This document shows, one piece after another, positions 1 to 64,000 of a stretch of DNA of 64,000 nucleotides. The position numbers were made by a program, and so were the translations under genes. The stretch spans positions 449,848-513,847 of the forward strand of contig QPGO01000024.1 of NCBI GenBank assembly GCA_008632985.1, in the 5' to 3' direction. The DNA comes from Psammoneis japonica (lineage: Eukaryota). A model generated the notes under the pieces. That model did no database searches. It saw only the letters and a list, made by a program, of their open reading frames with translations, and was not told the DNA's origin. Positions within the stretch are counted from its first letter, which is position 1. Every line of letters starts with the position of its first letter.

Positions 1-240
1 ACGCTGGCGGCCGCCGAGGAGCAGGTGAAGGCGGGGACCCATGCCGCCGTGAGCAGCGTGGTCATCTCGTGGCCTCAGAAGGCGGGGACAGCCATTGCGT
101 CATGAATGCAGCACGACCGCTGATTTCCCTGCAATTGCACACAATGCTGGGAACAGTGGCTTCATTGGACAAGAAGCACAAGAAAATCAATGACAAGCAG
201 CAAACAGCATGACGATGCAAAGAGCCACACTTGCACTTTG

Positions 241-267
241 GCAGCAGCAGCAGCAGCAGCAGCAGCA
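241..267 (+). repeat. (GCA)9 microsatellite
   Basis: Seen directly. Confidence 0.9.
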
Positions 268-959
268 ACAATGACAATGGCGAAGTGATTTGAGTGTTGT
301 TGTGGTTGTTGTGTGCAAGCAGTGAGCTTTGTTTTGAAACGACAAGTCGGTCTGCGATCATTGGATTTCCAACAAACTTTTTGGACATCACGCATTTAAA
401 GAAACTGAGTCATTTAAAAATGTGCAGCATGTAAAATCTCTCATGACCATGTGCTCAGAAAGACAAACAAACAGACAGACTGCCAATGCGGAAACCGCCA
501 GATGGGCATTTGTGCCGGGTGCTGGCAAAGACAGATGGACGGGCCACCAGGCCTCTTTGCATGTTGTGCCGCACCCAAGTTTAGACAGATGGAGATGACC
601 CACCAGTGGCACAACCACTCTGGACTTGATTCATTTGGAGAAGGGTGCCTCTCAGCCAAGTTGACCTGGTTGACATTTTTGACTGTGACCTGTCAAACTT
701 TGGTGCTCTTGCTTTCTCACTTTTCCAGCTTTTTGTTTGAACGGAACATTGATGGCTGTGGCTGGATCAGCACACTCCAGCTTGGAAAAGCCTGTTCTTT
801 TTTGCTCTTCTCTCTTCCCCATCATGTCAGACTTTTTTCTTCTGGTGTTGACAATGGTGCCTTCATCAATTTGGCTTGTCAGCTTGAATCTGATGTGTGA
901 TTTTGCCGCTGTTGTTGAGTTTCTCTCTCCTCCTCAGGCCCACCCTCCATGGGTGGAGC

Positions 960-1300
960 TTCAGTGGGGTCATGAGAGCTTAAATCCAGAATTTTCAAGC
1001 TTGAGTGTTGGTTTGAGACAGAGAGGAAATCATTTGCTGTCCTGGAGACATTGAAAGAAATTTGGTGTTGTTCCTTGGTCAATGTGTGCACTTGTTGTGT
1101 GTGTGTTGATTGCAAATGCATTTCATCATGTGGGGCATTTGATGCCCAAATGTGCCATGCATTTGCAGTTGATGTGCAATGAGTGCAGCCCCAAGTCACA
1201 GCACATCAAGGGGCATCATCACCCAGTTGCAGATGCCCTCAGCCATCTGGCAATGCAACCCAGCAGCAGTGGAGATGCTGGCTCTGCGCCCTTCACATGA
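960..1300 (+). mobile_element. Degenerate Ty3/Gypsy pol, RNase H region
   Basis: Translations ETERKSFAVLETLKE (cf. TEKELLSIVETLKEF) and HIKGHHHPVADALSHL (cf. YIKG..N.VADALSRL). Confidence 0.8.
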
Positions 1301-1859
1301 AGCACTCACTTTGCAGATGACCACAGTGCTGCCAGCAAGCTTTGTGCAAATGAAAAAAAGAACAAATCAGAGTTTTTGGCACTGCCACTCCATTGCCAGC
1401 TGGGCCATTGCTGGCCAACCCACACTCCCAGCATGCTGCTTCAGTGTGGCAGGAGCTTGCACAGGATCAGCCAGACTGGGTGCCACCAGAAGGTGACACC
1501 CCACCAAAATGACTGAAAAGGATTGACTTGCACAAGGAGTTCATTGTGTGCTCATTGGTGACAGCCACAGAGGGCACACCACCACAACTGCAAAAGGAGA
1601 ATGGCACTCATGCAGGTTTTCAAAAGAAGCAACAAGACACTTTGGAACATGCTGCCAAAACAAGTGCAAACTTGGATTGCAAGGCCGCTCATTCTTGACT
1701 GAGAAGAATTGTGACAATTGCAAGAAGCTTGGCCCTCAAAGCAGTGCAGAGCTGAGACAGCTGGCAAGCAGAGGAAAGACAGTGCAGGACTTGGATGCAT
1801 TGAGCCAGGAGCCTTGAAGGCAAGGCAGGCAGGTCATCAGGAAAAAGCACTCATTTCAT

Positions 1860-2310
1860 GTTGAAACAACACCACATCTTGTGCAGAAATGCCAGTGGCT
1901 CAGCAAATGGACAACAATCAAAGGTGTGGAAGGATGACTCTCATTTGTGCTCACAAGGGCAGCAACAGAGGCAGTGTTTTCCAACCCCAAAGAGTGAAGA
2001 ACTTGATTGAAGAGCAAAGAAAAGAGGTGGCATTGAAGACTGACTGGAGCGGGTGGAAGCAGTCATCCAGAGTTGTGACAAGCAGATCATCAGCAGCTTC
2101 ACACAGAAACACAGCCAGATCTTGTGCAGAAATGCCAACAGGCACAGCAAATGGATGACAATCATCAAAGGACACTGAAGGATGACTCATGCTCATGCCA
2201 GAAAGTGCCACAAGCAACAGAGGCAGTGCATTTACCCCAGAGAGTGAGGGGAAAAGAAGCAGTGTTGAAGACCAGCTGGCATGGACAGAAGCAGTCCAGA
2301 GATGCAATGA
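1860..2310 (+). repeat. Two diverged ~245-bp tandem units inside a ~1.3-kb insert splitting the Gypsy pol
   Basis: Shared blocks atcttgtgcagaaatgcca, cagcaaatgga, gaaggatgactc, agcaacagaggcagtg, ttgaagac at about 1875 and about 2119. Confidence 0.75.
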
Positions 2311-2739
2311 TGTGCAGATTGTCAACAATTTCTGCTGAACTGTGTGGAACTTGTGCTGAAACCTGTGCAGAAAATTTCTGAGATGACAGAAAATTGAAAG
2401 CAACAAATGTTGCTTGCAATGCTGCAATGAGGTTGAGGCTGCCATTGGCAAATGTGAACAAAATGGGCTTGTTGGAGCCAACATCACACTGTCTGAGAAG
2501 GGCAACATCAGCACAAGAAGTTGTGCAGAAAACAATGTAGAGACAGGGGTGTGCAGCTGACATTAAAAAGTGTGATTGCAAAAAGAACAGCTGCCTGTTT
2601 GCTGAAATGCACTGCACTCCAGTGTGCACTTCACCTGTGTGCTTTGTGGGGGAGGCACACAATGACAGCTGGCATGCCACGAGGACAAAATTGTTGCACT
2701 GGAGGTGTTGACAAAACCTCCAGCTGTGCAGTGCCTGAA

Positions 2740-3600
2740 CAGCCGCACTGCCCTGGCAAGACATGTGCAGAAGCAAACACCCCGCTGCCCATCACTTTCA
2801 CTGGCCTGGCATCATGAGGGCTGGAGTGCATTCTGCATGTGTGAAGTGAAAACAATGCCAGGAAATGAAATGCCAAACACAGCCAGCATTGCAAGAAGCT
2901 GCCAGAAAAAGCAGCCAAGACAATCCTTTTGGATGTGACAGGGGTTTCACCAAATTGAGCAATGTGGAAAAAACACTCTGCAAAGGTGAGCAGCAACTGT
3001 GATTGCCTTGCCAGCAGGGTGGTTCAAGTGCCAAGATTTTAGAAGTGTGCACCAAACATGCGGGTGTCACAGAGATGCAGCAAATGTCATGGAGCAAACC
3101 TGGCCATGCAGGCATCCAAATCCACAGGTGAGCACTTCTGTGAAATGCACACACCAGACACTTGGAGATGTGGTGTGCTCATTTTCAGTGCAAGACATGG
3201 AGTTGGACAAGGGCAGCCCATGGAAGGGCATCTTTTCAGCCACAGCTTTTGCCATGCATCCTGCATCACATGCCACTGCATGTGCAAGTCCCAAACAATT
3301 GGTCTTTGATGCAACGCAGCTCTTTTGTTCACCACCCTTTGTGTCAAGTGCCAAGTGGAAGCACACCTGATGCAGAAAGCCAAGCTGATGCACCCAAATG
3401 ACAAATGCAAAAGCACGAAACAAAAGGAGTGCCAACACACCACAGGGCAGTTGGTGCTTGCTGTCAAACAAGGACAAAAGACAAAACACACCAGAACTGG
3501 CTGTCGCACAGGTTCTGCCAGCATTGTCAGCATGAGCAAAACAGCACCACTTTGCATGCACAAGATGGTGTGCTGACACAGATGCACTGCCATGCCACAT
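2740..3600 (+). mobile_element. Degenerate Ty3/Gypsy integrase
   Basis: PGKTCAEA..HFHWPG (zinc-binding region), WPCRHPNP (cf. WLCRYPRP), HQTLGDVV...PWKGIFSATAFAM...SPKQLVF (cf. HQTLGNMLR...PWSGILSA.AFA.R...TPGQLVFG). Confidence 0.8.
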
Positions 3601-3619
3601 CACATTTTTCTTGATGCAA

Positions 3620-4110
3620 CAATTCAGATGAGCATTGCTGATTGATGCACTGCTGGAATGGCCCATTTTGTGCTCAAACTGCAGGGGTGGTCAGCTGCTC
3701 CAAGTTTGCATGAGAGGCCAATGGACAAACATGATGATGTTGTGGTGGCAGCATCATCAGCACTTTTCCACTGCCATGCGACAGCACAATGTTGTTTTTG
3801 ACACAACAACACAGATGAGCACCAACAGCTGGTGCATTAGAATGGTGACCCATTTTGCTCAAACTGCAGGAGCTTGTCATTTTGTTCAAACTTGTGTGAG
3901 GCCAACACCACTTTCATGATGATGTTGCAAGAATTTTGCTGCAGCCTTGTTGCAGTGTGTTTTTCTTTACAACACAGATGAGCACTGATGGCCAGCACAA
4001 CAGAACAACCAAATTTGCTCAAACTGCAGGAGTCACCAGCTCATTCAAATTGAAATGAGAGGCCAGTGGTGCCAAAATGATGACAACATGGTGGCGGCAT
4101 GTCAGCAATT
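3620..4110. repeat. Three diverged ~165-185-bp tandem units
   Basis: Anchors cagatgagca and gctcaaactgcagg and gaggcca recur in units starting near 3626, 3811 and 3975. Confidence 0.75.
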
Positions 4111-7100
4111 TCCCACAGTGCATTTGTCAATTTAGTGTCTTGCAAGTGGCAGTGATCAATTGGCGATCAATTGGCCATTGTTGCAGCGGCAAAAACAAAA
4201 ACCTCTTCCGTTTGCCATTTGCACTTCCTGTGCATGAAAAAGTGGCCAATTTGTCTTTGTGGTTGATTTTCCGTGCAACTGGCCAGAGCAGCAGCTGGCT
4301 GGAGAGCAGCTCCACTCCAGCCAGCCAGCTGGTCATCTGCACAAGCAACAAGCAGCGTGATGTCATGTGCAACATTCCTGGCCACGGCGATCCTGGCTGT
4401 GAAACATCACATTTGGGCAAAAAATGGCATGCCAGCAATTGATTTGTGGCCCCGGACTGCAACGAACTCATTTCTCATGTGTGTGTGCATGAGCCTTCAA
4501 ATGCTTCTTCGGATCACTTTTCCCTTGTGTCAACCATGTGCCCTCATGCCCTGCGGTGTTCAACGCTTTGCTGTCAATGGCAAAACAATCAGGGGTCATT
4601 GGAAAAACAGTGGTGGCATTTGGGATTGGAGCATCACATGACATCATGTTTTTGCAAAATGTGATCTGCTCTCTGCAGCAGAGAGGAGAGAGAGTCTGAG
4701 TCTGCCGCACACCAACGTGTGTGATTTACAACATTTTGCCACTTGTGGCAGTGTCCATGAAATGGAGGACTGATCAATGCCACAACAAACATTGTGAGCA
4801 TCAAAGAAAGTTGCATCATTTTTTGAAAACAAAAGGATGCTTCTTGAGTGAGGAGGAGGAGTTGCAACCCTTTTGAAGGGTCATGGTGACTGAAATGAAT
4901 GGGATGGGACCACCTGACCTGATGCCATTGGATCTCAGGTCATGGTTTGTGGGCTCATGGCAGTTTGCACTGTAGAGATAGAAATGGCAAAGCAGACAAC
5001 TCAGGAGGTGTGAATTGACCAGTTGCCAAATTGTGAGAACAAAAACCACTCCACTCAACAACCAACAACAACTTGTGGGAAACAACAAGTGAACCGCACT
5101 CACACCAAACTCAACACAGATGCACTTGGTGCAAAGGCCTGTCAAGAACGAGAAGTTCTTGATTGCATGAAAGAAGAACAGAAGTGAGGCTCATTCTCAA
5201 TTTGAACCCCAGACCTCCGATCTCATTCGTTTCTTGATCTGTGATTGGGTGAGTCGTTGATGGTGGTTGATGGTGGTTTCTGAGCGGTCATCATCACACG
5301 CAGCACATGTCACGTTGGAAAGGGGCCTTTGCAAGCAAGGGCAGGTTGTCAAATGGTGTGCTTGGCGCATTTGCACATGACGATGTTGCTGACACAGCCG
5401 GTCATCCCCTGAGTGAGCAGCGCTGTGCACGCTGTGGTTTGTGGCACACAGCACATGAACACTTGCTGACAATGCAAGGTCATTTTTCCCTTGTGTGCGC
5501 AACAAATCTCCCTTGTGTTGCACGCTGCAACATCAACTTGGCTGATGTGGAAGGTCATCCTTTGAGTGATTGCACCTTGTGTGTGGCACAAATTTGATGC
5601 CATGCACAGCACATGACATGAAGGGAAAGCAACTTTTAGAGTCATCACACATTGCCCCTTTGTCACTTTAATCTAGCTGGTCAAACACAGCTTTAAATTG
5701 CCATGATGCAGCACGCAGAGAGAGGACAGATCTTGGCACAAATTTCACCAGTCTAACACAAGCAACAAGGAGAGTGAACTCAGAAAATGCAAAGGCATTC
5801 TGAGCAGAAAGAAGCATCATTGTCAGCTGTTGCATGTTTGCCATCTCTCTTTGGTCTTTTTTTCTTTGCAGTGTGTGGCAGCTGCCCCCCTCTTCCTCTC
5901 TCAGAACAAGCTTGTCTCATCCACTTCCTTCCTGTCACTGTGTGCCACACAAACTGGTCAAAGCATTTTGCTTTTTAACTTTTCCACAAAGTGTCCTGAG
6001 TTGGTGCTGATGCAAGAGGAGGCCAAGCTCTTGCAGCTTGGAGCTGACCAGCAGCGTGTGCCTTCTGTGCTGCATGCTTGATGTCTCTTGCAAGCAGCGG
6101 CGGCTGTGCGAAACAATGTGTGCATGAGCTGCCACCTGCCCAAGGCTGCAAAAAATGGTTTGCTTCTCTCTGCATGGCTTTTTGACTTTTCTCATGCCCT
6201 CCTCACAAAAGCAAGCCTTTGTTTGCTCTTCCTGCTTCTGCTGCTGCCCAGAACCTTGCGCCAGTGCATGCTGGGGGTCATTTCTGTCTACCTCAGATGC
6301 TGTGTGCCTGTGAACACTTCCACTTTTTTCATTTTTTGTTGCTGTTGTTGCTCTGGCTCCTTGCTGCTCCAACATGCAGCACTGCTTTCTGCTGCTGACA
6401 CTGCTCCTTTTTGATGGTCTTGGCAGAGCACCTCTCTGCGAAGGAGCATCATGTTGGGAGCTCTGCACCAAAGCTGAAAGACAATTTTCCAGCTCTAAAG
6501 AGAGCTCATGCCAGAGGACATGCTTTTTTGTTCTTGTTTGACACAAGCAGCACGCGGCAGCACCAGCACAAAGCAAAGACATTTTCAGGGCAAGCTCCGA
6601 TGATGCTTTTTGGGCAAGCTTGGAGATTTTGCAACAAGCGCCAATGCAAAGTGCTGAATGCACTCTTTGTGGGGTGATGCTTGGTTGTTGACAACATGCA
6701 GGGATTTTTTGCTGGCCACCAGCTGGGGTCAACAACGAGCTCTTGCTCTGCTGGGTTGTGCTGCAGAGCATCTCAACTGCTTGCTTTTGGTGCCAAAAAA
6801 GTCTCGCCACTCTCCATTTGGCACCTTGTTGGTCCCTTCCACCTGCTTGTTCAAGCTGCAGCACACAGGCACAGCTGTCTGTGAGAGCTGGCACCAGCAC
6901 CCTGGCCCTCCTCCTGTGGCTTCTTTTTCATCCTCATCATTGGTGCCTCTTGCAGCCATCAGCACTGTGTGGATGGACACACTGCTTCTACACCAAATTC
7001 TTGTGCCTGTGCATCACACTTTGCTTCATAAATTTTTCCTTTTCCTTGAGTGCTGCAGCTGCCTTTGGTGACGGTGCTTGTGAAAAATCATCATTTGTTC

Positions 7101-7295
7101 ACCCCAGGTGAAAGTCCGGGTTACTTTTGCCTGCTGACTCTCGCTTCGCTCGAGTTGAGTTAAAAAATCAAAACCCTCTGCCCACACCAGGTAAAAAAAA
7201 AGCCTTTGCAAATCCACTGCCGAGGGAGGATTAGGAATGGCGCTACGAGAGCCAATCAGAATTCAGCATTTGGGATTTCTACTTAGGGGAGACCC

Positions 7296-7318
7296 TCGGA
7301 AAGTCGAGGACTTTCCGA
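7296..7318. other. Perfect 10-bp inverted repeat upstream of the transposase
   Basis: tcggaaagtc-gag-gactttccga; a CCAAT element (gagccaatcag) lies at about 7250. Confidence 0.7.
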
Positions 7319-7482
7319 CTAATTAATTGGCACTTTTTTGGAAAATCTGACGCAATCACTTAGGGACGAGGAGGTTGAGACAACTCTCCAAAAGCAGACA
7401 CAAGAATCAGAATGATGCGGAGACCGACTGTCATCTTCCTTTCGCGCCACGGAAAATCACAACAACACAGACTTCTCACGCG

Positions 7483-10400
7483 ATGAGAAAAATTCTCTCA
7501 CAAAAAAAACCCACGAGAGAGAAAAGTACAATCTCTACTGGTGCTTCGATGATGACGGACGTAACGGAAGAATCTGCTCCAACAAAAGAGGCCGAAGAGC
7601 GGCAGCTGCATCCTTTCTTTAGAAACATGGGCATTCAATCCCAGAAACGCAAAGGCTCCATCAAAACGAGCAAAAGCCAAGCGCACACACGCCAGAAGCG
7701 GACGCATCAGAGCGATTTTAGTGGGCGTAAGGTAGCAAGAGTAGACGACGGAACGAAGAAATGCAAGAGATGTGAGAGAGGTCCTACACATCATCATGGC
7801 CATGATCCCACATGTAAATTTTCAAAAAGGCACTCGCAAGTGAACGTCACCAAAGCTACCATGGATGCAGAGCGACGCGATAAAGAGCTGCACGAAACGA
7901 ACAACACGATTCCGGCTGCCCCAGTTGAGGGAGTTTCGACCATACGAGACCATTTTGGAACACAGAGACCTGAAGCTCGCATCATGTTGCCTCCTCCAGG
8001 TGTTTCCAATGTTTGCAAGCCGGTGAATTCGGGGGTGGCTGGTGCTGCAGGCCCCGTGGAGTACACGGATAATACTTGCAAGGCGGCCGCTATTACAAAA
8101 TTTTTGGTTGAGACTTTGAAACAAGAGATTCGAGCAAGAGTAAAAAAATACGAGAACTCCGAGGAGAGGACGAAGTGCCCGGCTGCAGTAAGTGCTCTCA
8201 TCAGCTATCTGTTGGACTCTATCAAGCCCAGATTCGAGCAAGGCAGCAACAAGTATCCTGTGGCTACAGCAAAAAGTATTAAGCTCAACGAGATGCTGGA
8301 GCTTAAGGATGAAACTTTTCCTCCTGGTACAATGTCATTTGAAGTTCCCAAGGATGACTGCACATTGCCACCTGATTGTTACTACCATCAGCTGCAAGGT
8401 ATGATAATACACATTGTTTGTTGGGAGCTGAATTATCCTAACATCTACATCCCCTGCATTGACGGAGAGTGCGACGGTGAAATGATTCATGACCGTATGG
8501 ACTTTACTCGATACGGTGGGGCGACACCAATATATTGCATCAGCGGGAAGACGCACATGGCGGTGTCAATGTGGTACGAATGCAATCAATGCAAAATTCG
8601 ATGCAAGGGCAACGACGGTCGACTACTGCACAAGCTGCCAAAAAGCCTACAGTCAGCATATCCAACGTTGCCTAAGTATGCTAGTGCAACCAACAAGTGG
8701 CATCTTACCAAGGAAACTACAAGACTCCTTGAGTCCATTATTGTCACGTACGCAGGCGGGGACAAGTTCTCGCACATGCTGCACCAAATGCGAGCCGACT
8801 ATTTCAAGGACCTCCAGAAAGAATACTATGACCGAGCCATAGACAAAACCGAAGACTGGGTGTCTTTTGAGGATTGGATGGGCGGGTACAGTCCATCAGG
8901 CTCTGCACTTCTCGATCTTTATGACGAAAGCGGCAAATCAAAATTGACAGCTCTGGCCACGTCCTCGTATGACAGGTGCACGAGATTAATACAGATGGTT
9001 GGAGCCGCCGTGAGTGTCGCATCCGATCACACTTTTCAGATTCTCAAAAACTACTCAAAGAAAGCAGGTGGAGCAGCTGGCCTGTTCACCATGTGCAATG
9101 AAAAGGGGCAGGTAGGAACCGCTTGCCTAACCCCAACATTGGAAGCAAAAGATTTTGCTCACGCGGCAGAACAGTTTGCCAGGCGAAAAAACGTACGACC
9201 GAAAATCCACTACAGCGACACCTGGCCGCATAAGTCGCAGCTATGGAAGACAATTTTCGGAATGAACCTAATCTGTCTGCTCGGGCTCTTTCATTGGATG
9301 CATCGAATTGTAAGAACGCTCCGAAAAGAGCATGCTGATTATTGGCAAGCTGTAAGTGATCTTAAGGCGACCGTATCGTATGCCGAGTGGTCCGACCGCC
9401 AAGCTGTGATACAAGCCCTGAAGGATGGCACTCTAAACAACAAAAAGCATTCTGACGAGGAGATACAAGATGTCATCCACTCTTCAAGGTGGAAGCACTA
9501 CCAGGAATACATTCGTCTCTGGAGGCACCCGCTGGAGAAAAGGCTCACTTTGCTTGAGGATTGGTTTGCTCGATACAAGTGCACTGCCTCCGACGGAGCC
9601 CCCGCTGCCGGAGGACGGCTAGATCCAGACAGTGGACTAACACTGTTTACAACCGACACAAAGGATGCAATTTTGAATGCGAAAGAAACCTCTAAGGGAT
9701 TGGACACTCCAGTGCCGAAGTCGGAGCAGTGCTGGCCAGTAGCGCCGTCCCTGCGGTCGAAAGCAAAACCAGTAAAGTGGCGAACGCTGCTAGGACCAGA
9801 ATCCAAATTGGAGAAGGCACACGATTCACTGGCACATTATGGAAATTGCGGAATGAGACATTCATTGATGGACTTGCTTACGTTGGAAGGATTAGTTTTG
9901 TACAATGAAACAATCGAAGAGAAGGAGCGAATCGAGAAAATGGATGCAACGGCGCGAGCCAAGATTCCATACGACTTTCGGGGCGTGGTTACTCATCGGA
10001 ATGTACTTGATCTAATTGAAATCAATAACCTTGCAATAAAAAAGGGGAAGAAAGCGCCATATCCGAATGTAAGGGAACTCGAGGAGGACACCGGCGAGCG
10101 TTTCTTGTCCCAGTGCCTGCTGGAGCAGAATGCAAGAAATGAAACGATTGCTCCACACCCCGAGACAGATCGATGCATGTGCAATCTCTGTGGGACGAAA
10201 CCGGTGCAAAATCCATACAAGCGAACAACAAGATCAGAAGTTGGAAACCGTGACGATGGGGAAACTGCAGCGGCGCCAACCGTTGAACCTACAAGCGGCA
10301 TTGTCGAAATTGCGATGGCTCCCGAGGTGACGGTTGAACCCATGTGCATGGATGCCACTCCATTGCTTAATGCAGCTCACGTTCAAGTCGAGGAGCAGTT

Positions 10401-10680
10401 CAACATGTTGCAAGCCATGAGAAGCACCCTCTCGCAACAGCTTGCTTTTGCATCGAGCATGAGTGCAGCCCTCCCATCTGTTCCATGTCAAGTGCAACCG
10501 GCTCTTTCAACTCTTAATGATCCAATACGAGATCAAAGGAAGCGAGACATTGATCCGTACTGTTGTCCTGCTTTCCTACAATACAAGCTGCAGCAAAGCT
10601 ACAGCGTGACGGGGTGCCGACCAAGAGGTCGACCAGCGCATTCTAAGGATTGCCCAAAGAGACAGCAGTCAAGAAGGTAG
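7483..10680 (+). mobile_element. Intact Dada-like DDE transposase ORF (1065 aa from ATG 7483)
   Basis: Uninterrupted ORF with normal composition. Cys-rich N-terminal region (PC...YECNQC), then SDHTF, MCNEKGQV..LT, P.IHYSD, LGLFHWMHR, H.DY...SDL and GPESKLEKAH, in the order typical of Dada-type transposases (DHTFK / NE.GQV / YxD / DxxH / GT..LE..H). Confidence 0.7.
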
Positions 10681-12877
10681 ATGTTATCATTGCTAGGCAC
10701 ATTTTATGCATGAGTTTTTGATTCACTATTTTATTTCAACGCTGCCGATTCCTACACTCCAACAGTATCAACAACCTTTGTTTTTAGCCGGGTTCGCAAG
10801 AGTTGCAGTAGTCGCAACAACAGCAGTAGTCACAAGAGTTGCAGCAGTGGTCGTAAGAGCTGAAGCAGCCGTCGTTCTTGCGTGCCCTATGGAACACGCT
10901 GTTAATGACTGAAGTCAGAAACAATGCCACAGAGATGAGCTCTAGGACAAAAGTAACGTTTGCAATGCAACAGAACCACGACCAGCTGCTCCAACACCGT
11001 AGACTCCCATGCTCCTGCACAACTGATCCAGTGCCACCTGCTCCCTGTGCCACCCAGCTGCAAAACTTTAACAATCCAAACCACCTTTGAGGGCAGGTGA
11101 ACCCTATCGCAACGGAGATTCGGGTCTGCGGCGATTGAAGGCACTCCCGTCCTTGGAAGTACCAGTCAACGCCTTACCGGGGAGCAACCCCTTGGCTCTC
11201 GTCAGCCGTCTCAATGTTCAGAGGTGGGGCCACATGAATATTATTGCAGAAAAAAATTACCGAGGCGCTGCTGCAGTCAGCAACCTCGGCAGTGGCCCGT
11301 GTTATTTAAAGACGAGGGCAACCTCGTCTGCCGCTTATACGCGGACTTTTCCAGCCAAAGTGGTAGATTGTAGATAAAAAAACGACACAAACCGCACCCA
11401 CAATCAATGTATGGCCATCAGTCTCTTCAAGTAGCGTGTCAATGGCACCTGAGGCAGCGCCGCAAGCAGCGATACTGCAAAAATCCTGAAACGCCACCCC
11501 GATGACTAGCAAACCCTCATTGACGACTGGAGAAGAGTCGACTGGAACCACAACGATTGCAGTGCGAAACATCAGCGTACGAGACGCCATTAATGCTCAA
11601 TACTTAAAGGAGGGCTCTTCAATCTGTCAAGAACGAACAGAAATTGCAACGCAAGAGTGAGAGACGAGTTCTAAAAATGGCAAAAGTACCAACGCATTTC
11701 TTATCCATTTTTCACGTTTTTCATACCTCTCTTTTCGTATATTCGTTTGTCAGAGAGAGCTTTAATGCGTGCTTTGTTGTCACGGCAGTATCACAAGTGA
11801 CGGCGACAATTTCAACTACCGGCTCTTGCAGCTGTCATGGTCGATTTTTTGTTTGGTGTCGGAGGGAAACTCCTGAATTGCGTAGATTTCTACGTAAAAT
11901 TCATACTAGAGATACTTCAACACTACAATGTCTCATCGGTGTCACCACGCCAAATTACTTCAACATGCGAGCACCCGGAGATCTGACACATCGGGTGGTG
12001 AAAAGGGAGAAAGAAGTGAGGATCGCTCTTCAAACCACTTCCGCAATTTAGATCAAGCTCGCTGCCCTCGCAACCCCTTCCTCTCTCCTTCCTTTCTCTC
12101 CTCTTCCTCCTTCTTTCTCCTCTCCCCTCCCCCCCTCTCGTGGAGTCACTAACCCCCCCAAAATCGGCACTGGATGGACGACTCATGGTGGCGTCGCCCA
12201 ACAATAACAGCAACAACAATTCTTGTCGTTGGGAGCCGTGGCGGAGGATGAAGACGGTGTGCTAGACGATATTCAAGCGGCATGTTGCGATGCCGACTAA
12301 CGACCTAATCGCGGATATACGTTTTGTGCATCTTGTGATTCATTTGCGTTTGATGATCCTCCCGGAATGGAAAGACTTGCTTAAACGTCGTGGTGTTCTT
12401 GTGGAAGATGATACAGTGACGGCGCCTCCTGAATACATTATCGTCCTCCAGAAGAAGTCGTAGAGCACCGCATTCAAGTAAATGAAGTGGACGGAGAGGA
12501 GTAGGAAGACGAAACTCACGAAAAAGCTAGACAACGAGAAGAAGAGATTCTTCATTAACGAAGACATGTTGCGTGCTGTTGTTTTGGAAGTGTAGGGGGA
12601 CTTGCCATCTGCCGGTGAGTATGATTGACTTGTGTGGTTCTGTTCTTTTTCTCTCAGCTGCACTGTGTTTCGTTTTATACCGTAGAGTAGTTATCAAGGC
12701 TCCCGAGAATTTTTTGTTTGTTTGCAAATTGAATCCAGTGACGGACGATGAGGACTCGGAACTGATCTTTTCACGCTTTGATCCTGAGGTCAAGGCTGAA
12801 ATTATTCGAGACACGAAACCGGCGCGTCTCTATTGCATCATGAAAACACAACATACGCATGATGCAACAATAAACAG

Positions 12878-13975
12878 CACTGGCGCATGTCACAATACCC
12901 ATGGCACTGCCAGAGGGTCAGAGGCGATTCAGATGAGGCACCGAGAGCCGCTTTTTGCTAAGTCTTCTCTCTCACGATCTCTTTAGACATTCGGTCGGTA
13001 TCTATGCTTCCTTTCGCTTCAACCTGCCCATTCCTCTATGCAGAGAAGTCGCAGCAACTTATCCTCTAAACCAGCTCGCATTCAATAAGGTCCGCCGAGA
13101 ACATTCTACTGCATCCACAATGAAGGAATCAGCCATTTGGTACCATACGTTGACAAAAGAATGAGAAATACGACTTTCATAAGTGCTCCTGCTGCGGCGC
13201 TTGGGCTTCTTGCAACTCACTTTACGCTCACTAACGAATCGTCATTCTCGTCTCACCTTGTCGAGCTACTTGGAAAACCTTTCAACGACGACAAGTCCCA
13301 TTACCTCCTCGACGATAACATCATCGTAGGCTCCCAGCTACATGGACTTTCAGTACGTGCCCGTTTTATGATAGCAGGCCGACGACTCGACTGCCAACAC
13401 GTCTCAACGCACCGGTACGCACGATGCAAGAATGAAACCTCAGTGGCGCGTGTCACGATACCCATGGCGCATGGCGCTCACAGAGGGCCAGAGGCGATTC
13501 AGATCAGGCATCAAGGAGCCGCTTTTCCCTAAGCATTCTCTCTCACGCTATCTTTGGACATCGTCGGTATCTATACTTCCTATTGCCTCAAACTGCCTAT
13601 TCCTCTACGCAGAGAAGTCGCCCCAACTTGCTTCTCCGGCATCCTCCAAACCTACTCGCATTCAACAAGGCTGAGAACATTCCACTGCATCCACACGGAA
13701 GGAATCGGTCATTTGGTACCATACGTTGACAAAAGAATGAGAATATGAGTTTCCTAACCGCTCCTGCTAAGGCGCTTGGGCTTCTTGCAACTCACTGTAC
13801 GCTCACTACCGAATCGTCACTCTCGTCTCACTTTGTCAAGCTACATGGAATCCTTTCAAAGACGACAGATCCCATTACCTCCTTGACGATAACATCATCC
13901 AAGGCTCCAAGCTACGCGGACTTTCAGTACGCGCCCTTTTTTGTTTCAGTCAGGCCGACTCGACTGCCAACATTG
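12878..13975 (+). repeat. Diverged ~565-bp tandem duplication with normal TpA content
   Basis: Colinear blocks tgtcac.atacccatggc, agaggcgattcagat, cagagaagtcgc, catttggtaccatacgttgacaaaagaatgagaa, ggcgcttgggcttcttgcaactcac, gactcgactgccaaca occur at about 12878-13400 and 13441-13975. Confidence 0.9.
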
Positions 13976-15899
13976 TAATTTTCAGCTGCAAGCGAAATGG
14001 TTTCAATCCTGTCACTTTAAACGTGCTGGACGCTTCTGGTTCATCGCTCGTATCAAAGCGAGGGACGCAGTCCAGTTGGGCTGCTTCATTTTGCCAAGGC
14101 CAAGGCGTTTTCGAGCATTGTCAACAAGTACCCGTTCGAGCCTTTCGCGTGAGTTCATATTTCATGCCTTTATTGTCTGTCCGCATTGACGCCCCTGGCT
14201 TCTCTGCTTGGTCTTGATTCTTTGGACTACTCACTACCTCATCATTCATTTCTAGTAGAGAAATATGACAAGCTGCACTAGATTAGAGCAGTCACAAGAC
14301 ACGCCTCAAGTATAAAATAGTCTACCTCCATCCCAGAGAGTGAATCATGCCGATGGGTGTCCTCAGAGGCAGCCTTCAAGTGGCTGTAAGTGACGGTTCC
14401 TTGTATCGCTGACTCGATAGGCGAAGACACACACCTAAAGAGTGCAGGCGTGTTTATCGGGGTTATCTAATGTAGGAGGGCCGGTGCACCATGGGGTGTA
14501 GTCGTTTAGTTTTGAACGACCTTCGCGAGGCTTCTAGAGATCACTTTGACTTTGGATGACTTCTACAAGTATCCCCAGTGCTGAATGACCTCACAACTTT
14601 GACTGTGCGGTTTCTGTCATCAGGATTCATCGTAGAAAACGGTTTGCTATCTATACTGACAAGCGTAGGAGTCAAGAGATGGTGCTGGAATGGCATTAGT
14701 GAGTATCGTTTGGCAAGAGTTCCGCTCTCATGCTCGCGGAGATCAATAAACTTTGGGATTGTTCAAGGCAATTGCATTCATTGTTCCGACTCAGTCAGAA
14801 ACGCGGCGATATTCGAGCGTGACAATTCTCCAGCAAAAGAAACAACAGGTATGAAAGGGAAAATCGGAAAAGTTGAGGAAGCACTATGAGAAAGACGACG
14901 AGTTTCAAGTTCAAGTTGTGCTCGAAAATCGAGCGCGAAAGAATTTCCGAGAGATTTTGTTTGTTTCGTGACCGTTGCTCTCATTGCCTTTGGCTATTGT
15001 TTGATTGACTCTCAAGATGCGGCTGCGAATGAAGCAAGGTCACTGGTATAGTTGGAGGGCTTTTTGTTGGCCACTCTTTGTCGGAAATGCGGCTAGCCAC
15101 CTCTTTACAGATGTAGTCAGAATGTTGTCGCATTGGACTGGATTGGGCAGCACCGGTGTTCAAGGTATCTGGACATGAGCAGTACCGGCCGCCGCTCTCG
15201 TAGCAACTCTATGAGTAGCCGAATAAGTGAAAGAGTTCCATCCTTCTTTGTTTGATGGAGCACCCCAACGAGCTGAATCTTTGAATCGCCCACCATCTCT
15301 TCCGAAAGCTTGTTGGCGCAGTCGACAAGAACTCAGTTGTGATGCCGGTAGCGGAAATAGCTCTGGTTTGGCGTTGAGCAACGACGACATCCATTGGAAC
15401 TAGAATCGGCGTGGACAGACATTGCGTGACTCCATTAGACTATTTTCAGTTTGGTGTATCGCGAGCGTTGACTGCTGTCTCATGACACTTTCTCTAGATT
15501 TGTTTTCTCTAACGCCTTCATTCTCGAGCAAAACCTAGAACGCTCGCGAATTTCGAACATTTCGTTTCTGTATGCTAGTGGGCTAGAGAGTATCGTAGCG
15601 ACCTAATTCATAATTGAATTGGATCGAATAATCCCCAGGCAAGCGAGCGATCAGCGTCGCAAGAGTCCAGCACATGTCAATGACAAGCCTTGGGGCATCC
15701 CGCAATGAACACCCCAGCGTGGACCCCATCTGAAAGAAAGAGGAGAGTGGTGTAGCACTGAAGCAGAAACAACGACAGCACAGCATGCAATGACATCGCA
15801 ATCGCTACGACCGTCTTCGCAGTCCATTGACGTACGTACGGAATAACTTGCACGCAAATGAGGATTGCTGTCTGGTGCTGTTAGTCTTTCTACTTCTAT

Positions 15900-17900
15900 T
15901 GTAAAGTTTCAAAGTGTGTTTCACACATTTGAAACACGCCAACATGAAAATTGAGACACAAATCGGTCGCGCAGGGTAATTTTGCCTCAAGAGCGCCATC
16001 AAAAGATGGCGCTCAAGCTTTTTCGTATCTTCAGAGTGAAATGTCACCCCAAAAAAAGAAAAAGGGGGGACGCAATGCGGAGACAACAAGAAAACTTGCA
16101 AGTCAACCGCTTGCCAAGCCATTTCACTCCCTGCGAGTGAAGGCTTGCCGTGTCACCGTGTCGCCGGCACGGCGAAACCCCGATTCAGCGTTCCATCAAT
16201 GGCATGATCTGCTCGGCAAGCTCTTGCTGCTTTGCAGACAAACACTTGCTGTCTCTTTCAACAGCCGTGGTCTTGACTGACCAAGTGAACGGGCAACTTC
16301 CTGCGCTCAAAGGCACGAGAGTGACATGGACTCAAGGCTGGAGAGACGCACTTGATTTGCCCGACCTCTGGACTTAACTGGCAACACCCAAGCTGCCATT
16401 TGAGACAACACTTCGTGCAAGCAAAACATGTTGTGGAACACCAAACAAGAGAAAGCCATCAGAACCAGAGGAAGGGCGAGCCATCCTTGGGTGTCGCTGC
16501 ATTCCGGCTTGGCGAACAACAAACACATCATGCCGCAAACGATGCGTTGTGATCGAAAGCGTGAGAGATTTTGTTTGTGTTGTGACCGTTGCTAAATGTC
16601 TCATTCACTGTCACTTTTGTGCACCACAGCAGAGACAATGCCATCACTTCACATGCAGAAATGTGTTTTGAACTTGGCACTGACAAAATCATTGCTGATT
16701 CCTACGCAGACCATGCGGTTGCCACACAAAGCGCCAAAAAAACTGCCGCCGATGATGTCTGCGCCGTTGTCGAGGTCCGTCTGAGCACCATCAGAATTTC
16801 AAATTACTTCTCTACTGTGGCATGTGACGATGATGGCGCCATGCGCACATGGCATGACGATGACATTGGATGTGTTGTCGCAAAGCTCTGGATTGCATCA
16901 TCACAGCAGGAGACCACGGGAAAACAGGGCATCCGCCCAGATGGTGCGCAATTTTGCCTTGTTTTCCATTGAACAGTGTGCAACATAGAAGAGAAGGATG
17001 CACACATTCAGCGGTCGGCTGTCGCAAAAATTTGCGCGCGCTTTTGCTTGGACGTCTGACGTGCCAGCAGTTCTTTTCACCGGATCGCCAAAATGCGTGC
17101 CGTTCGAGCAGTTTTTTTTTACCGGATGGTAAAAAAAATGGCACTTCTTTTTTACCGTGCGGCAACGGAGACGTCAAACTTTTGCTGTTGAGGCAAATCA
17201 AAACCCTCTCGGTTTCAGCATGAGAACCGATGGACGTTTTCCATGCTGACGTTTGTCTTTGAGCTTTCCACATCCTCCGCCAAGCATCCAATCATCGCAC
17301 GAAGCCCCAAGGGAAGAAAGAAGGACTCAGCATGGGCCATGGTGGTTTTTTATGGCATCAGAGAGCGATCGCTGATGCTGTGTGCGAACAGCATTTTTAC
17401 CGGACGACGCAAAGTTGAGCCGTTCAAGCTGTTTTTTTTTGCCGCACGACTCAACATCAAGCCGTTCTTGCCAATGTTGTTTGGCGAAATCGCCAACACA
17501 AACTTTTTTAGCAATTGTCATCATTGCCCAAATACAAATTCCACATGGGCCCTTTGAAATGCATTTGACAACTTCTTTTCACAAATGTCCGAAGAACAAC
17601 AGCCATTCAATTTTCCCGTGCTCTCTGGTCGACAGGATGCATTGGCGTGTTGTTTGCATCCATTGTCAACTGATGTTCCCCATGAGCCAGCCGGGGCAGG
17701 GCTAGTTGGTCGCGCACATTTGGGTTCGATGCAGCCGTGCAACTGGCCATGCCCTGCAGGAAGAGCTGTTGGTGGCGCGCGAGCAGAAGCAACAAAGCAA
17801 AGAACACGGCGTGGGTCAAAACGTTGTAAAATGACACAACAACAAGCAGCGAGAAGAAACCCAACTTGACCCATGAATGCTGCGCATACATGTTGTCCAA
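15900..17900. other. Partially eroded domain B (TpA low, CpG largely retained)
   Basis: Few TpA in 16100-17800 while CpG remains frequent; no recognisable intact ORF. Confidence 0.6.
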
Positions 17901-18499
17901 CCACTTCAATAGTGTCTCGTATTCCCAGCTTGTAGATGAGGGGACGGCGTTCGCGTTTCTCGCCATGGTGTTGTTGTGCGTTATCGTGTTGTTTGCGCGC
18001 GAAGAACACGGGATCTATTTATCCGATAGTGAATCTGTTTTGGCAATAGTAGATGTTTTACTATATAGAATCTGAAGACATTTTCAGAAGCGCTTCGCAA
18101 CGACCCTGTTCGGACCGTTAAATAGAAATTTTTTTTATCCAGATTCCACAGTTCTTTCGGGGTGTTCTGTAAGATTTTTTAATTGCTGTATGTATCTATT
18201 AAAAGCATGACATAATTTTATAATATGTAAAAGCTTCAGAGACCCACATAAATTTATCTTTCATGTAGACCACGTAGGTTGTGTACCGGCGGAAAATCCA
18301 CCGCATGTCAACTCACTCAGTAGTAATTCTACGTATATTCTACTTACACCTCACACACGTACGCACGCCTACACAGTCTAATAACCGCGCACAAGTGCGC
18401 GAGACGAAGAAAACATGAAAAACGTAATCTTTTCCGTGGTACGTTGAGCAAGTGTTGAGCTTCTCAGAAAAAAGCATTTGATTACAGCAACGTATGCTT

Positions 18500-21400
18500 T
18501 GCTCTGGCGCATCCTTCTGATCCTGTGCTACTTTTACCTGTTTTTTAGTTGGCTTGCAATGTGGTTTGTGCTGATGTCTGGAGAAGGCAAATGCTCTAGC
18601 TTGTTGGGTCTCTGGTGCTTTGCCACTCAGTTGTTGTTGTCAGTTCGCGCCTTGTGATTCACATTGTCAACAGTGCAACACTGCATTTCACATGGATGCA
18701 ACTTACACGACCATGCTGCCGATTTGTGGAGTGTCGGGGTTCCCATCTACGACATGATTGTTGGACACACTAATTTCGTGATCGTTTGTCTGAACGCTTG
18801 TTGCTCTTGCATTCGCTGGTTCTTGTCGCTTGTCGCTGGCCCACAGTGCCGTGGTCACACATGCCGACAAATGACACTCCCAAGGCCTTCTCCTACGAAA
18901 GTCCAACTCTCTGTCAAGCACTGCGACTTTGTTGCCATTGGAGCGTTCTGAGTGCCGTGACATCAATGCCCTGGATTGTGGACTTGTGCAGACACATGAG
19001 TGGAGGAACTCTCCACGGAGGAAACATGCTTGGCCAAGGAGCCAGATGGGATTATGCTGCGTGGTGTCCTTGTCTGATGATTGCAACAAAAAAAGGCCTG
19101 CAAGCACTTGAAAACATGTGGCACTTTGACATCAAGAGGTCATGCATTCGTCCAGGTTTCAAGTGCTCCAGTTGTCATGCTGCATCGTTTCTCTTGGCGA
19201 TGTCCTCTGCGAAATTCAAAATGCCGGAGCTGACTGCTCCCGTCGCTGACATCCCATGCCTCTTTAAGCTGCAACTGGACTAGGGCCATGCCACATGTTG
19301 CTTCCGATGATGTCTGCCTCAGAATGGAGCTCCAGATTCCACTCCTGGCCAGGCAGATTCAAGCTCCTCACCCCTCACTCTACCCCGAGCCCAGCGCTTC
19401 TGCTCACAGGGTTCGGAGACCTGTGGTTGGATAGATGCCGTGTGGCTCCGCGGATGCATTGTTGTTGCTGCAGCTGGGGAACAATCTGTCCTTCTTGGAA
19501 AGAATGCATTTGAATTGAAAGGGCAAAGAAACAGGTTTTGTGCTGTGGCTGTGGTGGTGCAGGTGGAAGCAGCGGCAGGAACCAAGTGCTCTTTACCTTA
19601 GATTCGCGCAACTGTTTGCTGTTCTGACTTAATCGACAACATTTGCATGGTCATGACAGGAGTCAATTGAAGCCGTGAAGTTGGACGATGCTGAAATCCA
19701 TGTGTGCCACTGGCCCACACTCCTTCTCTGCCACCCTCCCACCCTCTGACACACCCTGCACTCTCCTCTTACAGCCCATTTGGTTTGCTGCATGTTGATG
19801 AGTCTGTGGCTCCCAGATCACACTGGAGAGGAGGCTGTGTTTGCACATTTTTGCAGATCTTTGCCAAAATCTTCAACTTCACATCACTTGCAGTGTTGTG
19901 CTTCATGCTTGGGGCATCATTGAAGATGTCATCTGGAATGGCATCTGAAACCTTTGAGAACCACTTGTCAGCATTGACAAAGATCCAGCATTGAGATGTC
20001 TCATTGCTCTCCTCAGCATGCTCCCTGATGAGATTCATCTCACGAACTGCTTTCAGTGGCTCTGATTGAAGTCTGTGCTTGGCACATTCTCTGTCAATCT
20101 CACCCTCAAATTGCTCACACTCATGTTTCTTCAGGATCTTGAGCTTGGAGATGTGCTCCAGCCCAGGTGAGACTTCATGTCATGGGTGCACAGAATTTTG
20201 CATGCAAGCTCAACAGCACCAGAGCCCAACTGGCAGATGTTTTGTCTTCAACATCAAACAAACAACAGAGTGTTTGTGGTGCATTTGTTGCACCTCTTGC
20301 AACTCAACGTTTTTGAAGATTCTCCTGCCCTGTGCCGTTTGCAAGACATGTGAGAATGGCGCCACAAAATGTCAAAAGTTGTTGGGTGGACAGCCCAACA
20401 AGTGCACTGCAAAATGACAAAATTGTGCCAAATCCATGCAGAAATGATGTGCGTGCATGACACACGATGGATGAAAAAACTTTTGTCACAGCTGTGGTGC
20501 ACCCAAAGGTGAAGCTCAACTTCTTGTTGCAGCCATGCATTTTGTGATCAAGAAGCTCTTGTTCTAGATGCGCGACACTTGCTTTGAGACCAAGAGGTTA
20601 GAAAAAGCAGTGTCCTGACAGTTGAGGTGAGATGTCTTTGCCATGCTTGAGCTTTTGTGCACAATTTGGCACCCTTTCCTTGCCCCAATGTGCTGCAACA
20701 TTGCTGGCCTTTGACTCTGCCTTTTTCCCCTGTGCTTTGAGATTTTGACCACAGGGATTTCCTGGTTTCTTGTTGGCATTTCAAAAACTTGGTTGGTCCA
20801 AGCTCAGCCACAGTGGTCAACAATTGAGTTTCCAGGTGAAGCATGGTGCACTCAAGCTAAGGCATCTTCTTGACACCACAAAAATGCCCACACTTGTGCC
20901 ACTTTGGCAAGCTCTTTTTGTTGTCCCCTTTGTCAGATCTTCTGAGCATCATTTGCTCTCTGCACTCCATTGCCTTCCTTGTTGTCATGACACTCTCTTG
21001 TGAAACCATTGCTTGCAATTGCGCATGCATGTGCTGCTGTCTTGCCTTTTCCAGTGGATGCCACAAGAGCACCCAGCTTTGCCAATCTCTCACTTGTTGT
21101 TGTGCTGTGTGGAGGAATGATTTCCTTTAGAAATCACTGCAAAACACTTGGGGGAGTTTGGATTTGTTGAGTCACAAACAATGAGGACCCTGCCAGCAAT
21201 CTTGTCAATGGCCTTGCTGTGGAACACTGCCAGCAGGCACAGCAAGACAGACCTCAAAAAGCTGTTGTGCTGTGGAGCTTCCTTCTGGAGAAAGAAATGA
21301 GCAGAACTTGGCAAGACAGCTTGGATGAAAGAGTGTGGGCAACTGGCTTTCTTGTCAAAAAGCATGCAACAACTTGGCCGGTTGGTTGCTTGGTGCAGAC

Positions 21401-23640
21401 AGCTTTTTTGATTTTCTGCTCTGTTGCGAAGCAATGTGCACTGCATTTCTTGACATGCGATGTCATTTTCTTGACAAACCAACCATTCATTCAATCTTTG
21501 CTTGAAGTGCAGTGTCTTGCATCACTGCAATGTGATCCTAAACACCTTGAACTTGGCCGCTGTTTTCCATGTTCCTGTTGTGTCTTTGAGGTCCTGGATC
21601 TTGAGAGAAATGGCACACAAGGCAATGTTGTGACATCAGATGCCCTGGCACACCAACCACAGAATCAGGTCCTTGGCACTATTTCATGTGTGGGTTGACC
21701 TGTTTTTGTGTGAGTCCTGCAAGGAAAATGTGTCAGCAACAATCCATTCTGACAAAGCAAGCAACAGAAAGTTGGAGGAAAGGGTGCTCTCTTTTGCTTT
21801 TGTCATTGTCACTTTCCTGACACCTTCTGCCACTGCTTTTAAAACTCAAAATGCTTCACAGGAAACAAGCAAGATAGCCAACTGTCCACCAGTGTGCAAT
21901 GAGCAGCTCTTGCATTGCCCCGAGCAAGTCACCCAGCATCTTGAGTTTAAACAGCAAGTTTCCTGGCATTTCAGTGGCTGCCACAGGCATCTTTGTCCAT
22001 GCTGCATCTGCTGGCTGCCTCCACTTCAACTTCAGTTCTTTGCAAAAATGTGCAGGCTGTGCGAAGGAGTTGAGCTGCACTTTAATTGTCTGAACCACTG
22101 CTGCCAATGTGGTTTGCACTGGAAGCTGAAAGGCAGACTAGATGCCATGAATGCTGAATGAATCGGATGTCACTGGCTTGCAAAACATGCCTGCTGTGGT
22201 CAAAGCTTTGCCAGTGGACACTCAGAAGCACTTTGCCCCCACAGTTGCATGTTTGTCCCTTGAACTTTTGATTTTAATTGCCAAGGCATCACAGGCTCTG
22301 CTTTGCACCAGTGGTGATGTCTTTGCTGTGCTCTTCGTTCTGTTGCAGGTGAGGTTGGCAGAAAATTGCATCAAAGAGCCATGTTGGAGTGTCACAATTT
22401 TGTCTGCTTTGCTCCAGATTCTGAGCATTCTCACTTCTTGCATGTTTTGTCCACTGTCAGACTGCACAAATGAACAACCGGTCTTTGACACTGTGTTTCC
22501 AAAGATGACAAGCTGTGTGATGGCAAGTTCCACCACCCAGTTGTCCAGCATGGAATGCCCTGGACTTGACTTTGCAACAACTGTGAAGTGCCCTGGGCTT
22601 GACTTTGCAATGAAGAGCTGGTTGAAGGAGAAGCATTTTCCACAGTCTTTTTGTCTACAATGCACTTCCAGTTCAAGCATGAAAGTGCACCTTGAAAGTC
22701 AAATCAGAATCTCTTGGTTGATTCTTGACATCCGCAGATGCACAACTCAATGTGAGTGTGGCAAAAAGCTGCTTGGTGCATGGTGTCAGCAAATTTTTCC
22801 TTGTTTGCAAAGCTTCTTCATTGTGCTCACCACTGCTCTTTCTTGTTTGCAGCACCCAAGGTCTCCTTTCTTGGTGCAGCAACAGCTGGAGCTTGTTTTT
22901 GCGAAGCACCCATTTGTTGGAGGAAGCACCTGTGGTGCAAGGATCGGTCTGTCACTCTTGCTGCTGGAAAGAATGCAACAACATCTGAAGGAAATGGAAG
23001 TGATGGGTGTGCAACCTTCCAACAGGCTGGTGACATGAAAATGCACCATTGAAGCTTGTTGGCAATTTTTCCTTGGGTTCTTTTGGGTCGGGTGTTGTTG
23101 TCCTTTGCTTCTTCTGACTAGAAAGAGCTGTTGTCCCATGCATGCAAACAAGTCAGGTGATCTGTTGGAACAGCAAAATTGTCTTGTTCTGAAACGCAGT
23201 AAAGTGGCACATTCCTTTTTTGCGTTGGACTGACAGCGATGTGCAGGCTGTTGAAACCCAACGTGAATCCAGGCACAAGAGTGGGCTTGTTGCTGCTGAA
23301 CATCAAATGCCTTGACATGCCAGAAATCACATTATTCACATTGTATTTGAAAGAAAATGCACCCAGACGAAGCGGACCCAATCTTTGTCAGGGAACCCAT
23401 CAGTTGTGTGTCTTGGTGTCGTTCGACGCATTGATGAAGGCCTCGAATGCTTCGAGACGCGCTGAGTTCATTTTGCCATCAATTCGTCAAAGCAGCCCAA
23501 TCAAAAGAATGATCAATGTGTTTTTGGTCTGTGTCTTTGTTCGATCGGGCTGCTGATGCTGTCTTGTCAAGAAATGCCCTGCAACGACAACTGTCATTGT
23601 CTGTGGCAAATCGATGCCGTGATGAAAGTGCGGCATGGTG
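18500..23640 (-). pseudogene. TpA-eroded domain C, probably a decayed long minus-strand gene or TE of unrecognised family
   Basis: TpA/CpG depletion strongest centrally. Protein-like minus-strand fragments (e.g. 19769-20038, 22222-22680, 23118-23381); no family motif recognised. Confidence 0.5.
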
Positions 23641-24678
23641 CGTTTTTTTTGGAAGGTCGACAGACCCCAAGTCGAACTACTCTCTACTCCACTAGCCAGA
23701 GTAGCTAGAGTGGTAGTAGCCCGCCTCTACCGGTGGCTAGAGAGAGAGAGCCACTCCCGGCTTGGGAGGTCAGAGAGAGCTACCGGCACTAGTGGACAGC
23801 CAAGGGGCCACAGAGTCGAGAGCGAGTTGTTCATAGCTAGAGACTACTCTAGAGTTGGTGCCGCAGGGAAAGTCTAAAAGATGTGTCAAAAGTTATCACC
23901 CTCTTTTCAGACCAGAAAGAACCCACCTTGCATCAAAACGAAAACCAGACAGTGCTGCTTAGCCCTGCATAGAAGCTCCGAAGCTCGCCACTCTCTCTCT
24001 CTCTAGAGCTACTATATTCTATATTGTACCTCTACTGAGTAGAGTACCCTACTATCGGTATCTACCAGAACATATGGGTAGCTAGGCCCACCCTTGACAA
24101 ACTTTGAAGCTGCAAAATGTGATGGGATCAAACCGCATGAAGAATCTGGCAACTTCTGAATCAAACCTGTCCTTCCCCCAAAATCTCGCCATTCACTCAA
24201 ATTTCTAGTTGACGTGCACACAAAGCATGGCTTGCTGTGTACTGTAGTGATGTAAGCCAGAGGAAAGCAGTGGCGCCAACACAGTCGGATACGTGTCATT
24301 GAAGCCCTATCTTCTTGATGTATTGGGAAGTTCCCGGCACTCTTGGATGAATGCAAGATGCAAGCCAACACTCTCAGACCGCGCGTTTGCGTGGCCAGTT
24401 TCTCGCAAGAAAGATTGTTTGCAGGAAAAAGCTAAAGGCAAGCCATTTCGGTTGTAACAAAAGTTCTTACATAGTGAGGTGTTATCAAGGACCAGGCAAA
24501 AGTACGGTGGCAGATTAGGCAATAAAAAAGTTCGATGGGTAGGTGTGTCAAAAAGTGATCCGTCGTGTGGGTTGCATTGTATGTACACGATCTTCATCAG
24601 CTGTTTGTTCTTCCAAATTGACACATGGGGTATATCATAGGTCTCTGTTGATATCTGTTTTACATCATGTCAGTCGCT

Positions 24679-25339
24679 CTAGGCTTTGTCGTCGTCGGTC
24701 AGAGCTTTCCATAAACCAACTCCGGCTTGAAAGAGACCACTGCTGACACTACTCAAACCCCAACCAACAGCACCAACTGCGGCGCGCTTCATTGCTGCAC
24801 CAGGATCGGCAATGGTAGAGTGTCGATCGTATCGTTTACGAGTGCGCATGTCGGAAAGAATTTCATATGCTAACTTTATTCGCTCCCATTCATCTCGAAC
24901 TTCATCGTGATTGTTGCTGAAGCACGGATTTACAAAAAAAAGGTTTTGAATGCATCTGCTGTGCATACTGTACAAGTAATGCCAAAAAAACCTAGAAATC
25001 ATACAGTACGTACCAGCTTCCTGGAAGAATGTCGCGGTGCCTTGCTCCATCGGGGTGGTATCGACGAGATAGCTTTTTGTATTTATCACGAATCTCTTTA
25101 CGGTCGGCATTTCTCGGAACCTTGAGGACTCGGTATGGATCGAGTATCTCACCGCTTGCTGTTTTAAATTCATCCAATAAGAACGAGGATTCGCTGTCTT
25201 CCGATGGAAGATTTCTTATCGGAGATGCTACGTTATGGGGCGCAACGCGAGCAATGCTTCGACCGACAGAAGTGGGACAGAAACCGGCCACAGTCGAGTC
25301 CGAAACAGCCAGAAGAAACAGAAGATAAGGAAGTCTCAT
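24679..25339 (-). CDS. DnaJ (J-domain) protein, probably plastid-targeted; exons 25339-25014 and 24916-24679
   Basis: DPYRVLKV...EIRDKYKKLSRRYHPD; GT-AG intron 25013-24917 joins GSC-NNHDEVRDEWERIKLAYEILSD..RKRYD; signal peptide with VAG-FCP motif. Confidence 0.9.
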
Positions 25340-25557
25340 ATTCGCGAACGACAAAAACAATCAGGAAAAGCTTAGAAGTAGTTTCAACCACAAGGCACCT
25401 CGAGCCTCAAGTAATGCAGACAAGTGGAACGGTAAGCTGTGCAAGTATGAAACGATAGGGCTAACTCTAGAGCGCTGTCTGTAGCTAATGCCCATGTCCG
25501 TCGAAGGCAGAAAGAGAAAAAGTTGAAAGTGTCACAAGAAAGCAAAATCAGCAATCG

Positions 25558-27705
25558 CTGACCAGGGATACAGCATTTTATGAGAAAAGGAAAAGAAAGC
25601 AAAAAATAAACATTTTTTAATGAAGTTTTGACACGGGGCGCTGTAGCACCGCAGTGCGCAGTGCAGACGGACGCATGCAGGTGCAGACGCGCCACGTCCC
25701 GGCGACAATTGCAAGCAAGTGGTGGAGGCAGGCCGTTGAGGAACTCGGGAGCGGCAGGCAGGGTGCGTCAGGCACGTCGAATTCGGTACGAAGTGTCATG
25801 CGTTCATGCGCGCAGAAGGATGTGGATCGCCAATGCCTGGAACACAGCACACAGCAGTCAGCACACCTCTGTCATCATGGCATCAGAATGGCAGAGGAGA
25901 ACATCGTTCCGTCTGGCAAAGCAGCTCCGGAAGTCGTGGCACAACTCACGGGCACCAAAGGCATGACTGCGGCGGCAGTTGCCACAGCTGCACTCGGTGC
26001 CGCGGGAAGTGCCGAGGGTGTGTCCGTCGAGTCTGAACACGCAAGGATGTCAGAGAAGCCGGCGCAGCCCCAAAGTGAAAATGGGGAGAAAGCCGTGCCG
26101 CCGGAGCCAACCTTTCAAATTTGCAGTTTGAAAGAAGTGGAGCAGCTGGGTTGCACCGCCGAGCAGCTCCTTTTGGCTGGTTGCAAGATTGACGTGTTGG
26201 GTGGACAGGCCACCATCCTGAAACTGAGGTCCTGGCTCTTTGCGGCGGCAAAAGCGAGGAGGCAGCCAAGCCGCAGCTGAAGTGGCCGCAAAAGCAACGG
26301 AGGAAGAGAAAGAGGAAGGAGGAAGAAAAGCAATTTCCGGACCCCAGCGAGCCGTCACTCGACTTGTGGGACTGGTTGTGGTGGCACGAAAAACCCGAAA
26401 ATTTCCAGGAGGCCATGTGGATGATGAAGGATGCGTCGAATCATCCCGGCCTCTGGTTCCCCATGCTGGGAGAACTGTGGTGCATCAGGAGTGACCCTGA
26501 AGCCGTCGCCAATGCCCACGGCGAATGCTGCAATTGCGCAAACACAAAATTGGGGTGCCCAACCACTGCACAACTGTCCAGCAAAACCAACAGTAAAAAT
26601 GCAACAATTTCGTAAAATCGAAAATTTCGATTGGACCAGCACACCACGCAGAAATCTGCACATGCGTCACACAACGTCGAATGGATTTCAACCAACAAAC
26701 CAAGAATGCGTGAACGCAAACGTCCCACAAAACAAAGCAACAGAGAAAAAAATGGATTTGCAACAACAAACAAAGAAGGCAGACAAGCCAAAGAAAACTG
26801 GAGAGGACAAGAAAAGGGTGCAGACAGATGCCGAACTGTTTCAGTCAGCAATGAGAACAAAGAAGACAGGGAGAAATTACGGCGGAAGAAGCAAGAGCGG
26901 CGTTCGAGCTTGCTTCAGGAAATTGTGATGTCTCATCTGCACTTGTGCCAGACAACACGAGAGTGGACGGTTGTCGTGTGGAAGCAACGGTCGTGCCCAG
27001 GGATGATTCAACCATGGAGGAGCCAAAGGCAGCATGGGCGGCAGCACCACCACAGACTGGTGGGAGATTTTTCACCGAGGAGGAGCTGGAAGAAGCAGGA
27101 GCAATGGAGCAGGAGAAGGAGCAAGCAAGGATCCTACAGAACAAGTGTGGACAGAAACAATGGAATGGGCGCAAGTTGCAGCCAACTGTTTGGCAAAGAC
27201 AACCGCATCAATGCGCAAATTTCACACACTCAGACTTTCACTTGAGCCACCGCGGATCGAGCATGGACAGAAATGATGGAATGGGTGCAAGTTGCAACCA
27301 ACTGTTTGGCAAAGACAACCGCATCAATGCGTAAATTTCGTGCACTTACACTTTCACTTAAGCCACCGCACCTCGAATTAGACAACATCAATTGCACTGC
27401 TCTGGCCCCAACGCATGTTAGTCAGGTCGCGTGGGTCGCGCAGAAGTGCGTATGGTACCGTAGCTAGCACCCTGTTACGAAAAGCAACCGTTGTATGTTT
27501 TAATAAATTTGGACGCCCGGCGCAAAACTCACTTAACAATGCAGCAAAATGATTGGTGCAAGCAATCGTCACGCCTCTATTTTCTGATAGTAGCGAGCGC
27601 GGCAATCCAAAATCTTTCGGTTTCAGACTTCGATGTAGAGAGTTCCACCTATGTATAAGAGAGGAGGAACCAATTTGTGTACTTTGCAATATCTATCCTG
27701 GTCAG
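25558..27705. mobile_element. Candidate 2.15-kb non-autonomous or decayed element with short imperfect terminal inverted repeats (domain D)
   Basis: ctgaccagggata (25558-25570) versus tatcctggtcag (27694-27705); interior is TpA-free but CpG-rich. No target-site duplication found. Confidence 0.4.
27148..27379 (+). repeat. 116-bp tandem duplication
   Basis: Units start tggacagaaa at 27148 and 27264. Confidence 0.95.
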
Positions 27706-28192
27706 GGGTGACACACACGCGTGTGTGGCTTTTCGGCTTTTCCAACCAAGCCCAAGGGCCTATCTCCTTTAGGCCTATCTACTCTCTACTCTAGCTAGCT
27801 AGCTCCCGCGGCCGCGCCGCCCCTGCTCTACCTACCGCCCGGCAGAGTAGAGTAGAGTAGTCTATAAATGGCCCGAGTTTAATATCGAGCGGATAAAGGT
27901 GGGATTGACTGAAACGTAACGTCACAAGGACAGGTGAATTGAATTGGGTGATGCTCTGTTATTGGAGATCCTTGTCTGTCGTGGTCTCGGGTCTCGGGAA
28001 CTAAGTGCCCTACTAGGAAACCTATGACAAGGAACTGGAGTTCAGACTCAAAGAATTCGGTGCTTTTTGCAGATTTGCGGTATTTATGATTTTGGGATAA
28101 GAGAGCGAAAGACGATTTCGGTCGCAGCTCAAGTGGCGCCATCAACCTGTCCAGTTTCGACAGACAAAATTCCTTCTTTACTGTGAACTTAT

Positions 28193-31100
28193 GGATCGGT
28201 ATGTTTTGGTTATGAGAGACTGCGTTGAACAGTTGAGCGGATACTCCAAATTCTCATCATTCAGTTCTTCTCCTCTGTACTAACAACAATCCATATCGCG
28301 CGTGCAGAAATCGGGAATCAGTTGGAGGCGGCAGAACTGGATCAGGCGGTACTTGCGCAAGCATAGCTGTCAGCTGTTCTCTGGGACGAGTTATCTCAGA
28401 GCACGACGTTTTCAAAGAGAGCTACAGGAGACATGCACCACGTTGTGAGGAGGGTTGGAGCTGCAAAGAAGGGACTTGATTGACAAGAAAGGACGAATTG
28501 AACCATCAACGAGTGCTGGTGGAACAAGAACGTCGGGAATCTGAAAAAAAACAATACCTGGCTCTATCATGAAAAGCAATAGTACTCAGGATACTTCTAT
28601 TCACACGCAACTAGGAGAACATTTTCCGTTTGCGTCTGCGGGTGAGAAGGAAGTTCGTACTAGTACCATACGCTCTAAACTCGCCGACAAGGCGGTTTTG
28701 CCAAATTGGTAGAGTTTCGAAAACGCGAAGAGAAGATTATCAAGCAGGACCCGCTACTGAAGCAATTGAGACAGCGACAACACTCATCCGAATTCACCAC
28801 CTTCCTTATTCCCATCTTCTCATCTCCACCTTCCACGGGCTGGGCCAGCTTCACCTCTAGACTACCGACAGCAGACCACTGCCACGTCGAACTTGCTTAT
28901 TCATTGCAGCCTGGCCGCACTCCAACCGAGCGAATTCCTTTTTCTGTTTCCTTTCTCATCTGCGCCGCATCTCCACGAGCTTTCGTCGCTGATCTCCGAT
29001 GAACGGCTATCAGCAGGTACTATGGGACCGACTCCAGGCGATCCTCCAACGAATATGCTGCCACCGTCGCCCTCTCCGATACCTCCCAATAGTCTTCCAC
29101 CATAGAATCTACTACAACTCCAGGTGAACCTTCACCATATTCACCCACTACTCCGCAGCCAAATAATGCTCCACGAACTGATTCAGCAGGTTCAGCATCG
29201 GCTTCTGGAGAGCACAACACAGCGCCTCCAAGAAAGTCTTCGCCCACTGCGACCCGCACCCCACCGCCAATAGCACAAGAGATGCGTCCACCGACTGCAA
29301 CTCCAATGCGAAAGCCAAGCCTGCCGCCGACTTTGCAGGCATCACAGAATGCGCCTCCTACAGTTGATCCAACTACACCGCCCCGACTCCAAACCCAACA
29401 TTTGCCTCCCACGTCATCGCCGAAACCATCTCTTCCTCCTACATTAAATCCAACAACGTCTCCCACGCAACCAGTGTCACAAAATCCTACACCGCCTTCT
29501 ACAGCTAATCCGACACCGCCGCTGTCACCGAATCCATCTTTGCCACCGACGCCATTTCCAACGTCACCACCAACACCTCGCTACCTATCATTAATCCAAC
29601 ACCGCCGCCATTTCCTAATCCATCTCTACCACCATCGCACAGTGCGATACCGCCGGCGGAAAAAACCAACCCTAACTCCGACACCTGATCCATCGCCGGT
29701 CACCTACCTGCTACAATTGCACCAGCCTCAGTGTCTCCAACGACAACTGATGGCGTGCTTTCTTCGGTTCTTTCCCGGTGTCCAAAAGGACTGATTGGAG
29801 TACCCAGCTGCAGCTACTGGAGCACTGCCCTCGGCAATCTTTTCGGGTAATGAACCGAGTGGAGCTCCAAGCGCTAACCTTCGAGTGCTTTTCTGCCTTT
29901 TCAAGTCAATCTCCTTCCAGCGAATCAAGTGTGCTCCGTCCACCGTATGTTACCGTCAACGTACTCAGTGACGTGCTGATTTCCGTGCCATCTACTGCAC
30001 CGTACGATGCTCTTTCTTCAGTACCAATTCTGACACCAACAGGAATTGTGCCTTCGTCAGCTCCCTCAACAGCTCAATCATCTATATAAGGGCAGTACAC
30101 CAAGTGAAGCTCCGAGCCTTACCCCCAGTGACGAGCATACTGGTGCCTGTCTAATGCTACATGTCAATCTCCAACAGGTGAATCTAGTGTTGAACCATCT
30201 TTGTCTCCATCCGCGGTTCCCAGTGACGTGCGGATATCGATGTCATCTACTGCGCCCTCCGACTCTCCGTCTGTTGGGCCAAGCTTATCGCATGTGGTAC
30301 AGGACTTGCACTTTTGTCAGCTCCTTTGACAGCTTCATCATCTGTTTCGGGCTGTACACCAAGTGATGCTCCGAGCGAAACGCCGAGTGACAAAATTCTT
30401 GGTACTCCGTCGGTTTTGCCAAGTCAATCTGCAATAGGCGGATCTAATGTTGCACCGTCTTTGTCGCCATTCTGGTTGGCCCATTCAATCACCTACAGGA
30501 TTTTTAGCTTCGTTAGCTCCTACGAAGGTGCCGTTGTCTGTTCCGAGGGATTCACCAGGCGAAGCTCTGACCGAAGCCCCAGTGATGTACCTGCTGATGC
30601 TCCGTCTGCTTTTCCAAGTCGATCTCCAACAGGCGCATCCAGTATTACACCGTCTTTGTCGCCATCCGCTGTTCCCATTGACGTGCAAAATCGATGTTGA
30701 TCTCTTATGCCCTCCGATTCTCCGTCTGTTGGGTGTAGACAATGGCCCATAGGACTTGTACCTTTGTTAGTTGCATCAAGTGAAGATCCGAGGGGAGCCC
30801 CCAGTGAGGCACCCTCTGGTTTTCCGTCAATGTTTTAAGTCGGATGCCGTCAGTTGCTCCCACTGCTTCGTGTTCCAGTGTGCTGTCAACTCTACCCATT
30901 GCTGTTCCGTCCGGAGAAACCTTCAACTTGGTCAGACCTTCTGATGTACCAAGTCAGATCCCTTCCGGTGCTCCGAGTAAATTCCCATCTACCGTAGTGG
31001 ACCAAGGACTGTCCTGAGTGCATTGCTTTCATCATCACCAACTACAGGCCTCAGTGATGCCTCTTCCGGATCATCGTCGACTGCGCGAAGTGGTGCCAAC

Positions 31101-31945
31101 GGTTACTCCGAGTACGGCCGCGCATGCCGTCAGATGCTCCTAGGTCTGATGATATGCCATTCAGCTATCCAAGTATTGTCCGGAGTTCCGAACCATCATC
31201 AGCTCCATCCAAAGGCCCTAGTGGAGCACCTTCGATGGCTCCAAGTGAGTCGCCTTCTGATGTACCAAGATCCCAGTGATCTACCTTCGGTCTTACCCGG
31301 CAGTGCAGCAAACCATGATCCTTTGGAAACATCCACCTCTACACACCCTTTTGCAGCTCCAAGTGCGGACCTCAGTGATACGCCATCGACTACTCCCTCT
31401 GATGTGGCTTCAACAGCACCTTCAGCAGAGCCAGGTGATGTCCCGTCTCCCAAACCTTCGACGGTACCCTTTACAACTCCGTCTGCAATACCGAGTACTG
31501 CTCCCAATCACGTGCCTTCAACAATGACATCTGCAGAACCAAGTGATACCCCATCTCTCACCCCTTCCATTTTGTCCTTTACTACTTTGTCTACAATGCC
31601 GAGTGCTGTTCCTAGTGATGCGCCGTTAACAATGTCATCTGCAGAGCTACAGTATGTGATGTCCCGTCTCTCACCCCTTTGATGGTGACCTCAGCCTCCA
31701 TATGCAGTCCCGAGTGTAGCGCCGACTGATTTACCTTCTACTGCACCTTTGGCAGAACAGAGTGCCCATCAACGGTGCCATCTACTACTCCGTCGTCCAA
31801 ACCAAGTGCAGCTTCTAGTGATGTAGAGTTCCTTCTACAACACCTTCGGCCGAGTGATGTTCCATCTACGATACCCTTGACGGTGCCCTCTACTAGGTTT
31901 CAAGCGTCTCATCCTAGTGTTCAGCCGGATGCCCCAAAAGAGTAA
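28193..31945 (+). pseudogene. Frameshifted gene for a Pro/Ser/Thr-rich (PT / PSxxPS repeat) mucin-like protein
   Basis: Successive frames give PTxxP and PSxxPS repeats (29282-29794, 30314-30700, 31023-31682) interrupted by many stops and frameshifts; internal duplication about 30197-30322 / 30652-30772. Boundaries approximate. Confidence 0.65.
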
Positions 31946-32840
31946 AGGATTCGTTAAAGCTAGTCTCGTGTAATATTTCTATGCATACATGTATTACAAC
32001 TGATTCCAGAGATGCTAGATAGAAGTTAGTTAGACTAGAAGTAGTATCCCCTCGGAAGCGCTATGTCCGGCATCACATTGGCGGTGGGACAGCTCTCGCC
32101 TGAGCCGCTCAATCTCTGCGAATGCGTCATCGCGCTCTTGTCGTAAGCGTCGCGCTTCGGGATTGTCGGGAACCAATCTCCAGTTTGGGCAGAGTTCTTA
32201 TCAAGACAGGGAACAGCTGCACAGGAAGAACTCTGACAGGGAGTTTGCCTTGATCTTCGGACAACAATGCACCCAGGCATTGTGCAATTGCACAGAGGTG
32301 CACAAGGATTCCTTGGGTGGATGTTGATAACAGCAACAATGTCATCCAACAGCTCAAGTCAATTGGGAGCTGCACAATGCAGAGGCAAACACACCAAGGT
32401 CCCGTGCACACAGTTGTTGACTCCAAACACTTGCTGATCACATTGGAGCGCGCAATGTGGTGATCCAGACCACCTTTCTCATGGCGATTTTTTGTTAATC
32501 TATTGTGGCATGCAACTCCATTGTTTCAAACTTTGACAGTTGTGCACATGGTGATAATTTGTTAAATGTGATGAGCAAAAAAGTGCCATTGTGGGTGACC
32601 TCCATTCCCCATGAGATGCAACCTTTAACTGTAAAAATGCAACCTGTTCCCCCTTCAGAGTGCATGCCTTTCTTACCTTTTTAATGTGACATTACAAAGC
32701 CTTTTGACAAAACAAATTTGTGCTGACAAACACTTTCAACGTGGTTTACAAAATTCACATTTCCAGGCATTTGTCAATCAATGGGATGAAACATCTCTCA
32801 ATGAACACTGAATTGCTGCATTCCCAGTTTGTAATTGTTT

Positions 32841-33815
32841 TCAATGAACACTGTTGCATTGCTTTGCCACACTCCATTGTTGCATCAACACAAGGCTCCA
32901 CTCTTTCTCTGCACCGAAGTTTGCCCATTTCCTGCCTCTTCTTATCTTTGCTTCCATCCTCACTTTGTTCTTGTCCGTTGCCTCTTCCTTGTCCTTGCCA
33001 TCATTGCTGGAAAGCTCTGTCATTGCCTGTTTTCTTGCCTCCTTCTCCACCGGCATTTTCTTCCTTTTTGCTCCCTTTCCCTTTTCATCATTCTCCCTTT
33101 TCTTGCCACCACTGTGCCATGTGTTGAACTGCACACCTTCCTCACTTGTCCTGTCTTCTTTCACTTCAGCAAGCAGGGCATTGAATTGCAATGTTCCTTC
33201 ATCATTCCACAAGTCACGCTGTTGGGTTGGGTCTGGTTTTGAGTCCTCTTCCTCATCGTCCCCTGAGTCTTCCCCCCCTCCCACAGTTTTCTCATGAAGG
33301 GCCTTGTGCTCCCAAATCTTCCAGCAGTTTTCCAATGTCAACAGCCCCAGAGCCTTGTTGCTTGCTGCAGTTAGATCTGGAGCCTTGGTCTCACATGACT
33401 CCACCTTCTTTCTCCATGCCACGGTGCTTTTTGTGAATTTTAGGACATTGTCATAGAACCATGCATGTGCTTCCTTGTTCTTGTGCTTTTTGTTCACAAT
33501 TGTGTTCACTGTCTGCTCCTTCCAACTTGCCAGGAATGGTTTTTCATCCGTTGCTTGATCCTTCTTCTTCCTCTTGTGTCTGGCAGTCCACAGGACAAAG
33601 ATTTTGGACACCCAAAATGCAAGGTTTGGGGAACAAAAATTTTGTCTGACTTGCCCTTTTTCATCGATGACACAAGAAATGTGATGATTGCACTGATCTT
33701 GAGAGCTCGCGTGCAAAGAATTTGGCGTTTGACTGGACACAAGGACAAAAGCAGAATTGGCAATGTCATTGACCAGGGGAAACACACTGTGAATCCATGA
33801 TTTTGTGACTTCCAC
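32841..33815 (-). mobile_element. Decayed TE accessory ORF next to the Plavaka-like transposase
   Basis: ASNKALGLLTLENCWKIW and WNDEGTLQFNALLAEVKEDR resemble the S.EA..LL.LENY..W / W..EG..RFN.L...V..DR family seen in diatom transposon neighbourhoods. Confidence 0.55.
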
Positions 33816-34009
33816 ATCAGATCAATCTTGGTCTGAGGTGGCACACACACTTGAAGGGGGGGTCCAACAGGCAGGGCTCACCAGTGCCTGATTGCGGGTG
33901 CTCGAAATTGAACCCTCCCCCAACACAACACACACATGACAGAAAAGTTGTTGTCACTTCTGAGTCCCAGGGCAATCCATCCCCATGCATGCCAGTGAAT
34001 GATGTGAGT

Positions 34010-34270
34010 GACCAGACAAGCCAGACAACATTCCAGTTTGTTCCTGGATCGGCAGCTGGGCCAGTCCAGGCTGGCTGAGGACCAACAACAGAGACAACAA
34101 ATCTGACATTTTTAAAGTCTGACTGGACAGACTGGACAGTGTGGTTGCAGCTCATTCCTGGGTTGGCGGCCTGGCCGGTCCAGGCCGGCTGAGGGCCAAT
34201 GACAAATGATGAATCTGATGGCAAAAATCTGACTGGACAGACTGGATGGCATTCTAATTTGTTCCAGGGT
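34010..34270. repeat. About 2.4 copies of a ~110-bp unit
   Basis: Recurring gactggacag, gtccaggc.ggctgagg, aatctga blocks. Confidence 0.8.
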
Positions 34271-36210
34271 CATGGGTCTTGGGCTCTCTCATCCATTTGT
34301 GTTTCACCGCTTGACTCAATCACCACTTGCCTGCCCAGCTCTGCAGCTGATCAGCTCAACCTGTGTGGGCATGGCTTTGATGCTTTGATGATGTGGTTGT
34401 GAGTTCTCATCTGCCAAGGTGAAAAAACACTTTTGCAGCTGCGCTGTTGTTGCACTCTTGATGCATGTCATGCCAAGACAGTCCCACATCCATTTCACCA
34501 TGGACACCACCAAAACTTGTGGCAGCAGCTCACCAACAGAAGCATGAGGGGCAGGTCTCTCAACGCATGAGGAGTGTCAGTGCCAATGAGAACAGAGGTG
34601 CTTTGGATGCACTCTGTTGTTCAATCACTTGTTTGATGGTCTGCAGCTCTCACTCTGCTTTCAACTGTGTCCAGAATTGATGTTTTTAATCAGAGGGCAA
34701 TGGTTGTTTGTTGGATCCAGAACAAGTTGCAATGTGGACGATCCATTTGGCATTGCTCTTGTGCTTGCATTGGGCGGCATTTTTGCACATCATGTGGCTC
34801 ACATTTGGGCAGATTGCATTGCAGCAATTGGTGGTGTGACATGTGAGGAGGAGCACAGCAGTGCTGCTGATTTTGTCTCACCTCATAACCAACAAATTGA
34901 TGAGTGCTCTGACAACTGCACAGAGTGGACAACACGATTCAGTGTGGGCTGCTTGTGACAATTGCATGTTTTGTTTGACCCACCCATTTTGGTTCTTGTG
35001 CCATGTGCTCATGAGCATCAGTGCCAATTCACTGGTGAGGAGCTGCTTTTGTTTTCCTTGACCAAGGCGTCACTTGCAGTTGACAACACTGTGTTGGCGG
35101 ACAACTGCTTTAGAGGCAGGGATTTGACTGGGCGGTTGCATGGATGCAAGTTGTTTTTGATGTTTCTTGATGACAGATGTGCTCCTGCACTTGGGCAACA
35201 AGGTCTTGAAAGGCAGATTGATGAATTTTTCTTGTTTGCAAGAGCAGCGGAGCGCAAACTAAAGCAACAGGCTACTTGGACTGACCTGGATGCTGCTCAA
35301 GCATGCAACCTGTCCCCAGCCTTGTTTGTCCACCAGGGAATTCAACATTTTTGGTTTTTTAATTTTTCAACATTTGAAACAAATGCTCCAGGGACAGGGA
35401 CAGTTGAGGACTGGGCAGCAGATGCACTGCATTGCCCTGATGCAGATGGCATTCAGTGATTGGTGCACACAGGGTGCAAGAAGTGCACTCATGGCACAAA
35501 GACACTTGCAATGACTTTTCCAAATGGCCTGAGCATCACATGGGGTGCCACTTCAGCTCACAGGCAAGCACACAGTTGTGTGTTGCCAATGTGGTGCTTT
35601 GCATTTCCTGCAAAAACACAGCTGCTTGTCATTCTCACTGCCCTTTGCATTGTTCAAGTTCACCAGAGCTTGCACTGATTTGCAGCACTTGTCAGCCGTG
35701 AACCAACACTTGCTGGATCTTCCGCAAGGCTGCTTTCCAAATGATGGCATGGCATTGTGCTGTGCACGCACAGACCAGGGATTTGCTCAACAAGAGTGCA
35801 TCATTCACCTGTGTCACCCCAGCCACAACAGGCTGGCTCCACTCACACCCATTCAGGTGCTTGAAAATCATTGGCTCAAGGCAGTGCACATCATGGCAAA
35901 GTGGAGCTGCAGCATTGCATGCAATGTTTCTCAAATTTGCAAGGCATTGTGTCCTTTCAAGCCATGCTGTGAAACACCGCATGCTTGTGAGCAGCTTTGC
36001 GTGTCTTTCTTGCTCACAAATTGTTGCATGTGCTTCAACCACAACCAGATTGGTGTGACTGGCACATTTGGTTTTGATCCACCATCAATTCAAAACCACT
36101 TGAATTGCATCAGATCTGTGCCATTACAAACTTGGCGTAGAATGTGGCTTCTTGCATCTTTGTGTTGCATGTTGTTGCCAAACTCATGGCACTTCCATTT
36201 CCTGAAAACT
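34270..36210 (-). mobile_element. Degenerate Plavaka-like transposase
   Basis: Minus-strand fragments HCLEPMIF (cf. LEP..FTL), QCHAII (cf. YH..L) and RVHPKHLCSHWH at about 34617-34580 (cf. RAHP.Y...WYDW). Confidence 0.5.
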
Positions 36211-36214
36211 CGCT

Positions 36215-36920
36215 GGGAATTTAGTGTGCATCAACTGTGGGGTCGTTTGGACACATGGGACACAATTCTGTTCTGCTCAAGGCATGGAAACAAAAATGCT
36301 GCCATTGGAAAGTGCTTGTTCTGCAGATGACATTGATGCTGTTTGTTGTTGCAAAACTTCCATTGCTTCTGGAGCAACACCTGGCTCATGATGATGTGCT
36401 GGGAATTTGGTGCACAACTGTGGGGTTGTTTGGATGTGTGAAAGAACTCTGATCTGCTCAAGGTGTAGAAACAAAAATGCCACCATTGGAAAGCACTTGT
36501 TTGACAGATGACATTAACTCTCTGTTTGTTGTTGCAAAGCTCCCATCACTTCTGGAGCAATGCCTGGCTCATGACAATGCCCTGGGAATTTGGCATGCAA
36601 CTGCGGGGTTGTTTGGATGCACAAAAGACAGTTCTGATCTGCTCAAGGCATGGAGACAAGAACACTGCCATTGTCATTCTGCAGATGACACCAACACTGT
36701 TTGTTGTTGCAAAACTCCTGTTGCTTCTGGAGCAATGCCTGGCTCATGATGACGCACTGGGTGTGAATTTGGCATGCATCTGTGGGGTTGTTTGGACACA
36801 TTTAAGACAATTCTGATTTGCTCAAGGTGTGGAAACAAAAATGCTGCCATCAAAAAGTGCTTGTTCTGTGGATGACATTGGCACTGTTTGTTGTTGCAAA
36901 ACTCCAATTGCTTTTGGAGT
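36215..36920. repeat. About 4 tandem copies of a ~183-bp unit
   Basis: Units start (gg)gaattt near 36215, 36401, 36584, 36766 and share ctgctcaagg, gatgaca, ctgtttgttgttgcaaa, cttctggagcaa, cctggctcatga. Confidence 0.95.
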
Positions 36921-39049
36921 GACACTTTTGACGACCCGGAAGCAACTCAAGAAATCAACAAGCACATTGAAAATGGTGCCAAGCTCACTGTCATCTGGTC
37001 TTCTTGCCACAAAGTCAGCGATTGCCTTCTGCTTTCCTTGAGCAGAGAAACTGGTGTCAAGAAGGATGAATGCCTGGAACAACAGATCATCATCATTAAA
37101 TTGGAGACTGGGGATCAGCACTGCCTTCATTTTTCCAAGAATGCTCTCAACCAAGCATTCAACAGCAAGGACAATGGAGATTCAGGCACAAAGGAATGTC
37201 TTTTGCACATTGGTGCAACCACATCCTTTGCTGTTGCCATGGAGTTTGGAGCTGGGGCCAGCCTCTTGTTGGCTGTTTTGAACATGGCTTGCAAAGATGT
37301 TGAGCAATGTCATGATGCCCACCATCAAGGACTTGAAAATGTGCAAGTTCTCTGCACACACCAAAATGGAGTCTCCGCACACACCAAAATGGAGCTGCCC
37401 ATGAGAGCAACGGCTGTGGAGAACGTGCTGGGTGTTCCTGTTTTGGAGCATCCAGCTTTCCATCATTTTGAATTCAACGAGGAGTTGCACTCAATTCTTG
37501 CCGGGTCTGAGGGCCGTGTCAGTCTTGACTTCAATGGGCACAGCTTGGTTCTGCAAGCGGGTGTCCCTGAATTTGCTTTGTTCAAGGAAGTGCCTCATTG
37601 CATTGAGGAAATCATGGGGCAACCACAAAAGTCACTTGTCAAATGAATCCCAGTGCTTGAGTCTGTGAACGAATTCATGGTCGCACTTCAAAAGGTTGAG
37701 ACTGTTGCAAACCTGCTTGAGGAACAAAAGGTTTTGCACCCTCTTGGACAGGCAGCTGGTGGTGAAGGAGAGTCTGAGGTCATTTGTGAGCAACTCCTTT
37801 TGTCTCAAAACAGTGTTTCACCAAATGACTTGGTGGTGCAGGCCCTGAAAGCCCGGTGGTGGGAGGCCCTGTCGGGGCTTGCATTGGTCCTGCTTGAAGA
37901 TGCTTTGAAAAAGATTGACTGCCAGCCAGCTGGGGCCATTGTCAATGAGTTTGCAGAAAGCAAAGTTCAAAAAGAAAAACAATGCCAAGGAGAAGCTGGA
38001 GGTGTTTGCAACTGAACTTGAAGACAATCCATTCACAGTGTTGCGATCCTCCCACAAGAATCTAAAAACCTGCATCTCAAACCTGCTTGACCCAAAGGCC
38101 ATTTTTTCCTCAAGCATCTGTCACTTGCAACTAGAGCTGCCAGTGGTGGACATGAATTGTGGCAACATCTGTGTTTGTGCAGCCAGCAACAAGCTTCTTG
38201 ATCCAGAAAATGGAGAAAACAAGCAAGAAGACTCAATGTTGTGCTTTGCAGAACTGGCTGGATTTGAGAAGTTGAGTGCAGTGTTGCTCAAAGTGTGAGA
38301 TGCCCAAGGCATTCTCTGTGATGCTGTTGTCTGTGTTGCCTGTTGAGACAACAGCAATTTTGATGCTGCAATGCCGGCAACAATTGTTGCCGGTGTTGAG
38401 GAACTTGGTTTGAATTGTTGCACACAGTGAGGTGGTCATCAGCTTGTTCGTCAAAGGGCCGGCATTGCAACTGCTTGGCGAGTGGCTCAAAACACTGTGG
38501 CTTGCTAACATGCACCTGAGCAACACTCAGCAGAAGGCACTTGTGCACTGTGAGTGTCTCTTGAAATTGCAGAACTGCAAGCATGACCATGATGGCCAAG
38601 GCTTTTTGGGAGACCAACACCTTCATGAGCCTAAATTGAACTTGGACATTCACCAAGATGTTCCAAAACACTTCTTGGGGATGCTGGTCAAGGGCATGAA
38701 AAGTGGTGCTGTTTGTTCTCTCATGTTCAAAGGAGGCAGCAGCACTTTCAGAATTGAAGAGTAAAGAACATTGCACTCATTCTCAAAATTAATGGATGTG
38801 CCAAAGCCAGAGGCATGGCGTTCCATCTGAACCAGTTCAAGGTGCTAACTGACAAGAATGAGACCAGGTGGGGTCACAATCAGCCAGTGAGTGCAGCAGA
38901 TTCTGTTGCTGTGGCTGGCTTGGAGGCTGCCAAACCCAAAGTGATGAGTCCAGGAGATTCTGTGATGTGTCTTTTTGCAACTCTGTCTTGTCTTGTCTAG
39001 TCTCATCTTTTCTTGCTTTCACTGTCAGATTCTCAACATTGTGAAAGGG

Positions 39050-40200
39050 TTTGCAAACAGGCTCACGGTGGCCAGGACTGCGGCACAACCAGCAGTTGCC
39101 CCTGCAGGAAATGTGGTTGATCAAGAAGTTGTTCCTGATGGCAGACAAAATGAGATGGATGGAGGGGCTGCCAGCGGAGGTGGCCACAATGGTGAAGAAC
39201 AACCAGTGGCTGCAAGAGAGGGTGGCAGAAACAACAATGGAGTCAAGATGCATGGAGGAGCAGTTGCCGAAGGTGGACACAACGGCACTGGACAACCTGC
39301 AGTTGCAGGTGGAGATGACAACAAAGGAGGAAACGAGATGGACAGAGGGGCTGGACAACCAGCAGCTGCAGCAGGAGGTGACACAGAAAACAATGAAAGA
39401 GACAAGATGGACAAAGGGACTGCCGGTGGAGGCAATGGGAACAAGGTGAACACTTGTGCTCTGACTGCATTGACTGTGCTGAACACTTGGGGTGACACCT
39501 TCAAGGTTGACCCCATCTCTTGGTCATGCAACTCCTGCATGGTCAAAAACAAAGGGTTGGCCATTGCATGCATTGCCTGTGAAATGGCGCCGCCCACTGA
39601 AACGAGCAATGCACCAGTGGGTGCACCCGCTCAGTGCAACTTGGGTGAGGACATGCCAAATGCATCAATGGGTGCACCCGCTCAGCCCAGCTCAGATGGG
39701 GGCATGCCAATGATTTGATGGCTGCATCTGCTCAGCGCAACTCAGAAAAGGATGTGCCAAATGCAGTGATGAATGCACCCGCTCAGCACAAATTGGGCAA
39801 GGACACGCCAAATCCATCGTTGGCTGCACCACCAGCAAGTGGCCCAACTGGGGGTGTCAGTTTTGGATTCAATCCAACTGCATCCAACTCCCAGGTGAAG
39901 TCAGACAAGCCAGAATCCATGGGAGTGACACTTGCTCTTCCAGCAACTGCCTCTGGAACTGGAGGTTTTGGTTTCGGTTTCAAGCCAAATGATTTGAACT
40001 CCGATGCAAAGTCAGACAAGCCAATTAAATCCACAACAGTGCCACCCACTGGAGGTCTAAGTTTTGGATTCAATCCAAATGTGGACTCCCAGGTGAAGTC
40101 AGATGAGCCAATCAAATCCACTGGAGTGGCACTCACTCTTCCAAAGACTGGATTTGAAGGTTTTGGTTTTACGTTCAAACCCAATGCATTTAGCATCCAA
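39050..40200 (+). pseudogene. Nucleoporin-like fragment: RanBP2-type zinc finger plus FG repeats
   Basis: WGDTFK...SWSCNSCMVKNK..IACIACE (W-x-C-x2-C-x3-N-x6-C-x2-C), followed by GGVSFGFNP, GGFGFGFKP, GGLSFGFNP, GFGFTFKP; frameshifted near 39715. Confidence 0.75.
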
Positions 40201-43200
40201 TGCAAAGTTGGGCAAGTCAGTTGAATCTGCGGCACTGCCACCTTCTGCTGTTGCCACATTGAACAGGAAGTCTGCTTCACTGCCAAAGGAGGATGATTTG
40301 GAGTGCAAGGTTGTGGCCTGGGCGAGCCTGGATTGCAAGGTCCGTGGCTGATGCTCCAAAGCTTGAGGCAGGTGCACAGTGCCTTGGCCAAAGGAGGAAG
40401 GTTTGGAATGCAAGGTTGCATTTCCTGCTTGTGTGGCAGCACTGGAATTTTGTGGACAACCAAACAAAATGGACAGCTGCTGCAAGAAGCTGATGAAGGC
40501 AAATCCACAAAGAATCTCTTGCTGCAAAACTTTACAGACGTCTGTGGATCCAATGAATGGCACATTTTTGCCTCTTTGTGATTTGGTCACAGTGTGCTTT
40601 TTAATGAGTGCCATCACAAAATGCTGATGGAATGACTGTGCAACCCAACAGCAACTGGCAGGGCACAACAATTCTCATTGATTGCCCTTGCAAGTGGGAT
40701 GCTTTGTCACCAGATGCAAGCAGTTTGTTGTTGTGTCATCAAAGCTGCAGACTGTCTTGCTGTTTGTTGAGGCTCTGGTTTTTCAAAATGCAATGAGCAA
40801 TGCAGCCATGAAACAAACAAACTGAAAGCAGCTGTTTCCAATCAATGGTCCTTGCCCTTTGCTGGCCGCTTGTGAGGAACATCTGTGTTTGAGTGGGATG
40901 CCCATGTCTTGAAGGCAGTCGGCAGGGGAGAATCCAATGCCCAAAAGTCACCATGGTCTGCAAGGACAGAGGTGGCCTGCACCACCTGGGCTTCTTCCTT
41001 TTCCTGCCAATTGCCAAATTCAAGGGTCCAATCAAAGTGGCATTTCCATCTTCTCAGGGTGACGAACCAATGGACTGCCATTTGGATGTTGAAACTTTCC
41101 AAGCATTTGCGGCAATGGGTGGCCTCCAAGAGTTCAAACTCCAAGGTTTGATTTTGGCAAAAGAGCAGCAGTGCACATTGGGTGAGCTTCAAAAAGGTTC
41201 AAAAGTGGTGCTGAGAGAGTGTTTCTTTGACAGGGCTGGTGGGGGAATGAAGCTGTTCAGCAATTCAAAGTCTGAGCTGAACTTTCATGTCAAAAGATTG
41301 CCAAAATCGGAGCCACACTTGGGGTGATTCTCAGAGTGCAGGCGGTGTGCAACCGGATTCTCAAATGCTTTGTCATTCAACCAAAGGAAGGTGAACAGAC
41401 AACAGCACTGGCATCTGATGTTGACACTGTTCTCGTGACTTTGGTCATGTGCAAACTCATTTGTGAGCATTGAGGCATTGTCTTGTTTTCTTTGTTTGAC
41501 AAGAAAGCCGACTTCCATTTTGAGGGCTTGAGTTGGACGGACATGTGCAGCAGTGCACGGAGAAGGAGTGTCATGGAATGGGCAATCAATTGCATGGGTG
41601 TCAAGAAAGAAGTCAAAGCAGCCATGGCCACTGGAGATTTGGGGCTTGGTGGCAACATCAGTGCTTTTGACTGAACAAGTGAAATTGTGAAGGCTGAAGA
41701 TCTCTGTGTGGATGGCAATGTGTTGTGTTGCATGAAGAAATTTCATGTGCTTTGCACTGTTTTCATCATGTCTGTGCTTGAACCACATCTCACATCCCAT
41801 TCTGCTGCCTTCTCTTGCAATGGTGAGATGCCTCTTGCCAGAAAAAGAGGTTTTGGACAACTTTTAAAAAGCCTGAGCCTGTGGAGGCTGTTTCCATTCC
41901 TGGGCAGATTACAAAGTTGACAGAAGTGGTCGGTCGGTGCACCACAGCTGACCAACCAAGATGAGAAGAAGCCCTCTGCCCAAGAGTGTGGGCCCATTGC
42001 GGCAGAAGCAGTTCCCTCTGATGTGAAAGCCAGCACTGCATGTCATCTCCAGTGGCTGCTCTGGGGACAACAGATGCATCACCCACTCTTCACAGAGAAC
42101 AAAAAAAATGACAAAAATCTTCCTGTGCCACATCAGATCAATCTGCTCATGTGCTGCCACTTCTTCTCTTCTGAAGGCAAAAAAATCTAGGTTCAGCACT
42201 TGCTGAAGGATCGAATTGCCAAAATGTTGGCCCAACCATGAAATGCCAGTGCAAATGCCCACTCCACACAACACAGAGGGCTTTTTGGAAAGAAGGTGAG
42301 GGGCCTGGCATGTTCCACAAAGCAAGGAGCAGGGCAGTTGCAGTGGCAGTGCACCAGCACACCTGGGAGCTAAATGCAGCATGCCATCAAAAGGCAAAAC
42401 AAGCCAGTGGTGGCACTCAACCCAGCTTGCAAGGACTTCAGAGAACTGTGAAGAATCTTTGTGCAAAACCAAGCATGAAGGCTGAAGACCTGCCTCTGCC
42501 CCAAGTTGGCCAAGTGTTGTCTTTGTGTGTGGGCACAGCATGTGCACAACAAAGTGCACCCAAGCATGTTCCAAAGCCATGCCAGCAACTGTGATGCTGA
42601 ATTGCAAGAAGATGATGAAGAAGTGCAGTGCAAAGATTCAAAGCAGCTGACACCAAAAAACCTGGTCCTGCTGATGCCCAATGACAAGCTGGTTGTGACC
42701 AACAGCTCTTTGACTGGCTGGAGTCAATCTCTGAAAAATGCTCAAGACAACAATGCAAGAGAATGGGTCTGCTTGGGATGCACTGTGTTTTCTCTGGAGG
42801 GTTTTAAAAAGTTGCTGCATGACTTTGACTCTGGCCAACACCATGTGCTCCACAACAGCAGAAGTGTGTCACAGAACAACTTTTGATTTGGTGTGTTGCA
42901 ACAATCTTTTTCTGGACAGCAAGAAATGACAGCACAACAACAGCCAAGGATGGCTGCACATCAGGTCAACTGCAAAGGAGTGGAGCAAAACAAAAGTTTT
43001 GTTGCTGTTGAGAACATTTCTTGCACCAAAAAAGCCCACAAGTGCGCCAATGAATGGTCTTCTTGTCCATGGAGAAAATGGAGAGGACGTGTTGGAGAGT
43101 CAACAACATCTGAATCTTTGTTGCCAATGGGCACACAACTCAAGGCTTTGATGACCCACTGGATGTGTGAAAAGATTGACAGTGACCATCACATTCTTTC

Positions 43201-44765
43201 CCACAGGGGCGCTGCCATCTGCTTGAAGAATTGCTCTGACCCATCAAGGGCTTGAGAGTTGCACAGCATCCACTCATCTGAAATCAACTCTGCTTTGTGC
43301 TCCAACCCACAAGCAAAAAGGAGTGAAACACTAGAACCATCCTGCCTGGGAAAGCATGATGGCAGATGCTGCAGCACTTTGGCTGCTTCTACAACAAAGG
43401 AGCGATGTGCAGAACATCATTTGGTGTGGCAAATGGAAATGAATCTTGACCTCAAGGGCTCTGTGGTTGCAGAAGAGTCATGCATGCATGGTTGCTCATC
43501 TTGGCACCAGTTGGTTGACTGACTGCTAAACACATGAAGCACTTGCTTGAGTGCCAGGAAATCAGACCTGCAAGCAGAAAAAAGAGCAGGCACTTGCCAT
43601 GTCAGTTCCCTCTTGGCACAAATCTAAACAGGGAGGTCAAGTTGGCAATGAGGATGAGTTGGCCAAGAGAGCCTTTTTTGGCATGGGTCAAGAAGCTTTG
43701 CACCCATGCCACAAGCAAGAGCAAGTGCCATCAAGCCAGCATTGCAGAAAACAGTTCAAAGCAGCACATTTGGCCTTGTGACATGGACAGCACTGGTGAT
43801 GAATGGTGTGTGGCAACACCATCAGGAGAGAAGTGCTAACACCCATTGCCATTGCCTTTGGTGCTCAGTGTCAACACAAACTTTGTGCCAACAGAAAGCT
43901 GGCTCAATCAAAATGGCATGCTTGGTGGCACTGTTGGAGCAAGCACACTTGGCAGAAATGCCAAAATCATGTGCACACTTTGTCAGATGCTGAGAACAAC
44001 AATGGCAATGAACTGCAGGAAGGCTCTCCTTTTCATGATGGCCAAGTCCCACTGCAAGATGTTGCACCCAGAGTGCCAAGTGCTGAGGTGTGCCTCCAAA
44101 GATGACAATGACAAGGGCAGCAGCAGCAACAAGAACAGACACCATCACAGCTGATTTGGCAGACAAAAGCTCTAAAAATGATGACAAAGCTCCACATCTT
44201 GTGCACCAGGAGTTGAGTGACCTCTCAAGTGTCAAATGCAATGAGGTTGATTCAAGTTGGCTTGTGTCTGATGCAGCTGCACTTTCCTCATTGCTCCAAA
44301 CAATTGATGCTGACTGGGTGAGATGTGGGTTGAGCACACACATTGCCCTCAACTCCACACAGCCACAGCTTTTTGACAACCCAGAAGCAAGCCCATTGCC
44401 TGGCATCCTGCACCCAATGCCACACAACCATCTTGCCAACAATGCAAGAAGCCCACTCAGGCATGGCCAATGCAGGCATCATCAAGCAGGTGCCATTTGT
44501 CAAGCAGCTGACTGACAATGAGAGTGTCTTCTGACAGTCCGCTGCTGCCTTCACAAGCACAAGGGCAAATTTTTGCACTGGGCAGCCAGAAGGAGCACAA
44601 AGTGCTGCAAAAGCAGCTGCCAATCCCAACTGCATTCCTGGCACTGTTGAGCAATCAAAGAGATGAGAAGCTCATCTCCCAGATGGCACCAAAAAACATG
44701 ACTGAGCATTGCCGTCCACCACTTGTTATGCTGCATGGAGGGCCAATGACAAAATGAATGAACGG

Positions 44766-45011
44766 AGTGCACATTTGCTTCTGGCAGGACAGTTTGCCCA
44801 ACTGGGTGAGCTCTTTGTCAAGCAAATGTTTGTCACTGTTGCTGTTGCCACACTTGGGACACCATGACAAGTTGCTGGCAGGCATGTCCACAAACAGAGT
44901 GCACATTTTGCTTTGCAGGCAGTTTGACTGGTTGTGAGCTTTTGTCAAGCAAATGTTTGCCACTGTTGCTGTTGCCACACTTGGGAGACACCAAGACAAG
45001 TTGCTGGCAGA
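44766..45011. repeat. ~130-bp tandem duplication
   Basis: gagtgcacattt ... tttgtcaagcaaatgtttg.cactgttgctgttgccacacttggga ... gacaagttgctggcag occurs twice. Confidence 0.9.
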
Positions 45012-45693
45012 TGGTGCAATGCCCCACAAAGTTCAAAAAATGGCAGCATTTTCCATTTGTGCTGTGGAGTGCTGTGACACAAAATTGCACAGCACACAAC
45101 TTGTCATGCCATCTGTCCTGGAATGCACAAGGGACATTTGCAAAAAAAGCATGTGCAAGGTGGGAAATCAAGCATGAGTCATTCAAGTGCATGTTGATGA
45201 AACAATGAGCAACACACATTGCCAAGTGCATTGTGGCAGTTGCCAAATGGCACTGCAATGGACAAAGTGCACCTTTTAGCACTTTTGGAATTCCACAGAT
45301 GTGGTCAATTGCACAATGGTGCAACAGCACTTTTGTGAAGGGAGAAGAGGCAACAGCAGAAACAGAACAAAGTGCAAAGACAAACAAGAGCCAACTGCAA
45401 GTCAAACATGACAACACACCACAAAATTGTTCTCAATCAAGCCCATGATGCTTGTCAGTGCATCAAACCACAGATGCTTTCCTTGGGCAAGTTAAAGTGC
45501 CAGCGTGCAATGTGATGAACCATCATGTTGGGAGATGAGACAACAATCAACCACAACAGTCATGAGCAAACACAAGAGTGCATGCTGCTGAATGTTGCCA
45601 TTGTTGAGTCAAGGGCATGACTGCACATCATGCTGCCATTTCTTCATCAGTTGGTGGAGGTCTTGGAAAAGTGCAGGGGCAATCATTGTGCAG

Positions 45694-45796
45694 CACCTGC
45701 TTGAGGTGCTGCTTTTGTGTTGCAATGATTGCACCAGAGGCAGCGCCACCTGCTTGAGGTGCTGCTTTTGTGTTGCAATGATTGCACCAGAGGCAG
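45694..45796. repeat. Exact tandem duplication, 53-bp period
   Basis: cacctgcttgaggtgctgcttttgtgttgcaatgattgcaccagaggcag at 45694 and 45747. Confidence 0.95.
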
Positions 45797-48204
45797 TGCA
45801 AAGAGTGTGCACTTGCCCATGCATGGGGAGATTGGGTCAGGAAAATCCAAGAACCTGTTGGCCAACAGATGTGGTGGTCATCATTTGACAAGGATCTCCT
45901 CTGTGGCAAGGGCTGGCACTCTGAAGAGAGGTGCCAAATCCTCAGGCACCTGCAATTGTCCCCCCACTCCCCAGCACTTGAAACAAAGAAAATGGTCAGA
46001 CATTGTTCCTCCCACACTTCAAGATGCTTTTGTCAAAAAAAAGAAACAAATTTGGGAAATGCTGTGCAACTTGGTGGCTTGCCAACATTGAGGCCATCAT
46101 GCTGATGCAGCGACAAAGCCAAAAAACTTGCTCAAACAAACATTGGCAAAGGAAGCAAGTGCTGCAAATGACAATTTTCATGTCAACCACAAACATCAGA
46201 ACAGATGAAAATGACAAGGCAGAATTGATTGTCATCATCAGTGTGAAGAAAAGTCCAACAGTGTTCCAAAAAGAAACAATGCAAAACCTGCCCCAGCTGT
46301 GTGATCAACCACTGTGGTGCATCTGTCACAAAAACTTGAGTGCAATGACCACAATGCTGGCTCCACTCATTCCAGTGGTTGCGCATCATGTCATTGCTGA
46401 TGCAAAAGATTGAACAGTGCACCAAACTCTCTCGTGAAAAAACACAATGTGGTGAGTGCAACCCAGCTGCCATTTTTGCTCCAGTCACAAAAGCACAGTG
46501 TTTTCTTTTGAAACAGCTTGTTGGAAAAAATGGCTTGAAATCTGTGAGGGGGATGAAGGCAAGAGGCAGGCTGGGCTGAAAATTGTGCAAAAACACACTG
46601 CGCACTGACTGCGCAGAGACTTCCATGCATGCAACATGACATCAACCATGCTTGCACAGTTGACCTCTCATCTCTTGAGCACTGGAGAATGTGGTTGTTG
46701 CCCTGTTGCACTTGGACGCAGTGCAGACAATCCATGACCATGATTTGAACTCATCCAAATCCAGCACACTTCTTGAGCATGCAGCACACTGTTGCAAAGA
46801 AAGCACTTTTTTCACATTTTGGATTCCTTGGTTTCACACAACAAAATCACAAGCCACTGACTTCTTCTGCACAAAGCGTTGTGGTGTCTGCTCTGTCCAG
46901 GCATGATGTGGAGGTTTGTCAAGAGCAAACCTGGATTTCATCCACTTCTGCCTCCTGAGAAAGCTGCAGCATGAAAAAATTCTTGCCTGGCATTGTTGAG
47001 TGTTGTGTGCTCAAGTGTGTTTGTGCATCATTGGTGGGCCACCTGGTGTCTCTTGCAATCCTGCTCCTGCTGCAAACTGTGCAGTGGCTTTTCAATTTTT
47101 TGTGTCACTGAGATTTCTTCAATGGCAGCCTGGAGTTGTGTTGGCTAATGCTGCCAGAAAAGGAGCTTGACTTCTTGCTTGAAAGCATTGAGAGATTTCT
47201 TAGAGTCCTTGGAAGAAAAATGAGGATGAGTGTTCCAACAAGAGCACTCATCTTTTGTGGGAACACAAGGAGAGTTGTGGCAACTGCAAAGCATTGCTCC
47301 AAAAAGATCCCAAGCTGGCAAGATGTGAGAAACATGTCACATAAAAAACACCAGGAAGACAGCTTCTCAAAAGACATGATTGCAGAGTTGGACTTGGCTG
47401 ACTTTGTTTAGAAGGCAGTTGGAGACAAGAGTGTGGGACATTTGTTTTGATGAACTCATGGCTTGCAAGGAAAAGCAGGGCCATTGCAATTGCCAAAAGA
47501 CTGGAAAAAGAAAACAAGAAGCTGGAAACCTCAGTCAACAACCAGCACACTGTCCATGGAAAAGTGGCCACAAAACCAGAGAGGTTGAACAAGCTCAACT
47601 TGATTCGCTTCACTTGGAAGAAAAGTGACCAACGTATTTTGGGGATGAGTTGTGTGCAACAGAGTTTGCAGCGCGCAAAAAAAAAAACCAGGTGCACACA
47701 CAGTCCCCAGTTCCACAGTCACTGTTTGTCTTTTGTGACTGTGTGCAACACCTTATGCTCGCGTTTATGCTCACGATGGTCTATGACTGGCGGCCTGCAT
47801 TGCTGTCCTACCCTTGTCCTTGGCTCACAGGACTTTTGATGGATCATTTAATCATAGATGGTCCGGGTCTACTAACTAGTTGCTTACGAGAGAAGCTTTG
47901 CTCTGTCAACGACCAAGTTGGATTGAGGAGAGCATGGGCTATTTTCTGAACTCAATGTACAATAAAAAAGGCAAAGGCAGCAGGGTCGATTCATGGACGT
48001 AGGGCCCTACATCAGAGCAAGAAGATTTACTCCAGCTAGTAGCCAGCCTCGCATGAGAGCTGCTCCATTAAAAAAAAAAAAATTGCCATCGATTGCTCTC
48101 CCCATTTGACAGTGATGATTCTTTAATTGTCTTAACTGTTTTTGCCATATATTCGATCGAACCCATCTGCTCCAAACAACGCCGTACAGCAAGCAAGACA
48201 ATCA

Positions 48205-49155
48205 TCACGAGACGTTCTCTCGTTGCAGCCTCTCCCGCATTTCCTCCAAAAGCTGCAGAACCAGATGTTTTGCCAGACCCATGACACTGTCTTGCGTGCC
48301 ATCGATATGTTCGATGTGTTTGGTCACCAGTGGGTGTTCCACCATGAGGCCACCAGCACAAGAAAGAATCGGGGCATCTTCGTCTCGAAGAAGATCGACA
48401 AGGTCTTTGCCATCTCCGTCAACAAGAGCCACAGATTTCTTAAAGTGTATGGTAGCACTGTCCACCCCAGATATTTGTATGCCACTTGGTACGTGTGTCA
48501 AAACGCACGCTCCAACAGTTTTGGGTGGGCTTTCAGCATAGCCTCTTATAAACTTCTTGGCTTCTTCGATCGATATCGGTTTTTCTAATATTCTATCTTC
48601 GTGTGTTACCACTTGGTCTGCAGTCAAAATAATCCAACTCTTCTCGCTATCGTTTGCTGGCATGTCTGACCGCTCGATCTCTCCAGAATTGATGAGTTGC
48701 ACCAAATGATTTCCCTTCGCCGTCGCAAGGGCTTTTACCAATGATCGTGCGTCTCCTTTCGTGCGATCTCCAATAGCATGCTCATCAATTGAGCGTACAA
48801 GCAGATGGAACTTGACATTCATTTCTTCCAGAATGAGTTTACGAGTAAATGATCCCGATCCTAAAATCAACGGCGACGGCAAGCCAAGCAAAGTAAGAGG
48901 ATCTTGAACGTTCTGCTCGTCAAAGCTTTCATTCGTTTCTGTTTGGCTTGAAAATGACATTATTTGCTGTTGTCGTGCTGCACGTGTTGCGGAAGTAGGG
49001 TTATTGTATATTTGTGAGAATCTATGGATGGACGTGCCACGAGAAAAAGCTGTTGCAACCGAGACAACGAGACAGCACACCAATGCACTCCGCTGAGTCC
49101 GTATTGACGAAGAAAGAAGGGAACCGTAGCTGTAACGACGAGGAAGACGGAGCAT
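48205..49155 (-). CDS. maf: Maf-family nucleoside triphosphate pyrophosphatase, probably organelle-targeted
   Basis: LILGSGSFTRKLIL, IDE, TADQVV, ILEKP, AGGLMVE, DSVMGL motifs; VATA-FS targeting-like motif. Start codon uncertain. Confidence 0.9.
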   Translation of the reverse strand: MLRLPRRYSYGSLLSSSIRTQRSALVCCLVVSVATAFSRGTSIHRFSQIYNNPTSATRAARQQQIMSFSSQTETNESFDEQNVQDPLTLLGLPSPLILGSGSFTRKLILEEMNVKFHLLVRSIDEHAIGDRTKGDARSLVKALATAKGNHLVQLINSGEIERSDMPANDSEKSWIILTADQVVTHEDRILEKPISIEEAKKFIRGYAESPPKTVGACVLTHVPSGIQISGVDSATIHFKKSVALVDGDGKDLVDLLRDEDAPILSCAGGLMVEHPLVTKHIEHIDGTQDSVMGLAKHLVLQLLEEMRERLQRENVS

Positions 49156-49338
49156 CTCGGCGACAAGGTGAGTGCTGTTGCATGGGAAAATGGGAACGCT
49201 ACCGACATAACCGACGCACCGCACCTCGAATCCGCTTCCCCCCGTGCGTCGTGTCGATGATTTTTGAAAATTCAATATATTCTACGTGCCTGAAGCTTTT
49301 CCGGTAAACCCATCTCTAATGAAAACCTTCATAGACTG

Positions 49339-49450
49339 ATGTTATATAACTTTTCCCGCCAAAACCAGTTACAGCAGCAACGTCAGGAGTTCAGTCCCCC
49401 TAAAATAATAAAGGAGGCCATCGAGAGCAAATTGTCCAGGACAATGGTCA

Positions 49451-49488
<38 letters not shown>

Positions 49489-50581
49489 GAAAAGCTGTTT
49501 CAGAAGCTTCAAGAAGTGATTGGATCGGATGTGGGAGATCGTGGCATGAAGAGCTTGATTGTGCAAGGCGACTTGCAGGAGGCGTGTTTGAAGCTCGCCA
49601 CGTTGCGCGAAGATTCCCAAGTTGTGGTCTTGTCTGGGTTCCCTTGCTGTGTCACGAACGACCCGCCCACAGAAACCGACGGTCCACCAGGAGCTGCAGC
49701 CATTTGCCGTGCGTTGGTGCAACTGCCATACAAAGTGACTTTGGCGACGGATGAGTGTAACCGGGCCGTTTTTGAGGCATCGTTGAAAACGGATGATAGT
49801 TCTTGGTCGTCGGGTGTTAAGCTCCAATGCTTTCCGAGCGTCAACTGTTGGACGAACGAAAGAGAAGAAGAACTGCATTCTCTAGTACGTACGTGCGATG
49901 CAATTGTGGCTTGCGAACGGGCTGGTCCTGCTGCTGATGGGCACTGCTACACAATGCGCGGTATCGATATGACGGAATGTCATCTCATTGCTCCCCTAGA
50001 TCGTATAGTTACGGAAACTCGTTCACGGAAAGTTCCGTTTATTGCGATTGGAGACGGTGGTACGTTCATATTATGTGAAAGATTCCTACAAAAACTCATG
50101 TTAGACAATTCACAACGAAAGCCATTGCATTCTGCTCTGTCTGTTTCAAACTGTAGGCAACGAAATGGGTATGGGAAAGGTACTCCGGCATATTTTGGAT
50201 AATCCGAAGATCCAGAACGCGTCCAAGATTGCATGCGTGGTGGCAGCGGACTATCTAATTGCTGCGAGTGTCAGTAATTGGGGTGGCTATGCGCTGGCGG
50301 CTGGTATAGCATACGTTGCAGCTCAACGAGAGTACTCAACATCTACGTCAAAGGAGAAGATGCTATCTCGCTTTGTCAACGAGTGGGTAGACCGTTTCCT
50401 TCCTACACGTAAAGAGGAAACTCAATTGTTGGATCGGTGTGTTGAAAATGGGTGCCGAGACGGGGTCAGCGGATTGAAAGAAGCCACTGTTGATGGCATG
50501 CCTTTAGAGACAAGCCTTCAATGCCTTGACGACGTCCGTCAAGCGGTGTTGCATTCTGTGGATCATGGCAAGGAGTTGTAG
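49339..50581 (+). CDS. D-glutamate cyclase-like protein (DUF4392); intron 50060-50156; polyQ tract near N-terminus
   Basis: D.G.RG, GFPC..PPTETDGPPGA, CERAGPAADG..YTMRG, spliced IGDGGNEMGMGKV, SVSNWGGYAL, DGV. Start may be 49339 or 49444. Confidence 0.9.
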
Positions 50582-50958
50582 CAAACATATTGAAGGTCAC
50601 GCGGAGAGTTCTAATCCATAATACCATAATATCTGTTTTAAAGAGCCGCGCAATTCCGTCGATTGAGATGCGTCAATGATTTCTCCATTATCAAAATTGA
50701 GACTAGGATGTCAACAATCACGGACAAGCTCAGCTCTTTCTATAAGGTCGCTATCCCTCGGACGGTTTCCCTCACCAGCAGCGCTATGGATTCTAGTTTG
50801 GACAGTGTGTGACAGAAGTGAGGAAGAGTCGCAACTAGAGAGTCAGAGGTCTTCAAGCTTTCCGATGAGCTGGTGAGTATCCGGATCTCGTTGCCACGTT
50901 AGGGGTGGCGGGAGCAATATCACCTCCCACGGGTCCCTCGAGACGTCAAAAACTAAGT

Positions 50959-52557
50959 TCATTTTTGTTCAGAAAATGGATATCTTGCAAAAACTTCATG
51001 CCCTTGCGGCTCGTCTGAACTCCCAACCAGTATACGTTCAACAGCCGCCCATGCACTCATAGCCCCTTGATCCGTACAGAGCCGCGCTGGAGGAACAAAA
51101 ATCTTCCAAGGTTCTGGTCTGTTGAAACAGAGAGCCTCCAACCGAGTCCGCAGCTCAGTATTGGCGGCTACTCCACCTACAACAGCAAGTTCCCTAATGC
51201 CGCAGTTTTCATCTTCCAATGCTGTCATGGCTCGATTCAATCGTTGTTCAATGTGTCAATAGCCACGTCTTGAAATGACGCTGCAATGTTTGCCTTGTCC
51301 TGATGGGATAAGTCCGAAACCGAGTCAACGTCACGTTCTTTTCGAAGCTTCTCTGCGGCAAGCATGACCGCAGTTTTGAGCCCAGCATACGAAAAATCGC
51401 AATCTTTACGTTTCTGCAGAGGAACTGGTAATGCCACCGCTTTTGGATCCCCGTCTTTCGCCAACCGTTCTACTGCAGGTCCACCACCGCCACCTACAGG
51501 CAAGCCCAAGAGTCTCGCTGTCTTATCAAAAGCTTCTCCTGTTTCGAATGAAAAGAAAGACTAGCAAATGAGCGAAATGATTTGTAGATACACATCAAGG
51601 ACCGGAGAGCGAACCCACGTAGTACGTACCCAACGAATCATCAAGCGTGCCCCCCATTATTGTGTATCGTCCAACCCCCATACACTGGAGGATTTGACAA
51701 TGTCCCCCAGAAACCAACAGGGCAAGAAACGGAAATTCTATGGCTCTCTCCAACTCATGAGTGGTTGACGTGGCTGGGGTCTGAATCATCATGTCCGTGG
51801 AATCGCCACTGGCAGCCGCTGGCATTCTCGCCATTAGAATATGTGCCTCCAAATGATGCACTCCAACAAAGGGTAGGTGATGCTTTATAGCCAAGTCGCG
51901 TGCCCTGTTGCATCCGACTCGTAGACATATTTCAAGACCAGGCCCTACCGTGACACCAATAGCATCCACCTGCGGTAGCGTAAGGTTTGCATTCTGCAGG
52001 GCCTCCGCAATGACTCGGTCAATCTGATCTTCGTGAGCGTCCCTCGCCAAGCCAGGGACGACACCGCCCCATTCCTCATGAATCTCATTCTGAGACGCTA
52101 GCGATTCACCTAATATGATACCGTCACTTGTAACAATCGCAGCCCCGGTGTCATCACAGCTACTCTCAATCCCCAGCACTGTGAAAGGTTTGGTACAATC
52201 TGGCAAACCAGACTTAGCTTCAAAAGAAAAGCCATCTGAGCCGCCCGGTTGATAAATATTTTTGAATTGACCTCGATCAACAGCCTTGGCCATTCCAATG
52301 AATTCGCGTCGCTTTTCCCGACTTGACTTTCCTCCACTTTTCCTTTGATGCATATTACTGGTCGAATTCACAGATGATACGTCGCTAATGTCCGCCGTCG
52401 AAGAGAGCAGGACCCGACTCGAGCCGACGAAGGCCGCTGGGGATCTTACTCGTGACGACACACACCAAGCTTTTCCGAGATGGCTGGCAGCCAAGAGCAT
52501 CGTGCTAACAGTCATGGCAATAAAACGGTGACTGATCACACGTGACTTGAGCGGCAT
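50959..52557 (-). CDS. tsaD: Organellar tRNA N6-threonylcarbamoyltransferase (TsaD/Qri7 family); intron 51629-51539; apparent 1-bp deletion near 51257
   Basis: LGIESSCDDTGAA, GGVVP..A...H, GPGL, VHHLEAH, LLVSGGH, TLDDSLGEAFDK, FSYAGLKT, GGVAAN, CTDQGAM. Confidence 0.92.
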
Positions 52558-53101
52558 GATCCGACAGCGTGCTATTGATGTTGGATGGGCTGTGCTTGAT
52601 GGAATGTTTTATGGTTGCCCTACAGAACGGCGTCAAAGTGATTTAGAAGTGGTGCCGACATACGCTCAAGGCTCGATGGCTTCGTCCTTTCTTTTCGCTC
52701 TGTCCTTCTTTCTCTGGATGAGCAGGTGAATTGGTGCCATTCACCATGGGCGGGCCGATGTTTCTTGGTGTTTGTTGTTGCTTGTTGCGGCAACGAACTA
52801 GCCCTACTCACTCGTATTGAGTGGCTCGGGGCATGTCTTTTGTGCGCGCATCGCGCGATCCAGTACTTTTTTGGCGCGCGATGGATGATGGACGTTTGAT
52901 CGACAGAGCTCAACTTCAACTTCGCCACGTAGTACACGATTCGCGTTGATTTCTACGCAACACCGTAACGACGCCATCCGACGATTTGAAGGACCGGGCG
53001 GTGTGAAACGACTGGCTTTTCTGACACCTTCTACATGGTACCGGTAGAGATACCATAGACTCACTTGCACAAACAACAAGCTCAACGGCGAGATTTCAAC
53101 A

Positions 53102-53761
53102 ATGAAGTGGTGCGGTGTGCTTGTCGTTTTGGTATTTTATACTGTCGATGCTTTCTCTCCATCACCTTTGTCGTCGATGCAACGCATCGCATGTCGGAAT
53201 ATCAAGTCGTCTTCATGTCGTCCGAGTCCTACAGCTTTTGTTGGACGGTTCGACCGACAGAGTGAACTCAACATGAAACTCTTGGACAGGTTTCGTAACA
53301 AAGAGAAAGGTACGGATGATAGTGAGGTGAAAGTGATGGAACCAAATGATACAGAGGCATCAGACGATGATGAAACGTGCATTGCTCCAGAGGATGTTGT
53401 TGAAAAGACGGAAACCGAAAACCTTATGGAACAAGTAAAGGAAGCCGGGTTAGCTGGTGTGATTAGTTACGCTCTTTGGGAGCTGGCATTTTGGGCTGTT
53501 TCTGTCCCAGTATGCGTTTTTGGTTACCGAGAAGTCACGGGACATTGGCCAGACTTTAATAATGCCGAAGACATGGAGAAGTTGGGGGCTGAAGCCTTTG
53601 CGTTTGTCAACTTTGCTCGGTTTGCCGTCCCTCTACGTATTGGGTTGGCCTTAAGCACAACTCCATGGATTGATGAAAACATTGTTCGAAGGTTCTTCAT
53701 GAAGGATGAAACGCCTGTCTGTGATCCCGCAGAGGAAACAACAGATGACGATGCCGAATGA
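53102..53761 (+). CDS. Conserved plastid-targeted membrane protein of unknown function
   Basis: Signal peptide plus VDA-FSP motif; hydrophobic core AGLAGVISYALWELAFW...ARFAVPLRIGLAL; normal composition. Confidence 0.8.
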   Translation: MKWCGVLVVLVFYTVDAFSPSPLSSMQRIACRNIKSSSCRPSPTAFVGRFDRQSELNMKLLDRFRNKEKGTDDSEVKVMEPNDTEASDDDETCIAPEDVVEKTETENLMEQVKEAGLAGVISYALWELAFWAVSVPVCVFGYREVTGHWPDFNNAEDMEKLGAEAFAFVNFARFAVPLRIGLALSTTPWIDENIVRRFFMKDETPVCDPAEETTDDDAE

Positions 53762-54309
53762 ATCAGAATATGACAGAAAGATGAGTTGAGAGGCAAGGCG
53801 ATATTAATTATATCGCTGAGACTGAGCGAATACTGACAGTTTGCGTTGTCACATAGTGTAGTAGCTTTCAGCCCAGCTCAAATCCCTTCTACTGTAAAAC
53901 GCCACAGCCAGCTATGTGGTTTTCCTATGCCTCCTCGCGCCCCAAGTGTGCGACATTCTCAGAAATACCTTTCCACTCTAGAGCAAAGTAGGAAACAAAT
54001 AGCTCTCAATGGAGCTAAACGTATTGATTGACGGTGAACTTCTGTGGCTAGCTTGAACATTGAGACAAGAGATAGTAGCAACCAACAAAACTCTATGTAT
54101 CCAAGCCGATGGGAGCCTCTGCTCCAAGCAGTAAGCACTTTGGGGCGTAAAGTACTTTGGATTACATGGAGGGTGGAGTGGAAAACGCACTAAAAGAATA
54201 CAAGTGGGAAGAATACCCAAGCGGGAAAGAAAGAAACATCTTCGAGCTCGATGTTTTGGAGCTCGATGGTTGATCTGAATCATCTGCTCTTTTATTTGCG
54301 CAATAATCC

Positions 54310-55131
54310 ATGATGTCCATGATTTCCAACAGGTTGGTGGCGATGACGATGACACACGCGCGCCCAAGGAACCTCATACAGTACTTTTGCAAGAAGATCA
54401 TAATGATTCCTATGCAACTCAGGTGCACCAACGTTCTCATCCTTTTCGTCATCACGCTGTCTGTCGTCGCCGCAGAAAGATGCTTCTTTGGAACAACGGC
54501 GGCCTTCGTTTCCGTACCATCTCGATCGCAGCGCTCGCCGATCCGTCTAATGGCGGCGCTTGGTGATCCAGTTTGCCACTATCGGCAAGTCCCCATAGAA
54601 ACGTCCCAACGAGGACCACCGAAGCAAAAGATCAGTGTTGAAGACTTAACTCCCACTGTAGCATCACTTCTGGAGGAAAGTGGCATGCAGAATGGGGTTG
54701 CTGTTGTAATCAGCAGGCACACGACCACTGCTGTCACGATTAACGAACGTGAAAATCGGCTAGCGCAAGATATGGAACGTTTCTTTCTATCACTTGCGCC
54801 TCCCGACGAGAGATCTTCCTCTGAGGCAGCAACGGCGGGAGTCGCATATTTTCATAATGACATTGACAAACGGCCTGACGGAAAAGAGGAGGCACAACGC
54901 TGCCTCGATAATGGCTGGAACATTACGGATCCAGTAGTGCTCGAAAGGTGGCGAGCGCAGGAACCAATCAACGCACATTCACATCTACTCTCTATGCTTC
55001 TCGGGAGCTCAGAGAGTATCCCAGTTGTGGACGGCAAGATGGTAATCGGTCAATGGCAGAGTATCCTGCTCGTGGATCTTGATGGCCCACGCGATAGAAC
55101 CGTCGGGATTCAGTTCCTTGGTCACAAATAG
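54310..55131 (+). CDS. yjbQ: YjbQ/UPF0047 family protein
   Basis: SRHTTTAVTINERE, NAHSHL, GQWQSILLVDLDGPR.R; true start probably at a downstream Met (about 54412). Confidence 0.9.
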   Translation: MMSMISNRLVAMTMTHARPRNLIQYFCKKIIMIPMQLRCTNVLILFVITLSVVAAERCFFGTTAAFVSVPSRSQRSPIRLMAALGDPVCHYRQVPIETSQRGPPKQKISVEDLTPTVASLLEESGMQNGVAVVISRHTTTAVTINERENRLAQDMERFFLSLAPPDERSSSEAATAGVAYFHNDIDKRPDGKEEAQRCLDNGWNITDPVVLERWRAQEPINAHSHLLSMLLGSSESIPVVDGKMVIGQWQSILLVDLDGPRDRTVGIQFLGHK

Positions 55132-55619
55132 CAATCTGTTGGTCAAACGAAATCCTATCTTTTGCTTTCTTAAGCCTTACGTTTGTACACATAGATTTGC
55201 CCACGACGATGATTCTGTCACTTCCTACAGTCTTTGATCCGTAGGGAAGAAAGGAAATGTAAGAATCGAATGATGGCATGGCTTTTATTTCGTCGACGGT
55301 GTGTTGGTCCAGTGGCTCTACTTTAGACGTCCTCGCGACAATTGACCAAACAAGAATTAAACTACCCACGTTGCTTCGACTACAAGACATAGCATATAGG
55401 AGCTGTGTTCCTGCACTTATAACGTCCTCTTCTAGAAGCAATCTATGAATTTGAACTGTTGAGAATCTTGCTCTCTCTCGTCGGGACACGTCAAAGCTAC
55501 CCTTGACTATTTCTCTGCGATCTGCCATGAGCATCGTTGCATGCTGTAATCCAATACAAGGTATTGAGGTCGGTGATACCTCCTCGTTGCACAATCCCGT
55601 GGTTGTGTTTGTTCCGAGG

Positions 55620-58600
55620 CTAAGCCCACTGGGGACCTTTATCCTTATTGTTCTCGGACCACTCACGTGGAAGTTGTGATATCATCACTCGTGGCTTTCT
55701 TACTCGAGCAGTTTCAGGAATCTCGTCCAGAGCAGGGGCGACAAGTGCCCGGTATTGATCACTTGATGCAGATTTTCGAAGTCTATCTAAAACGAAATTG
55801 CTCAGTTTTCCGTTCTCACAGCAAATGTTGAAAGCTCTTTCAACATTGGATTCTCTCACATCTCTAGGGAGTGACAGTCGTCCGGCAGCCTCGATGAACC
55901 AGCCGAATGTCAGACTTGACGGCTGCATACTTTCTGACGCAACTAATCGATCAAAAATTGACCGAGCTACGAAGAAGGACTTATTCTTCTCTCTGGCATG
56001 CCCATTTGCGAAAGCACATGTGTTAATGACCAGGGCATATGCGTGTTCATTGCGTTCAACCTTCTTGTTTCCCTGGCGGTGCTGAGATTCCATTCTACGT
56101 AGAACCCCAAGGGCCCTTTTTATCTTCTCGCGTTTGCCGCTTCTTGACCAAGTAGAAAGAGCCAATCCGTAGCTTCGCGTTTCTGGTTGCATTTCTTTCA
56201 CTCCTGAAGCATACAGGGATTCCATTTCCTCTAACCTCATGTCGACCCGTTCTCCTGCATCCTCGTGTCCAGATAAGGACCATGCGTGCATCACGGCATT
56301 CAAGGTGCTGGAGTCAGGGCGCAATCCAGGAATTTCACCCTCATCGCAGAGGCGCCTCATAACCTTCAGGAGACGGTCGGCTGCTTCCCCAGCATCAGCG
56401 TTTTTGCTATAGGCGAAAACTTCTATGACGGATTCGAACGAAAAGTTGTTGGGAGCCAAGCCGTCGTAAGCCGTTTGCTTGTAAAGAACTAACATTCGAT
56501 TCAAGAGATACTCCGCACGGTAAGGAAAGTCTGGAGCCTTGTCCCTCGAGAAGCGATAAAACCCAATGATGTGGTTGAAACACCTAGCGTCGGGCGAGAC
56601 TTCGGGATTTTCGACCTCGCAGTATTCAATTAAGCGTTCTAGGATTGCTTCGGCTCGTTTACCATTCCCCTTAGCTTTCGTTTTGGTCCATGCGCTGATG
56701 GCAGCGTTGAAGGTAAATGCGTCCGGCGCCGCGTCTTTGTCGCCCTGGTTGTACAAGTTAAGCATATAGTATAGCAATTGTTCTGCCCTTTCTGGGTATT
56801 TTCCCCGCGTCAAACAGTCCATGACAGCATTGTATGTTCTACAATTGGGCTTCACGGCCGGGTAACCCTCTTCATGGCGATGTATCATGTGCGAAAGAAT
56901 TTGGGCACATCGAGCTGGCGCAATCTTTTGCCCACTTTGCGCCCATGTGCTACACAAAATAGTATAGTGATAAACATCGGGTGGACTATCAATGTCACCG
57001 TTCTCATACAATTCTTCCATCTCCCTCACAAGTCTGTCACCCTTTTCTGGTTCGATTGTCCGTTGATAGCACGCAAGAACTGCTGCATAGCTGTAAATAT
57101 CTGGTTTGGTATTTGCCCCCTCCTGGTGCATCTTATACATACGATGAAGCAAATCATGTGCAGCCTGTGCGGCATCAGGTCGTCCTGATCGCGAATATGC
57201 GTTCAATACCATGTTCCAGCTTCGAACGGTGGGACGAAGCGATTCCTGACCATCAGCAGCATATGCTTCCATGCGGTTTACAATAGCCATGGCACGATCC
57301 ACTGCCCCGATTTGTCCAAGTGATCGAAGTACACAATTGAATGATTCGAAATCTAACTCCACATTTGCTGGAGCGGCGCTTGAAATTTCTCTTTTTCGCT
57401 TCAGCTCCTCCGTTGCCCGTGCTTCCAACCGTTCTAGAAGAGACTCTGCACGTTCAGCAGCTTTGGTGGAGTTGCTGCATCTGACGGCCGTAAAAATTGT
57501 CAATGAATAGCTTAGACGATCGGGTTCCACGTCATAACCGCCTTCACTTACATCGAGCTCCATTCTTTTCAGAAACTGCTCTGCTTCATCTATCAACTCG
57601 TTATCGGGACTGTTGCAGAAGGCACTGATCATGGCGTTGAAGTTAATAACATTCGGTTTCAAAAGCGCATCCTCGCCCCCCTCGTACGAATCAAACATTT
57701 GCTGCAACACTTCCATTGCCTTGGAAGCGGAATCTGGCAAGCCGCTCCTGGCGTAGACGGACTGAAGCGCCGAGTAAGAGTAGACATTTCTCTTCACTTT
57801 AAGTTCATCCATCATGTCGAAGAGTTCCTGAGCGCGTTTAGCTCGATTTGGAGACTTGCATCTTCCATAGCAGTCAATCAAGGAGGAGAAAGTGACACTA
57901 TCTGGCTTCATATTTTCGTCTCCGGTCATTTTGTACGATTCCATCATGTCTCCAAACGCCTTTTCCGCCATTCGAGCTGCCACATCGGGTTCACCAGCTT
58001 TAGCCCACGCATTAATAAGAGTATTGTAGCTCACGTTTGACGGTGCTATCGCTTCATCGCCGGTTTGCTTGTACATTTCAACCATACCATCATGGATGTG
58101 CTGTGCGCGTTGTGCCACACCCTTCTGTCCAGATTTCGCCCATGCATCAATTGCCTTTCGTAAGAGGGAAGTAACGACGCCTACAGGTGAGCTACACTTG
58201 AAATCTTAAGTACAATAGTAGCCAAAAGGTGATTCACAACAAGGCTTACCATCGTGTAGAGACGCGTAGAAACTTCTATGCTTTTATTCCCTTCTCGCAT
58301 GTCGTCTACTACGCGTTTCCTTTTCACGGGGGGCACCGAAAATAACCGAAAAGAACCAAAATACTGAATTAGCAAGGATGAAACGAAGATAGATGCAACC
58401 ATAACAAGCGAAATACCAATATCGCACTTACAGCAGCTTTTCTACCACAAGAGCAGCATCAACTGATTTCCTCTTCGCCCATGCAGTCATGATTCCTGCA
58501 ATGGTGTCAACGTCATCCATAGTCAACGATCCCAACGGGAACTTTTCAAAGTCTAAGATGGCCTCAGTGCCTTGTTCCAACCATTTTTTGTTTCTTTCCG

Positions 58601-58814
58601 AGAACGACGATGAAGGGGACTCTTCCAAAAAAGACTCATCTAACCCTTCGAAATCATGAATGAATTCCTTGTCAACAGAAACAGCGATCTTCGTTGATCT
58701 ACTCACAAGAAAAGTTCTATACCCCACAATGGAAGCGGCTCGACCTCCATAGGTAAAACTTACTGCGAAATCTCTATTCAATATCGCACTTAAGGCTACC
58801 CAGCGAATGAACAT
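55620..58814 (-). CDS. Pentatricopeptide repeat protein; exons 58814-58432, 58319-58250, 58154-55620
   Basis: Many P(D/N)xxSY/TFNxxIxAWxK repeats; two GT-AG introns keep the frame (KLL-KRVV, YTM-AIDAW). Confidence 0.92.
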
Positions 58815-59189
58815 AGTTGTGATACATCCATCCAGAGCCCAACTCTCTCTCTCTCTCCCTCACTCTTGCAACGCCAATAACAGCAGCATTATTTCTGTTT
58901 GGGTGTGCGATATAGCATCCAGCATCCAGCGCACGCAAAAGCAACGCACGCAAGGAGAATCCTCATCGCAGTGTGGCAGTCTGTCTGTTTCTAGCTACGC
59001 ATCGCGTGTTACTGTATTTTCTACTTTGGTCCGTCGATCCGCGAGCCGCGACCAGACATGCAGCCAGCCAATGGTGCGGAATGCACCATTGATCCAGCCG
59101 TGCTCTCTCTCCAACGTGAGTCTCTACTCTAAGCCAGAGCTGCGGTGCTCTCTGCTCCACTCTAAGCCAGCTAGAGAGGGCCCTGGAAC

Positions 59190-62100
59190 ATGGCATGCAT
59201 CTGCCGTTCTCTTGTTCGAGTGCTCACACACACCCGAAGGTCACAGCACGCAACAAATGCCAGTGCACATGCCCGAGACAGAGGAGAGTGGGACAGATCC
59301 ATTGATCAAAAAAGGTCTGATCTAGATTGCCAGCAGCATGTCAAGCAAGAGAAGTGCGCGCAATTGCATGCACACATGTGTGTGCCAACAGTGCAGACAG
59401 TGGGGGAGGTGCTCTCTGCGTGTGTTGCGCCGCTCCTGTGCATTTTGTGCTCGCCAACGGCTGCGCCACATGCACCGCACCATGGCAGATTGCAACCCTG
59501 AGCACCTGACAGCACAGCTGGCCATGGTTGACCACAGCAAGCAATGCATGAAAAGGAGCTGCAAAAGCACCAGATGATTTTGTGATTTTCAGAGTCAAGC
59601 CCCAGCGCCCAAAAGCTTGCTTTCTTTGCCACTGGACCTCTCCTTGAGGCACACAGCACATTGTCAACATCATCCACAGTGCCAGCTCAACATGAAACCA
59701 GAAGATGTCAAGCACACATTTGTGTGCTCAGCTCATGAAGGCTCTGTTGAAAAGCTGCAGACCCAGTGCACTCTGCACCAGATTTGGGAGAGGTGCTTGT
59801 GTGGCTGCTCAACTCTCTCCAGTGCGCTCTCTTTGTCTCACATGCCAAACACAGCATTGAGTTTGTCAAGGAAATGTTGCAAAAGAAAAGTGCTGCAGTG
59901 AAAACAAAAGGTCAACACACACCATCCTGGAAGGTGTTTTTTGGAAAGCTGGGTGTGTGTCACTCTGTGCTGGGCCCAAAAGAGCTTGAGAGAGACAGAG
60001 CTGCAAACAATGCTGCAAATGTTGTTGCAGGTCTGCCTGCAATTGGCTGACAGCACTTTGCAGTGCATGAAAGGGGAGCCCAAGTGATGCCATTTCAATG
60101 TTGCACTGCACTCAGGTTGGCCCAGACTTGCAACAATTTTCTCCACCTTTCAAGTGCTTTTGCAGAGCCAGCAAACACTTCAATGAGGGTCATCACAAAA
60201 CATGAAACAGCTGCAAGGGCCTCCAACTGCTCTCCCCAGCTTGATTGTGCAACTTGTTTGTTGTTGAAGCTGTGATGTTGGTGTGTGTGTTTCTGGACTC
60301 ACTGGAGAGAAAACATGACAGCTGCTGGCAAGGAAGCTGAGCCAGAGCCAAAGGTTGCTGCACTGCAAGAAGAGCTGCTTCATCTGCCTTGTTCAAAGTG
60401 GGAGATGATGAACAACTTCAAAAGCACCAGAGAGAGGAGTTTGGCATCAAGAGCATCCTCCAAAAAGAGCTGCCCACAAAAGAGAAAGTCTTGGAGCTGG
60501 CTTTTCATGTGTTTGAAAAACAGAGCTGAGATGAAAACAATGCTGTGGTGTGACAATGAGTCTGTCTCAAAGTGCCCCAAGAATTTGCTGCATGGCAGTG
60601 GTCTCTTGTGGATTGCAAGAAAGAAACTCAGTCAGGTGAACAGAGAGGCACCAAAGCAGCATTGAGTTGCCTTCTCAGAGACCAGCTTTTCTTTCTCATC
60701 AATCACAGAAGTTGCGCAAGCAGTCAAAGAAGCATTGACAGCAAACAAGCTGAGGCAAGCAACTGCTCACATGACTCAACTCTGTCTGGCAGGGATGTGT
60801 TCTCAACACGCAGGCTGTGCCGCCAATGTGCAGAGTTGCTGCCCAAAGAGCAAGGTGCACAGCACCCTTCCTCTCTCATTTTTCAAGCAAGCTCCTGCCC
60901 CTTGATCCTGACAAGCACGGCAGTGCACAACCAAATTGTGCACTCTCTTCTCCTTTGCACCAACCAGTGTGCAGTGCATCCGAGATGCAAGACTTGACAA
61001 GGAGACCACAAAATTGTCAGGCACACTGCAATGGTGCAGCATCTGCATGACCCTGGCAGATGAACACTTTGGTAGCTGCCTCATTCCCAGTGGGGTGCAA
61101 ATGGCCAAACAACAAAGAGAAAAATGGAACTTGCCATCCCATGTTGCGCCGTTCAGTGTTTTTGTGGTTGCACAATGATTCGTTGGGTTGCTTGTGTTCA
61201 ATGCTTGTCATGTGCAGTTGCGGCAGGTGTGTGTCTGTCAATGTTTTCTGTGCAATCTTCTTTCTTCTTGCATGGGCACGGGCACACACACGGGTGCCAG
61301 AAAAAACACTGCCATGCTTCCCACCCTTGGCAATGCATTCACTCCACCCAACTTGCTGCAAACATCAACAGCCTTCACACCACCTGCGCCCGAGTCACTT
61401 CCTCCCTTCCTGTCACATCTCTCACCCCTGAACACATGGAACTCATCAAACAACTCCACCCACTGCACAAACACCTGCCCCTTCCTTCAACTCCATCCAC
61501 CCGACATCACCGCCCTGCCTCCACCCCTTTACACTTCACCACGGATGACCTTCAGAAAGCACCAGCCAAATGCCAGCCTGGCAAAGCACCAGGGGTGCCT
61601 CTGCCAACTCCACCGACCTGTTAAAAGCCTGCACCCTTCACCATTGCTCTGTGCCAACATTTTTCTCTCACCCTTGTCTGCTTGCTTTTAAGCAACTCCT
61701 CAACCTCATCCTTGCCGCAGACATCCCCACATCTGTCAAGCCTGCTTTCTCATCCAACCACTTCCTCACCCTGCACAAAGACAAATCCATCCTCTCTAAA
61801 CTCTGCCCAATCGGCATCGGCACTGCCTTGTGACGGATCGTCTGCACCCTCATCATGTTCCTTCTTGCCACCACCTTTGCTGCCAACCTCCTCCTCTCTG
61901 GCCAATTTGGAGTTGGTGTCAAAGGCGGCCTCATCGAACATTTCTTCTAACCTGAATCTACACCAACAAAGGCTCTCCCACTCCTCGACCTCTCCAACTG
62001 TTTCAATGAATGCTCTCACAACACTTGCCATGACACCCTTGTCAACTCAGAGGAATGCCATTCCATTGCACCTTTCTTCAACCCACTTCATCACAACCCC

Positions 62101-64000
62101 ATCACCTGTTGGCATCAAGACCATCACCTGCAATGGTCTTCCTTTTCTCAACCCAAAGGATTTGCCCAAGGCTGTCCCCTGAGCCCCGCCTTTTCCTGCC
62201 TTGTCCTCTCCCACACATTCAAGCCCATCAATGACGAGCTGCACCATCAGCTTCCTCCCCACTCCAAATCTGCCACCTCATCATGTGTTGACAACACCCA
62301 CACACTCCCCCCCCCCCCCCCCCCTTTTTTCAACTCCCTTGGTTCCTCAAGCGCCTTTCTCCTCTTGGCCCTCAATTTGGAATCAAACTCAATGCATCCA
62401 AAACCAAAATCCTTGTGTCTGCGTCCGGCACCTCTCCCATCAACTGCCTCCCACCTGCCAATGCTCAGGCCCTCTCCAAAGCCCTCTCCTTTCTCAATCC
62501 CACCAATGACCCACAGGGCAAACCTGAACTCACATCCAGCATCCGCTTCCTCGGCCAACCCATCGGCTCCTTCACCTTCGCCATCAACTTCCTCCACAAC
62601 AAAGCCATTTCCTTTGCCACAGACCTCCTGTGCCTCACCGACCGCCTCACCGACAAACAAACACAAAGCACCCTGTTCCGCACATGCTCCATCCCCTCTG
62701 TCACCCACCTCCTTGCAGCTGATGCATGCTGCAATCTCAAGCGCTCCAATGACTTTTCAAACCCCCCCCCCNCCCCCCCCCCCCTCTCCAATGGGCATCT
62801 CCTTTTGTTGACAAGGTCATCGGCCACTCCCTGCATTTCCTTGCTCATCTCATTGAACACACTGCTCCTTGCCCTCTGCAGCCAAACTCATTGCCAACCT
62901 CCCTGTTTCATTGGGTGGCGTCGGATGCTGAGACATCTCTGCTGTTGCCATCCCTGCCCTCATCACCTCCCTTGCAAGATCAATGTGCCACACCAAACAC
63001 ACGGCATCCCACTCACCGGTGGTGATGTTTTTCATCTTCCTTTGAGCTGCTCTGCTGCTCTCAGCTCATGGTCTAACCCATGCTCCACCCTTGTTCCTTT
63101 TGTTGCATTTTCCACCACTGTGCTCCCATCCTCCTCCGATTTGACTCTTCCTCCTTCACCTTCCTGACACATGCTGTTGAACACCACAACCCACAAGGCC
63201 CACCGCAACGCCTTCACCTGTGTCGCCACCAAACCAACACTCTCCCTCAGATCCTTGCTGATCCTTCCATGCAACCTGCCCTTCTGTCCCTTCCATCTCC
63301 ACCAACAAGCTTGTGTCTTCACTCCTTCTCCCAAACTCCCGCCACCAACCGTCTCCCATCACATGTTTTCATGCTTCTTCTTCTCCGCAAACTGTGCCTT
63401 CCAACAATTTCTTCCACCTTTCTCCAACATGACTGCCCATGTGGCCACGCCCACCCAGACCCTCATAGAGACCATGCTTTTGAATGCTCCAAAATGCACA
63501 AAAGCCCACTGTCAAACCATGTCCGCGACACTGGGTGTCTGCACTGTCATCAAAACACTGGGCCCCCTTTGTGGCCTGTGTCTCTCCCGCCAACAAGTTC
63601 ATCTCAACCCAGCTGGTCTTTGGCTGATCACCCCCTCAAACGCCCCGCCAATGTTGGCATTCAACTCACCCCTGGCTCCACCACACCTGATGCTCCATCT
63701 GCCCACCACTTCGTGGCCATTGATGTCAATGTGGTGCCACCAGCACCCCGGCCTCCTGCATCTGGTTTGCCTGTCTCTGAAAACCCATTGAGCAAGGCTC
63801 ACCTCAGCAGCGCACAGGACAAGCTGCTTGGTTGCTCTGCACCATCTGCCCCAACTTCGATGTCATCGACGCCATCAACCAAGCCAGACTTTTCCTTCTC
63901 TCTTTTGCAGCATTCGACCATCTTGGTGGAATCAGGCGTCATTTTCACATTTTCTTCTTCGGCACCTCCACCTCAACATCCGCCTCCATCCCACCCCTTC
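59190..64000. other. TpA/CpG-eroded repeat domain F
   Basis: Abrupt loss of TpA after about 59190, continuing to the window end. Confidence 0.9.
61450..64000 (+). mobile_element. Degenerate non-LTR retrotransposon reverse transcriptase, CRE/SLACS-like
   Basis: PGKAPG, LHKD...KLCPIGIGTAL*R, GQFGVGVKGG, LLDLSNCFN, GFAQGCPLSP, CVDN (in place of YxDD), RFLGQPIGS. Confidence 0.85.

Follow-up and report, generated by a model that had tools for sequence, protein, structure and literature searches.

Near-complete loss of TpA in bounded blocks of a diatom-like nuclear genome suggests domain-restricted mutation of TpA to TpG and CpA

More than half of the 64-kb window (the whole stretch of DNA that we analyzed) has lost nearly all of its TpA dinucleotides, and the loss is confined to six blocks. 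We think it likely that these blocks are silenced and mostly unrecognizable relics of mobile or foreign DNA, eroded by a domain-restricted mutation process that is directed at TpA and acts at the DNA level. A two-state Poisson segmentation of the window in 100-base bins placed the blocks at 1 to 7100, 16001 to 17800, 18601 to 23600, 25701 to 27300, 32701 to 47700, and 59201 to 64000, a sum of 35,300 bases (35.3 of the 64 kb, 55%). An earlier note on this DNA had likewise claimed that over half of the window is affected; its own six blocks cover 36,345 bases (57%), nearly the same territory. Each of these holds between 5 and 67 TpA, where base composition predicts 80 to 1078 (observed/expected ratio, O/E, 0.036 to 0.148), and the note's counts of 0 TpA in 1201 to 1800 and 17 in 8401 to 8700 were reproduced exactly. 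The segmented blocks contain 139 TpA, whereas 1432 would be expected at the O/E of the remaining 28,700 bases. Their TpA O/E is 0.04 to 0.13, versus 0.56 to 0.80 in the DNA between them, where the host genes lie and where TpA is itself moderately under-represented. The block edges are sharp within about 100 to 200 bases.

Four blocks are poor in both TpA and CpG. The largest, the 15-kb block at 32701 to 47700, retains 54 TpA (O/E 0.05), with CpG at 0.14, TG at 1.87, and CA at 1.82. The block at 1 to 7100 is truncated by the left end of the window and ends sharply near 7100; it holds 25 TpA (O/E 0.05), with CpG at 0.19, TG at 1.89, and CA at 1.88, and the minimum in 200 mononucleotide shuffles was 426 TpA. 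The block at 18601 to 23600 is mostly single-copy and has 30 TpA (O/E 0.09; CpG 0.28). The block at 59201 to 64000, which carries a retroelement relic and is truncated by the right end of the window, has 10 TpA (O/E 0.04; CpG 0.28). The other two blocks are poor in TpA and near normal in CpG: 16001 to 17800 has 15 TpA (O/E 0.13; CpG 0.88), and the high-copy block at 25701 to 27300 has 5 TpA (O/E 0.06; CpG 0.74). TG and CA are both raised in the blocks (O/E 1.46 to 1.97), and G+C is 0.475 to 0.536. AA, AC, and AG are not depleted, and the O/E of AA/TT reaches 1.27. Long open reading frames (ORFs) without any tyrosine codon are found in the blocks.

The missing TpA can be accounted for by gained TG and CA. 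We counted gains and losses per 10 kb with strands pooled and expected TG/CA to rise by half of the number of TA (and CG) lost. In the four blocks poor in both dinucleotides, 374 TA and 423 CG were lost, which predicts a gain of 398; the observed gain was 402. In the two CpG-normal blocks, 353 TA were lost, and the gain was 194 where 176 was predicted.

Tandem repeats in the largest block provided an internal clock. The 183-base array at 36232 to 36919 (3.8 copies, 75% match by TRF) has 9 to 11 aligned CA/TG double differences per unit pair. Such pairs point to an ancestral TA or CG, because only TA and CG are one transition away from both. The same ancestral site became CA in one tandem copy and TG in another, at a single locus and in place. 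Tandem copies differ by aligned CA/TG pairs at 40 places in 972 bp inside blocks and at 2 in 961 bp outside. Unit pairs of the 183-base array are separated by 30-33 transitions and 3-5 transversions, whereas the ratio is about 1:1 in arrays outside the blocks. The mass balance, the tandem signature, the TA-keeping copies, and the tyrosine losses of a reverse-transcriptase relic (both described below) support the view, also taken in the earlier note, that the TpA loss is mutational and postdates the arrival of the sequences in place. They further support T:A to C:G transitions at TpA as the likely changes, on both strands and within bounded domains. The direction of change was deduced from majority states, tandem copies, and protein consensus, that is, from standing sequence and not from new mutations.

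The near-loss of CpG in four blocks (O/E 0.14 to 0.28) had no place in the earlier account. In these blocks, the loss of CpG with gain of TpG/CpA is the pattern of decay by deamination of 5-methylcytosine. This decay accounts for about half of their TG/CA gain and for none of the TpA loss. In the two CpG-normal blocks, TpA decay is about 14 times the CpG decay on a log-decay scale. Because TpA was lost in these two blocks while CpG was largely kept, the TpA process is separate from CpG decay, and the two losses are separable processes.

TG and CA are not clustered by strand in any of the six blocks, where z ranges from -0.76 to +1.29; the two strands were changed independently, site by site. 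The flanks of the site matter. Comparing blocks with normal DNA, residual TpA numbered 5 versus 320 in RTAY, 56 versus 631 in mixed contexts, and 78 versus 230 in YTAR (chi-square p = 3e-23), and the TG gain in blocks is greatest before C and least before A. TA followed by a pyrimidine is preferred. A one-strand TAY model fits imperfectly, in that TTAC/GTAA is retained above its prediction (24 versus 128). The change from TAY to TGY on one strand is the change from RTA to RCA on the other, so either A or T could be the attacked base.

To compare the window with other genomic copies, we used a public sequencing run, here X1, with a single-copy depth of about 63 and no library type on record. 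X1 is possibly the source of the assembly itself and so does not independently confirm its letters. The block at 16001 to 17800 is a mutated copy of a high-copy repeat (X1 depth 389 to 5221). Where the window reads TG or CA, TA or CG stands in most of the other copies, as at 16073, 16077, 16286, and 16339. The block at 25701 to 27300 is also high-copy (depth 640 to 2094); at 26138 to 26139, where the window has TG, 7 of 7 other X1 contigs differ at each position. The 40 differences from X1 with the best support include 12 with TG/CA in the window and TA elsewhere and 11 with TG/CA in the window and CG elsewhere, with one each reversed; a further 1237 differences lie outside this tally.

The earlier note had called the blocks repeat domains. 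This holds for the two small blocks and for the first 1.3 kb of the block at 32701 to 47700, which are high-copy in X1. It does not hold for 20671 to 23338, which has a depth of 63 and is single-copy at 80% likeness or more, a call that is blind to older copies diverged below 80%. Since one block is single-copy at this likeness, the process is not simply repeat-induced. Between two blocks lies a segment (about 17826 to 18600) that is AT-rich and high-copy and has normal TpA.

Few of the blocks' contents could be recognized. None of the 189 stop-to-stop ORFs of at least 90 amino acids (aa) overlapping the blocks, including those in 1 to 7100, reached its Pfam cut-off, and the Gypsy, Plavaka-like, and CRE labels and captured gene fragments of the earlier note were not reproduced. 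One weak match to RVT_1 was later confirmed as a reverse-transcriptase relic, which makes the block at 59201 to 64000 the only one with a recognizable mobile-element gene. The relic is a degenerate, tyrosine-free ORF at 61951 to 62808 on the forward strand. A homologue search found 112 homologues at E of 1e-3 or below (27 at 1e-10 or below), and RVT_1 is present in 10 of 10 tested. The relic has His, His, and Cys at the three consensus-tyrosine columns and CVDN in place of the YxDD box. Its seven consensus-arginine columns are all changed as well (three to His, two to Gln, one to Lys, and one to Asn); the changes to His and Gln are counted toward CpG decay. The homologues retain tyrosine in 68% and arginine in 78% of the corresponding cells. 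In the rest of the block sequence, we saw no recognizable genes, terminal repeats, or viral genes. For the other blocks, a mobile or foreign origin is suggested by the absence of host genes and, to some extent, by copy number.

We propose that the blocks are relics of mobile or foreign DNA that would have been silenced in a diatom-like nuclear genome. A domain-restricted, DNA-level process may convert their 5'-TpA-3' to TpG or CpA by T:A to C:G transitions, targeting the strands of each site independently, favoring TAY, and nearing saturation with about 9 in 10 TpA gone. Four blocks would in addition have undergone ordinary CpG decay to TpG/CpA, the kind that cytosine methylation is expected to cause. 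In the two high-copy blocks, where CpG is largely intact, the TpA process would have been separate from CpG decay and faster. The outcome would be irreversible inactivation, with tyrosine codons gone, catalytic motifs destroyed, and homology erased. We infer that a dedicated enzyme acts and that chromatin state may direct it; candidates are a TadA/ADAT-like deaminase acting on adenine in DNA and an enzyme that modifies thymine.

The earlier note had left open whether such a process had been reported. It is known from one report, in the chlorarachniophyte Bigelowiella natans, and the window would be a second, diatom-like case. According to the main text of that preprint, integrated viral DNA undergoes TpA to TpG/CpA hypermutation; of the 231 mutations that mutation-accumulation lines acquired in two viral inserts, 230 were A-to-G or T-to-C changes, every one of them at TpA, and hypermutation was switched on in some lines only (Mettrop et al., bioRxiv 10.64898/2026.01.13.699255). 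The preprint goes no further than naming an ADAT2-like candidate. The two cases may be the same kind of process. In B. natans as in the window, TpA changes to TpG/CpA on either strand in bounded domains with normal DNA between them, and a single-copy target is affected; a T:A to C:G change confined to TpA, seen there, is what the standing sequence of the window implies. The footprint of low TpA with high CpA plus TpG is also alike, there in clusters where reverse-transcriptase and DDE domains are overrepresented, and a role against invading DNA is proposed there as here. However, B. natans is a rhizarian, whereas the host of the window is a diatom-like stramenopile, of a different supergroup lineage. 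The evidence in B. natans is measured new mutations, whereas ours is deduced from sequence. The loss nears saturation over 55% of the 64-kb window, compared with a TpA Rho of 0.45 in a B. natans viral insert. CpG decay in most blocks and the TAY preference are further features of the window; the words "CpG," "trinucleotide," and "flanking" are absent from the main text of the preprint, whose supplementary mutation table may hold flanks.

The blocks might instead be a by-product of error-prone repair, with a low-fidelity polymerase that patches silenced or methylated chromatin and miscopies the template T in TA steps. Polymerase eta, which makes WA-motif errors in antibody hypermutation, offers a model. 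Heavy CpG decay in four of the six blocks suggests frequent lesions and mismatches calling for repair, and undirected repair would change both strands without strand runs, as we observed. However, the CpG-normal blocks combine a TpA O/E of 0.06 to 0.13 with a CpG O/E of 0.74 to 0.88, so TpA loss does not track CpG decay. WA-type errors should also erode ApA, but AA/TT is raised, and the B. natans hypermutations are confined to TpA and to some lines. We regard this explanation as unlikely. A-to-I editing of transposon transcripts or double-stranded RNA by an ADAR- or ADAT-like enzyme, fixed through reverse transcription and reinsertion, would suit the reverse-transcriptase relic, and RNA adenosine deaminases prefer U before the edited A. 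It is nevertheless very improbable. Editing of one transcript leaves A-to-G changes on a single strand, whereas TG and CA occur in similar numbers and in random order, and the tandem copies diverged in place at one locus. Some 9 in 10 TpA were lost with other A contexts undepleted, and the sharp block edges and the affected single-copy stretch also argue against it.

Native composition or selection, in which foreign or specialized DNA was always poor in TpA or was purged of it, draws some support from the fact that DNA in general is moderately short of TpA, as the O/E of 0.56 to 0.80 in the window's normal DNA illustrates. However, an O/E of 0.04 to 0.13 leaves long ORFs without tyrosine, the active-site tyrosine of the reverse transcriptase is replaced, and other copies of the same repeats kept TA. 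Selection against TA in decayed DNA also does not predict CA in one tandem copy and TG in another. This origin, too, is very improbable. That the blocks arose in sequencing or assembly, for instance from a modified base at TpA that was misread, is hardly credible, even with a supporting run of the provenance given above. A de Bruijn contig of 5942 bases from X1 matches 19669 to 25611, a stretch that takes in most of one block, apart from 5 gaps and 10 differing letters; its depth is 63.1, the same as neighboring unique sequence. A misread at TA, a palindrome, would have one strand call TG and the other CA, and the contigs would not be clean. Moreover, the signature and its flank preference recur in separate metagenome assemblies (see below), and the mass balance and protein-level changes are evolutionary patterns.

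The preferred reading, TpA-directed mutation of DNA, can be set beside known systems. The earlier note had framed the process as "reverse-RIP." Its transitions from TpA to TpG/CpA stand, but the RIP frame is only an analogy, because the host is diatom-like and not a fungus. Fungal RIP likewise inactivates mobile DNA irreversibly by mutation, within the limits of its target and by transitions at one dinucleotide. However, RIP converts CpA/TpG to TpA with an AT-rich product, the opposite of the window, and it needs duplication. We rejected fungal RIP on the low TpA O/E with raised CA and TG and a G+C of 0.475 to 0.536, and a RIP-type action on duplications only on the single-copy depth of 20671 to 23338 (at 80% likeness or more). 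Diatom transposons are CpG-methylated. Deamination of 5-methylcytosine gives the same products, TpG and CpA, and explains the low CpG of four blocks, but it cannot remove TpA. ADAR/APOBEC editing of animal retroelements, in which deaminases drive the changes, resembles the window in its hypermutation of mobile elements and its nearest-neighbor preference. It acts on RNA or single-stranded cDNA and leaves strand-specific clusters of a single transition, whereas the window has balanced TG and CA without runs in chromosomal DNA, and this type of editing was also rejected. The tRNA adenosine deaminases TadA and ADAT, like the adenine base editors made from them, deaminate A after U or T, and the natural substrate loop of bacterial TadA reads U-A-C-G. 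This site choice resembles the preference for TAY, especially TAC, in the window. Their natural action on double-stranded chromosomal DNA is only putative, and the 64-kb window contains no deaminase gene.

We tentatively suggest that TpA-directed hypermutation is a widespread and possibly ancient genome defense of stramenopiles and rhizarians. It would be run by a natural DNA editor that changes T:A to C:G at 5'-TAY-3', guided to silenced DNA independently of cytosine-methylation decay and faster than it, and would have silently wiped out the homology of much of the mobile DNA of diatoms. If so, the repeat content and "orphan" sequence of diatoms have been systematically misjudged.

An intact transposase-like ORF of 1109 aa (7351 to 10677, forward strand) adjoins the first block and lies outside the mutated domains. 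It has 35 tyrosine codons, and the surrounding DNA (7101 to 16000) has a TpA O/E of 0.56. It reached the cut-off of no Pfam family. Its atlas clusters point to a DUF6729/MULE-like protein rather than to Plavaka: DUF6729 is present in 18 of the 30 nearest clusters, with weaker Mutator/MULE rows. Relatives of this ORF are encoded by 181 stretches in metagenome contigs, and 78 metagenome loci encoding such relatives contain 12 low-TpA blocks. Among thirteen 90%-identical intact proteins of the family, there was no excess of Tyr to His/Cys. In near-identical metagenome pairs, several of which share a locus, TA faces TG/CA in 147 of 399 differences. This is 48% of transitions versus 24% expected by opportunity, an excess of only about 2-fold. 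In the pair L018/L024, TA faces TG (11) or CA (10) at 21 sites, and the reverse occurs at none. With other copies as outgroups, TA is favored as ancestral at 12 of the 16 sites that were informative and TG/CA is commoner at 4; 5 sites had no outgroup. The TpA process thus appears to be under way in these environmental relatives. In 118 of 140 metagenome events, T or C comes directly after the changed A, compared with a background of 53% (p = 2e-12).

The window contains six blocks nearly devoid of TpA. A 500-base profile and a two-state Poisson segmentation placed them at 1-7100, 16001-17800, 18601-23600, 25701-27300, 32701-47700, and 59201-64000, or 35,300 of the 64,000 bases. An earlier note, made from the sequence alone, had put the blocks at more than half of the window, with 0 TpA at 1201-1800 and 17 at 8401-8700; the proportion is borne out and both counts match exactly, so its compositional observation is confirmed. 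The six blocks hold 139 TpA, versus 1432 expected at the observed/expected ratio (O/E) of the remaining window. TpA O/E is 0.04 to 0.13 per block and 0.56 to 0.80 outside, and block 1-7100 has 25 TpA, the minimum in 200 shuffles being 426. TG and CA are both elevated in the blocks (O/E, 1.46 to 1.97), the ApA steps are untouched (AA/TT O/E, 1.27), and the block edges are sharp, within 100 to 200 bases. CpG is nearly lost from four blocks (O/E, 0.14 to 0.28) and is near normal in the other two, 16001-17800 (0.88) and 25701-27300 (0.74), referred to below as the CpG-normal blocks. The earlier note does not record this loss of CpG.

None of the 189 stop-to-stop ORFs of at least 90 aa overlapping the blocks matched a Pfam family at cut-off. 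There were five sub-threshold matches (RVT_1, Zn_ribbon_RanBP, DZR, GREB1_C, and DUF5536), and the RVT_1 match was later confirmed. It marks a reverse-transcriptase relic at 61951-62808 (plus strand), in the last block, with 112 homologues at an E value of ≤1e-3; RVT_1 was present in all 10 homologues tested. Self-comparison of the window revealed local tandem arrays only and no dispersed repeats, and the window has no LTR or TIR pairs of at least 40 bases. The labels Gypsy, Plavaka-like, CRE, and "captured gene" that the earlier note attached to the blocks were not reproduced, the RVT_1 relic being the only element recognized in them. We also compared coded runs X1 to X3 of one public sample, which contains the sequence, with window 14001-34000 at 80% likeness. 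Depth in run X1 was about 10 to 80 times the single-copy level at 15335-16668, 17336-18669, 25340-28007, and 32677-34000, and 20671-23338 was single copy at a likeness of at least 80%. It follows from the X1 depth and the RVT_1 relic that the two small CpG-normal blocks are copies of abundant repeats, that one large block carries a retroelement relic, and that at least one block is unique at a likeness of at least 80%. The 326-aa ORF at 32844-33821, where a block is high copy, had no homologue at an E value of ≤0.01 among 713 candidates scored. The AT-rich stretch at 17826-18600 (G+C, about 0.38 to 0.42) lies between two low-TpA blocks and has normal TpA. It is high copy in X1, with 16 to 23 contigs at 18033-18085, and may be a young insertion or a repeat part escaping the mutator. 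The retroelement relic contains two long poly-C tracts (62283-62323 and 62749-62789), spaced by about 466 bases. The sole N of the window (62772) falls in the second tract, where homopolymer length is probably uncertain in the assembly.

We found that mass balance, tandem arrays, other copies, and the reverse-transcriptase relic agree in upholding the proposal of the earlier note that the bias was imposed after the sequences were in place. For the mass balance, the normal DNA of the window was taken as the starting composition, strands were pooled, and one TG/CA count was predicted to be gained per lost palindromic site. In the four blocks poor in both TA and CG, the loss of 374 TA and 423 CG per 10 kb predicts a gain of 398 TG/CA, and 402 was observed. 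In the two CpG-normal blocks, the loss of 353 TA per 10 kb predicts a gain of 176, and 194 was observed. In the 183-base tandem array at 36232-36919, each pair of units differs by 30 to 33 transitions and 3 to 5 transversions, with CA facing TG at 9 to 11 of the aligned dinucleotides. Summed over six unit pairs from four in-block arrays, 972 aligned bases contain 40 such CA/TG pairs. For three arrays outside, in DNA of normal composition, the sum is 2 in 961 bases, and transitions there are about as numerous as transversions. The array at 27148-27369, which straddles a block edge and was kept out of both sums, has 10 transitions, 1 transversion, and 2 CA/TG pairs. Because only TA or CG is one transition from both CA and TG, the same ancestral site was resolved independently in each tandem copy after duplication. 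The control at 12854-13972, a pair of tandem units each about 570 bases long, shows 82% identity, normal composition, and similar numbers of transitions and transversions.

Other copies in X1 point the same way. We examined the 40 differences from X1 contigs with the best support (1237 further differences lie outside this tally): the window has TG/CA where other copies have TA in 12 and where they have CG in 11; the reverse occurs once in each case. At the 12 former sites, TA has a depth share of 0.38 to 1.0 (at least 0.55 at 11 of the 12), in up to 19 contigs. In the relic, all three consensus Tyr columns are altered, to His, His, and Cys, and the YxDD box reads CVDN. All seven consensus Arg columns are altered as well (His, 3; Gln, 2; Lys, 1; Asn, 1). 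In 20 homologues of the relic, tested leave-one-out, such cells still hold Tyr in 68% of cases and Arg in 78%. Together, these comparisons support a mutational origin of the bias, in sequences already in place.

TG and CA are balanced inside the blocks, and their order along the blocks has no strand runs (z, -0.76 to +1.29). Sites were therefore altered singly on either strand, not in strand-specific bursts as on an RNA or cDNA intermediate. Retention varies with the flanking bases: the TpA counts left in the blocks and present in normal DNA are 5/320 for RTAY, 56/631 for mixed flanks, and 78/230 for YTAR (chi-square, p = 3e-23). Per 10 kb, and for the two block classes in turn, the gain in TG peaks before C at +162 and +114 and is lowest before A at +57 and -12. 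These results fit a preference for TAY (TA before a pyrimidine) on one strand, and TTAC is retained more than the one-strand TAY model predicts. In the CpG-normal blocks, retention is 0.17 for TpA and 0.88 for CpG, which on a log scale makes TpA decay about 14 times CpG decay. Therefore, the TpA process is separable from CpG decay and is faster.

A native TpA-poor composition would account for the blocks without any mutation, but it is contradicted by the CA/TG pairs between tandem copies and by the altered Tyr columns of the relic. RNA editing as the source of the loss is contradicted by the lack of strand runs and by tandem copies that diverged in place. A modified base misread at TpA could make the pattern an artifact; at a palindromic TA, however, misreading would yield TG and CA calls that clash by strand, and the contigs are clean, which contradicts this explanation too. 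X1 contains 0.93 of the sampled words from window 43001-52000. One of its contigs (5942 bases) matches 19669-25611 except for 10 letters and 5 gaps, and its depth of 63.1 equals that of the adjoining unique sequence. This contig rules out an assembly slip, as a check that is not an independent measurement, X1 possibly being the source of the assembly itself.

The main rival is that error-prone repair of silenced DNA causes TpA loss as a by-product. Against it, the CpG-normal blocks lost TpA with CpG kept, and the ApA steps were spared. Most likely, a dedicated, chromatin-guided enzyme would convert TpA in the blocks. It could be an adenine deaminase or a thymine modifier with a product that pairs with G. 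The sequence accommodates attack on either base, because TAY to TGY equals RTA to RCA on the other strand. The substrate of TadA is bacterial tRNA-Arg, with the loop U-A-C-G, which the TAC preference in the window may resemble.

Relatives of a protein encoded in the window suggest that the process is under way elsewhere. The intact 1109-aa ORF (7351-10677, plus strand) lies outside the blocks and has normal TpA and 35 Tyr codons. It has no Pfam family at cut-off and resembles DUF6729/Mutator-like proteins: DUF6729 occurs in 18 of its 30 nearest atlas clusters, and Mutator/MULE rows are weaker. Because microbial-mat metagenome contigs contain 181 stretches encoding relatives, many of them mutually near-identical, it behaves as a family of multi-copy DNA transposons would, one for which descriptions from diatom-like organisms are poor. 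A tblastn search for its degenerate copies in the blocks found none (best E value, 0.049). In the protein cluster of P0001 (90% identity; 11 of 13 members aligned, the two shortest fragments omitted), the Tyr-to-His/Cys class is absent from 134 minority substitutions counted at the protein level only, and the commonest are Val to Ala (10) and Lys to Glu (9).

A metagenome scan with the single 1109-aa protein as the query confirmed nothing. With an alignment of this ORF and five homologues as the query, we obtained 78 microbial-mat loci (457 kb) encoding relatives at 29 to 38% identity. They contain 12 low-TpA blocks of 0.6 to 1.6 kb, two of which each appear twice; TpA O/E is 0.01 to 0.18 in eleven and 0.30 in a weaker one. 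Bases 1201-2400 of locus L023 have 1 TpA in 1200 bases (O/E: TpA, 0.01; TG, 1.42; CA, 1.83; CpG, 0.52), which is the footprint of the window again, in a separate assembly. Near-identical pairs of loci (n = 20; at least 96% identity over at least 800 bases, some pairs sharing a locus) have 399 differences: 147 TA versus TG/CA, 86 CG versus TG/CA, 76 other transitions, and 90 transversions. TA versus TG/CA makes up 48% of the transitions in these pairs, with 24% expected by opportunity. Between L001 and L071, it accounts for 22 of 31 differences, in alternating patches. L018 (1214-2780) and L024 are 97.6% identical over 1567 bases, and TA in L018 stands opposite TG (11) or CA (10) in L024 at 21 sites, with no site in reverse. 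Other copies of the family side with TA against the L024 variant at 12 of the 16 informative sites and with that variant at 4; the remaining five lack an outgroup. This pair captures TpA loss in progress in one of the two copies. With TA taken as ancestral, T (64) or C (54) follows the changed A in 118 of 140 metagenome events, versus a background rate of 53% (p = 2e-12), which is the TAY preference of the window again, in independent data. The low-TpA part of L001 keeps one of six majority-TA sites of a 17-copy alignment and has TG/CA at five, in a comparison of low power in which control copies varied too.

Ordinary host genes alternate with the blocks, including those for PPR, Maf, D-glutamate-cyclase-like, TsaD, UPF0047, and DnaJ proteins. 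The nearest atlas clusters of the PPR protein are all labeled "commonest Bacillariophyta." Among the best 120 matches of the glutamate-cyclase ORF, all organism-named ones are diatoms, at up to 59% identity (Seminavis, Odontella, Fistulifera, Nitzschia, Synedra, Cylindrotheca, Attheya, and others). Given these two affinities, the window comes from a diatom or close relative with no near database neighbor. The same affinity rules out Bigelowiella natans as its source. Of the "reverse-RIP" proposal in the earlier note, the core inference of TpA conversion to TpG/CpA is supported by the mutational evidence. The fungal frame is not supported, the PPR and glutamate-cyclase relatives being diatom and not fungal, and neither are the transposon labels. 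The chemistry in the window is the reverse of that of fungal RIP, and the process does not depend on duplication as RIP does.

In the literature searchable in full text, which excludes subscription-only papers, we found no report of mutational genome defense in diatoms and one report of TpA-directed hypermutation, a preprint on the chlorarachniophyte B. natans (bioRxiv 10.64898/2026.01.13.699255). According to its main text, mutation-accumulation lines gained 231 mutations in two regions, one of integrated giant virus and one of virophage. Of these, 230 were A-to-G or T-to-C changes, every one at TpA, at about 1000 times background and in some lines only. Mettrop et al. (bioRxiv 10.64898/2026.01.13.699255) put forward an ADAT2-like DNA adenine deaminase. 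The process in the window is of this kind, previously described once, in 2026; the window represents a second, distant lineage, in which the process is near saturation. The words "CpG," "trinucleotide," "flanking," "stramenopile," and "other species" are absent from the main text, to which the window adds that the TpA process is separable from CpG decay and that it prefers TAY; the supplementary mutation table of the preprint may contain flanks.

Diatoms are major primary producers. If this reading is correct, hypermutation known from one preprint and one alga would extend to a second lineage far removed from the first. The footprint would be big enough for genome-wide mapping by sequence alone, and the TAY preference and the separation from CpG decay would be handles for finding the enzyme. 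A natural T:A-to-C:G editor of chromosomal DNA would be relevant to mutation biology and base editing. Homology-based annotation would be blind to more than half of the window, where 1 of the 189 ORFs gave a real, weak Pfam match. For such genomes, repeat and gene annotation, the detection of foreign DNA by composition, and models of local mutation rate would have to allow for TpA loss.

Run X2, listed as "DNA?", is probably an RNA run, because its contigs skip introns. They jump 24916^25014 and 28197^28307, in agreement with split DnaJ ORFs. The DnaJ-domain gene at 24682-25360 (minus strand) has a 97-base intron (24917-25013; GT..AG on the minus strand), which an X2 contig skips exactly. X2 cover is absent at 20671-23338, 16669-17335, 26674-27340, and 32677-34000, an absence that does not show silence. 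A repetitive gene at 29000-31700 (plus strand) has no Pfam match; its product is possibly, as a guess, a Ser/Pro-rich surface or frustule-associated protein. Its internal repeats are about 200 to 260 bases long, and a 3.8-kb X2 contig lies over the gene.

Follow-up and report, generated by a model that had tools for sequence, protein, structure and literature searches.

TpA-restricted hypermutation of integrated viral DNA, with A:T-to-G:C mutations that hit TpA alone and are confined to foreign or mobile DNA, has been reported in Bigelowiella natans by a preprint that proposes an ADAT2-like candidate (Mettrop et al., bioRxiv 10.64898/2026.01.13.699255; what we take from it here and below rests on part of its text). 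The window analysed here, that is, the whole 64-kb stretch of DNA from Psammoneis japonica, resembles that system in what appears to be a change of TpA to TpG/CpA in clustered kilobase tracts with genes spared. By the preprint's 1-kb limits for hypermutation (at most 0.43 for Rho TpA together with at least 1.52 for Rho CpA+TpG, for which we averaged the two ratios of CpA and TpG), 33 of the 64 intervals qualify, in runs of up to 16. The two systems differ in that the host is an unrelated alga there and a diatom here (for one gene of the window, the best named relatives all come from diatoms), that CpG is also eroded here in four of the six blocks, and that mutations were observed there whereas here we have their footprint alone. 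The words 'context', 'flanking', 'trinucleotide' and 'tetranucleotide' do not occur in the preprint's main text as far as it was available, and hence no flank rule was found in it; a literature search for a diatom description of TA loss or of a flank rule returned only this preprint.

Repeat-induced point mutation (RIP) changes C to T at CpA and leaves an excess of TpA with a deficit of CpA/TpG, which is the opposite direction to that seen here, where TpA stands at 0.05 of its expected frequency and CpA/TpG is doubled. What RIP in Neurospora and other ascomycetes shares with the present locus is dense, transition-only, dinucleotide-specific mutation that is confined to blocks (PMC7296669, in the portion available). 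Among adenine deaminases, TadA and ADAT2–ADAT3 act on the tRNA anticodon at A34, the bacterial target being the ACG anticodon, read as U-A-C (PMC10661471), and the TadA-8e A48E editor has a YAC context on DNA according to part of PMC13109818. The likeness to TadA/ADAT2 lies in the T (U) directly 5' of the target A, as the loss here is specific to TpA. In tRNA, the base 5' of A34 is U33. ADARs, which to our knowledge are confined to animals, similarly change A to G with a preference for a 5' U, but their substrate is RNA. Fungal mRNA editing, which was later attributed to Tad2/Tad3 (PMC10962958, PMC11087585), shows U at the −1 position of 85.7% of sites and prefers UAG and UAA (PMC4817773; all three sources in part).

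Blocks of TpA and CpG loss in the window

Segmentation by TA density with a hidden Markov model gives six TA-poor segments that together cover 35,348 bp (35.3 kb), leaving 28,652 bp (28.7 kb) of ordinary DNA. Across the six, TpA o/e is 0.04–0.12 and CpA/TpG o/e 1.5–1.9, values on which RIP was rejected as a candidate. Survivors are given below in the order YTAR/mixed/RTAY, in which mixed stands for YTAY and RTAR. The first segment (1..7121; TpA o/e 0.05, CpG 0.20, CpA/TpG 1.88) ends in a sharp edge about 230 bp ahead of a long ORF at 7351. Three further segments have likewise lost both dinucleotides: 18772..23677 (TpA o/e 0.08, CpG 0.28; survivors 15/11/1), the largest, 15-kb segment at 32748..47753 (TpA o/e 0.05, CpG 0.14; survivors 37/15/1), and 59173..64000 (TpA o/e 0.04; survivors 6/4/0), which runs on past the end of the window. 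The remaining two have lost TA only, namely 16027..17826 (TpA o/e 0.12, CpG o/e 0.88; survivors 4/9/1) and 25645..27331 (TpA o/e 0.06, CpG 0.77; survivors 0/4/1). Within 16027..17826 the motif TTTTYRCCG occurs five times, with TA in three copies, CA in one and TG in one. Ordinary genic DNA is represented by 7122..16026 (TpA o/e 0.56, CpG 0.93) and by 47754..59172, which carries Maf, GLUCM-like, TsaD, UPF0047 and PPR genes; all genes with Pfam matches lie in ordinary DNA and none in the TA-poor segments. A search for inverted or direct repeats flanking the un-eroded island at 17827–18771 gave nothing decisive.

CpG has been lost to TpG/CpA, as decay through cytosine methylation and deamination would predict, in four segments (o/e 0.14–0.28) and is largely kept in the two TA-only ones (0.77–0.88). 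Its survival follows its own flanks (CGC/CGG 0.31/0.30 versus CGA/CGT 0.17/0.19), and the decay of CpG in these four blocks represents a process separate from the loss of TA, with another flank rule.

Such blocks could in principle descend from double-stranded RNA that was hyper-edited from A to I by an ADAR-like enzyme and returned to DNA through retrotransposition, and both the 5' U preference of ADARs (PMC10661471) and a faint reverse-transcriptase match (RVT_1, 61951–62808, E = 0.0013, below the Pfam cut-off) would fit such an origin. We nevertheless consider it highly improbable, given that 110 of the 111 stop-to-stop ORFs of at least 110 amino acids in eroded DNA have no retroelement match in Pfam, that the blocks are contiguous over up to 15 kb and contain tandem arrays, and that both strands have been converted equally (TG fraction 0.42–0.57 in eroded DNA). 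Local strand runs of CA versus TG were sought in the eroded segments and none was found (z −1.7 to 1.8). ADARs also favour UAG (PMC10661471), yet here TAG counts as one of the more resistant contexts (survival 0.14, against 0.06 for TAC and 0.03 for TAT), and an ADAR-type 3' G preference was rejected on these values.

Survival of TpA depends on its flanks

In the region 390..7030, 25 TpA survive, of which 15 are YTAR, 10 are mixed and none is RTAY: seven TTAA, five TTAG, three TTAC, two each of CTAA, CTAC and GTAG, and one each of CTAG, GTAA, ATAG and ATAA. The earlier note had stated that YTAR persists here and RTAY is gone, which these counts bear out; its mention of 'a few' YTAY/RTAR was right as to the presence of the mixed class and understated its number (10 of 25). 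It had likewise correctly described GTAC, ATAT, GTAT and ATAC as absent (0 each) and their products as abundant, with 67 GCAC, 71 GTGC, 36 ACAT and 39 ATGT (2.7, 3.0, 1.3 and 1.4 times, respectively, what mononucleotide frequencies predict). As a share of all pyrimidine–purine steps in the region, TA makes up 15/351 in YTAR flanks, 9/862 in mixed flanks (one TA at the region edge being left out, hence 9 rather than 10) and 0/443 in RTAY flanks (chi-square p = 1.3e-6). When all 16 NTAN contexts are compared between eroded and ordinary DNA, as the earlier note had proposed, the ratio of counts is 0.49 at one extreme (TTAA) and 0.00 at the other (ATAT), so that equal depletion in all contexts, which would speak against its reading, is not what is found.

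The same holds over the whole window, where TpA is split 77/53/4 in the six TA-poor segments versus 229/627/320 in ordinary DNA (p = 5e-24), and 71/33/0 once the four segments that have lost both TA and CpG are trimmed to their interiors. All four RTAY survivors sit no further than 400 bp from the edge of a segment, at least one of them in a TA-only segment, and segment interiors contain none. As a baseline that transitions cannot alter, we used the purine/pyrimidine flank classes of all pyrimidine–purine steps; against it, TA survival is 0.283 for YTAR, 0.068 for mixed and 0.010 for RTAY sites, the ordinary DNA used for comparison being mostly coding and possibly unlike the sequence from which the eroded blocks descend. 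CpG survival is flat over these classes (0.27/0.30/0.31), and base composition is therefore not the cause of the flank bias of TA. Pyrimidine–purine steps are equally dense in eroded DNA (8,556 in 35,348 bp, 0.242 per bp) and in ordinary DNA (6,903 in 28,652 bp, 0.241 per bp), as expected if only transitions have occurred. The dependence of TpA survival on its flanks is thus real and far beyond chance.

An origin of this pattern in chance, in base composition or in systematic base-calling errors at modified bases is scarcely credible. Although the region 390..7030 offers just 25 sites, and the single public run that contains the stretch may be the very data behind the assembly, the bias reaches p values from 1e-6 (region alone) to 5e-24 (window) on three different baselines, and CpG in the same flank classes is free of it. 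Contigs from the public run contain 79% of the region's sampled 31-letter words, and one contig of 951 letters differs at three places; tandem copies, moreover, carry CA in one copy and TG in another at a shared site, a difference that calling errors tied to a motif would not produce. At 80% likeness, the public-run contigs show about 2,120 differences, and the 40 listed, which are unpolarised, are mostly CpG versus CpA/TpG together with CA/TG doubles.

Half-sites, strand of conversion and alternatives to a proposed flank-reading mutator

When each TA is treated as two half-sites, survival is highest for TAA (0.26) and declines through TAG (0.14) and TAC (0.06) to TAT (0.03), with TAAA at 0.50, TAGA at 0.22 and the remaining contexts at 0.03–0.19. 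A multiplicative model of two half-sites fits these data (deviance 15–16 on 12 degrees of freedom, goodness of fit p = 0.18–0.23) and improves on a model lacking context with p = 1e-22 to 1e-30. The bias is two-sided, as opposite a TAAA half-site the partner is still biased towards purines (55:19 versus 58:89, p = 1e-6). Context matters at +1 (p = 2.6e-26) and at +2 (p = 5.8e-10), where A protects and the other three bases are equally sensitive, and not significantly at +3 or +4; since +2 also matters, the footprint exceeds four bases and spans about six.

The products point the same way. The ratio of YTGY+RCAR to YCAY+RTGR is 2,542:1,595 (1.59) in eroded DNA versus 1,214:995 (1.22) in ordinary DNA, for an odds ratio of 1.31 at p = 6e-7, and lies between 1.36 and 1.82 in every one of the six segments. 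Among tandem copies (for example, the ~183-bp copies at 3564..4196, within the region 390..7030, and the array of four ~183-bp units at 36171..36927, both on the + strand, the latter lying in eroded DNA with copy differences that are mainly transitions), CA-versus-TG discordance affects 22/59 RxxY, 31/144 mixed and 11/69 YxxR pairs, and concordant mixed pairs carry the predicted product in 78 cases versus 35 for the other; the pairs in this test overlap and are non-independent, and the aligner tolerates transitions. In simulations run on the window's ordinary DNA, context-free loss left 19/54/27% YTAR/mixed/RTAY, whereas relative rates of A 1 : G 1.5 : C 4 : T 7.5 left 58/39/3% versus the observed 57/40/3%. 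Half-site order, model fit, product excess and simulation together support the earlier proposal that the preferred target is the A in TAY (on the opposite strand, the T of RTA). A moderate simulated model yields a product ratio of 1.42 versus the observed 1.59, and a strong one overshoots the survivor bias. As to the strength of preference, the survivors imply 3–8 fold, and the products imply the stronger condition that nearly all hits at mixed sites fall on the TAY strand.

Net loss of TA therefore depends on its flanks, acts from both sides and selects the strand of its products. We propose, with a probability of about 0.68, that a mutator working at the DNA level rewrote the TA-poor blocks, changing TpA to TpG/CpA at a rate set by the neighbouring bases; the direction of change, its action on DNA and a sequence-reading enzyme as its agent are what we infer from the footprint. 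Such an enzyme would attack the A of 5'-T-A-n-n-3' at a speed that declines with the following base in the order T, C, G and A, and an A at +2 would slow the attack further. As TA is palindromic, each strand would be hit independently: RTAY sites, having two good half-sites, would run to complete conversion, mixed sites would be converted mostly through their TAY strand, and YTAR sites, T-Y-T-A-R-A above all, would lag and make up the survivors.

The same pattern of survivors could also arise if TA were lost regardless of context and most of the TA now present had been re-made by a second, context-specific process that changes C to T after a pyrimidine (YCA to YTA, or TGR to TAR on the other strand). 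Intact copies of the eroded DNA were sought within the window by blastn self-comparison and by purine/pyrimidine-collapsed self-comparison, which returned tandem duplicates only, and thus no mutation is polarised and loss is not fully separable from regain. Re-creation at YCA likewise predicts that RTAY is missing and that YTAR and mixed sites are about equal. The two TA-only segments, when pooled, hold survivors of 4/13/2 (n = 19), which lie nearer to the ~3/10/5 of context-free loss than to the ~9/9/1 of our model, as re-creation would have it, with a small n of which five sites are copies of one motif. Because cycling through TA would also move YCAY to YTGY, the product asymmetry does not exclude re-creation. 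With the same four parameters, however, it fits worse (deviance 26.4, p = 0.009, over all segments and 32.4, p = 0.001, in deep interiors, versus 15–19 for the survival model), over-predicts ATAA (10.0 versus 3), TTAT (9.7 versus 5) and CTAT (5.8 versus 1), and would require C-to-T change at about a third of YCAY sites, and in the hypermutable regions of B. natans GC-to-AT change is only ~0.006 of AT-to-GC change (bioRxiv 10.64898/2026.01.13.699255). We therefore regard it as unlikely. Context-neutral re-creation of TA, which predicts 20–25% RTAY, was rejected on the observed survivors.

Alternatively, the mutator itself might be blind to context, with YTAR sites, especially TYTARA, shielded by a bound protein, by a base modification or by the shape of T-tracts and A-tracts. 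Shielding yields the same patterns of survivors and products as a TAY preference, and the extra protection by A at +2 (TAAA and TAGA above all other contexts) suits a structural effect of A-tracts; yet independent half-sites and strand-specific products at mixed sites mean that a shield must work on one strand at a time, for which recognition of the substrate is the more natural explanation, and we think shielding quite unlikely.

A possible base editor in diatoms

The enzyme behind such a flank-reading mutator could be an adenine deaminase acting on TAY; a thymine-directed activity on RTA would be equivalent. The TadA hypothesis of the earlier note matches the flank rule in part: the 5' T agrees, and of the 3' context of TadA/ADAT2 (U-A-C-G), TAC is sensitive here, but T after the A is more so than C, and at +2 all bases except A are equally sensitive. 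Fungal Tad2/Tad3 differs further, as the UAG and UAA that it prefers in the reports available in part are the resistant contexts here, that is, an opposite 3' preference. We tentatively suggest, as a possibility that we hold less probable than the mutator itself, that diatoms have a natural DNA base editor for silenced non-genic chromatin that recognises some six bases (5'-T-A-Y, no A at +2), changing A to G or T to C on a single strand per event, in which case the measured footprint would be its substrate specificity.

So far, a single preprint, on an unrelated alga and with no enzyme proven, has described a mutator directed at TpA. The quantitative flank rule (TAT > TAC > TAG > TAA, protection by A at +2 and independent half-sites) provides a fingerprint for comparing candidate enzymes in vitro, speaks against a 3' preference of the ADAR or fungal Tad2/Tad3 kind, and yields a direct prediction for the 231 supplementary mutations of the B. 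natans preprint, while CpG decay in the same blocks is set apart as a process of its own. If diatoms do possess such a base editor, its footprint could pick out the enzyme among candidate deaminases and thymine-modifying enzymes, and would open the question of whether one machinery underlies both this and the Bigelowiella system.

TpA survivors in two kinds of DNA

By dinucleotide observed/expected ratios, the 64-kb window alternates between ordinary DNA, in which TpA stands at 0.5–0.8 of expectation and CpG at approximately 1.0, and eroded DNA, in which TpA is reduced to 0.00–0.15 and CpA/TpG raised to 1.6–2.15. Genes in the ordinary DNA give clear Pfam matches (PPR, Maf, TsaD, GLUCM-like and UPF0047), and the TsaD-like ORF is 55–73% identical to its best named relatives, all of which are diatoms. 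Segmentation by a two-state hidden Markov model with TA density as its sole input (that is, the flanks of surviving TAs were unused) yielded six TA-poor segments holding 134 TpA in 35,348 bp, as against approximately 1180 in 28,652 bp of ordinary DNA. Four of these (1–7121, 18772–23677, 32748–47753 and 59173–64000) have also lost most of their CpG (observed/expected 0.14–0.28), whereas the two TA-only segments, 16027–17826 (TpA 0.12, CpG 0.88) and 25645–27331 (TpA 0.06, CpG 0.77), have kept it, so the erasure of TA can be separated from CpG decay, whether by place or by time. GC content is similar despite the massive rewriting (eroded 0.475–0.54, ordinary 0.43–0.50); TA to CA/TG changes raise it and CG to CA/TG changes lower it.

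Within 390–7030, where the earlier note had described roughly two dozen remaining TpA as mostly YTAR (Y, pyrimidine; R, purine), 15 of 25 survivors indeed belong to this class (TTAA 7, TTAG 5, CTAA 2, CTAG 1). RTAY is gone as claimed (GTAC, ATAT, GTAT and ATAC all 0) and its products are abundant (GCAC 67, GTGC 71, ACAT 36, ATGT 39); the 'few' YTAY and RTAR sites (mixed sites) are present, yet at 10 of 25 they are more than a few. Across all six segments, survivors number 77/53/4 (YTAR/mixed/RTAY) against 229/627/320 in ordinary DNA (chi-square p = 5e-24); YTAR, the rarest class in ordinary DNA, is the commonest among survivors, and the pattern is confirmed. All four RTAY survivors lie at most 400 bp from a segment edge, one being located in a TA-only segment; the four doubly eroded segments, which span 29.5 kb once 400 bp are cut from each internal edge, contain 71/33/0.

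Given that transitions cannot alter purine/pyrimidine identity, every pyrimidine–purine step was sorted by the R/Y state of both flanks, and the TA fraction per class was compared between eroded DNA and the ordinary baseline, which is largely coding sequence. This fraction is 0.139 in ordinary and 0.039 in eroded DNA for YxxR, 0.173 and 0.012 for mixed, and 0.197 and 0.002 for RxxY (survival 0.283, 0.068 and 0.010, respectively), whereas CpG survival is flat over the same classes (0.27, 0.30 and 0.31) and thus serves as an internal control. The density of such steps is equal (8556/35348 eroded, 6903/28652 ordinary), as expected if TA and CG became CA/TG through transitions only. Depletion also proved unequal in the observed/expected check that the earlier note had proposed, with a Markov baseline from the eroded DNA's own dinucleotides (TTAA 2.0x, GTAC 0.15, ATAT 0).

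Half-sites, products and simulated erosion

When each TA is split into two half-sites (5'-TA-n, one per strand), their survival, with ordinary DNA as the reference, declines from TAA (0.26) through TAG (0.14) and TAC (0.06) to TAT (0.03). The +2 base adds to this (TAAA 0.50, TAGA 0.22, TACA 0.10; other contexts with data 0.02–0.19), and none of 84 TATA half-sites survives. Nested logistic models give effects at +1 (p = 2.6e-26) and +2 (p = 5.8e-10), a marginal one at +5 (p = 0.001) and no significant effect at +3 or +4; as both +1 and +2 matter, the footprint spans approximately six bases, the typical surviving site being T-Y-T-A-R-A. Both sides carry the bias: opposite a TAAA half-site, the ratio of purines to pyrimidines in the partner half-site is still 55:19 (58:89 in ordinary DNA, p = 1e-6). 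Treating the two half-sites as independent and multiplying their effects gives a model that fits the 16 contexts (deviance 15–16 on 12 df, as against 119–155 with no context).

A preference for the A of TAY predicts that mixed sites become mainly YTGY (RCAR on the other strand) and less often YCAY or RTGR. The ratio of YTGY+RCAR to YCAY+RTGR is 1.59 in eroded DNA (2542:1595) and 1.22 in ordinary DNA (1214:995; odds ratio 1.31, p = 6e-7), and 1.36–1.82 across the individual segments; CpG loss, lacking a purine/pyrimidine flank dependence, should not produce this asymmetry. In 11 pairs of neighbouring tandem copies within eroded DNA, CA/TG discordance is 22/59 at RxxY, 31/144 at mixed and 11/69 at YxxR sites (Fisher p = 0.023 and 0.008), and at mixed sites where the pair agrees the predicted product outnumbers the other 78 to 35. 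Transitions separate these copies at 15–29% and transversions at 2–17% of positions; for duplicates in ordinary DNA the transition:transversion ratio is approximately 1.2–1.5 in four of five cases, and the tandem duplication there at 12853–13400 and 13415–13973 (86% identity), a control for the eroded copies, has about as many transitions as transversions.

The window's ordinary DNA was also eroded in silico to approximately 10% TA survival, with relative rates for A:G:C:T. Context-free erosion left survivors of 19/54/27% and a product ratio of 1.12, rates of 1:1.5:4:7.5 gave 58/39/3% and 1.42, and rates of 1:1.5:15:30 gave 96/4/0% and 1.59; the observed values are 57/40/3% and 1.59. The moderate model (1:1.5:4:7.5) accounts for the survivor split and for most of the excess in products, and the weaker preference indicated by survivors than by products could be explained by uneven exposure among sub-regions. 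The half-site order, the two-half-site fit, the product excess and the simulation support the A of TAY (the T of RTA) as preferred target, as proposed previously.

Slower loss or faster regain

Judged from the footprint in one window, the best model is probably (we would say about two chances in three) preferential mutation of this base by a flank-sensitive mutator of TpA to TpG/CpA. In a single snapshot, slower loss and faster regain cannot be told apart with full rigour. Context-neutral regain of TA is excluded, as the precursors would yield 20–25% RTAY. Context-free loss followed by regain through C to T changes at YCA, which we consider improbable, also predicts zero RTAY and the product asymmetry; however, with the same four parameters as the survival model, it fails to fit, with a deviance of 26.4 (p = 0.009) over all segments and 32.4 (p = 0.001) in deep interiors, compared with 15–19, and it over-predicts sites joining one 'eligible' flank to a TAT half-site (ATAA, TTAT and CTAT). 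In addition, the Bigelowiella natans study (bioRxiv 10.64898/2026.01.13.699255) gives GC-to-AT mutation as negligible in hypermutable regions. Against preferential mutation at TAY stand the 19 survivors of the TA-only segments, which at 4/13/2 are near context-free (five are copies of the motif TTTTTA), the largely coding make-up of the baseline DNA, and the absence from the eroded segments of local CA-versus-TG clustering, which would have pointed to one-strand bursts; the product ratios of the two TA-only segments (1.46 and 1.77) match it. At 17074–17444, TTTTYRCCG occurs five times within 370 bp, as three TA, one CA and one TG, a partial erasure at a TTAC site.

CpG decay, block edges and known systems

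In the four CpG-eroded segments, CpG survival relative to ordinary DNA is 0.31/0.30 for CGC/CGG and 0.17/0.19 for CGA/CGT, a flank rule that differs from that of TA and is without purine/pyrimidine effect. An open frame of 1109 aa without Pfam match (7351–10680, + strand) starts approximately 230 bp past the sharp edge of an eroded block and, given its high summed contig depth in one public run, may be multi-copy. Between two TA-poor segments lies a 945-bp island of ordinary composition (17827–18771; TpA observed/expected 0.73, GC 0.43), whose summed contig depth (3299–5282) is the highest of the stretch compared with the public run's contigs; this island may represent a recent insertion with many copies, although terminal repeats were looked for there and not found. 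Among 111 ORFs in eroded DNA, the sole trace of a protein family is a faint RVT_1 (reverse transcriptase) match (61951–62808, + strand; E = 0.0013, below the curated cut-off), by which a transposon identity of the blocks is not supported. One (CAG)n-type simple repeat is shared by the window start (241–271) and the interior of the GLUCM-like ORF (49452–49482).

The literature searched gave no description of a TpA-erasure process in diatoms. RIP runs in the direction opposite to the TpA loss seen here. ADARs prefer UAG (PMC10661471), and fungal Tad2/Tad3-linked mRNA editing (PMC10962958, PMC11087585) favours UAG and UAA and has U at position −1 for 85.7% of its sites (PMC4817773); both 3' preferences are opposite to that found here. 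The rule resembles the U-A-C target of bacterial TadA (PMC10661471) and an engineered YAC-restricted TadA editor (PMC13109818), but differs in that T after A is the most sensitive base; the flank rule is thus compatible with a TadA-type enzyme without being proof of one, and a thymine-directed activity on RTA would be expected to leave an identical footprint. The TpA hypermutation of B. natans, published in a preprint whose main text does not mention flanking context (bioRxiv 10.64898/2026.01.13.699255), is matched by the erosion seen here, and its 1-kb thresholds (Rho TpA ≤ 0.43, Rho CpA+TpG ≥ 1.52) hold in 33 of 64 windows here.

Follow-up and report, generated by a model that had tools for sequence, protein, structure and literature searches.

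Near the left end of a 64-kb stretch of DNA from the diatom Psammoneis japonica (hereafter the window, analyzed at its full length of 64,000 nucleotides) lie four short motifs that resemble those of Ty3/Gypsy retrotransposon proteins, with His at places where Tyr or Arg would be expected. A preliminary description, made from the letters alone, read them as records of Tyr-to-His changes (TAY to CAY) and of a CpG-to-CpA change, and held that they give the direction of mutation without an outgroup. The locus raises the questions of whether these motifs belong to a dead element, whether the direction of change can indeed be read from them, and what kind of process produced the changes.

To answer them, we aligned the locus to intact relatives, tabulated the fate of conserved codons and examined dinucleotide frequencies over the window. 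We hold it highly probable that nt 1148-3459 of the + strand derive from a dead Ty3/Gypsy LTR retrotransposon in the diatom nuclear genome, of whose pol gene they form the 3' half, and that this copy decayed by transitions at TpA and CpG; the mechanism is proposed from this one 64-kb window.

Identity and layout of the pol remnant

On the + strand, the remnant runs from the tail of RNase H through the zinc-binding domain into the integrase core. It is badly decayed: its reading frame shifts and is broken by stops, 35 codons are deleted, and one part is expanded by 1.2 kb. Its segments are given below, with positions on the family profile; scores are either plain or with reversion, that is, allowing CA or TG to revert to TA or CG.

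1148..1288, + strand: end of the RNase H region (frame 2, profile positions 591-637), containing HIKG at 1202 and ALSHL at 1235
1289..2608, + strand: over-long linker between RNase H and integrase, 440 codons as against 33-66 residues in 120 relatives
2609..2719, + strand: integrase N-terminal segment (frame 2, profile 684-720) with an in-frame TGA; score 31 plain, 59 with reversion
2793..2925, + strand: remnant of the H2C2 zinc-binding domain (frames 3 and 1, profile 744-785), containing HFHWPG at 2793-2810
2942..3118, + strand: integrase core, first part (frame 2, profile 796-849); reversion-aware scores 32.4 and 50.7
3119..3307, + strand: integrase core, second part (frame 2, profile 885-947); score 70 plain, 127 with reversion
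3373..3459, + strand: segment past the core (frame 1, profile 967-995); score below 20 plain, 52.4 with reversion

Homology to the family is borne out by four matches of an HMM of intact relatives, at nt 1157-1288 (i-Evalue 3.1e-5), 2769-2882 (frame 3, 0.025), 2942-3127 (1.1e-3) and 3113-3439 (best i-Evalue 4.6e-18). Within the 64-kb window these matches are colinear with the family profile, and the HMM found nothing else at E <= 10 in any of the window's six frames. Scanning the same six frames with reversion-aware scores likewise gave only noise outside 1148-3459. When CA/TG reversion was allowed, the true segments gained 23-57 bits or more, and the minus-strand null maximum moved from 19.6 to 25.3; against this maximum, the ungapped score of the first segment (1148..1288) is 43 plain and 88 with reversion, and the zinc-binding remnant (2793..2925) reaches 30.1 and 29.0 with reversion. 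The alignment of the last segment (3373..3459) is ambiguous, with two competing frames, and HMMER favours a gapped frame-2 reading. Because the second part of the core directly abuts the first, about 35 profile positions (850-884) are deleted in frame. As for the over-long linker, it holds a diverged tandem duplication (1863-1997 and 2106-2247, 73% identity), and contigs of sequencing run X1 jump over 330-597 bases within it.

The gene order is of the Gypsy type and not of the Copia type, the RNase H end (1148-1288) lying 5' of the integrase (2609-3459) on the same strand. The 120 full-length relatives bear protease, RVT_1, RT_RNaseH_2 and RT_RNaseH, then Integrase_H2C2 and rve, and the remnant shares the order RNase H tail, H2C2, rve core with this environmental clade of ~5-kb Ty3/Gypsy (Metaviridae) elements, being identical at 51 of the 93 columns that are at least 90% conserved there. 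Unlike the elements of the clade, it is a dead gene, in which only the 3' half of pol is recognizable no RT, protease or gag was found and no LTR came to light: profile positions 1-590 gave no match upstream of 1148, where the best score, 26.3 at 1018-1059, barely exceeds the null of 25.3. This limits any claim to a complete element, not the family origin; the copy is a fragment. When positions 1-6000 were compared by blastn with the window, local tandem repeats were the only matches, and no other copy was found.

Transposon remnants so treated escape annotation of the Pfam type. The three + frames of positions 1-4500, read through with X, matched 0 families at E <= 1, and a PDB sequence search with 2990-3367 gave 0 matches at E <= 10; the single PDB match obtained with 2712-3002 was spurious (a His-tag). 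Pfam scans at E <= 0.01 took in open frames of at least 70 residues, 133 of them from 1-21.7 kb and 150 from the erased blocks described below, and for 21.7-32 kb and 47.8-59.5 kb they covered 14 long ORFs. A weak RVT_1 match (E 0.0013) lies at 61951-62808, inside another erased block. The open frames of 1-21.7 kb and of the erased blocks gave just five other matches, all weak (DUF7356, QH-AmDH_gamma, DZR, GREB1_C and DUF5536), which were taken as noise. The integrase became clear only once relatives were used: phmmer with the frame-2 read-through returned 107 proteins at E <= 1e-3 (best 7.6e-10), and the relatives fall on 3119..3307. Nine of these matches were scanned for domains, of which 5/9 contain rve (3 above Pfam's own cut-off) and 6/9 Integrase_H2C2, the longer ones bearing both. 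Scoring that tolerates reversion also recovers erased remnants.

Fate of conserved tyrosine and arginine codons

All four motif strings lie where they had been reported, and each occurs once in the window: CACATCAAGGGG at 1202 encodes HIKG in frame 2 and continues as HIKGHHHPVADALSHL; GCCCTCAGCCATCTG at 1235 encodes ALSHL; CACTTTCACTGGCCTGGC at 2793 encodes HFHWPG in frame 3; and TGCAGGCATCCA at 3107 encodes CRHP in frame 2. The derivation of HIKG from YIKG holds, the column being Tyr in 119/120 intact relatives and His in 1/120, as does that of CRHP from CRYP, where Tyr is found in 120/120. ALSHL was likewise correctly traced to ALSRL by CpG to CpA, since the column is Arg in 120/120 and CAT is a single CpG-to-CpA step from CGT; among environmental DNA relatives, 49 of 72 have CGN at this codon, 19 of them CGT. 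Because these three columns are near-invariant in the 120 intact relatives, the family consensus polarizes the changes, and their direction is readable, as the preliminary description had argued. The proposed origin of HFHWPG from HFYWPG, in contrast, is not diagnostic: its column is Thr in 46%, Tyr in 21% (25/120) and Trp in 17% of the intact relatives, and His, whose presence in active relatives had been named as counting against the reading, occurs there in 6/120.

Tabulating Tyr and Arg codons against intact Gypsy pol proteins (120 relatives), as had been suggested along with the motifs, revealed that 5/5 Tyr columns conserved at 92-100% are changed, to His in 4 (CAY) and to Cys in 1 (TGC), and that 8/9 Arg columns conserved at 98-100% are changed (His 3, Gln 2, Cys 3), the remaining one being kept as AGG. 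The H2C2 remnant carries a Tyr-to-Cys change at 2890 (TAC to TGC), as well as a TGA at 2847 that replaces an invariant Cys of the domain; the first part of the core has GFH in place of GPY (CAC at 2948) in addition to CRHP (CAT at 3113), and the last segment carries a further Tyr-to-His (CAC at 3436). In the three + frames of nt 1148-3459, CAY and TGY together make up 0.119 of 2310 codons, which gives P = 2.4e-5 for 5/5 Tyr columns turning into His or Cys, and TAY accounts for 1 codon of the 2310. A Fisher test of 5/5 Tyr columns versus 2/74 other invariant columns gives p = 9e-7. The Tyr-to-His reading is thus correct in its core, but it captures one half of a strand-symmetric process, in which Tyr also becomes Cys, and Arg becomes Cys, Gln or His. 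Conserved Tyr and Arg codons offer a simple polarized read-out of this process.

Among the 93 columns with a consensus of at least 90%, 51 are identical in the remnant, 23 are restored by one CA/TG to TA/CG reversion and 19 are otherwise different, with the qualification that counts inside some segments of the alignment chain are partly ascertained, because those segments were found by the reversion-aware score alone. In the plain HMMER alignments only, Tyr columns are His in 3/3, while of the 9 Arg columns 2 retain AGG, 1 is Ala and the other 6 are His, Gln or Cys. Shuffled pairings restore 5.8 +/- 2.1 columns, with a maximum of 16 in 5000 shuffles, versus the 23 seen. The changes are moreover dinucleotide-specific: in a non-overlapping control, transition reversions at CA/TG sites improve the fit in 71/403 cases, other transitions in 30/362 and transversions in ~8%.

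By type, the 23 restored columns are CG>CA 8, CG>TG 5, TA>TG 6 and TA>CA 4. This symmetry between strands bears on the idea that the copy arrived already hypermutated, through ADAR-like A-to-I editing of retrotransposon RNA, or through cDNA editing, prior to integration. The element is a retrotransposon, and ADAR-type enzymes favour a U 5' of the edited A (bioRxiv 10.64898/2026.01.13.699255, Discussion), but editing of genomic RNA would yield A>G alone, whereas the sense strand is balanced (TA>TG 6 versus TA>CA 4). Together with the state of the surrounding DNA described below, this makes such an origin highly improbable.

TpA- and CpG-erased blocks in the window

The cause is not peculiar to the motifs. 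The Tyr-to-His changes are real but are one symptom of a conversion that extends over whole domains and has turned nearly all TpA and CpG into CpA and TpG. In about 48% of the 64-kb window, most 500-base windows show only 0.00-0.17 of the expected TpA and 0.00-0.3 of the expected CpG.

1..7000, no strand: erased block holding the remnant (500-base profile, mass balance)
about 19000-23500, 32500-47500 and 59500-64000, no strand: similar erased blocks (500-base profile)

Within nt 1148-3459, the dinucleotide counts are 4 TA, 9 CG, 311 CA and 258 TG. Next to the first block, at 7351-10680, lies a 1109-codon ORF that belongs to a high-copy element. Over 29 kb of erased DNA, the frequency of TA is 0.0033 versus 0.0408 in 26 kb of normal DNA, that of CG 0.0092 versus 0.0543, and those of CA and TG 0.1141 each versus 0.0727. 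On the presumption that the erased DNA started with the composition of the genic blocks, this amounts to a mass balance, the loss of TA and CG being 0.0826 and the gain of CA and TG 0.0828, with the same base composition. The conversion is confined to domains: block borders with normal genic DNA are sharp at 500-base resolution, and TA lies at 0.4-0.85 in the genic blocks, whose genes include PPR, Maf and TsaD. In 80 environmental relatives, which represent the ancestral state, TA observed/expected has a mean of 0.80 and a minimum of 0.57. The TA dinucleotides that survive in erased DNA are of the form YTAR, with densities relative to normal of 0.49 for TTAA, 0.35 for CTAA/TTAG, 0.10 for CTAG and at most 0.09 for all other contexts.

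Independently of any protein comparison, twelve paralogue alignments within the erased blocks place CA against TG at 68 of 155 adjacent double mismatches, the next class numbering 8. Tandem paralogues, duplicated in place, have in these 68 pairs resolved the same ancestral step differently, and erasure is uniform across non-pol flanks and blocks of up to 15 kb; both observations stand against editing of RNA or cDNA before integration.

The same CA/TG ambiguity would be produced if modified C in CpG and modified A in TpA were misread as T and G on both strands of a chromosome that really carries CG and TA, and the only run with the stretch has a library type without record. We nevertheless give very little credence to an artefact of assembly or base calling. 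The k-mer contigs of run X1 (word depth ~55-72) match the erased sequence, a 317-base contig over 2612-2927 having 0 differing letters, for example, but this run, the only one with the stretch, is probably the source sample and so is not independent. The frameshifts, the deletion and the 19 of 93 invariant columns otherwise changed indicate that the remnant is truly old, and Tyr-free relatives are present in assemblies of four other public sources. The pattern recurs elsewhere: among 36 database matches that span at least two conserved Tyr columns, 5 retain no Tyr, and in those five, 12 of 13 conserved Tyr columns are His or Cys.

Word avoidance of comparable strength is known from phage genomes, and one could imagine that selection or biased gene conversion purged TA and CG words here, for instance to avoid a nuclease or an insertion site. 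This seems hardly credible for a dead gene with stops and frameshifts, in which changes at invariant protein positions ignore function, and a purge of ~95% of two dinucleotides over tens of kb of junk is implausible.

At 16001-17500 and 26001-27000, TA is lost without loss of CG, so that the two losses are separable. These TA-only stretches blur the nature of the target. Recognizable transposon remnants in the ~31 kb of erased DNA are two only, the Gypsy remnant and the weak RVT_1 match, and 'foreign DNA' is therefore unproven for most of it.

Candidate processes and comparison with known systems

We propose that two strand-symmetric transition processes, CpG to TpG/CpA and TpA to TpG/CpA, lie behind most of the amino-acid damage, and that both acted, nearly to completion, on the chromosomal DNA of the entire surrounding block. 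TAY codons (Tyr) turned into CAY (His) or TGY (Cys), and CGN codons (Arg) into CAN (His, Gln) or TGY (Cys), and AGR is the only kind of Arg codon to survive. The CpG part may be ascribed to deamination of 5-methylcytosine in methylated transposon DNA, as diatom transposons are methylated, by DNMT5a, according to PMC9998398. Such decay explains the CpG half (Arg CGN to His, Gln or Cys, and CG observed/expected of 0.0-0.3 in erased blocks) but cannot cause the loss of TpA. Three environmental relatives (L040, L065 and L028) have CG at 0.12-0.20, yet normal TA, at 0.57-0.65.

Other known systems resemble the pattern in part. RIP of ascomycete fungi also wrecks transposon genes by dinucleotide-specific transitions and leaves compositional blocks adjoining normal genes, but it turns CpA into TpA and so enriches TpA, whereas here TpA is destroyed and CpA and TpG are about doubled, a change in the opposite direction; most 500-base windows in the erased blocks keep only 0.00-0.17 of the expected TpA. 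ADAR hyperediting and APOBEC likewise inactivate mobile elements through deaminase-type transitions with a neighbour-base preference, but they act on RNA or single-stranded cDNA and mark one strand, whereas here both strands are affected in the chromosome, non-element flanks included.

The TpA part looks like a process of the kind described in Bigelowiella natans, namely A:T-to-G:C hypermutation directed at foreign or repeated DNA that has been silenced, here in a diatom and almost complete. According to the B. natans preprint (bioRxiv 10.64898/2026.01.13.699255), two silent viral inserts acquired 231 de novo mutations, of which 230 were A>G or T>C, every one of these at TpA; reverse-transcriptase and DDE domains are over-represented among its TpA-depleted coding sequences; and the mutation rate is ~1000-fold over the genome baseline and episodic between lines. 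Common to both organisms are A>G/T>C changes at TpA, yielding TpG and CpA on the two strands, and a depletion of TpA with a gain of CpA and TpG, found in B. natans in clusters and in sequences bearing RT or DDE domains. In B. natans, hypermutation is restricted to silent or foreign domains and spares ordinary genes; in the diatom, erased blocks lie beside normal genic DNA. The hosts differ, a diatom (Stramenopila) here versus a chlorarachniophyte (Rhizaria), and so does the recognizable target, an LTR retrotransposon here versus a giant virus or virophage. Erasure is far fuller here, with TA at 0.0033 over 29 kb versus 3.3% TpA in the hypermutable viral region of B. natans, and the rate is deduced from old DNA here whereas it was measured there. 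Here most of the TpA-erased blocks have lost CpG as well, a decay that the preprint does not mention. A literature search found no account of TpA erasure in diatoms; the sole paper on the phenomenon was this preprint, whose text makes no mention of diatoms.

As to the chemistry, adenine deamination in TpA on DNA is our leading candidate, held with somewhat less than even confidence. A passive decay of TpA in situ appears rather unlikely. It would rest on a chromatin-linked modification or lesion (for example oxidized thymine pairing with G), comparable to 5mC at CpG, and would need no dedicated defence deaminase, T>C being slow yet far faster than other changes. TpA and CpG are both self-complementary pyrimidine-purine steps that drain into the same sink in the same domains, and the YTAR survivors fit the flank preference of an enzyme or of a lesion; moreover, because background change is modest (19/93 invariant columns otherwise different), it would suffice if these changes had been some tens of times faster than others over a long time. 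However, the literature search found no such thymine modification for diatoms, and the episodic activity between B. natans lines (bioRxiv 10.64898/2026.01.13.699255) argues for regulated activity. A role of 6mA was rejected, as this mark sits at ApT on active genes, is barely mutagenic (reported as non-mutagenic), and P. tricornutum had only 5mC, according to bioRxiv 10.1101/2024.10.28.620566.

Returning to enzymatic hypermutation, one may tentatively go further and envisage a diatom DNA-editing defence, targeted to chromatin domains and independent of cytosine methylation, that acts on both strands of transposon and viral DNA, turns TpA into TpG/CpA to near completion and belongs to the same ancient system as that of the rhizarian Bigelowiella; we regard this as possible, though doubtful. 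If the two do share a system, TpA-directed editing would be a widespread immunity of the SAR supergroup against mobile elements and would have done much to shape the intergenic DNA of diatoms. So far, one report, on one chlorarachniophyte, has described TpA-specific hypermutation of foreign DNA, and the same signature, in a far more advanced state in a diatom, suggests a process that is ancient in marine algae or has recurred among them. With nearly half of the 64-kb window affected, it would be a large force in marine algal genome evolution, and the diatom could serve for finding the enzyme and the targeting signal. A practical consequence concerns gene prediction: because stops are almost only TGA in erased DNA, this DNA yields long spurious ORFs.

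A remnant of Gypsy pol

The preliminary description had singled out four motif strings as Tyr-to-His or CpG to CpA changes in a Gypsy pol. Each occurs once in the window, in the place indicated.

1202, + strand, frame 2: HIKG, continuing as HIKGHHHPVADALSHL
1235, + strand: ALSHL
2793, + strand, frame 3: HFHWPG
3107, + strand, frame 2: CRHP

Pfam yielded no family at E <= 1 in the three plus frames of 1-4500 (X at stops) and no transposon domain at E <= 0.01 in open frames of at least 70 residues (1-21.7 kb); a PDB sequence search with the remnant translations gave no genuine match. When the frame-2 read-through of 1055-3370 served as query in an exhaustive phmmer search, 107 proteins scored at E <= 1e-3, the lowest value being 7.6e-10; the best match falls on nt 3008-3364 in 106 of them, mostly within 3104-3326, and the longer ones contain Integrase_H2C2 and rve. 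One of these, P0129, used as query for longer proteins, gave 675 matches among 4189 candidates; the best 120 of the 675 (below, the 120 relatives) are pols of 804-1486 residues, mostly about 1050, which carry protease, RVT_1, RT_RNaseH_2, RT_RNaseH, Integrase_H2C2 and rve, that is, the Ty3/Gypsy order. A family profile of 1045 positions, derived from the first 70 of them, was searched against the six frames of the window, with the following matches.

nt 1157-1288, + strand: profile positions 594-637, i-Evalue 3.1e-5
nt 2769-2882, + strand: profile positions 736-772, i-Evalue 0.025
nt 2942-3127, + strand: profile positions 796-852, i-Evalue 1.1e-3
nt 3113-3439, + strand: profile positions 883-987, i-Evalue 4.6e-18

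Being colinear and confined to this region, the matches identify nt 1148-3459, by homology, as the 3' half of a Gypsy pol; profile scoring recognized no reverse transcriptase upstream. Judged from its sequence, the copy is dead: it has at least four frame changes (2719 to 3373), three in-frame stops within aligned columns, an in-frame loss of profile positions 850-884 (about 35) at nt 3118/3119, and Lys at 3143 where Glu is invariant (120/120 relatives). Its RNase H-integrase linker, which contains a diverged tandem duplication, measures 440 codons, whereas the 120 relatives have 33-66 residues there.

Fate of conserved Tyr and Arg codons

Three of the four proposed changes were borne out. The HIKG column is Tyr in 119 of the 120 relatives and His in one (window codon CAC), the CRHP column is Tyr in all 120 (CAT), and the ALSHL column is Arg in all 120; the CAT found there is a single CpG to CpA step away from CGT, and 72 environmental DNA relatives have CGN in 49 cases and AGR in 22. 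HFHWPG (CAC) is not diagnostic, because its column is variable (Thr 46%, Tyr 25/120, Trp 17%) and His occurs in 6 of the 120 intact relatives, an occurrence that the description itself had held to count against its reading. The interpretation thus stands in substance, with further examples added, but it understated the case.

For a fuller alignment, each frame was scored ungapped against the family profile, both plainly and with a reversion-aware score that admits TA or CG as the former state of any CA or TG. The latter lifted true segments from 70 to 127, 43 to 88, 31 to 59 and 27 to 51, and one from below 20 to 52, while on the minus strand, a null of identical composition, the best score was 19.6 plainly and still no more than 25.3 with reversion. 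Counts of conserved columns rest on eight robust segments (255 columns), and are partly ascertained inside those segments that were found by the reversion-aware score only. The tabulation of Tyr and Arg codons proposed in the preliminary description gave this outcome: all five columns with at least 90% Tyr have His (1202, 2948, 3113, 3436) or Cys (2890), and eight of the nine with at least 90% Arg have Cys (1151, 3146, 3176), His (1160, 1244, 3257) or Gln (1166, 3421), the ninth being retained as AGG at 3110. Not one Tyr is left in the 255 columns. Given background codon fractions of 0.119 (CAY+TGY) and 0.246 (CAN+TGN), P is 2.4e-5 for Tyr and 9.5e-5 for Arg; among 74 other invariant columns, just 2 have His or Cys (Fisher p = 9e-7). 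Plain HMMER alignments alone show His in 3/3 conserved Tyr columns and, in nine Arg columns, six His/Gln/Cys, two AGG and one Ala. A competing frame-2 reading exists for nt 3373-3459.

The remnant agrees with the consensus in 51 of the 93 columns where that consensus reaches 90% or more. Of the other 42, a single reversion restores 23 (CG>CA 8, CG>TG 5, TA>TG 6, TA>CA 4), and 19 differ in other ways. Shuffled pairings restored 5.8 +/- 2.1 columns (maximum 16 in 5000 shuffles). In a specificity control without overlap, reverting the transition at CA/TG sites bettered the fit in 71/403 cases, compared to 30/362 for other transitions and about 8% for transversions; with plainly defined segments only, the counts were 28/211 at CA/TG sites versus 11/176.

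Loss of TpA and CpG in blocks of the window

What these codon changes register is a conversion of TpA and CpG to CpA/TpG that affects whole domains and is symmetric between the strands. Over the first 6 kb (2-kb windows), TpA is at 0.04-0.07, CpG at 0.08-0.28 and TpG and CpA at 1.8-2.2 of expectation. In 500-base windows this erased state covers about 31 of the 64 kb.

~1-7000: erased block
~19000-23500: erased block
~32500-47500: erased block
~59500-64000: erased block

Boundaries are sharp at 500-base resolution, TA being 0.4-0.85 and CG 0.7-1.3 on the genic side. The summed TA+CG loss (0.0826) equals the summed CA+TG gain (0.0828), and base composition is the same.

Dinucleotide frequencies in erased (29 kb) and normal, genic (26 kb) blocks
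TA: erased 0.0033; normal 0.0408
CG: erased 0.0092; normal 0.0543
CA and TG, each: erased 0.1141; normal 0.0727

Compositionally normal parts hold ordinary nuclear genes (PPR, Maf, a D-glutamate-cyclase-like gene, TsaD, UPF0047). For the cyclase-like and TsaD ORFs the best named relatives are diatoms only (Seminavis, Odontella, Fistulifera and Nitzschia at 48-50% identity; Mediolabrus, Conticribra, Thalassiosira, Attheya and Fragilaria at 61-71%), and no protein comes near 100% identity in the collection searched, which therefore lacks the proteins of this diatom. A (GCA)9 microsatellite at 241-267, in an erased block, matches a GCA run at 49452-49491 inside the cyclase-like ORF, which is a trivial low-complexity similarity. 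Intergenic spacers of the gene-dense blocks are unerased, so that the process is domain-specific rather than a genome-wide neutral bias.

TA is almost gone (0.00-0.16 of expectation) and CG largely kept (0.4-1.2) at 16001-17500, 26001-27000 and partly 62501-64000, which makes TpA loss independent of CpG loss; the converse state is found in one 500-base window only. Surviving TAs cluster in YTAR contexts (TTAA 0.49, CTAA/TTAG 0.35, CTAG 0.10 of normal density), perhaps because the erasure process prefers certain flanks. All other contexts are at 0.09 or less (ATAT, GTAC and ATAC/GTAT at 0), TA preceded by a purine or followed by a pyrimidine being essentially absent from erased blocks. Over six frames of these blocks TGA makes up 1403 of 1567 stop codons, TAA and TAG being nearly absent; there are 2.70 stops per 100 codons instead of 3.70, and both strands show spurious ORFs as long as 330 codons (for example, 5935-6927, minus). 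In the right-hand block, a stop-free plus-strand frame at 61951-62808 matches RVT_1 weakly (E 0.0013, short of the Pfam cut-off) and does not match the Gypsy family profile; probably this is another decayed retroelement, from a different family. The only N of the window lies at 62772.

Paralogous repeats give evidence of the conversion that is independent of protein alignments. Diverged tandem arrays, which Tandem Repeats Finder did not detect at its thresholds, were used from erased and normal blocks.

36200-36925: diverged tandem repeat array
12854-13972: diverged tandem repeat array
3585-4116: diverged tandem repeat array

Twelve alignments inside erased blocks (2023 columns, 395 mismatches) have CA facing TG in 68 of 155 adjacent double mismatches, the next class numbering 8; the 68 are not all independent, since a single tandem array supplied several of the alignments. 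Such pairs are predicted if one ancestral TA or CG was resolved independently in each copy. Six alignments in normal blocks gave 7/64, their commonest single mismatches (of 415) being CG/TG 27, TA/TG 21, CA/CG 17 and CA/TA 15; in these blocks as well, those steps may be the most mutable. RNA editing before retrotransposition is contradicted by the CA/TG pairs of the erased blocks, which arose after duplication, as well as by the erased flanks and the balance of sense-strand changes. A base-calling artefact is opposed by a public sequencing run, X1, whose k-mer contigs (word depth about 55-72) match the erased sequence, one of 317 bases covering 2612-2927 with 0 other letters; X1, containing 0.86 of sampled window words, is probably the source sample, and is not independent.

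Relatives, known processes and a high-copy neighbor

In eighty environmental loci that belong to this Gypsy family, TA observed/expected averages 0.80 (minimum 0.57) and CG 0.97, so the family starts with normal TA. Three of its environmental loci (L040, L065, L028) combine CpG of 0.12-0.20 with normal TpA (0.57-0.65): methylation decay alone leaves TA in place, and their hosts seem, from this composition, to methylate the element without TpA erasure. Among the 107 database matches, 7 have no Tyr; the 36 that cover at least two conserved Tyr columns keep every Tyr in 23 cases and none in five (P0131, P0136, P0160, P0168, P0217). These five have His/Cys in 12/13 such columns, so that decay of this kind extends to other public metagenome or assembly data sets and is not peculiar to the window; P0217 retains 5/7 conserved Arg.

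According to the accessible part of PMC9998398, diatom transposons are methylated, which the CpG half of the erasure fits, and diatom DNMT4, whose function is not known, has a relative in RID, the RIP enzyme of fungi. RIP itself runs in the opposite direction, CpA to TpA. 6mA is an unlikely cause: the available portion of bioRxiv 10.1101/2024.10.28.620566 places it at ApT in active genes, describes it as hardly mutagenic and, for P. tricornutum, reports 5mC alone.

Our literature search found no report on TpA erasure in diatoms and one closely matching report, on mutation-accumulation lines of Bigelowiella natans (bioRxiv 10.64898/2026.01.13.699255). As far as its accessible text goes, two integrated viral regions received 231 of the 302 nuclear mutations, and all but one of these (230) were A>G or T>C, each at TpA, at a rate about 1000-fold over baseline and in some lines only; TpA-poor coding sequences were enriched in reverse-transcriptase and DDE domains, and an ADAT2-like enzyme deaminating DNA adenine was proposed. 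That text mentions neither diatoms nor CpG. The TpA signature is alike, but here the host is a diatom and the state is close to saturation. Most simply, the TpA half is the same kind of process: the mutational signature places it there, and like targeting is no more than suggested, while a like rate and enzyme in this diatom might be supposed by analogy. The process has been described very recently, and the diatom case is a further example.

An intact ORF adjoins the left-hand erased block.

7351-10680, + strand: 1109-codon ORF, normal TA and CG content

Pfam gives no match for it; in protein-language-model features it shows a strong likeness, as a lead only, to DUF6729 proteins, a group connected with transposases of the Mutator/KDZ type. 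Between 7200 and 9000 the word depth in X1 is 350-1870, whereas single-copy DNA gives about 60; this assigns the ORF to a high-copy element, which is probably young. Copies elsewhere differ from it mainly by TA>TG, and 5 of the 15 variant positions listed within 7200-9000 in X1 (7734, 7944, 8142, 8150, 8221) have TA in the window and TG in other copies.

What the first reader, a model, noticed from the sequence alone, without database searches (positions are those of the whole stretch)
25801..26580. TpA loss without CpG loss: the two decay processes are separable
Seen: 780 nt with zero TpA (manual check) but dozens of CpG. Domain B behaves similarly, whereas domains A, E and F have lost both. 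Inference: TpA conversion is faster than or independent of 5mC deamination, and blocks can be ranked by age from their residual CpG.
Basis: partly seen in the sequence, partly recalled or inferred. Interest (0 to 1): 0.8.

Follow-up and report, generated by a model that had tools for sequence, protein, structure and literature searches.

The report
TpA-erased repeat copy that keeps CpG
One copy of a repeated DNA element in an alga-like genome has had almost every TA step rewritten to TG or CA while most of its CG steps survive, so this unusual TA-erasing mutation runs ahead of the ordinary decay of CG.

Summary
25801-26580 has 0 TpA and 46 CpG. Normal DNA of this window has 30.8±5.6 TpA and 42.8±6.7 CpG per 780 nt.

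Laying public contigs shows the interval lies in one copy (25612-27621) of a repeat present in tens of copies. It sits between two divergently transcribed genes.

The lack of TpA is derived, not native. Other copies read TA at 4 places where this copy reads TG. Four further places are TG in one copy and CA in another. A 116-nt tandem pair at the right edge has 3 TA in the outer unit against CA/TG in the inner unit.

"Without CpG loss" is too strong. At 8 places most other copies read CG and this copy reads TG or CA.

Roughly 7 of 8 TpA sites and 8 of 46 CpG sites changed since this copy split from the others, so TpA conversion looks about ten times faster. Ranking blocks by residual CpG is unsafe, because native CpG content and methylation state are both unknown.

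Earlier notes of this scan already reported the TpA-erasing process elsewhere in this genome. One preprint reports it in Bigelowiella.

The parts
25788..26593 (.).
   Evidence: Gap of 807 nt between the TAs at 25787 and 26594, holding 47 CG. 0 TA and 46 CG in 25801-26580.
25631..27330 (.). TpA-depleted, CpG-retaining block D
   Evidence: 6 TA and 95 CG in 1700 nt. TA is at 0.09 and CG at 1.03 of normal density. TG+CA is 18.4 per 100 nt against 14.3-14.6 in normal DNA, a gain that matches the TA lost.
25612..27621 (.). One copy of a multi-copy repeat family of unknown type
   Evidence: Contigs at single-copy depth (about 63) cover 24001-25611 and 27622-29000 and end there. The stretch between is covered by short contigs of run X1, out of 459 contigs laid on 24001-29000 in all. 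Summed depth is about 550-4100 and most of the contigs are 85-99% alike. Some copies carry internal deletions or extra tandem units. No Pfam family, no protein relatives, no terminal inverted repeat.
27139..27370 (+). 116-nt tandem duplication that spans the right edge of the TpA loss
   Evidence: The outer unit has 3 TA where the inner unit has CA, CA and TG. There are also 2 TG-versus-CA double differences. 106 columns, 89.6% identity.
27331..27621 (.). Repeated part of the same stretch that keeps its TpA
   Evidence: 17 TA and 21 CG in 291 nt. Summed depth 1636-4099. One contig shows an extra 157-nt unit, 27636 back to 27480.
24452..25562 (-). Left neighbour: DnaJ-domain gene with a 97-nt intron (24917-25013)
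   Evidence: DnaJ domain split over two frames. An X2 contig skips 24917-25013 with CT..AC ends and stops at 25562.
27879..29000 (+). Right neighbour: transcribed gene of unknown family with a 109-nt GT..AG intron (28198-28306)
   Evidence: An X2 contig begins at 27879 and skips 28198-28306. No Pfam family.
15901..17900 (.). Block B: partial TpA loss with CpG kept
   Evidence: 19 TA and 108 CG in 2000 nt. TA is at 0.23 and CG at 1.00 of normal density. No Pfam family. Whether it is a repeat was not tested.
401..7100 (.). Block A: TpA and CpG both lost
   Evidence: TA at 0.09 and CG at 0.17 of normal density.
19701..23400 (.). Block C: both lost. TA-only or TA-first fringes lie at 18601-19700 and 23401-23700.
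   Evidence: Core TA 0.12, CG 0.14. Left fringe TA 0.27, CG 0.67. Right fringe TA 0.25, CG 1.05.
32201..47700 (.). Block E: both lost
   Evidence: TA 0.10, CG 0.15. Both edges agree for the two dinucleotides within about 100-200 nt.
59501..64000 (.). Block F: both lost, with a weak reverse-transcriptase relic. A TA-only fringe lies at 59201-59500.
   Evidence: TA 0.05, CG 0.28. Fringe TA 0.08, CG 0.86. RVT_1 at E 0.0013, below Pfam's cut-off, at 61951-62808.

Best explanation
The interval is the core of one copy (25612-27621) of a dispersed repeat family. The copy lies between the 5' ends of two divergently transcribed genes. A mutational process that turns TpA into TpG or CpA has converted about 90% of the TpAs in 25631-27330. 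This is an A:T-to-G:C transition restricted to TpA. It most likely acts on the DNA of repeats and may be an adenine deaminase. A second, slower process turns CpG into TpG or CpA. It is most likely deamination of 5-methylcytosine, and it has only begun in this copy. The neighbouring blocks A, C, E and F show the end state of both processes. Shown here: the dinucleotide counts, the repeat status of the block, the TA, CG and TG/CA differences between copies, and the sequence-context bias of surviving TpAs. Inferred: that the TpA process acts on DNA rather than RNA, the enzyme, and that CpG loss is driven by methylation.
For: (1) Composition balance. D has lost 3.7 TA per 100 nt and gained 3.9 TG+CA, with CG unchanged. 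A, C and E have lost about 3.6 TA plus 4.6 CG and gained about 8-9 TG+CA. GC content rises in D (0.54) and is unchanged in the double-loss blocks (0.47-0.48). This is what two opposite transitions predict.
(2) The block is a repeat present in tens of copies. The left edge of the TpA loss (about 25630) coincides with the left end of the repeat at 25612.
(3) The TpA loss is derived. Other copies read TA where this copy reads TG at 25711, 26083, 26153 and 26183. At 26082-83 this copy reads TG, 5 X1 contigs (58% of depth) read TA, and the X2 copy reads CA. Three more places are CA in this copy and TG in the others, or the reverse: 25985-86, 26124-25 and 26138-39.
(4) Tandem pairs. In the pair at the right edge, 5 of 9 difference events are TA-versus-TG/CA or TG-versus-CA. 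TG-versus-CA events are 3 of 211 in four tandem pairs of normal DNA, and 18 of 50 in two pairs inside block E.
(5) CpG decay has started. At 8 places this copy reads TG or CA where up to 13 contigs of other copies read CG.
(6) Nesting. 0 of 128 bins show CpG loss without TpA loss.
(7) Surviving TpAs are strongly biased by context (chi-square 142.6, 9 df, p 3e-26). Survival relative to normal density is TTAA 0.52 against ATAT 0 and GTAC 0.009. That points to a sequence-specific agent and not to drift.
(8) A preprint reports de novo TpA-only A:T-to-G:C hypermutation of integrated viral DNA in Bigelowiella natans, with u(AT>GC) 6.85e-7 against u(GC>AT) 3.9e-9 in one region (10.64898/2026.01.13.699255; abstract, section 9 and passages).
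Against: Most visible copies share the TpA-poor state. With majority letters applied, 551 nt hold 3 TA where normal density predicts about 22. Much of the loss therefore predates this copy and need not have happened at this locus.
The TpA loss stops at 27330, but the repeated stretch runs on to 27621 with normal TpA content. Being repeated does not by itself set the limits.
Only 40 of 130 difference rows were shown, and they cover 25711-26242 and 27459-27484. The site counts rest on about 550 nt.
The TG-versus-CA places could descend from CG rather than TA.
No methylation data exist for any block.
Block B was not shown to be a repeat.
No evidence here separates DNA-level from RNA-level editing for this family.
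Confidence: 0.62

Rival explanations
1. CpG is kept because this copy, and block B, are little or not methylated, not because they are young. On this reading the TpA mutator and CpG methylation are aimed independently, and residual CpG reports chromatin state rather than age.
For: The copy fills the space between two transcribed genes. Their transcript ends lie at 25562 and 27879, 50 and 258 nt from the repeat's ends. CpG remainders fall into two groups, 0.14-0.28 and 0.67-1.05, with little between. B and the left flank of C have equal TpA remainders but different CpG remainders. In Phaeodactylum, methylation marks transposable elements and depends on DNMT5a (PMC9998398, abstract only), so it depends on state.
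Against: This copy differs from the family majority at 8 CpG places. The other transitions among the 33 rows listed within D are 5, apart from the TA-type ones. CpG is therefore hypermutable in this lineage, which is the usual mark of methylation.
Confidence: 0.25
2. The element is natively almost TpA-free through its own composition or through selection against TA. Nothing was erased.
For: All copies that could be seen are TpA-poor: 3 TA in 551 nt with majority letters applied. No TA-normal copy or relative was found.
Against: Other copies hold TA at 4 places where this one has TG. One place shows three states, TG, TA and CA. There are TG-versus-CA double differences. In the tandem pair, 3 of 3 TAs in the outer unit are CA or TG in the inner unit. 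The TG+CA excess equals the TA deficit. The same deficit is seen in unrelated DNA covering about half of the window.
Confidence: 0.05
3. The edits were made on RNA, by ADAR-like A-to-I editing at UpA, before reverse transcription. Copies then inherit the edits rather than being mutated as DNA.
For: Most copies share the same converted states. On the + strand the excess is more CA (+3.0 per 100 nt) than TG (+1.0). A different copy appears in the RNA-like run X2.
Against: No reverse transcriptase or other retroelement feature is found in the element. Both TG and CA products occur in the one copy. In blocks A and E the TG and CA counts are equal (792:790 and 1822:1738). The loss ends inside the repeated stretch and inside a tandem unit. 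TpA-only fringes of 300-1100 nt lie beside blocks A, C and F.
Confidence: 0.08

Closest known systems
TpA-restricted hypermutation of integrated giant-virus and virophage DNA in Bigelowiella natans (Mettrop et al., bioRxiv 10.64898/2026.01.13.699255)
   Same: Both show TpA depletion with a matching CpA+TpG gain, A:T-to-G:C direction, and clustering in sharply limited blocks of non-genic or foreign DNA.
   Different: The host here is different: eukaryotic, and called a diatom in earlier scan notes, which I did not test. The target is a cellular repeat family with no viral mark. No de novo events were observed. The passages I read do not mention CpG or trinucleotide context (0 occurrences of 'CpG', 'trinucleotide' or 'context'). 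This locus adds the relation to CpG decay and a context order for survival: TAA 25%, TAG 11%, TAC 7%, TAT 3%.
Repeat-induced point mutation (RIP) of Neurospora and other Pezizomycotina
   Same: Both are dinucleotide-specific transition hypermutation found in repeated DNA, with sharp limits, and both ruin coding capacity.
   Different: The direction is opposite. RIP turns CpA into TpA and enriches TpA (abstracts seen in the listing, for example PMC2621366). Here TpA is erased and GC rises. The machinery was not examined.
CpG decay of methylated transposable elements by 5-methylcytosine deamination
   Same: CpG goes to TpG/CpA in silent repeat blocks. This accounts for the CpG deficit of A, C, E and F and for the 8 CpG differences of this copy.
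   Different: It cannot remove TpA. Here it lags behind the TpA loss and is absent from B. The link to methylation rests on general knowledge and on the Phaeodactylum abstract (PMC9998398). It was not measured here.
Adenosine deaminases acting on polynucleotides (ADAR, ADAT2/3, TadA)
   Same: A-to-I chemistry would give A-to-G next to a 5' T or U. The preprint proposes an ADAT2-like candidate. From memory, the natural ADAT/TadA target A34 always follows U33.
   Different: No enzyme was looked for here, because no genome is held. Action on DNA is assumed. The 3'-neighbour order seen here (T, C > G > A) was not compared with any enzyme's measured preference.

Membership tests
TpA-restricted hypermutation (as in Bigelowiella natans) | TpA depleted with a matching CpA+TpG gain in a bounded block | tested here: met
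   D has TA at 0.09 of normal density, and TG+CA up by 3.9 per 100 nt against 3.7 TA lost.
TpA-restricted hypermutation (as in Bigelowiella natans) | Differences between related copies fall on TpA as A:T-to-G:C changes | tested here: met
   4 TA-versus-TG places and 4 TG-versus-CA places among the 33 rows listed within D. In the tandem pair, 5 of 9 events are of this kind. Only 40 of 130 rows were visible.
TpA-restricted hypermutation (as in Bigelowiella natans) | Aimed at foreign or repeated DNA and sparing neighbouring genes | tested here: met
   The block is a multi-copy repeat. The flanking genes have normal TpA. However, 27331-27621 is repeated and was not hit.
TpA-restricted hypermutation (as in Bigelowiella natans) | De novo events at a high rate in cultured lines | not testable with these tools
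   Only contigs from one sample were available.
RIP (fungal) | C-to-T at CpA, giving a TpA excess and loss of GC | tested here: not met
   TA o/e is 0.06 and GC is 0.54 in D, against TA o/e 0.55-0.74 and GC about 0.47-0.51 in normal DNA.
RIP (fungal) | The target is duplicated DNA | tested here: met
   Summed contig depth is 9-65 times the single-copy depth over 25612-27621.
Methylation-driven CpG decay | CpG lost to TpG/CpA | tested here: met
   A, C and E have CG at 0.14-0.17 of normal density, with TG+CA up by about 8-9 per 100 nt. In D, 8 places read TG or CA against CG in the other copies.
Methylation-driven CpG decay | The DNA is 5mC-methylated | not testable with these tools
   No methylation calls were available.
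RNA hyper-editing inherited through retro-copying | The element has retroelement features and its edits lie on one strand only | tested here: not met
   No RT or other Pfam family in D. Both TG and CA products are present.

The most novel reading that the evidence does not exclude
The TpA mutator is the first and autonomous step of repeat defence in this lineage. It recognises repeated DNA even between two active genes. It works about ten times faster per site than CpG decay and does not need CpG methylation. It has a trinucleotide preference: T-A-pyrimidine is hit most, and the TTA/TAA duplex least. That preference would fit an ADAT/TadA-derived adenine deaminase working on DNA. Loci such as this one, with TpA gone and CpG mostly kept, would then be the natural material to time the two steps.
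Probability: 0.25. Interest if true: 0.85.

Novelty: new variant of a known kind. Interest (0 to 1): 0.6.

Why it matters
Targeted A:T-to-G:C hypermutation of TpA is known from a single 2026 preprint on a chlorarachniophyte. I found no paper describing it in diatoms or relating it to CpG decay.

This locus gives three usable constraints on the mechanism:
- It acts on an ordinary cellular repeat, not only on viral DNA.
- It reaches near saturation while CpG decay is still at roughly 17-30%, so it does not depend on prior CpG erosion, and the two can be timed against each other.
- Surviving TpAs show a strong context bias, which can be compared with candidate deaminases.

There is also a practical warning. 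Observed/expected CpG is not a safe age measure here, because TpA conversion raises GC and element families differ in native CpG content.

Tried and rejected
- Identity of the block. There is no Pfam family in any ORF of D, B or their surroundings apart from the neighbouring DnaJ gene. There were no protein relatives for the ORFs 25624-26280 (near and shorter lengths) and 26193-26615.
- The one hit of the exhaustive search with ORF 26855-27334 (P0001, E 3e-18) is spurious. It is a 25-bit match counted 14 times in a perfect tandem-repeat protein.
- The protein atlas gave no usable hit for two ORFs. The viral contig scan gave 12 pattern matches, none confirmed.
- Rfam gave 0 matches in the window.
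- A codon-usage score gave only weak + strand signals, no better than for the DnaJ gene, and I did not use it.
- Other copies inside the window: none by blastn, tblastx or a purine/pyrimidine-alphabet search. The best score was 60 against a shuffle maximum of 59.
- No terminal inverted repeat at the repeat's ends.
- Strand-tract test: TG and CA labels are not clustered in any block (runs-test z between -1.25 and 0.84 in the depleted blocks). This says nothing either way once conversion is saturated.
- 94 ORFs of the double-loss blocks gave only sub-threshold Pfam hits, including RVT_1 at E 0.0013. 'TE copy' is therefore not shown for A, C or E.
- No whole genome is held.
- No RNA holder was listed by the run search. 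I treat X2 as RNA-like only because its contigs skip two GT..AG introns that X1 contains.
A Poisson and empirical calculation replaced it.
- Earlier-notes look-ups by place (near) and by sequence found nothing for this block.
- An apparent patch with CpG lost but TpA kept (32501-32700) turned out to hold TpAs mostly in the resistant TTAA and TTAC contexts.
Full report
**Observation.** Window 25801-26580 has no TA at all, where base composition predicts 33.7. It has 46 CG (o/e 0.72), with TG at o/e 1.67 and CA at 1.36. The TA-free run is 807 nt, between the TAs at 25787 and 26594. The TA-poor block, here called D, runs about 25631-27330 with 6 TA and 95 CG. In the TA-normal parts of the window, 236 overlapping 780-nt windows have 30.8±5.6 TA (minimum 18) and 42.8±6.7 CG. 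The Poisson chance of an empty 780-nt window is 1.7e-14. The longest TA-free run in normal DNA is 320 nt.

**The window as a whole.** The window is eukaryotic. It holds PPR, Maf, TsaD, UPF0047, D-glutamate-cyclase-like and DnaJ genes, and it has GT..AG introns. Earlier notes of this scan call the genome a diatom. I did not test that.

About half of the window lies in four blocks that have lost both dinucleotides: A 401-7100, C 19701-23400, E 32201-47700 and F 59501-64000. Their TA is at 0.05-0.12 of normal density and their CG at 0.14-0.28.

TpA-only DNA is found in several places:
- D
- B (15901-17900; TA 0.23, CG 1.00)
- the first 400 nt of the window
- fringes beside C (18601-19700, TA 0.27, CG 0.67; and 23401-23700)
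- a fringe beside F (59201-59500)

Of 128 bins of 500 nt, 51 have TA o/e <0.15 together with CG o/e <0.35. Ten have TA o/e <0.15 with CG o/e >=0.35. None has CG o/e <0.35 with TA o/e >=0.35. CpG loss is therefore nested inside TpA loss.

The composition balances. D lost 3.7 TA and gained 3.9 TG+CA per 100 nt, with CG unchanged at 5.59 against 5.4-5.6 in normal DNA. A, C and E lost TA and CG and gained their sum as TG+CA. GC rises to 0.54 in D and stays at 0.47-0.48 in the double-loss blocks.

**What the block is.** Laying the contigs of three coded public runs from one sample on 24001-29000 was the most informative step. Contigs at single-copy depth (about 63) cover 24001-25611 and 27622-29000 and end exactly there. 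The stretch between is covered by short contigs of run X1; 459 X1 contigs were laid on 24001-29000 in all, 114 of them >=99% alike and the other 345 less alike. Summed depth between the flanks is about 550-4100. Some contigs skip 318-923 nt or carry an extra tandem unit. Their differences from the window are 95 transitions to 21 transversions.

D is therefore part of one copy of a repeat present in tens of copies. Its type is unknown: no Pfam family, no protein relative, no terminal inverted repeat and no second copy in this window.

Run X2 behaves like RNA. Its contigs skip a 97-nt intron in the DnaJ gene and a 109-nt GT..AG intron to the right of D, and X1 contains both introns. X2 also leaves most of the intergenic DNA uncovered. 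On that inference the repeat copy fills the space between two divergent transcripts that end at 25562 and 27879. One X2 contig (360 nt, 31 differences) lies on 25972-26272, so a different copy of the family is represented in X2.

**The TpA loss is derived.**
- Other copies read TA where this copy reads TG at 25711, 26083, 26153 and 26183.
- At 26082-83 three states coexist: TG here, TA in 5 X1 contigs (58% of depth), and CA in the X2 copy. A TA ancestor needs two changes to explain this and any other ancestor needs more.
- At 25985-86, 26124-25 and 26138-39 this copy and all laid contigs differ at both letters (CA against TG). That is the footprint of one self-complementary dinucleotide converted on different strands.
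- Inside the window, the 116-nt tandem pair at the right edge shows 3 TA in the outer unit against CA, CA and TG in the inner unit, none the other way, plus 2 TG-versus-CA events, out of 9 events.
- As a control, four tandem pairs in normal DNA show TG-versus-CA in 3 of 211 events and symmetric TA changes. Two pairs in block E show it in 18 of 50 events.

However, no uneroded copy was seen. With the majority letters of the other copies applied, 25700-26250 still has only 3 TA, where normal density predicts about 22. Most of the erosion is shared by the family and predates this copy's separation.

**CpG is not untouched.** At 25937, 25954, 25998, 26034, 26039, 26052, 26190 and 26215 this copy reads TG or CA, four of each. 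Most other copies read CG there, up to 13 contigs and 98% of depth at 26052. The reverse is seen at 26099 and 26158, in one X1 contig each plus the X2 contig.

Over 25700-26250 the window has 38 CG against 45 with majority letters applied. Over 25972-26272 it has 19 against 23 in the X2 copy, which also keeps 2 TA against 0 here. The family is natively CpG-richer than the genome, so background-level CpG density in D hides a loss of roughly 17% (8 of 46). In the best-covered 290 nt the loss is 30% (8 of 27).

Apart from TA-type changes, the rows listed within D hold 10 CpG transitions, 5 other transitions and 7 transversions. This suggests CpG hypermutability, which is the usual mark of methylation.

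**Relative speed and the proposed age ranking.**
- In 25700-26250, 8 TpA sites can be shown to have existed when this copy split from the others, and 7 are now converted. For CpG the figure is 8 of 46. As log ratios, TpA is about 11 times faster.
- If the three double differences came from CG instead, the ratio is about 6 (my arithmetic).
- The Bigelowiella preprint gives u(AT>GC) 6.85e-7 against u(GC>AT) 3.9e-9 in a hypermutable region, which is the same direction.
- Across blocks no single ratio fits. B and the left flank of C have equal TpA remainders (0.23, 0.27) but CpG remainders of 1.00 and 0.67. TpA levels off near 0.1 in all old blocks.

Together with unknown native CpG content and unknown methylation, this makes residual CpG an unsafe clock. 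Since D lies between two active genes, low methylation is a live alternative reason for its CpG retention.

**Context preference.** The 152 TpAs that survive in the depleted blocks are not a random sample of contexts (chi-square 142.6, 9 df, p 3e-26). Survival relative to normal density is:

| Context | Survival |
|---|---|
| TTAA | 0.52 |
| CTAA/TTAG | 0.30 |
| GTAA/TTAC | 0.21 |
| CTAG | 0.115 |
| CTAC/GTAG | 0.066 |
| ATAA/TTAT | 0.062 |
| ATAG/CTAT | 0.047 |
| ATAC/GTAT | 0.024 |
| GTAC | 0.009 |
| ATAT | 0 |

As trinucleotides on either strand, survival is TAA 25%, TAG 11%, TAC 7% and TAT 3%. Because TA is self-complementary, this can be read in two ways: a 3' pyrimidine favours change of the A, or a 5' purine favours change of the T. 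The two readings cannot be told apart here. An apparent patch with CpG lost and TA kept at 32501-32700 consists mostly of the resistant contexts.

Surviving CpGs in the double-loss blocks favour GCGC, CCGC and CCGG (0.31-0.36) over TCGA (0.06).

**Comparison with what is known.** The signature matches the TpA-restricted hypermutation reported for integrated viral DNA in Bigelowiella natans. I read the abstract, section 9 and passages of that preprint. It does not mention CpG, trinucleotide context or diatoms. It runs opposite to fungal RIP (abstracts seen in the listing). Searches for diatom papers with these terms found nothing relevant. Methylation of transposable elements by DNMT5a in Phaeodactylum (PMC9998398, abstract) makes methylation-driven CpG decay plausible for the second process.

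The scan has already reported the TpA-erasing process on other pieces of this genome. One note (e1-7549424) already states that CG is kept in some TpA-depleted stretches. What this locus adds:
- proof that such a stretch is a multi-copy repeat
- copy-to-copy evidence that both processes act on it at different speeds
- the context bias of surviving TpAs
- the caution about CpG-based dating

**Limits.**
- Only 40 of 130 difference rows were visible, nearly all within 25711-26242.
- All runs come from one sample and may be the source of the assembly.
- B was not tested for repetition.
- No methylation data and no whole genome were available.
- I did not consult the preprint's supplementary tables. 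They may hold context or CpG data.

Noticed in passing
window 27331-27621: This stretch is repeated at the highest summed depth (1636-4099) and shows a 157-nt extra unit in another copy. Yet it has normal TpA content (17 TA in 291 nt), right beside the TpA-erased part.
   Followed up: partly
all depleted blocks (401-7100, 15901-23400, 25631-27330, 32201-47700, 59501-64000): Surviving TpAs are strongly context-biased. TTAA survives at 0.52 of normal density, while ATAT survives at 0 and GTAC at 0.009. This is a possible trinucleotide preference of the mutator.
   Followed up: partly
double-loss blocks A, C, E, F: Surviving CpGs favour GCGC, CCGC and CCGG (0.31-0.36 of normal density) over TCGA (0.06) (chi-square 62.3, p 5e-10).
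   Followed up: no
window 49409-49729: This is the longest TA-free run in otherwise normal DNA (320 nt, 16 CG). It lies inside the D-glutamate-cyclase-like gene and next to a CAG microsatellite. It could be chance, codon usage or a small hit of the same process.
   Followed up: no
window 36232-36919: A 183-nt tandem array (3.8 units, 75% matches) lies inside block E. Neighbouring units differ by 7 and 11 TG-versus-CA double changes, so the units were converted independently after the array formed.
   Followed up: partly
window 12854-13972: A tandem duplication of about 550 nt lies in TA-normal DNA (87.5% identity). Its spectrum is ordinary and symmetric: 33 transversions among 67 events and no TG-versus-CA events. 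I used it as a control.
   Followed up: yes
window 7351-10680 (+): An open frame of 1109 aa in TA-normal DNA has no Pfam family.
   Followed up: no
window 61951-62808 (+): A weak reverse-transcriptase relic (RVT_1, E 0.0013, below the Pfam cut-off) is the only transposon-like domain found in the double-loss blocks.
   Followed up: no
window 24001-24100: There are 17 TpA in 100 nt, followed by 100 nt with none, in the normal DNA left of the DnaJ gene.
   Followed up: no
window 45694-45796: A perfect 53-nt tandem duplication (1.9 copies, 100% matches) lies inside the old block E, so it is recent relative to the erosion.
   Followed up: no

Follow-up and report, generated by a model that had tools for sequence, protein, structure and literature searches.

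Differences within a tandem pair at the margin of a TpA-depleted tract in a multi-copy element of the diatom Psammoneis japonica

RIP riddles repeated DNA with dinucleotide-specific transitions and probably serves genome defence; it depends on cytosine methyltransferases of the RID/DIM-2 type and on a premeiotic stage, makes TpA from CpA, lowers the G+C content and can leak, or stop, near the edge of a repeat. It has been described in Neurospora and other ascomycetes (PMC2621366, PMC7296669). Another system was reported by Mettrop et al. (bioRxiv 10.64898/2026.01.13.699255) from mutation-accumulation lines of the alga Bigelowiella natans: the rate of de novo mutation was raised locally, and of the 231 new mutations of two integrated viral regions 230 changed A to G or T to C, all at TpA. 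The main text of this preprint presents the process as a TpA-restricted hypermutation of integrated giant-virus and virophage DNA, delimits the affected clusters by cut-offs (TpA at most 0.43, CpA+TpG at least 1.52) and proposes an adenine deaminase of the ADAT/TadA kind; it makes no mention of CpG, diatoms, boundaries, flanking, context or neighbours. Among the matches listed by a literature search it was also the one report of a TpA-erasing spectrum, from 2026 and on a distant alga, and none of these matches was on diatoms.

The DNA analysed here, referred to as the window, is the whole stretch of 64,000 nucleotides taken from contig QPGO01000024.1 of Psammoneis japonica. It is eukaryotic nuclear DNA, and its open reading frames carry PPR, Maf, TsaD, D-glutamate-cyclase-like, UPF0047 and DnaJ domains (Pfam). 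The best organism-named matches of the TsaD frame were diatoms, with identities up to 73% among the 120 matches listed; the diatoms in that list belonged to Mediolabrus, Conticribra, Attheya, Thalassiosira, Detonula, Chaetoceros, Fragilaria and Striatella, and one ciliate transcriptome was the lone non-diatom.

Three kinds of DNA alternate along the window: normal DNA, with observed/expected ratios of about 0.55-0.7 for TA and about 0.8-1.0 for CG, domains almost free of TA and CG, and tracts that are poor in TA and keep their CG. Apart from the tract to which this report is devoted, the affected regions are the following.

1-7000, domain nearly without TA and CG (24 TA, 462 expected)
16000-18000, TA-poor tract in which CG is not depleted
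19500-23400, domain nearly without TA and CG (21 TA, 276 expected)
32500-47400, domain nearly without TA and CG (60 TA, 1029 expected)
59400-64000, domain nearly without TA and CG (9 TA, 264 expected)

Across the erased domains of the window the TA ratio was 0.02-0.07 and CA and TG each stood at 1.5-2.2; for the larger ones, TA was at 0.03-0.08 and CA+TG reached about 1.7-1.9 times the expected number. The density of pyrimidine-purine (YR) steps, i.e. TA, CG, CA and TG together, was 0.229-0.254 per base in all ten domains, and this constancy implies that the missing TA and CG are balanced by extra CA and TG. The order of CA and TG along the erased domains showed no run structure (runs test, z from -1.5 to +0.8); such an interleaving of both outcomes without runs suggests that the mutator acts on DNA. 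Genes with Pfam matches (PPR, Maf, TsaD, DnaJ and others) sit in TA-normal DNA, and none of the 81 frames of the erased domains passed a Pfam cut-off. Three weak, sub-threshold Pfam matches were seen in these 81 frames (DZR, Zn_ribbon_RanBP and DUF5536).

The flanks of the 140 TAs left in the erased domains differed from those of 1096 TAs in normal DNA (chi-square, P=3e-28). With both strands considered, the base 3' of the A was an A in 47% of the survivors versus 19% in normal DNA, and a T in 7.5% versus 25%. TTAA (5.1-fold), CTAA/TTAG (3.05-fold) and GTAA/TTAC (1.9-fold) were enriched among survivors, GTAC (at 0.1) and ATAC/GTAT (at 0.25) were depleted, and ATAT was absent. TAs were accordingly divided into a refractory class, with A as 3' neighbour on at least one strand, and a susceptible class, with T or C as 3' neighbour. 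As susceptible-class TAs became locally sparser, the share of refractory TAs climbed steadily, from 0.20 to 0.68 (P=2e-24), and the 400-base windows of intermediate density (n=5) still held a normal count of refractory-class TAs (4.2 versus 3.7-4.1). Taken together, these two observations point to a loss of TA at different speeds, and not to a gain.

The tract under study lies between two genes and within a repeat. These features, with the margin that follows the tract, are arranged as follows.

24452 to 25562, minus strand, transcribed DnaJ-domain gene with an intron at 24917-25013
25612 to 27823 (right end approximate), no strand assigned, multi-copy repeat family with single-copy DNA on both sides, delimited by contig depth
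25645 to 27331, TA-erased tract (TA 5 versus 80 expected, CG 94 versus 122, CA+TG 311 versus 202)
27332 to 27450, margin of the tract, with TAs at 27332, 27347, 27359, 27379 and 27419, all of the refractory class
27879 to 29000 and beyond, plus strand, transcribed downstream gene with an intron at 28198-28306

Ratios within the tract were 0.06 for TA, a 16-fold depletion, and 1.54 for CA+TG, both of which lie within the cluster cut-offs given in the main text of the B. natans preprint. The G+C content was 0.540, versus 0.463 and 0.495 in the flanks, which is what is expected if TA is turned into CA or TG while most CG is kept. The tract starts about 33 bases inside the left end of the repeat, stops about 370-490 bases before its right end, and fades about 430-460 bases upstream of the transcribed gene at 27879. 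No TA is present between 27135 and 27332, and the first TA of the susceptible class beyond the tract is at 27451. Since the refractory classes make up 248 of 1083 TAs in normal DNA, five of them in a row have a probability of about 6e-4. Runs of refractory-only TAs were also found at three other edges, at about 7100-7400, 19500-19800 and 32500-32800.

The repetitive nature of the element appeared from the alignment of 489 contigs at 80% likeness or more, assembled from a public run that is probably derived from the source sample. Their summed depth, which is not a copy number, was 850-3220 in the repeat versus 63 in the flanks, and the long single-copy contigs break off at 25611, to begin again at 27622. 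As to transcription, a contig of run X2 skips 97 bases with CT..AC ends (24917-25013), where the X1 contig is continuous, and another skips 109 bases with GT..AG ends (28198-28306); the former contig extends to 25562, the latter begins at 27879, and run X2 behaves like spliced RNA. The DnaJ match of Pfam falls on the minus-strand frame, and one of its two halves passes the curated cut-off. From the skipped introns and the strands of the genes, it follows that the repeat occupies the interval between two genes transcribed away from each other. Run X2 has no contig over 26417-27622, a gap that carries no inference. The frames at 26855-27331 and 25624-26277 had no match at E≤0.001 among proteins of similar length, Pfam returned nothing for the frames of the tract even at E≤5, Rfam and tRNA scans of the element were empty, and no convincing terminal inverted repeats were found at its ends.

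The tract shares with the B. natans clusters, as these are presented in the main text of the preprint, the kilobase size, a depletion of TA matched by an excess of CA+TG, a probable action on both strands and, to judge from the tandem pair described below, a predominance of transitions (17 of 19 differences). The targets are in both cases non-genic or foreign-looking DNA, here a multi-copy element, the genes being located in TA-normal DNA. The two systems differ in that the host is a diatom and that the element displays no detected viral or transposase domain. Erasure is near-complete here and CpG decays alongside, and in P. japonica the process is read from its footprint in the sequence. Neither the bias in the 3' neighbour nor the graded margin is described in the main text of that preprint.

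A tandem pair of units lies across the end of the tract, and a third, diverged copy of part of the unit is found further inside.

26571 to 26648, third partial copy of the unit, diverged, a weak outgroup (score 44 versus 20.7 +/- 2.6 for shuffles, 0 of 300)
27134 to 27249, no strand assigned, inner unit (U1) of 116 bases, with a single TA, at 27135
27250 to 27370, no strand assigned, outer unit (U2) of 116 bases plus 5, with TA at 27332, 27347 and 27359 and CG at 27251, 27253, 27258 and 27339

Tandem Repeats Finder reported the pair at 27148-27369, with a period of 116, 1.9 copies, 89% matches and a score of 367. When coded as purines and pyrimidines, 27134-27254 and 27250-27370 agreed at 119 of 121 positions, with a score of 113 compared with at most 34 in 20 shuffles. 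The initial annotation had delimited the repeat as 27148..27379; the repeat is real and, once transitions are disregarded, starts 14 bases further to the left and ends at 27370, the bases 27371-27379 not being part of it. It had also described the pair as straddling the edge of a domain, and the pair does contain the end of the TA-poor tract, at 27332 within the outer copy, where the margin follows. The pair therefore straddles the point at which the wholly erased interior gives way to a margin with partial erasure, and not a step to untouched DNA.

U1 and U2 differ at 19 of the 121 positions, and 17 of these differences are transitions (transitions:transversions, 17:2). Sixteen of the 19 fall in 12 YR steps that switch among TA, CG, CA and TG (simulation, P=0.00014), and four of these steps are double switches (simulation, P=0.0011). 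The variable positions are distributed as follows.

27135, TA in U1 and CG in U2
27137, 27142, 27170, 27223 and 27253, five steps with CG versus CA or TG
27146, 27158 and 27225, three double steps with CA versus TG
27216, 27231 and 27243, three steps with TA versus CA or TG
27141, 27181 and 27233, three differences outside the switching steps

Six of the 12 variable steps thus involve CG, four involve TA and three are CA-versus-TG doubles; that the steps involving CG are at least as many as those involving TA had escaped the initial annotation. By comparison, a control tandem pair in TA-normal DNA (12854/13416, 534 bases) had a ratio of transitions to transversions of 34:33 and zero CA-versus-TG doubles. 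Other repeats of the erased domains displayed 41 CA-versus-TG doubles versus 5 AC-versus-GT in 10 comparisons, three of which overlap within one array, and a 183-base array of four copies contained 13 mixed CA/TG columns and one CA/TA/TG column.

Further copies of the unit were sought in several ways. None was found in the window by blastn, and the search in purine/pyrimidine coding gave only low-complexity matches near the null (best 37, null maximum 34), while the exact 34-base core common to U1 and U2 had 0 matches in a metagenome scan. The third partial copy contains a 43-base core with 31 identical positions (0 of 500 shuffles).

RIP and the process recorded here have in common dinucleotide-specific transitions in repeated DNA. 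Unlike in RIP, TpA is removed and not made, and the G+C content is raised; moreover, the tract ends inside the repeat, and near-identical units only 116 bases apart fare differently. RIP was rejected on these grounds, since there is neither an excess of TpA nor a lower G+C content, and since the tract does not follow the extent of the duplicated sequence. The pair also resembles DNA decaying by deamination of methylated CpG, half of its variable steps (6/12) involving CG. Likewise, at 25807, 25937, 25998, 26034, 26039, 26052, 26190, 26526 and 26785 this copy of the element reads TG or CA where 86-100% of the family depth reads CG. Such decay cannot remove TA, however, and in the tract TA has been lost to a much greater extent (5 of about 80 left) than CG (94 of about 122 left). 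CpG methylation decay accounts for a part of the pattern, and not for the loss of TA.

The letters that had been quoted for the pair were all present at their sites, and the inner copy does lack the three TAs of the outer one: U1 and U2 read gcgCAaa and gcgTAaa at 27216/27332, ctCAg and ctTAc at 27231/27347, ctTGag and ctTAag at 27244/27360, and ttcaCAcac and ttcgTGcac at 27224-6/27340-2. The conclusion drawn from them, that changes of TA to CA and to TG can be seen directly in the pair, was overstated. A decay model, in which TA and CG turn into CA or TG, and a model with all changes from C to T both explain the pair in 16 events, and the latter does better at 27135, where the decay model needs one extra kind of change. 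Nor do the three TA sites constitute evidence by themselves, a number within chance even though the whole pattern of differences is non-random: when 10 random transitions and 1 transversion were simulated on a CA/TG-rich unit (n=200,000), at least three TA-versus-CA/TG differences arose in 39% of the runs, a figure that fell to 26% when a single copy had to hold all the TAs. The three TAs of U2 do sit among the last 9 of its 27 CA, TG or TA steps (P=0.029).

The U1/U2 pair, in other words, shows differences and not their direction. A loss of TA is favoured by the context, namely the mass balance of the steps, the G+C content, the refractory flanks and margin, and the mutation-accumulation data of B. 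natans. As for the CA-versus-TG doubles, either TA or CG can have been the ancestral step. Among the best-supported 40 of the 174 variant places of the family, 27181 was the only variable site of the pair with a near-unanimous alternative letter: A makes up 815 of 862 family depth units, so that the G of U1 is derived by an A-to-G change. The third copy brings weak support for the ancestral ttcgTAcac that had been postulated, since it reads TTTCGTA where the two units read TTTCGTG and TTTCACA. At the 27244/27360 site it reads TG, as U1 does, and it is uninformative at the other two; lying inside the erased tract, its TG is ambiguous rather than contrary.

For the pair's own sites, we infer a change away from TA, and TA rather than CG as the ancestor of the doubles. 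If the doubles came from TA, U2 lost 3 of 3 susceptible TAs (27262, 27274 and 27341) and kept 3 of 3 refractory ones (one-sided Fisher, 0.05, a value that assumes TA ancestors and classes defined in the same window), and U1 lost 6 of 6 inferred ancestral TAs. U2 itself has thus probably lost three TAs, which had been overlooked, as had the fact that the pair belongs to a multi-copy element of which at least one other copy carries the tandem. Against this reading, two of the presumed conversions, 27231 in U1 and 27274-5 in U2, would have taken place on the strand with a refractory 3' neighbour of the A.

The reading that we prefer, and consider reasonably probable, is that the pair records a process acting at the DNA level, on both strands, which turns TpA into CpA or TpG, with a slower decay of CpG, in a silent multi-copy element, and which is bounded by position. 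The A of TpA would be changed to G (A:T to G:C) on either strand of the DNA, in silent DNA that loses CpG more slowly. Position, and not sequence identity, would set the affected tract: U1 would lie in the fully erased interior, where every ancestral TA was lost, and U2 in a margin of about 100 bases with a lower dose, where susceptible TAs were converted and three refractory TAs survived. The mutator would prefer T and C as 3' neighbours, then G, then A. The obvious candidate agent is an adenine deaminase of the ADAT/TadA kind, which the preprint likewise names for B. natans.

More specific proposals must be worded with greater reserve. It is conceivable, in a tentative way that falls short of our general reading, that position and not repetition sets the limits of erasure, as with a chromatin state that covers silent DNA and decays over about 100 bases before an active promoter, that TAs are lost in an order given by the base which follows them, T or C before G and G before A, and that this order reflects the preference of a diatom DNA adenine deaminase. 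To judge by the layout of the genes, the edge may be due to a chromatin boundary in front of an active promoter.

Part of the difference between U1 and U2, as well as the end of the tract, may also have been inherited from a source copy that was already mutated. In its full form, this explanation retains the same process and direction and places the differences and the tract end in an erased source element, in which case the match with the gene layout would be uninformative about how the tract is bounded. We judge it unlikely, with a chance of being correct that deserves consideration. The tandem is present in at least one other copy of the element: a paralogous contig with 14 other letters bridges the U1/U2 junction (27186-27311) and another contig joins 27369 back to 27271, which indicates a genuine tandem that predates one or more splits of the family. 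At 26153 and 26183, moreover, more than 90% of the family depth shares the TG of the window where a transcribed paralogue has TA, pointing to a common descent of an already mutated state. On the other hand, this copy reads CA where every other contig aligned at 25985-6, 26124-5 and 26138-9 reads TG, or the reverse, so that some conversion postdates the split of the lineages, and margins with refractory TAs only recur at three unrelated edges of the window.

The opposite direction, in which all changes are from C:G to T:A through CpG decay and a RIP-like conversion of CpA or TpG to TpA, would mean that U2 gained its three TAs. It is an improbable explanation, even if it fits all 12 variable steps, 27135 included, in 16 events, and even if the weak outgroup has TG at the 27244/27360 site. 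It leaves unexplained the scarcity of TA in the tract, the mass balance of the steps and the raised G+C content, demands an ancestral unit with about 12 CpG in 121 bases, and does not account for the fact that the gained TAs, like the two that come next, belong without exception to the refractory class; in addition, the family depth at 27181 reveals an A-to-G change in U1.

An ordinary neutral divergence of an old tandem duplication, with chance at work in a CA/TG-rich sequence, can produce the three TA sites taken alone (P=0.39), but hardly the concentration of differences in switching YR steps, the four doubles or a ratio of 17:2 that contrasts with that of the control pair in normal DNA, and very little credit can be given to it. 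Equally little can be given to an ADAR-like A-to-I hyperediting of an RNA intermediate before its copying back into DNA, for although ADAR prefers a T (U) 5' of the edited A (bioRxiv 10.64898/2026.01.13.699255, main text), editing of this type should yield A-to-G changes on one strand that are confined to the element, whereas CA and TG outcomes are interleaved (4 CA and 2 TG within 100 bases of U1), without run structure, and the tract stops inside the element.

The more specific, position-bounded reading would make of the tandem pair a natural 'same sequence, two doses' experiment; as evidence, the pair remains a modest and internally consistent example, and not a direct demonstration. What this locus adds is an edge located inside identical sequence and an order of loss that depends on the flanks. 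If the proposed process is real, diatoms, which rank among the major primary producers of the sea, would carry a targeted A:T-to-G:C editing of nuclear DNA, and dinucleotide-, codon- and repeat-based analyses of their genomes would be confounded by it. Such an activity would amount to a genome-defence chemistry opposite to that of RIP, and to a natural counterpart of engineered adenine base editors.

Among the TA steps that survive in the erased domains across the window (stretches almost free of TA, with CA and TG in excess), TTAA, CTAA/TTAG and GTAA/TTAC were strongly favoured, while ATAT, GTAC and ATAC/GTAT were almost absent. This flank bias suggests that the putative mutator, the agent of a TA to CA/TG change on DNA, has a 3'-neighbour preference in the order T, C > G > A.

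Two repeats lie within erased domains:
36212-36925, four-copy array of a 183-base unit
45694-45796, 53-base tandem duplication with 100% identity

The copies of the array differ as CA versus TG in 13 columns, and CA, TA and TG all occur in one column, a pattern as expected if an ancestral TA or CG had been resolved independently in each copy. The 53-base duplication is probably younger than the erasure of its surroundings.

A second TA-poor tract that retains CG was found at 16000-18000, with 21 TAs against 126 expected and 113 CGs against 124 expected. A Pfam search of its frames gave no match, and the tract is probably another element, erased recently. The adjacent island at 18001-18500 holds 43 TAs in 500 bases, about twice the normal density, and has TA-poor stretches on either side.

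A long open frame directly adjoins the erased domain at 1-7000:
7351-10680, forward strand, uninterrupted frame of 1109 residues with normal TA content

No Pfam match was obtained for this frame. Its nearest protein-atlas clusters carried DUF6729, with Mutator-like transposase families more distant (scores 0.96-0.93). It may represent an intact mobile-element gene spared by erasure. Its opening few hundred bases fall within a zone where TAs are mostly of the refractory class, that is, of the flank classes surviving best in erased domains.

The right portion of the multi-copy repeat that extends from 25612 to about 27823 is unmutated and contains, just upstream of a transcribed gene, two symmetrical features:
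27712-27727, perfect 16-base palindrome of CA, CG and TG
27784-27857, 10-base inverted repeat around a G+C-rich spacer

In an RNA-like run, one contig matched this repeat at 25972-26272 with 31 differences and then continued into unlike sequence. The family therefore seems to include one or more transcribed paralogues.
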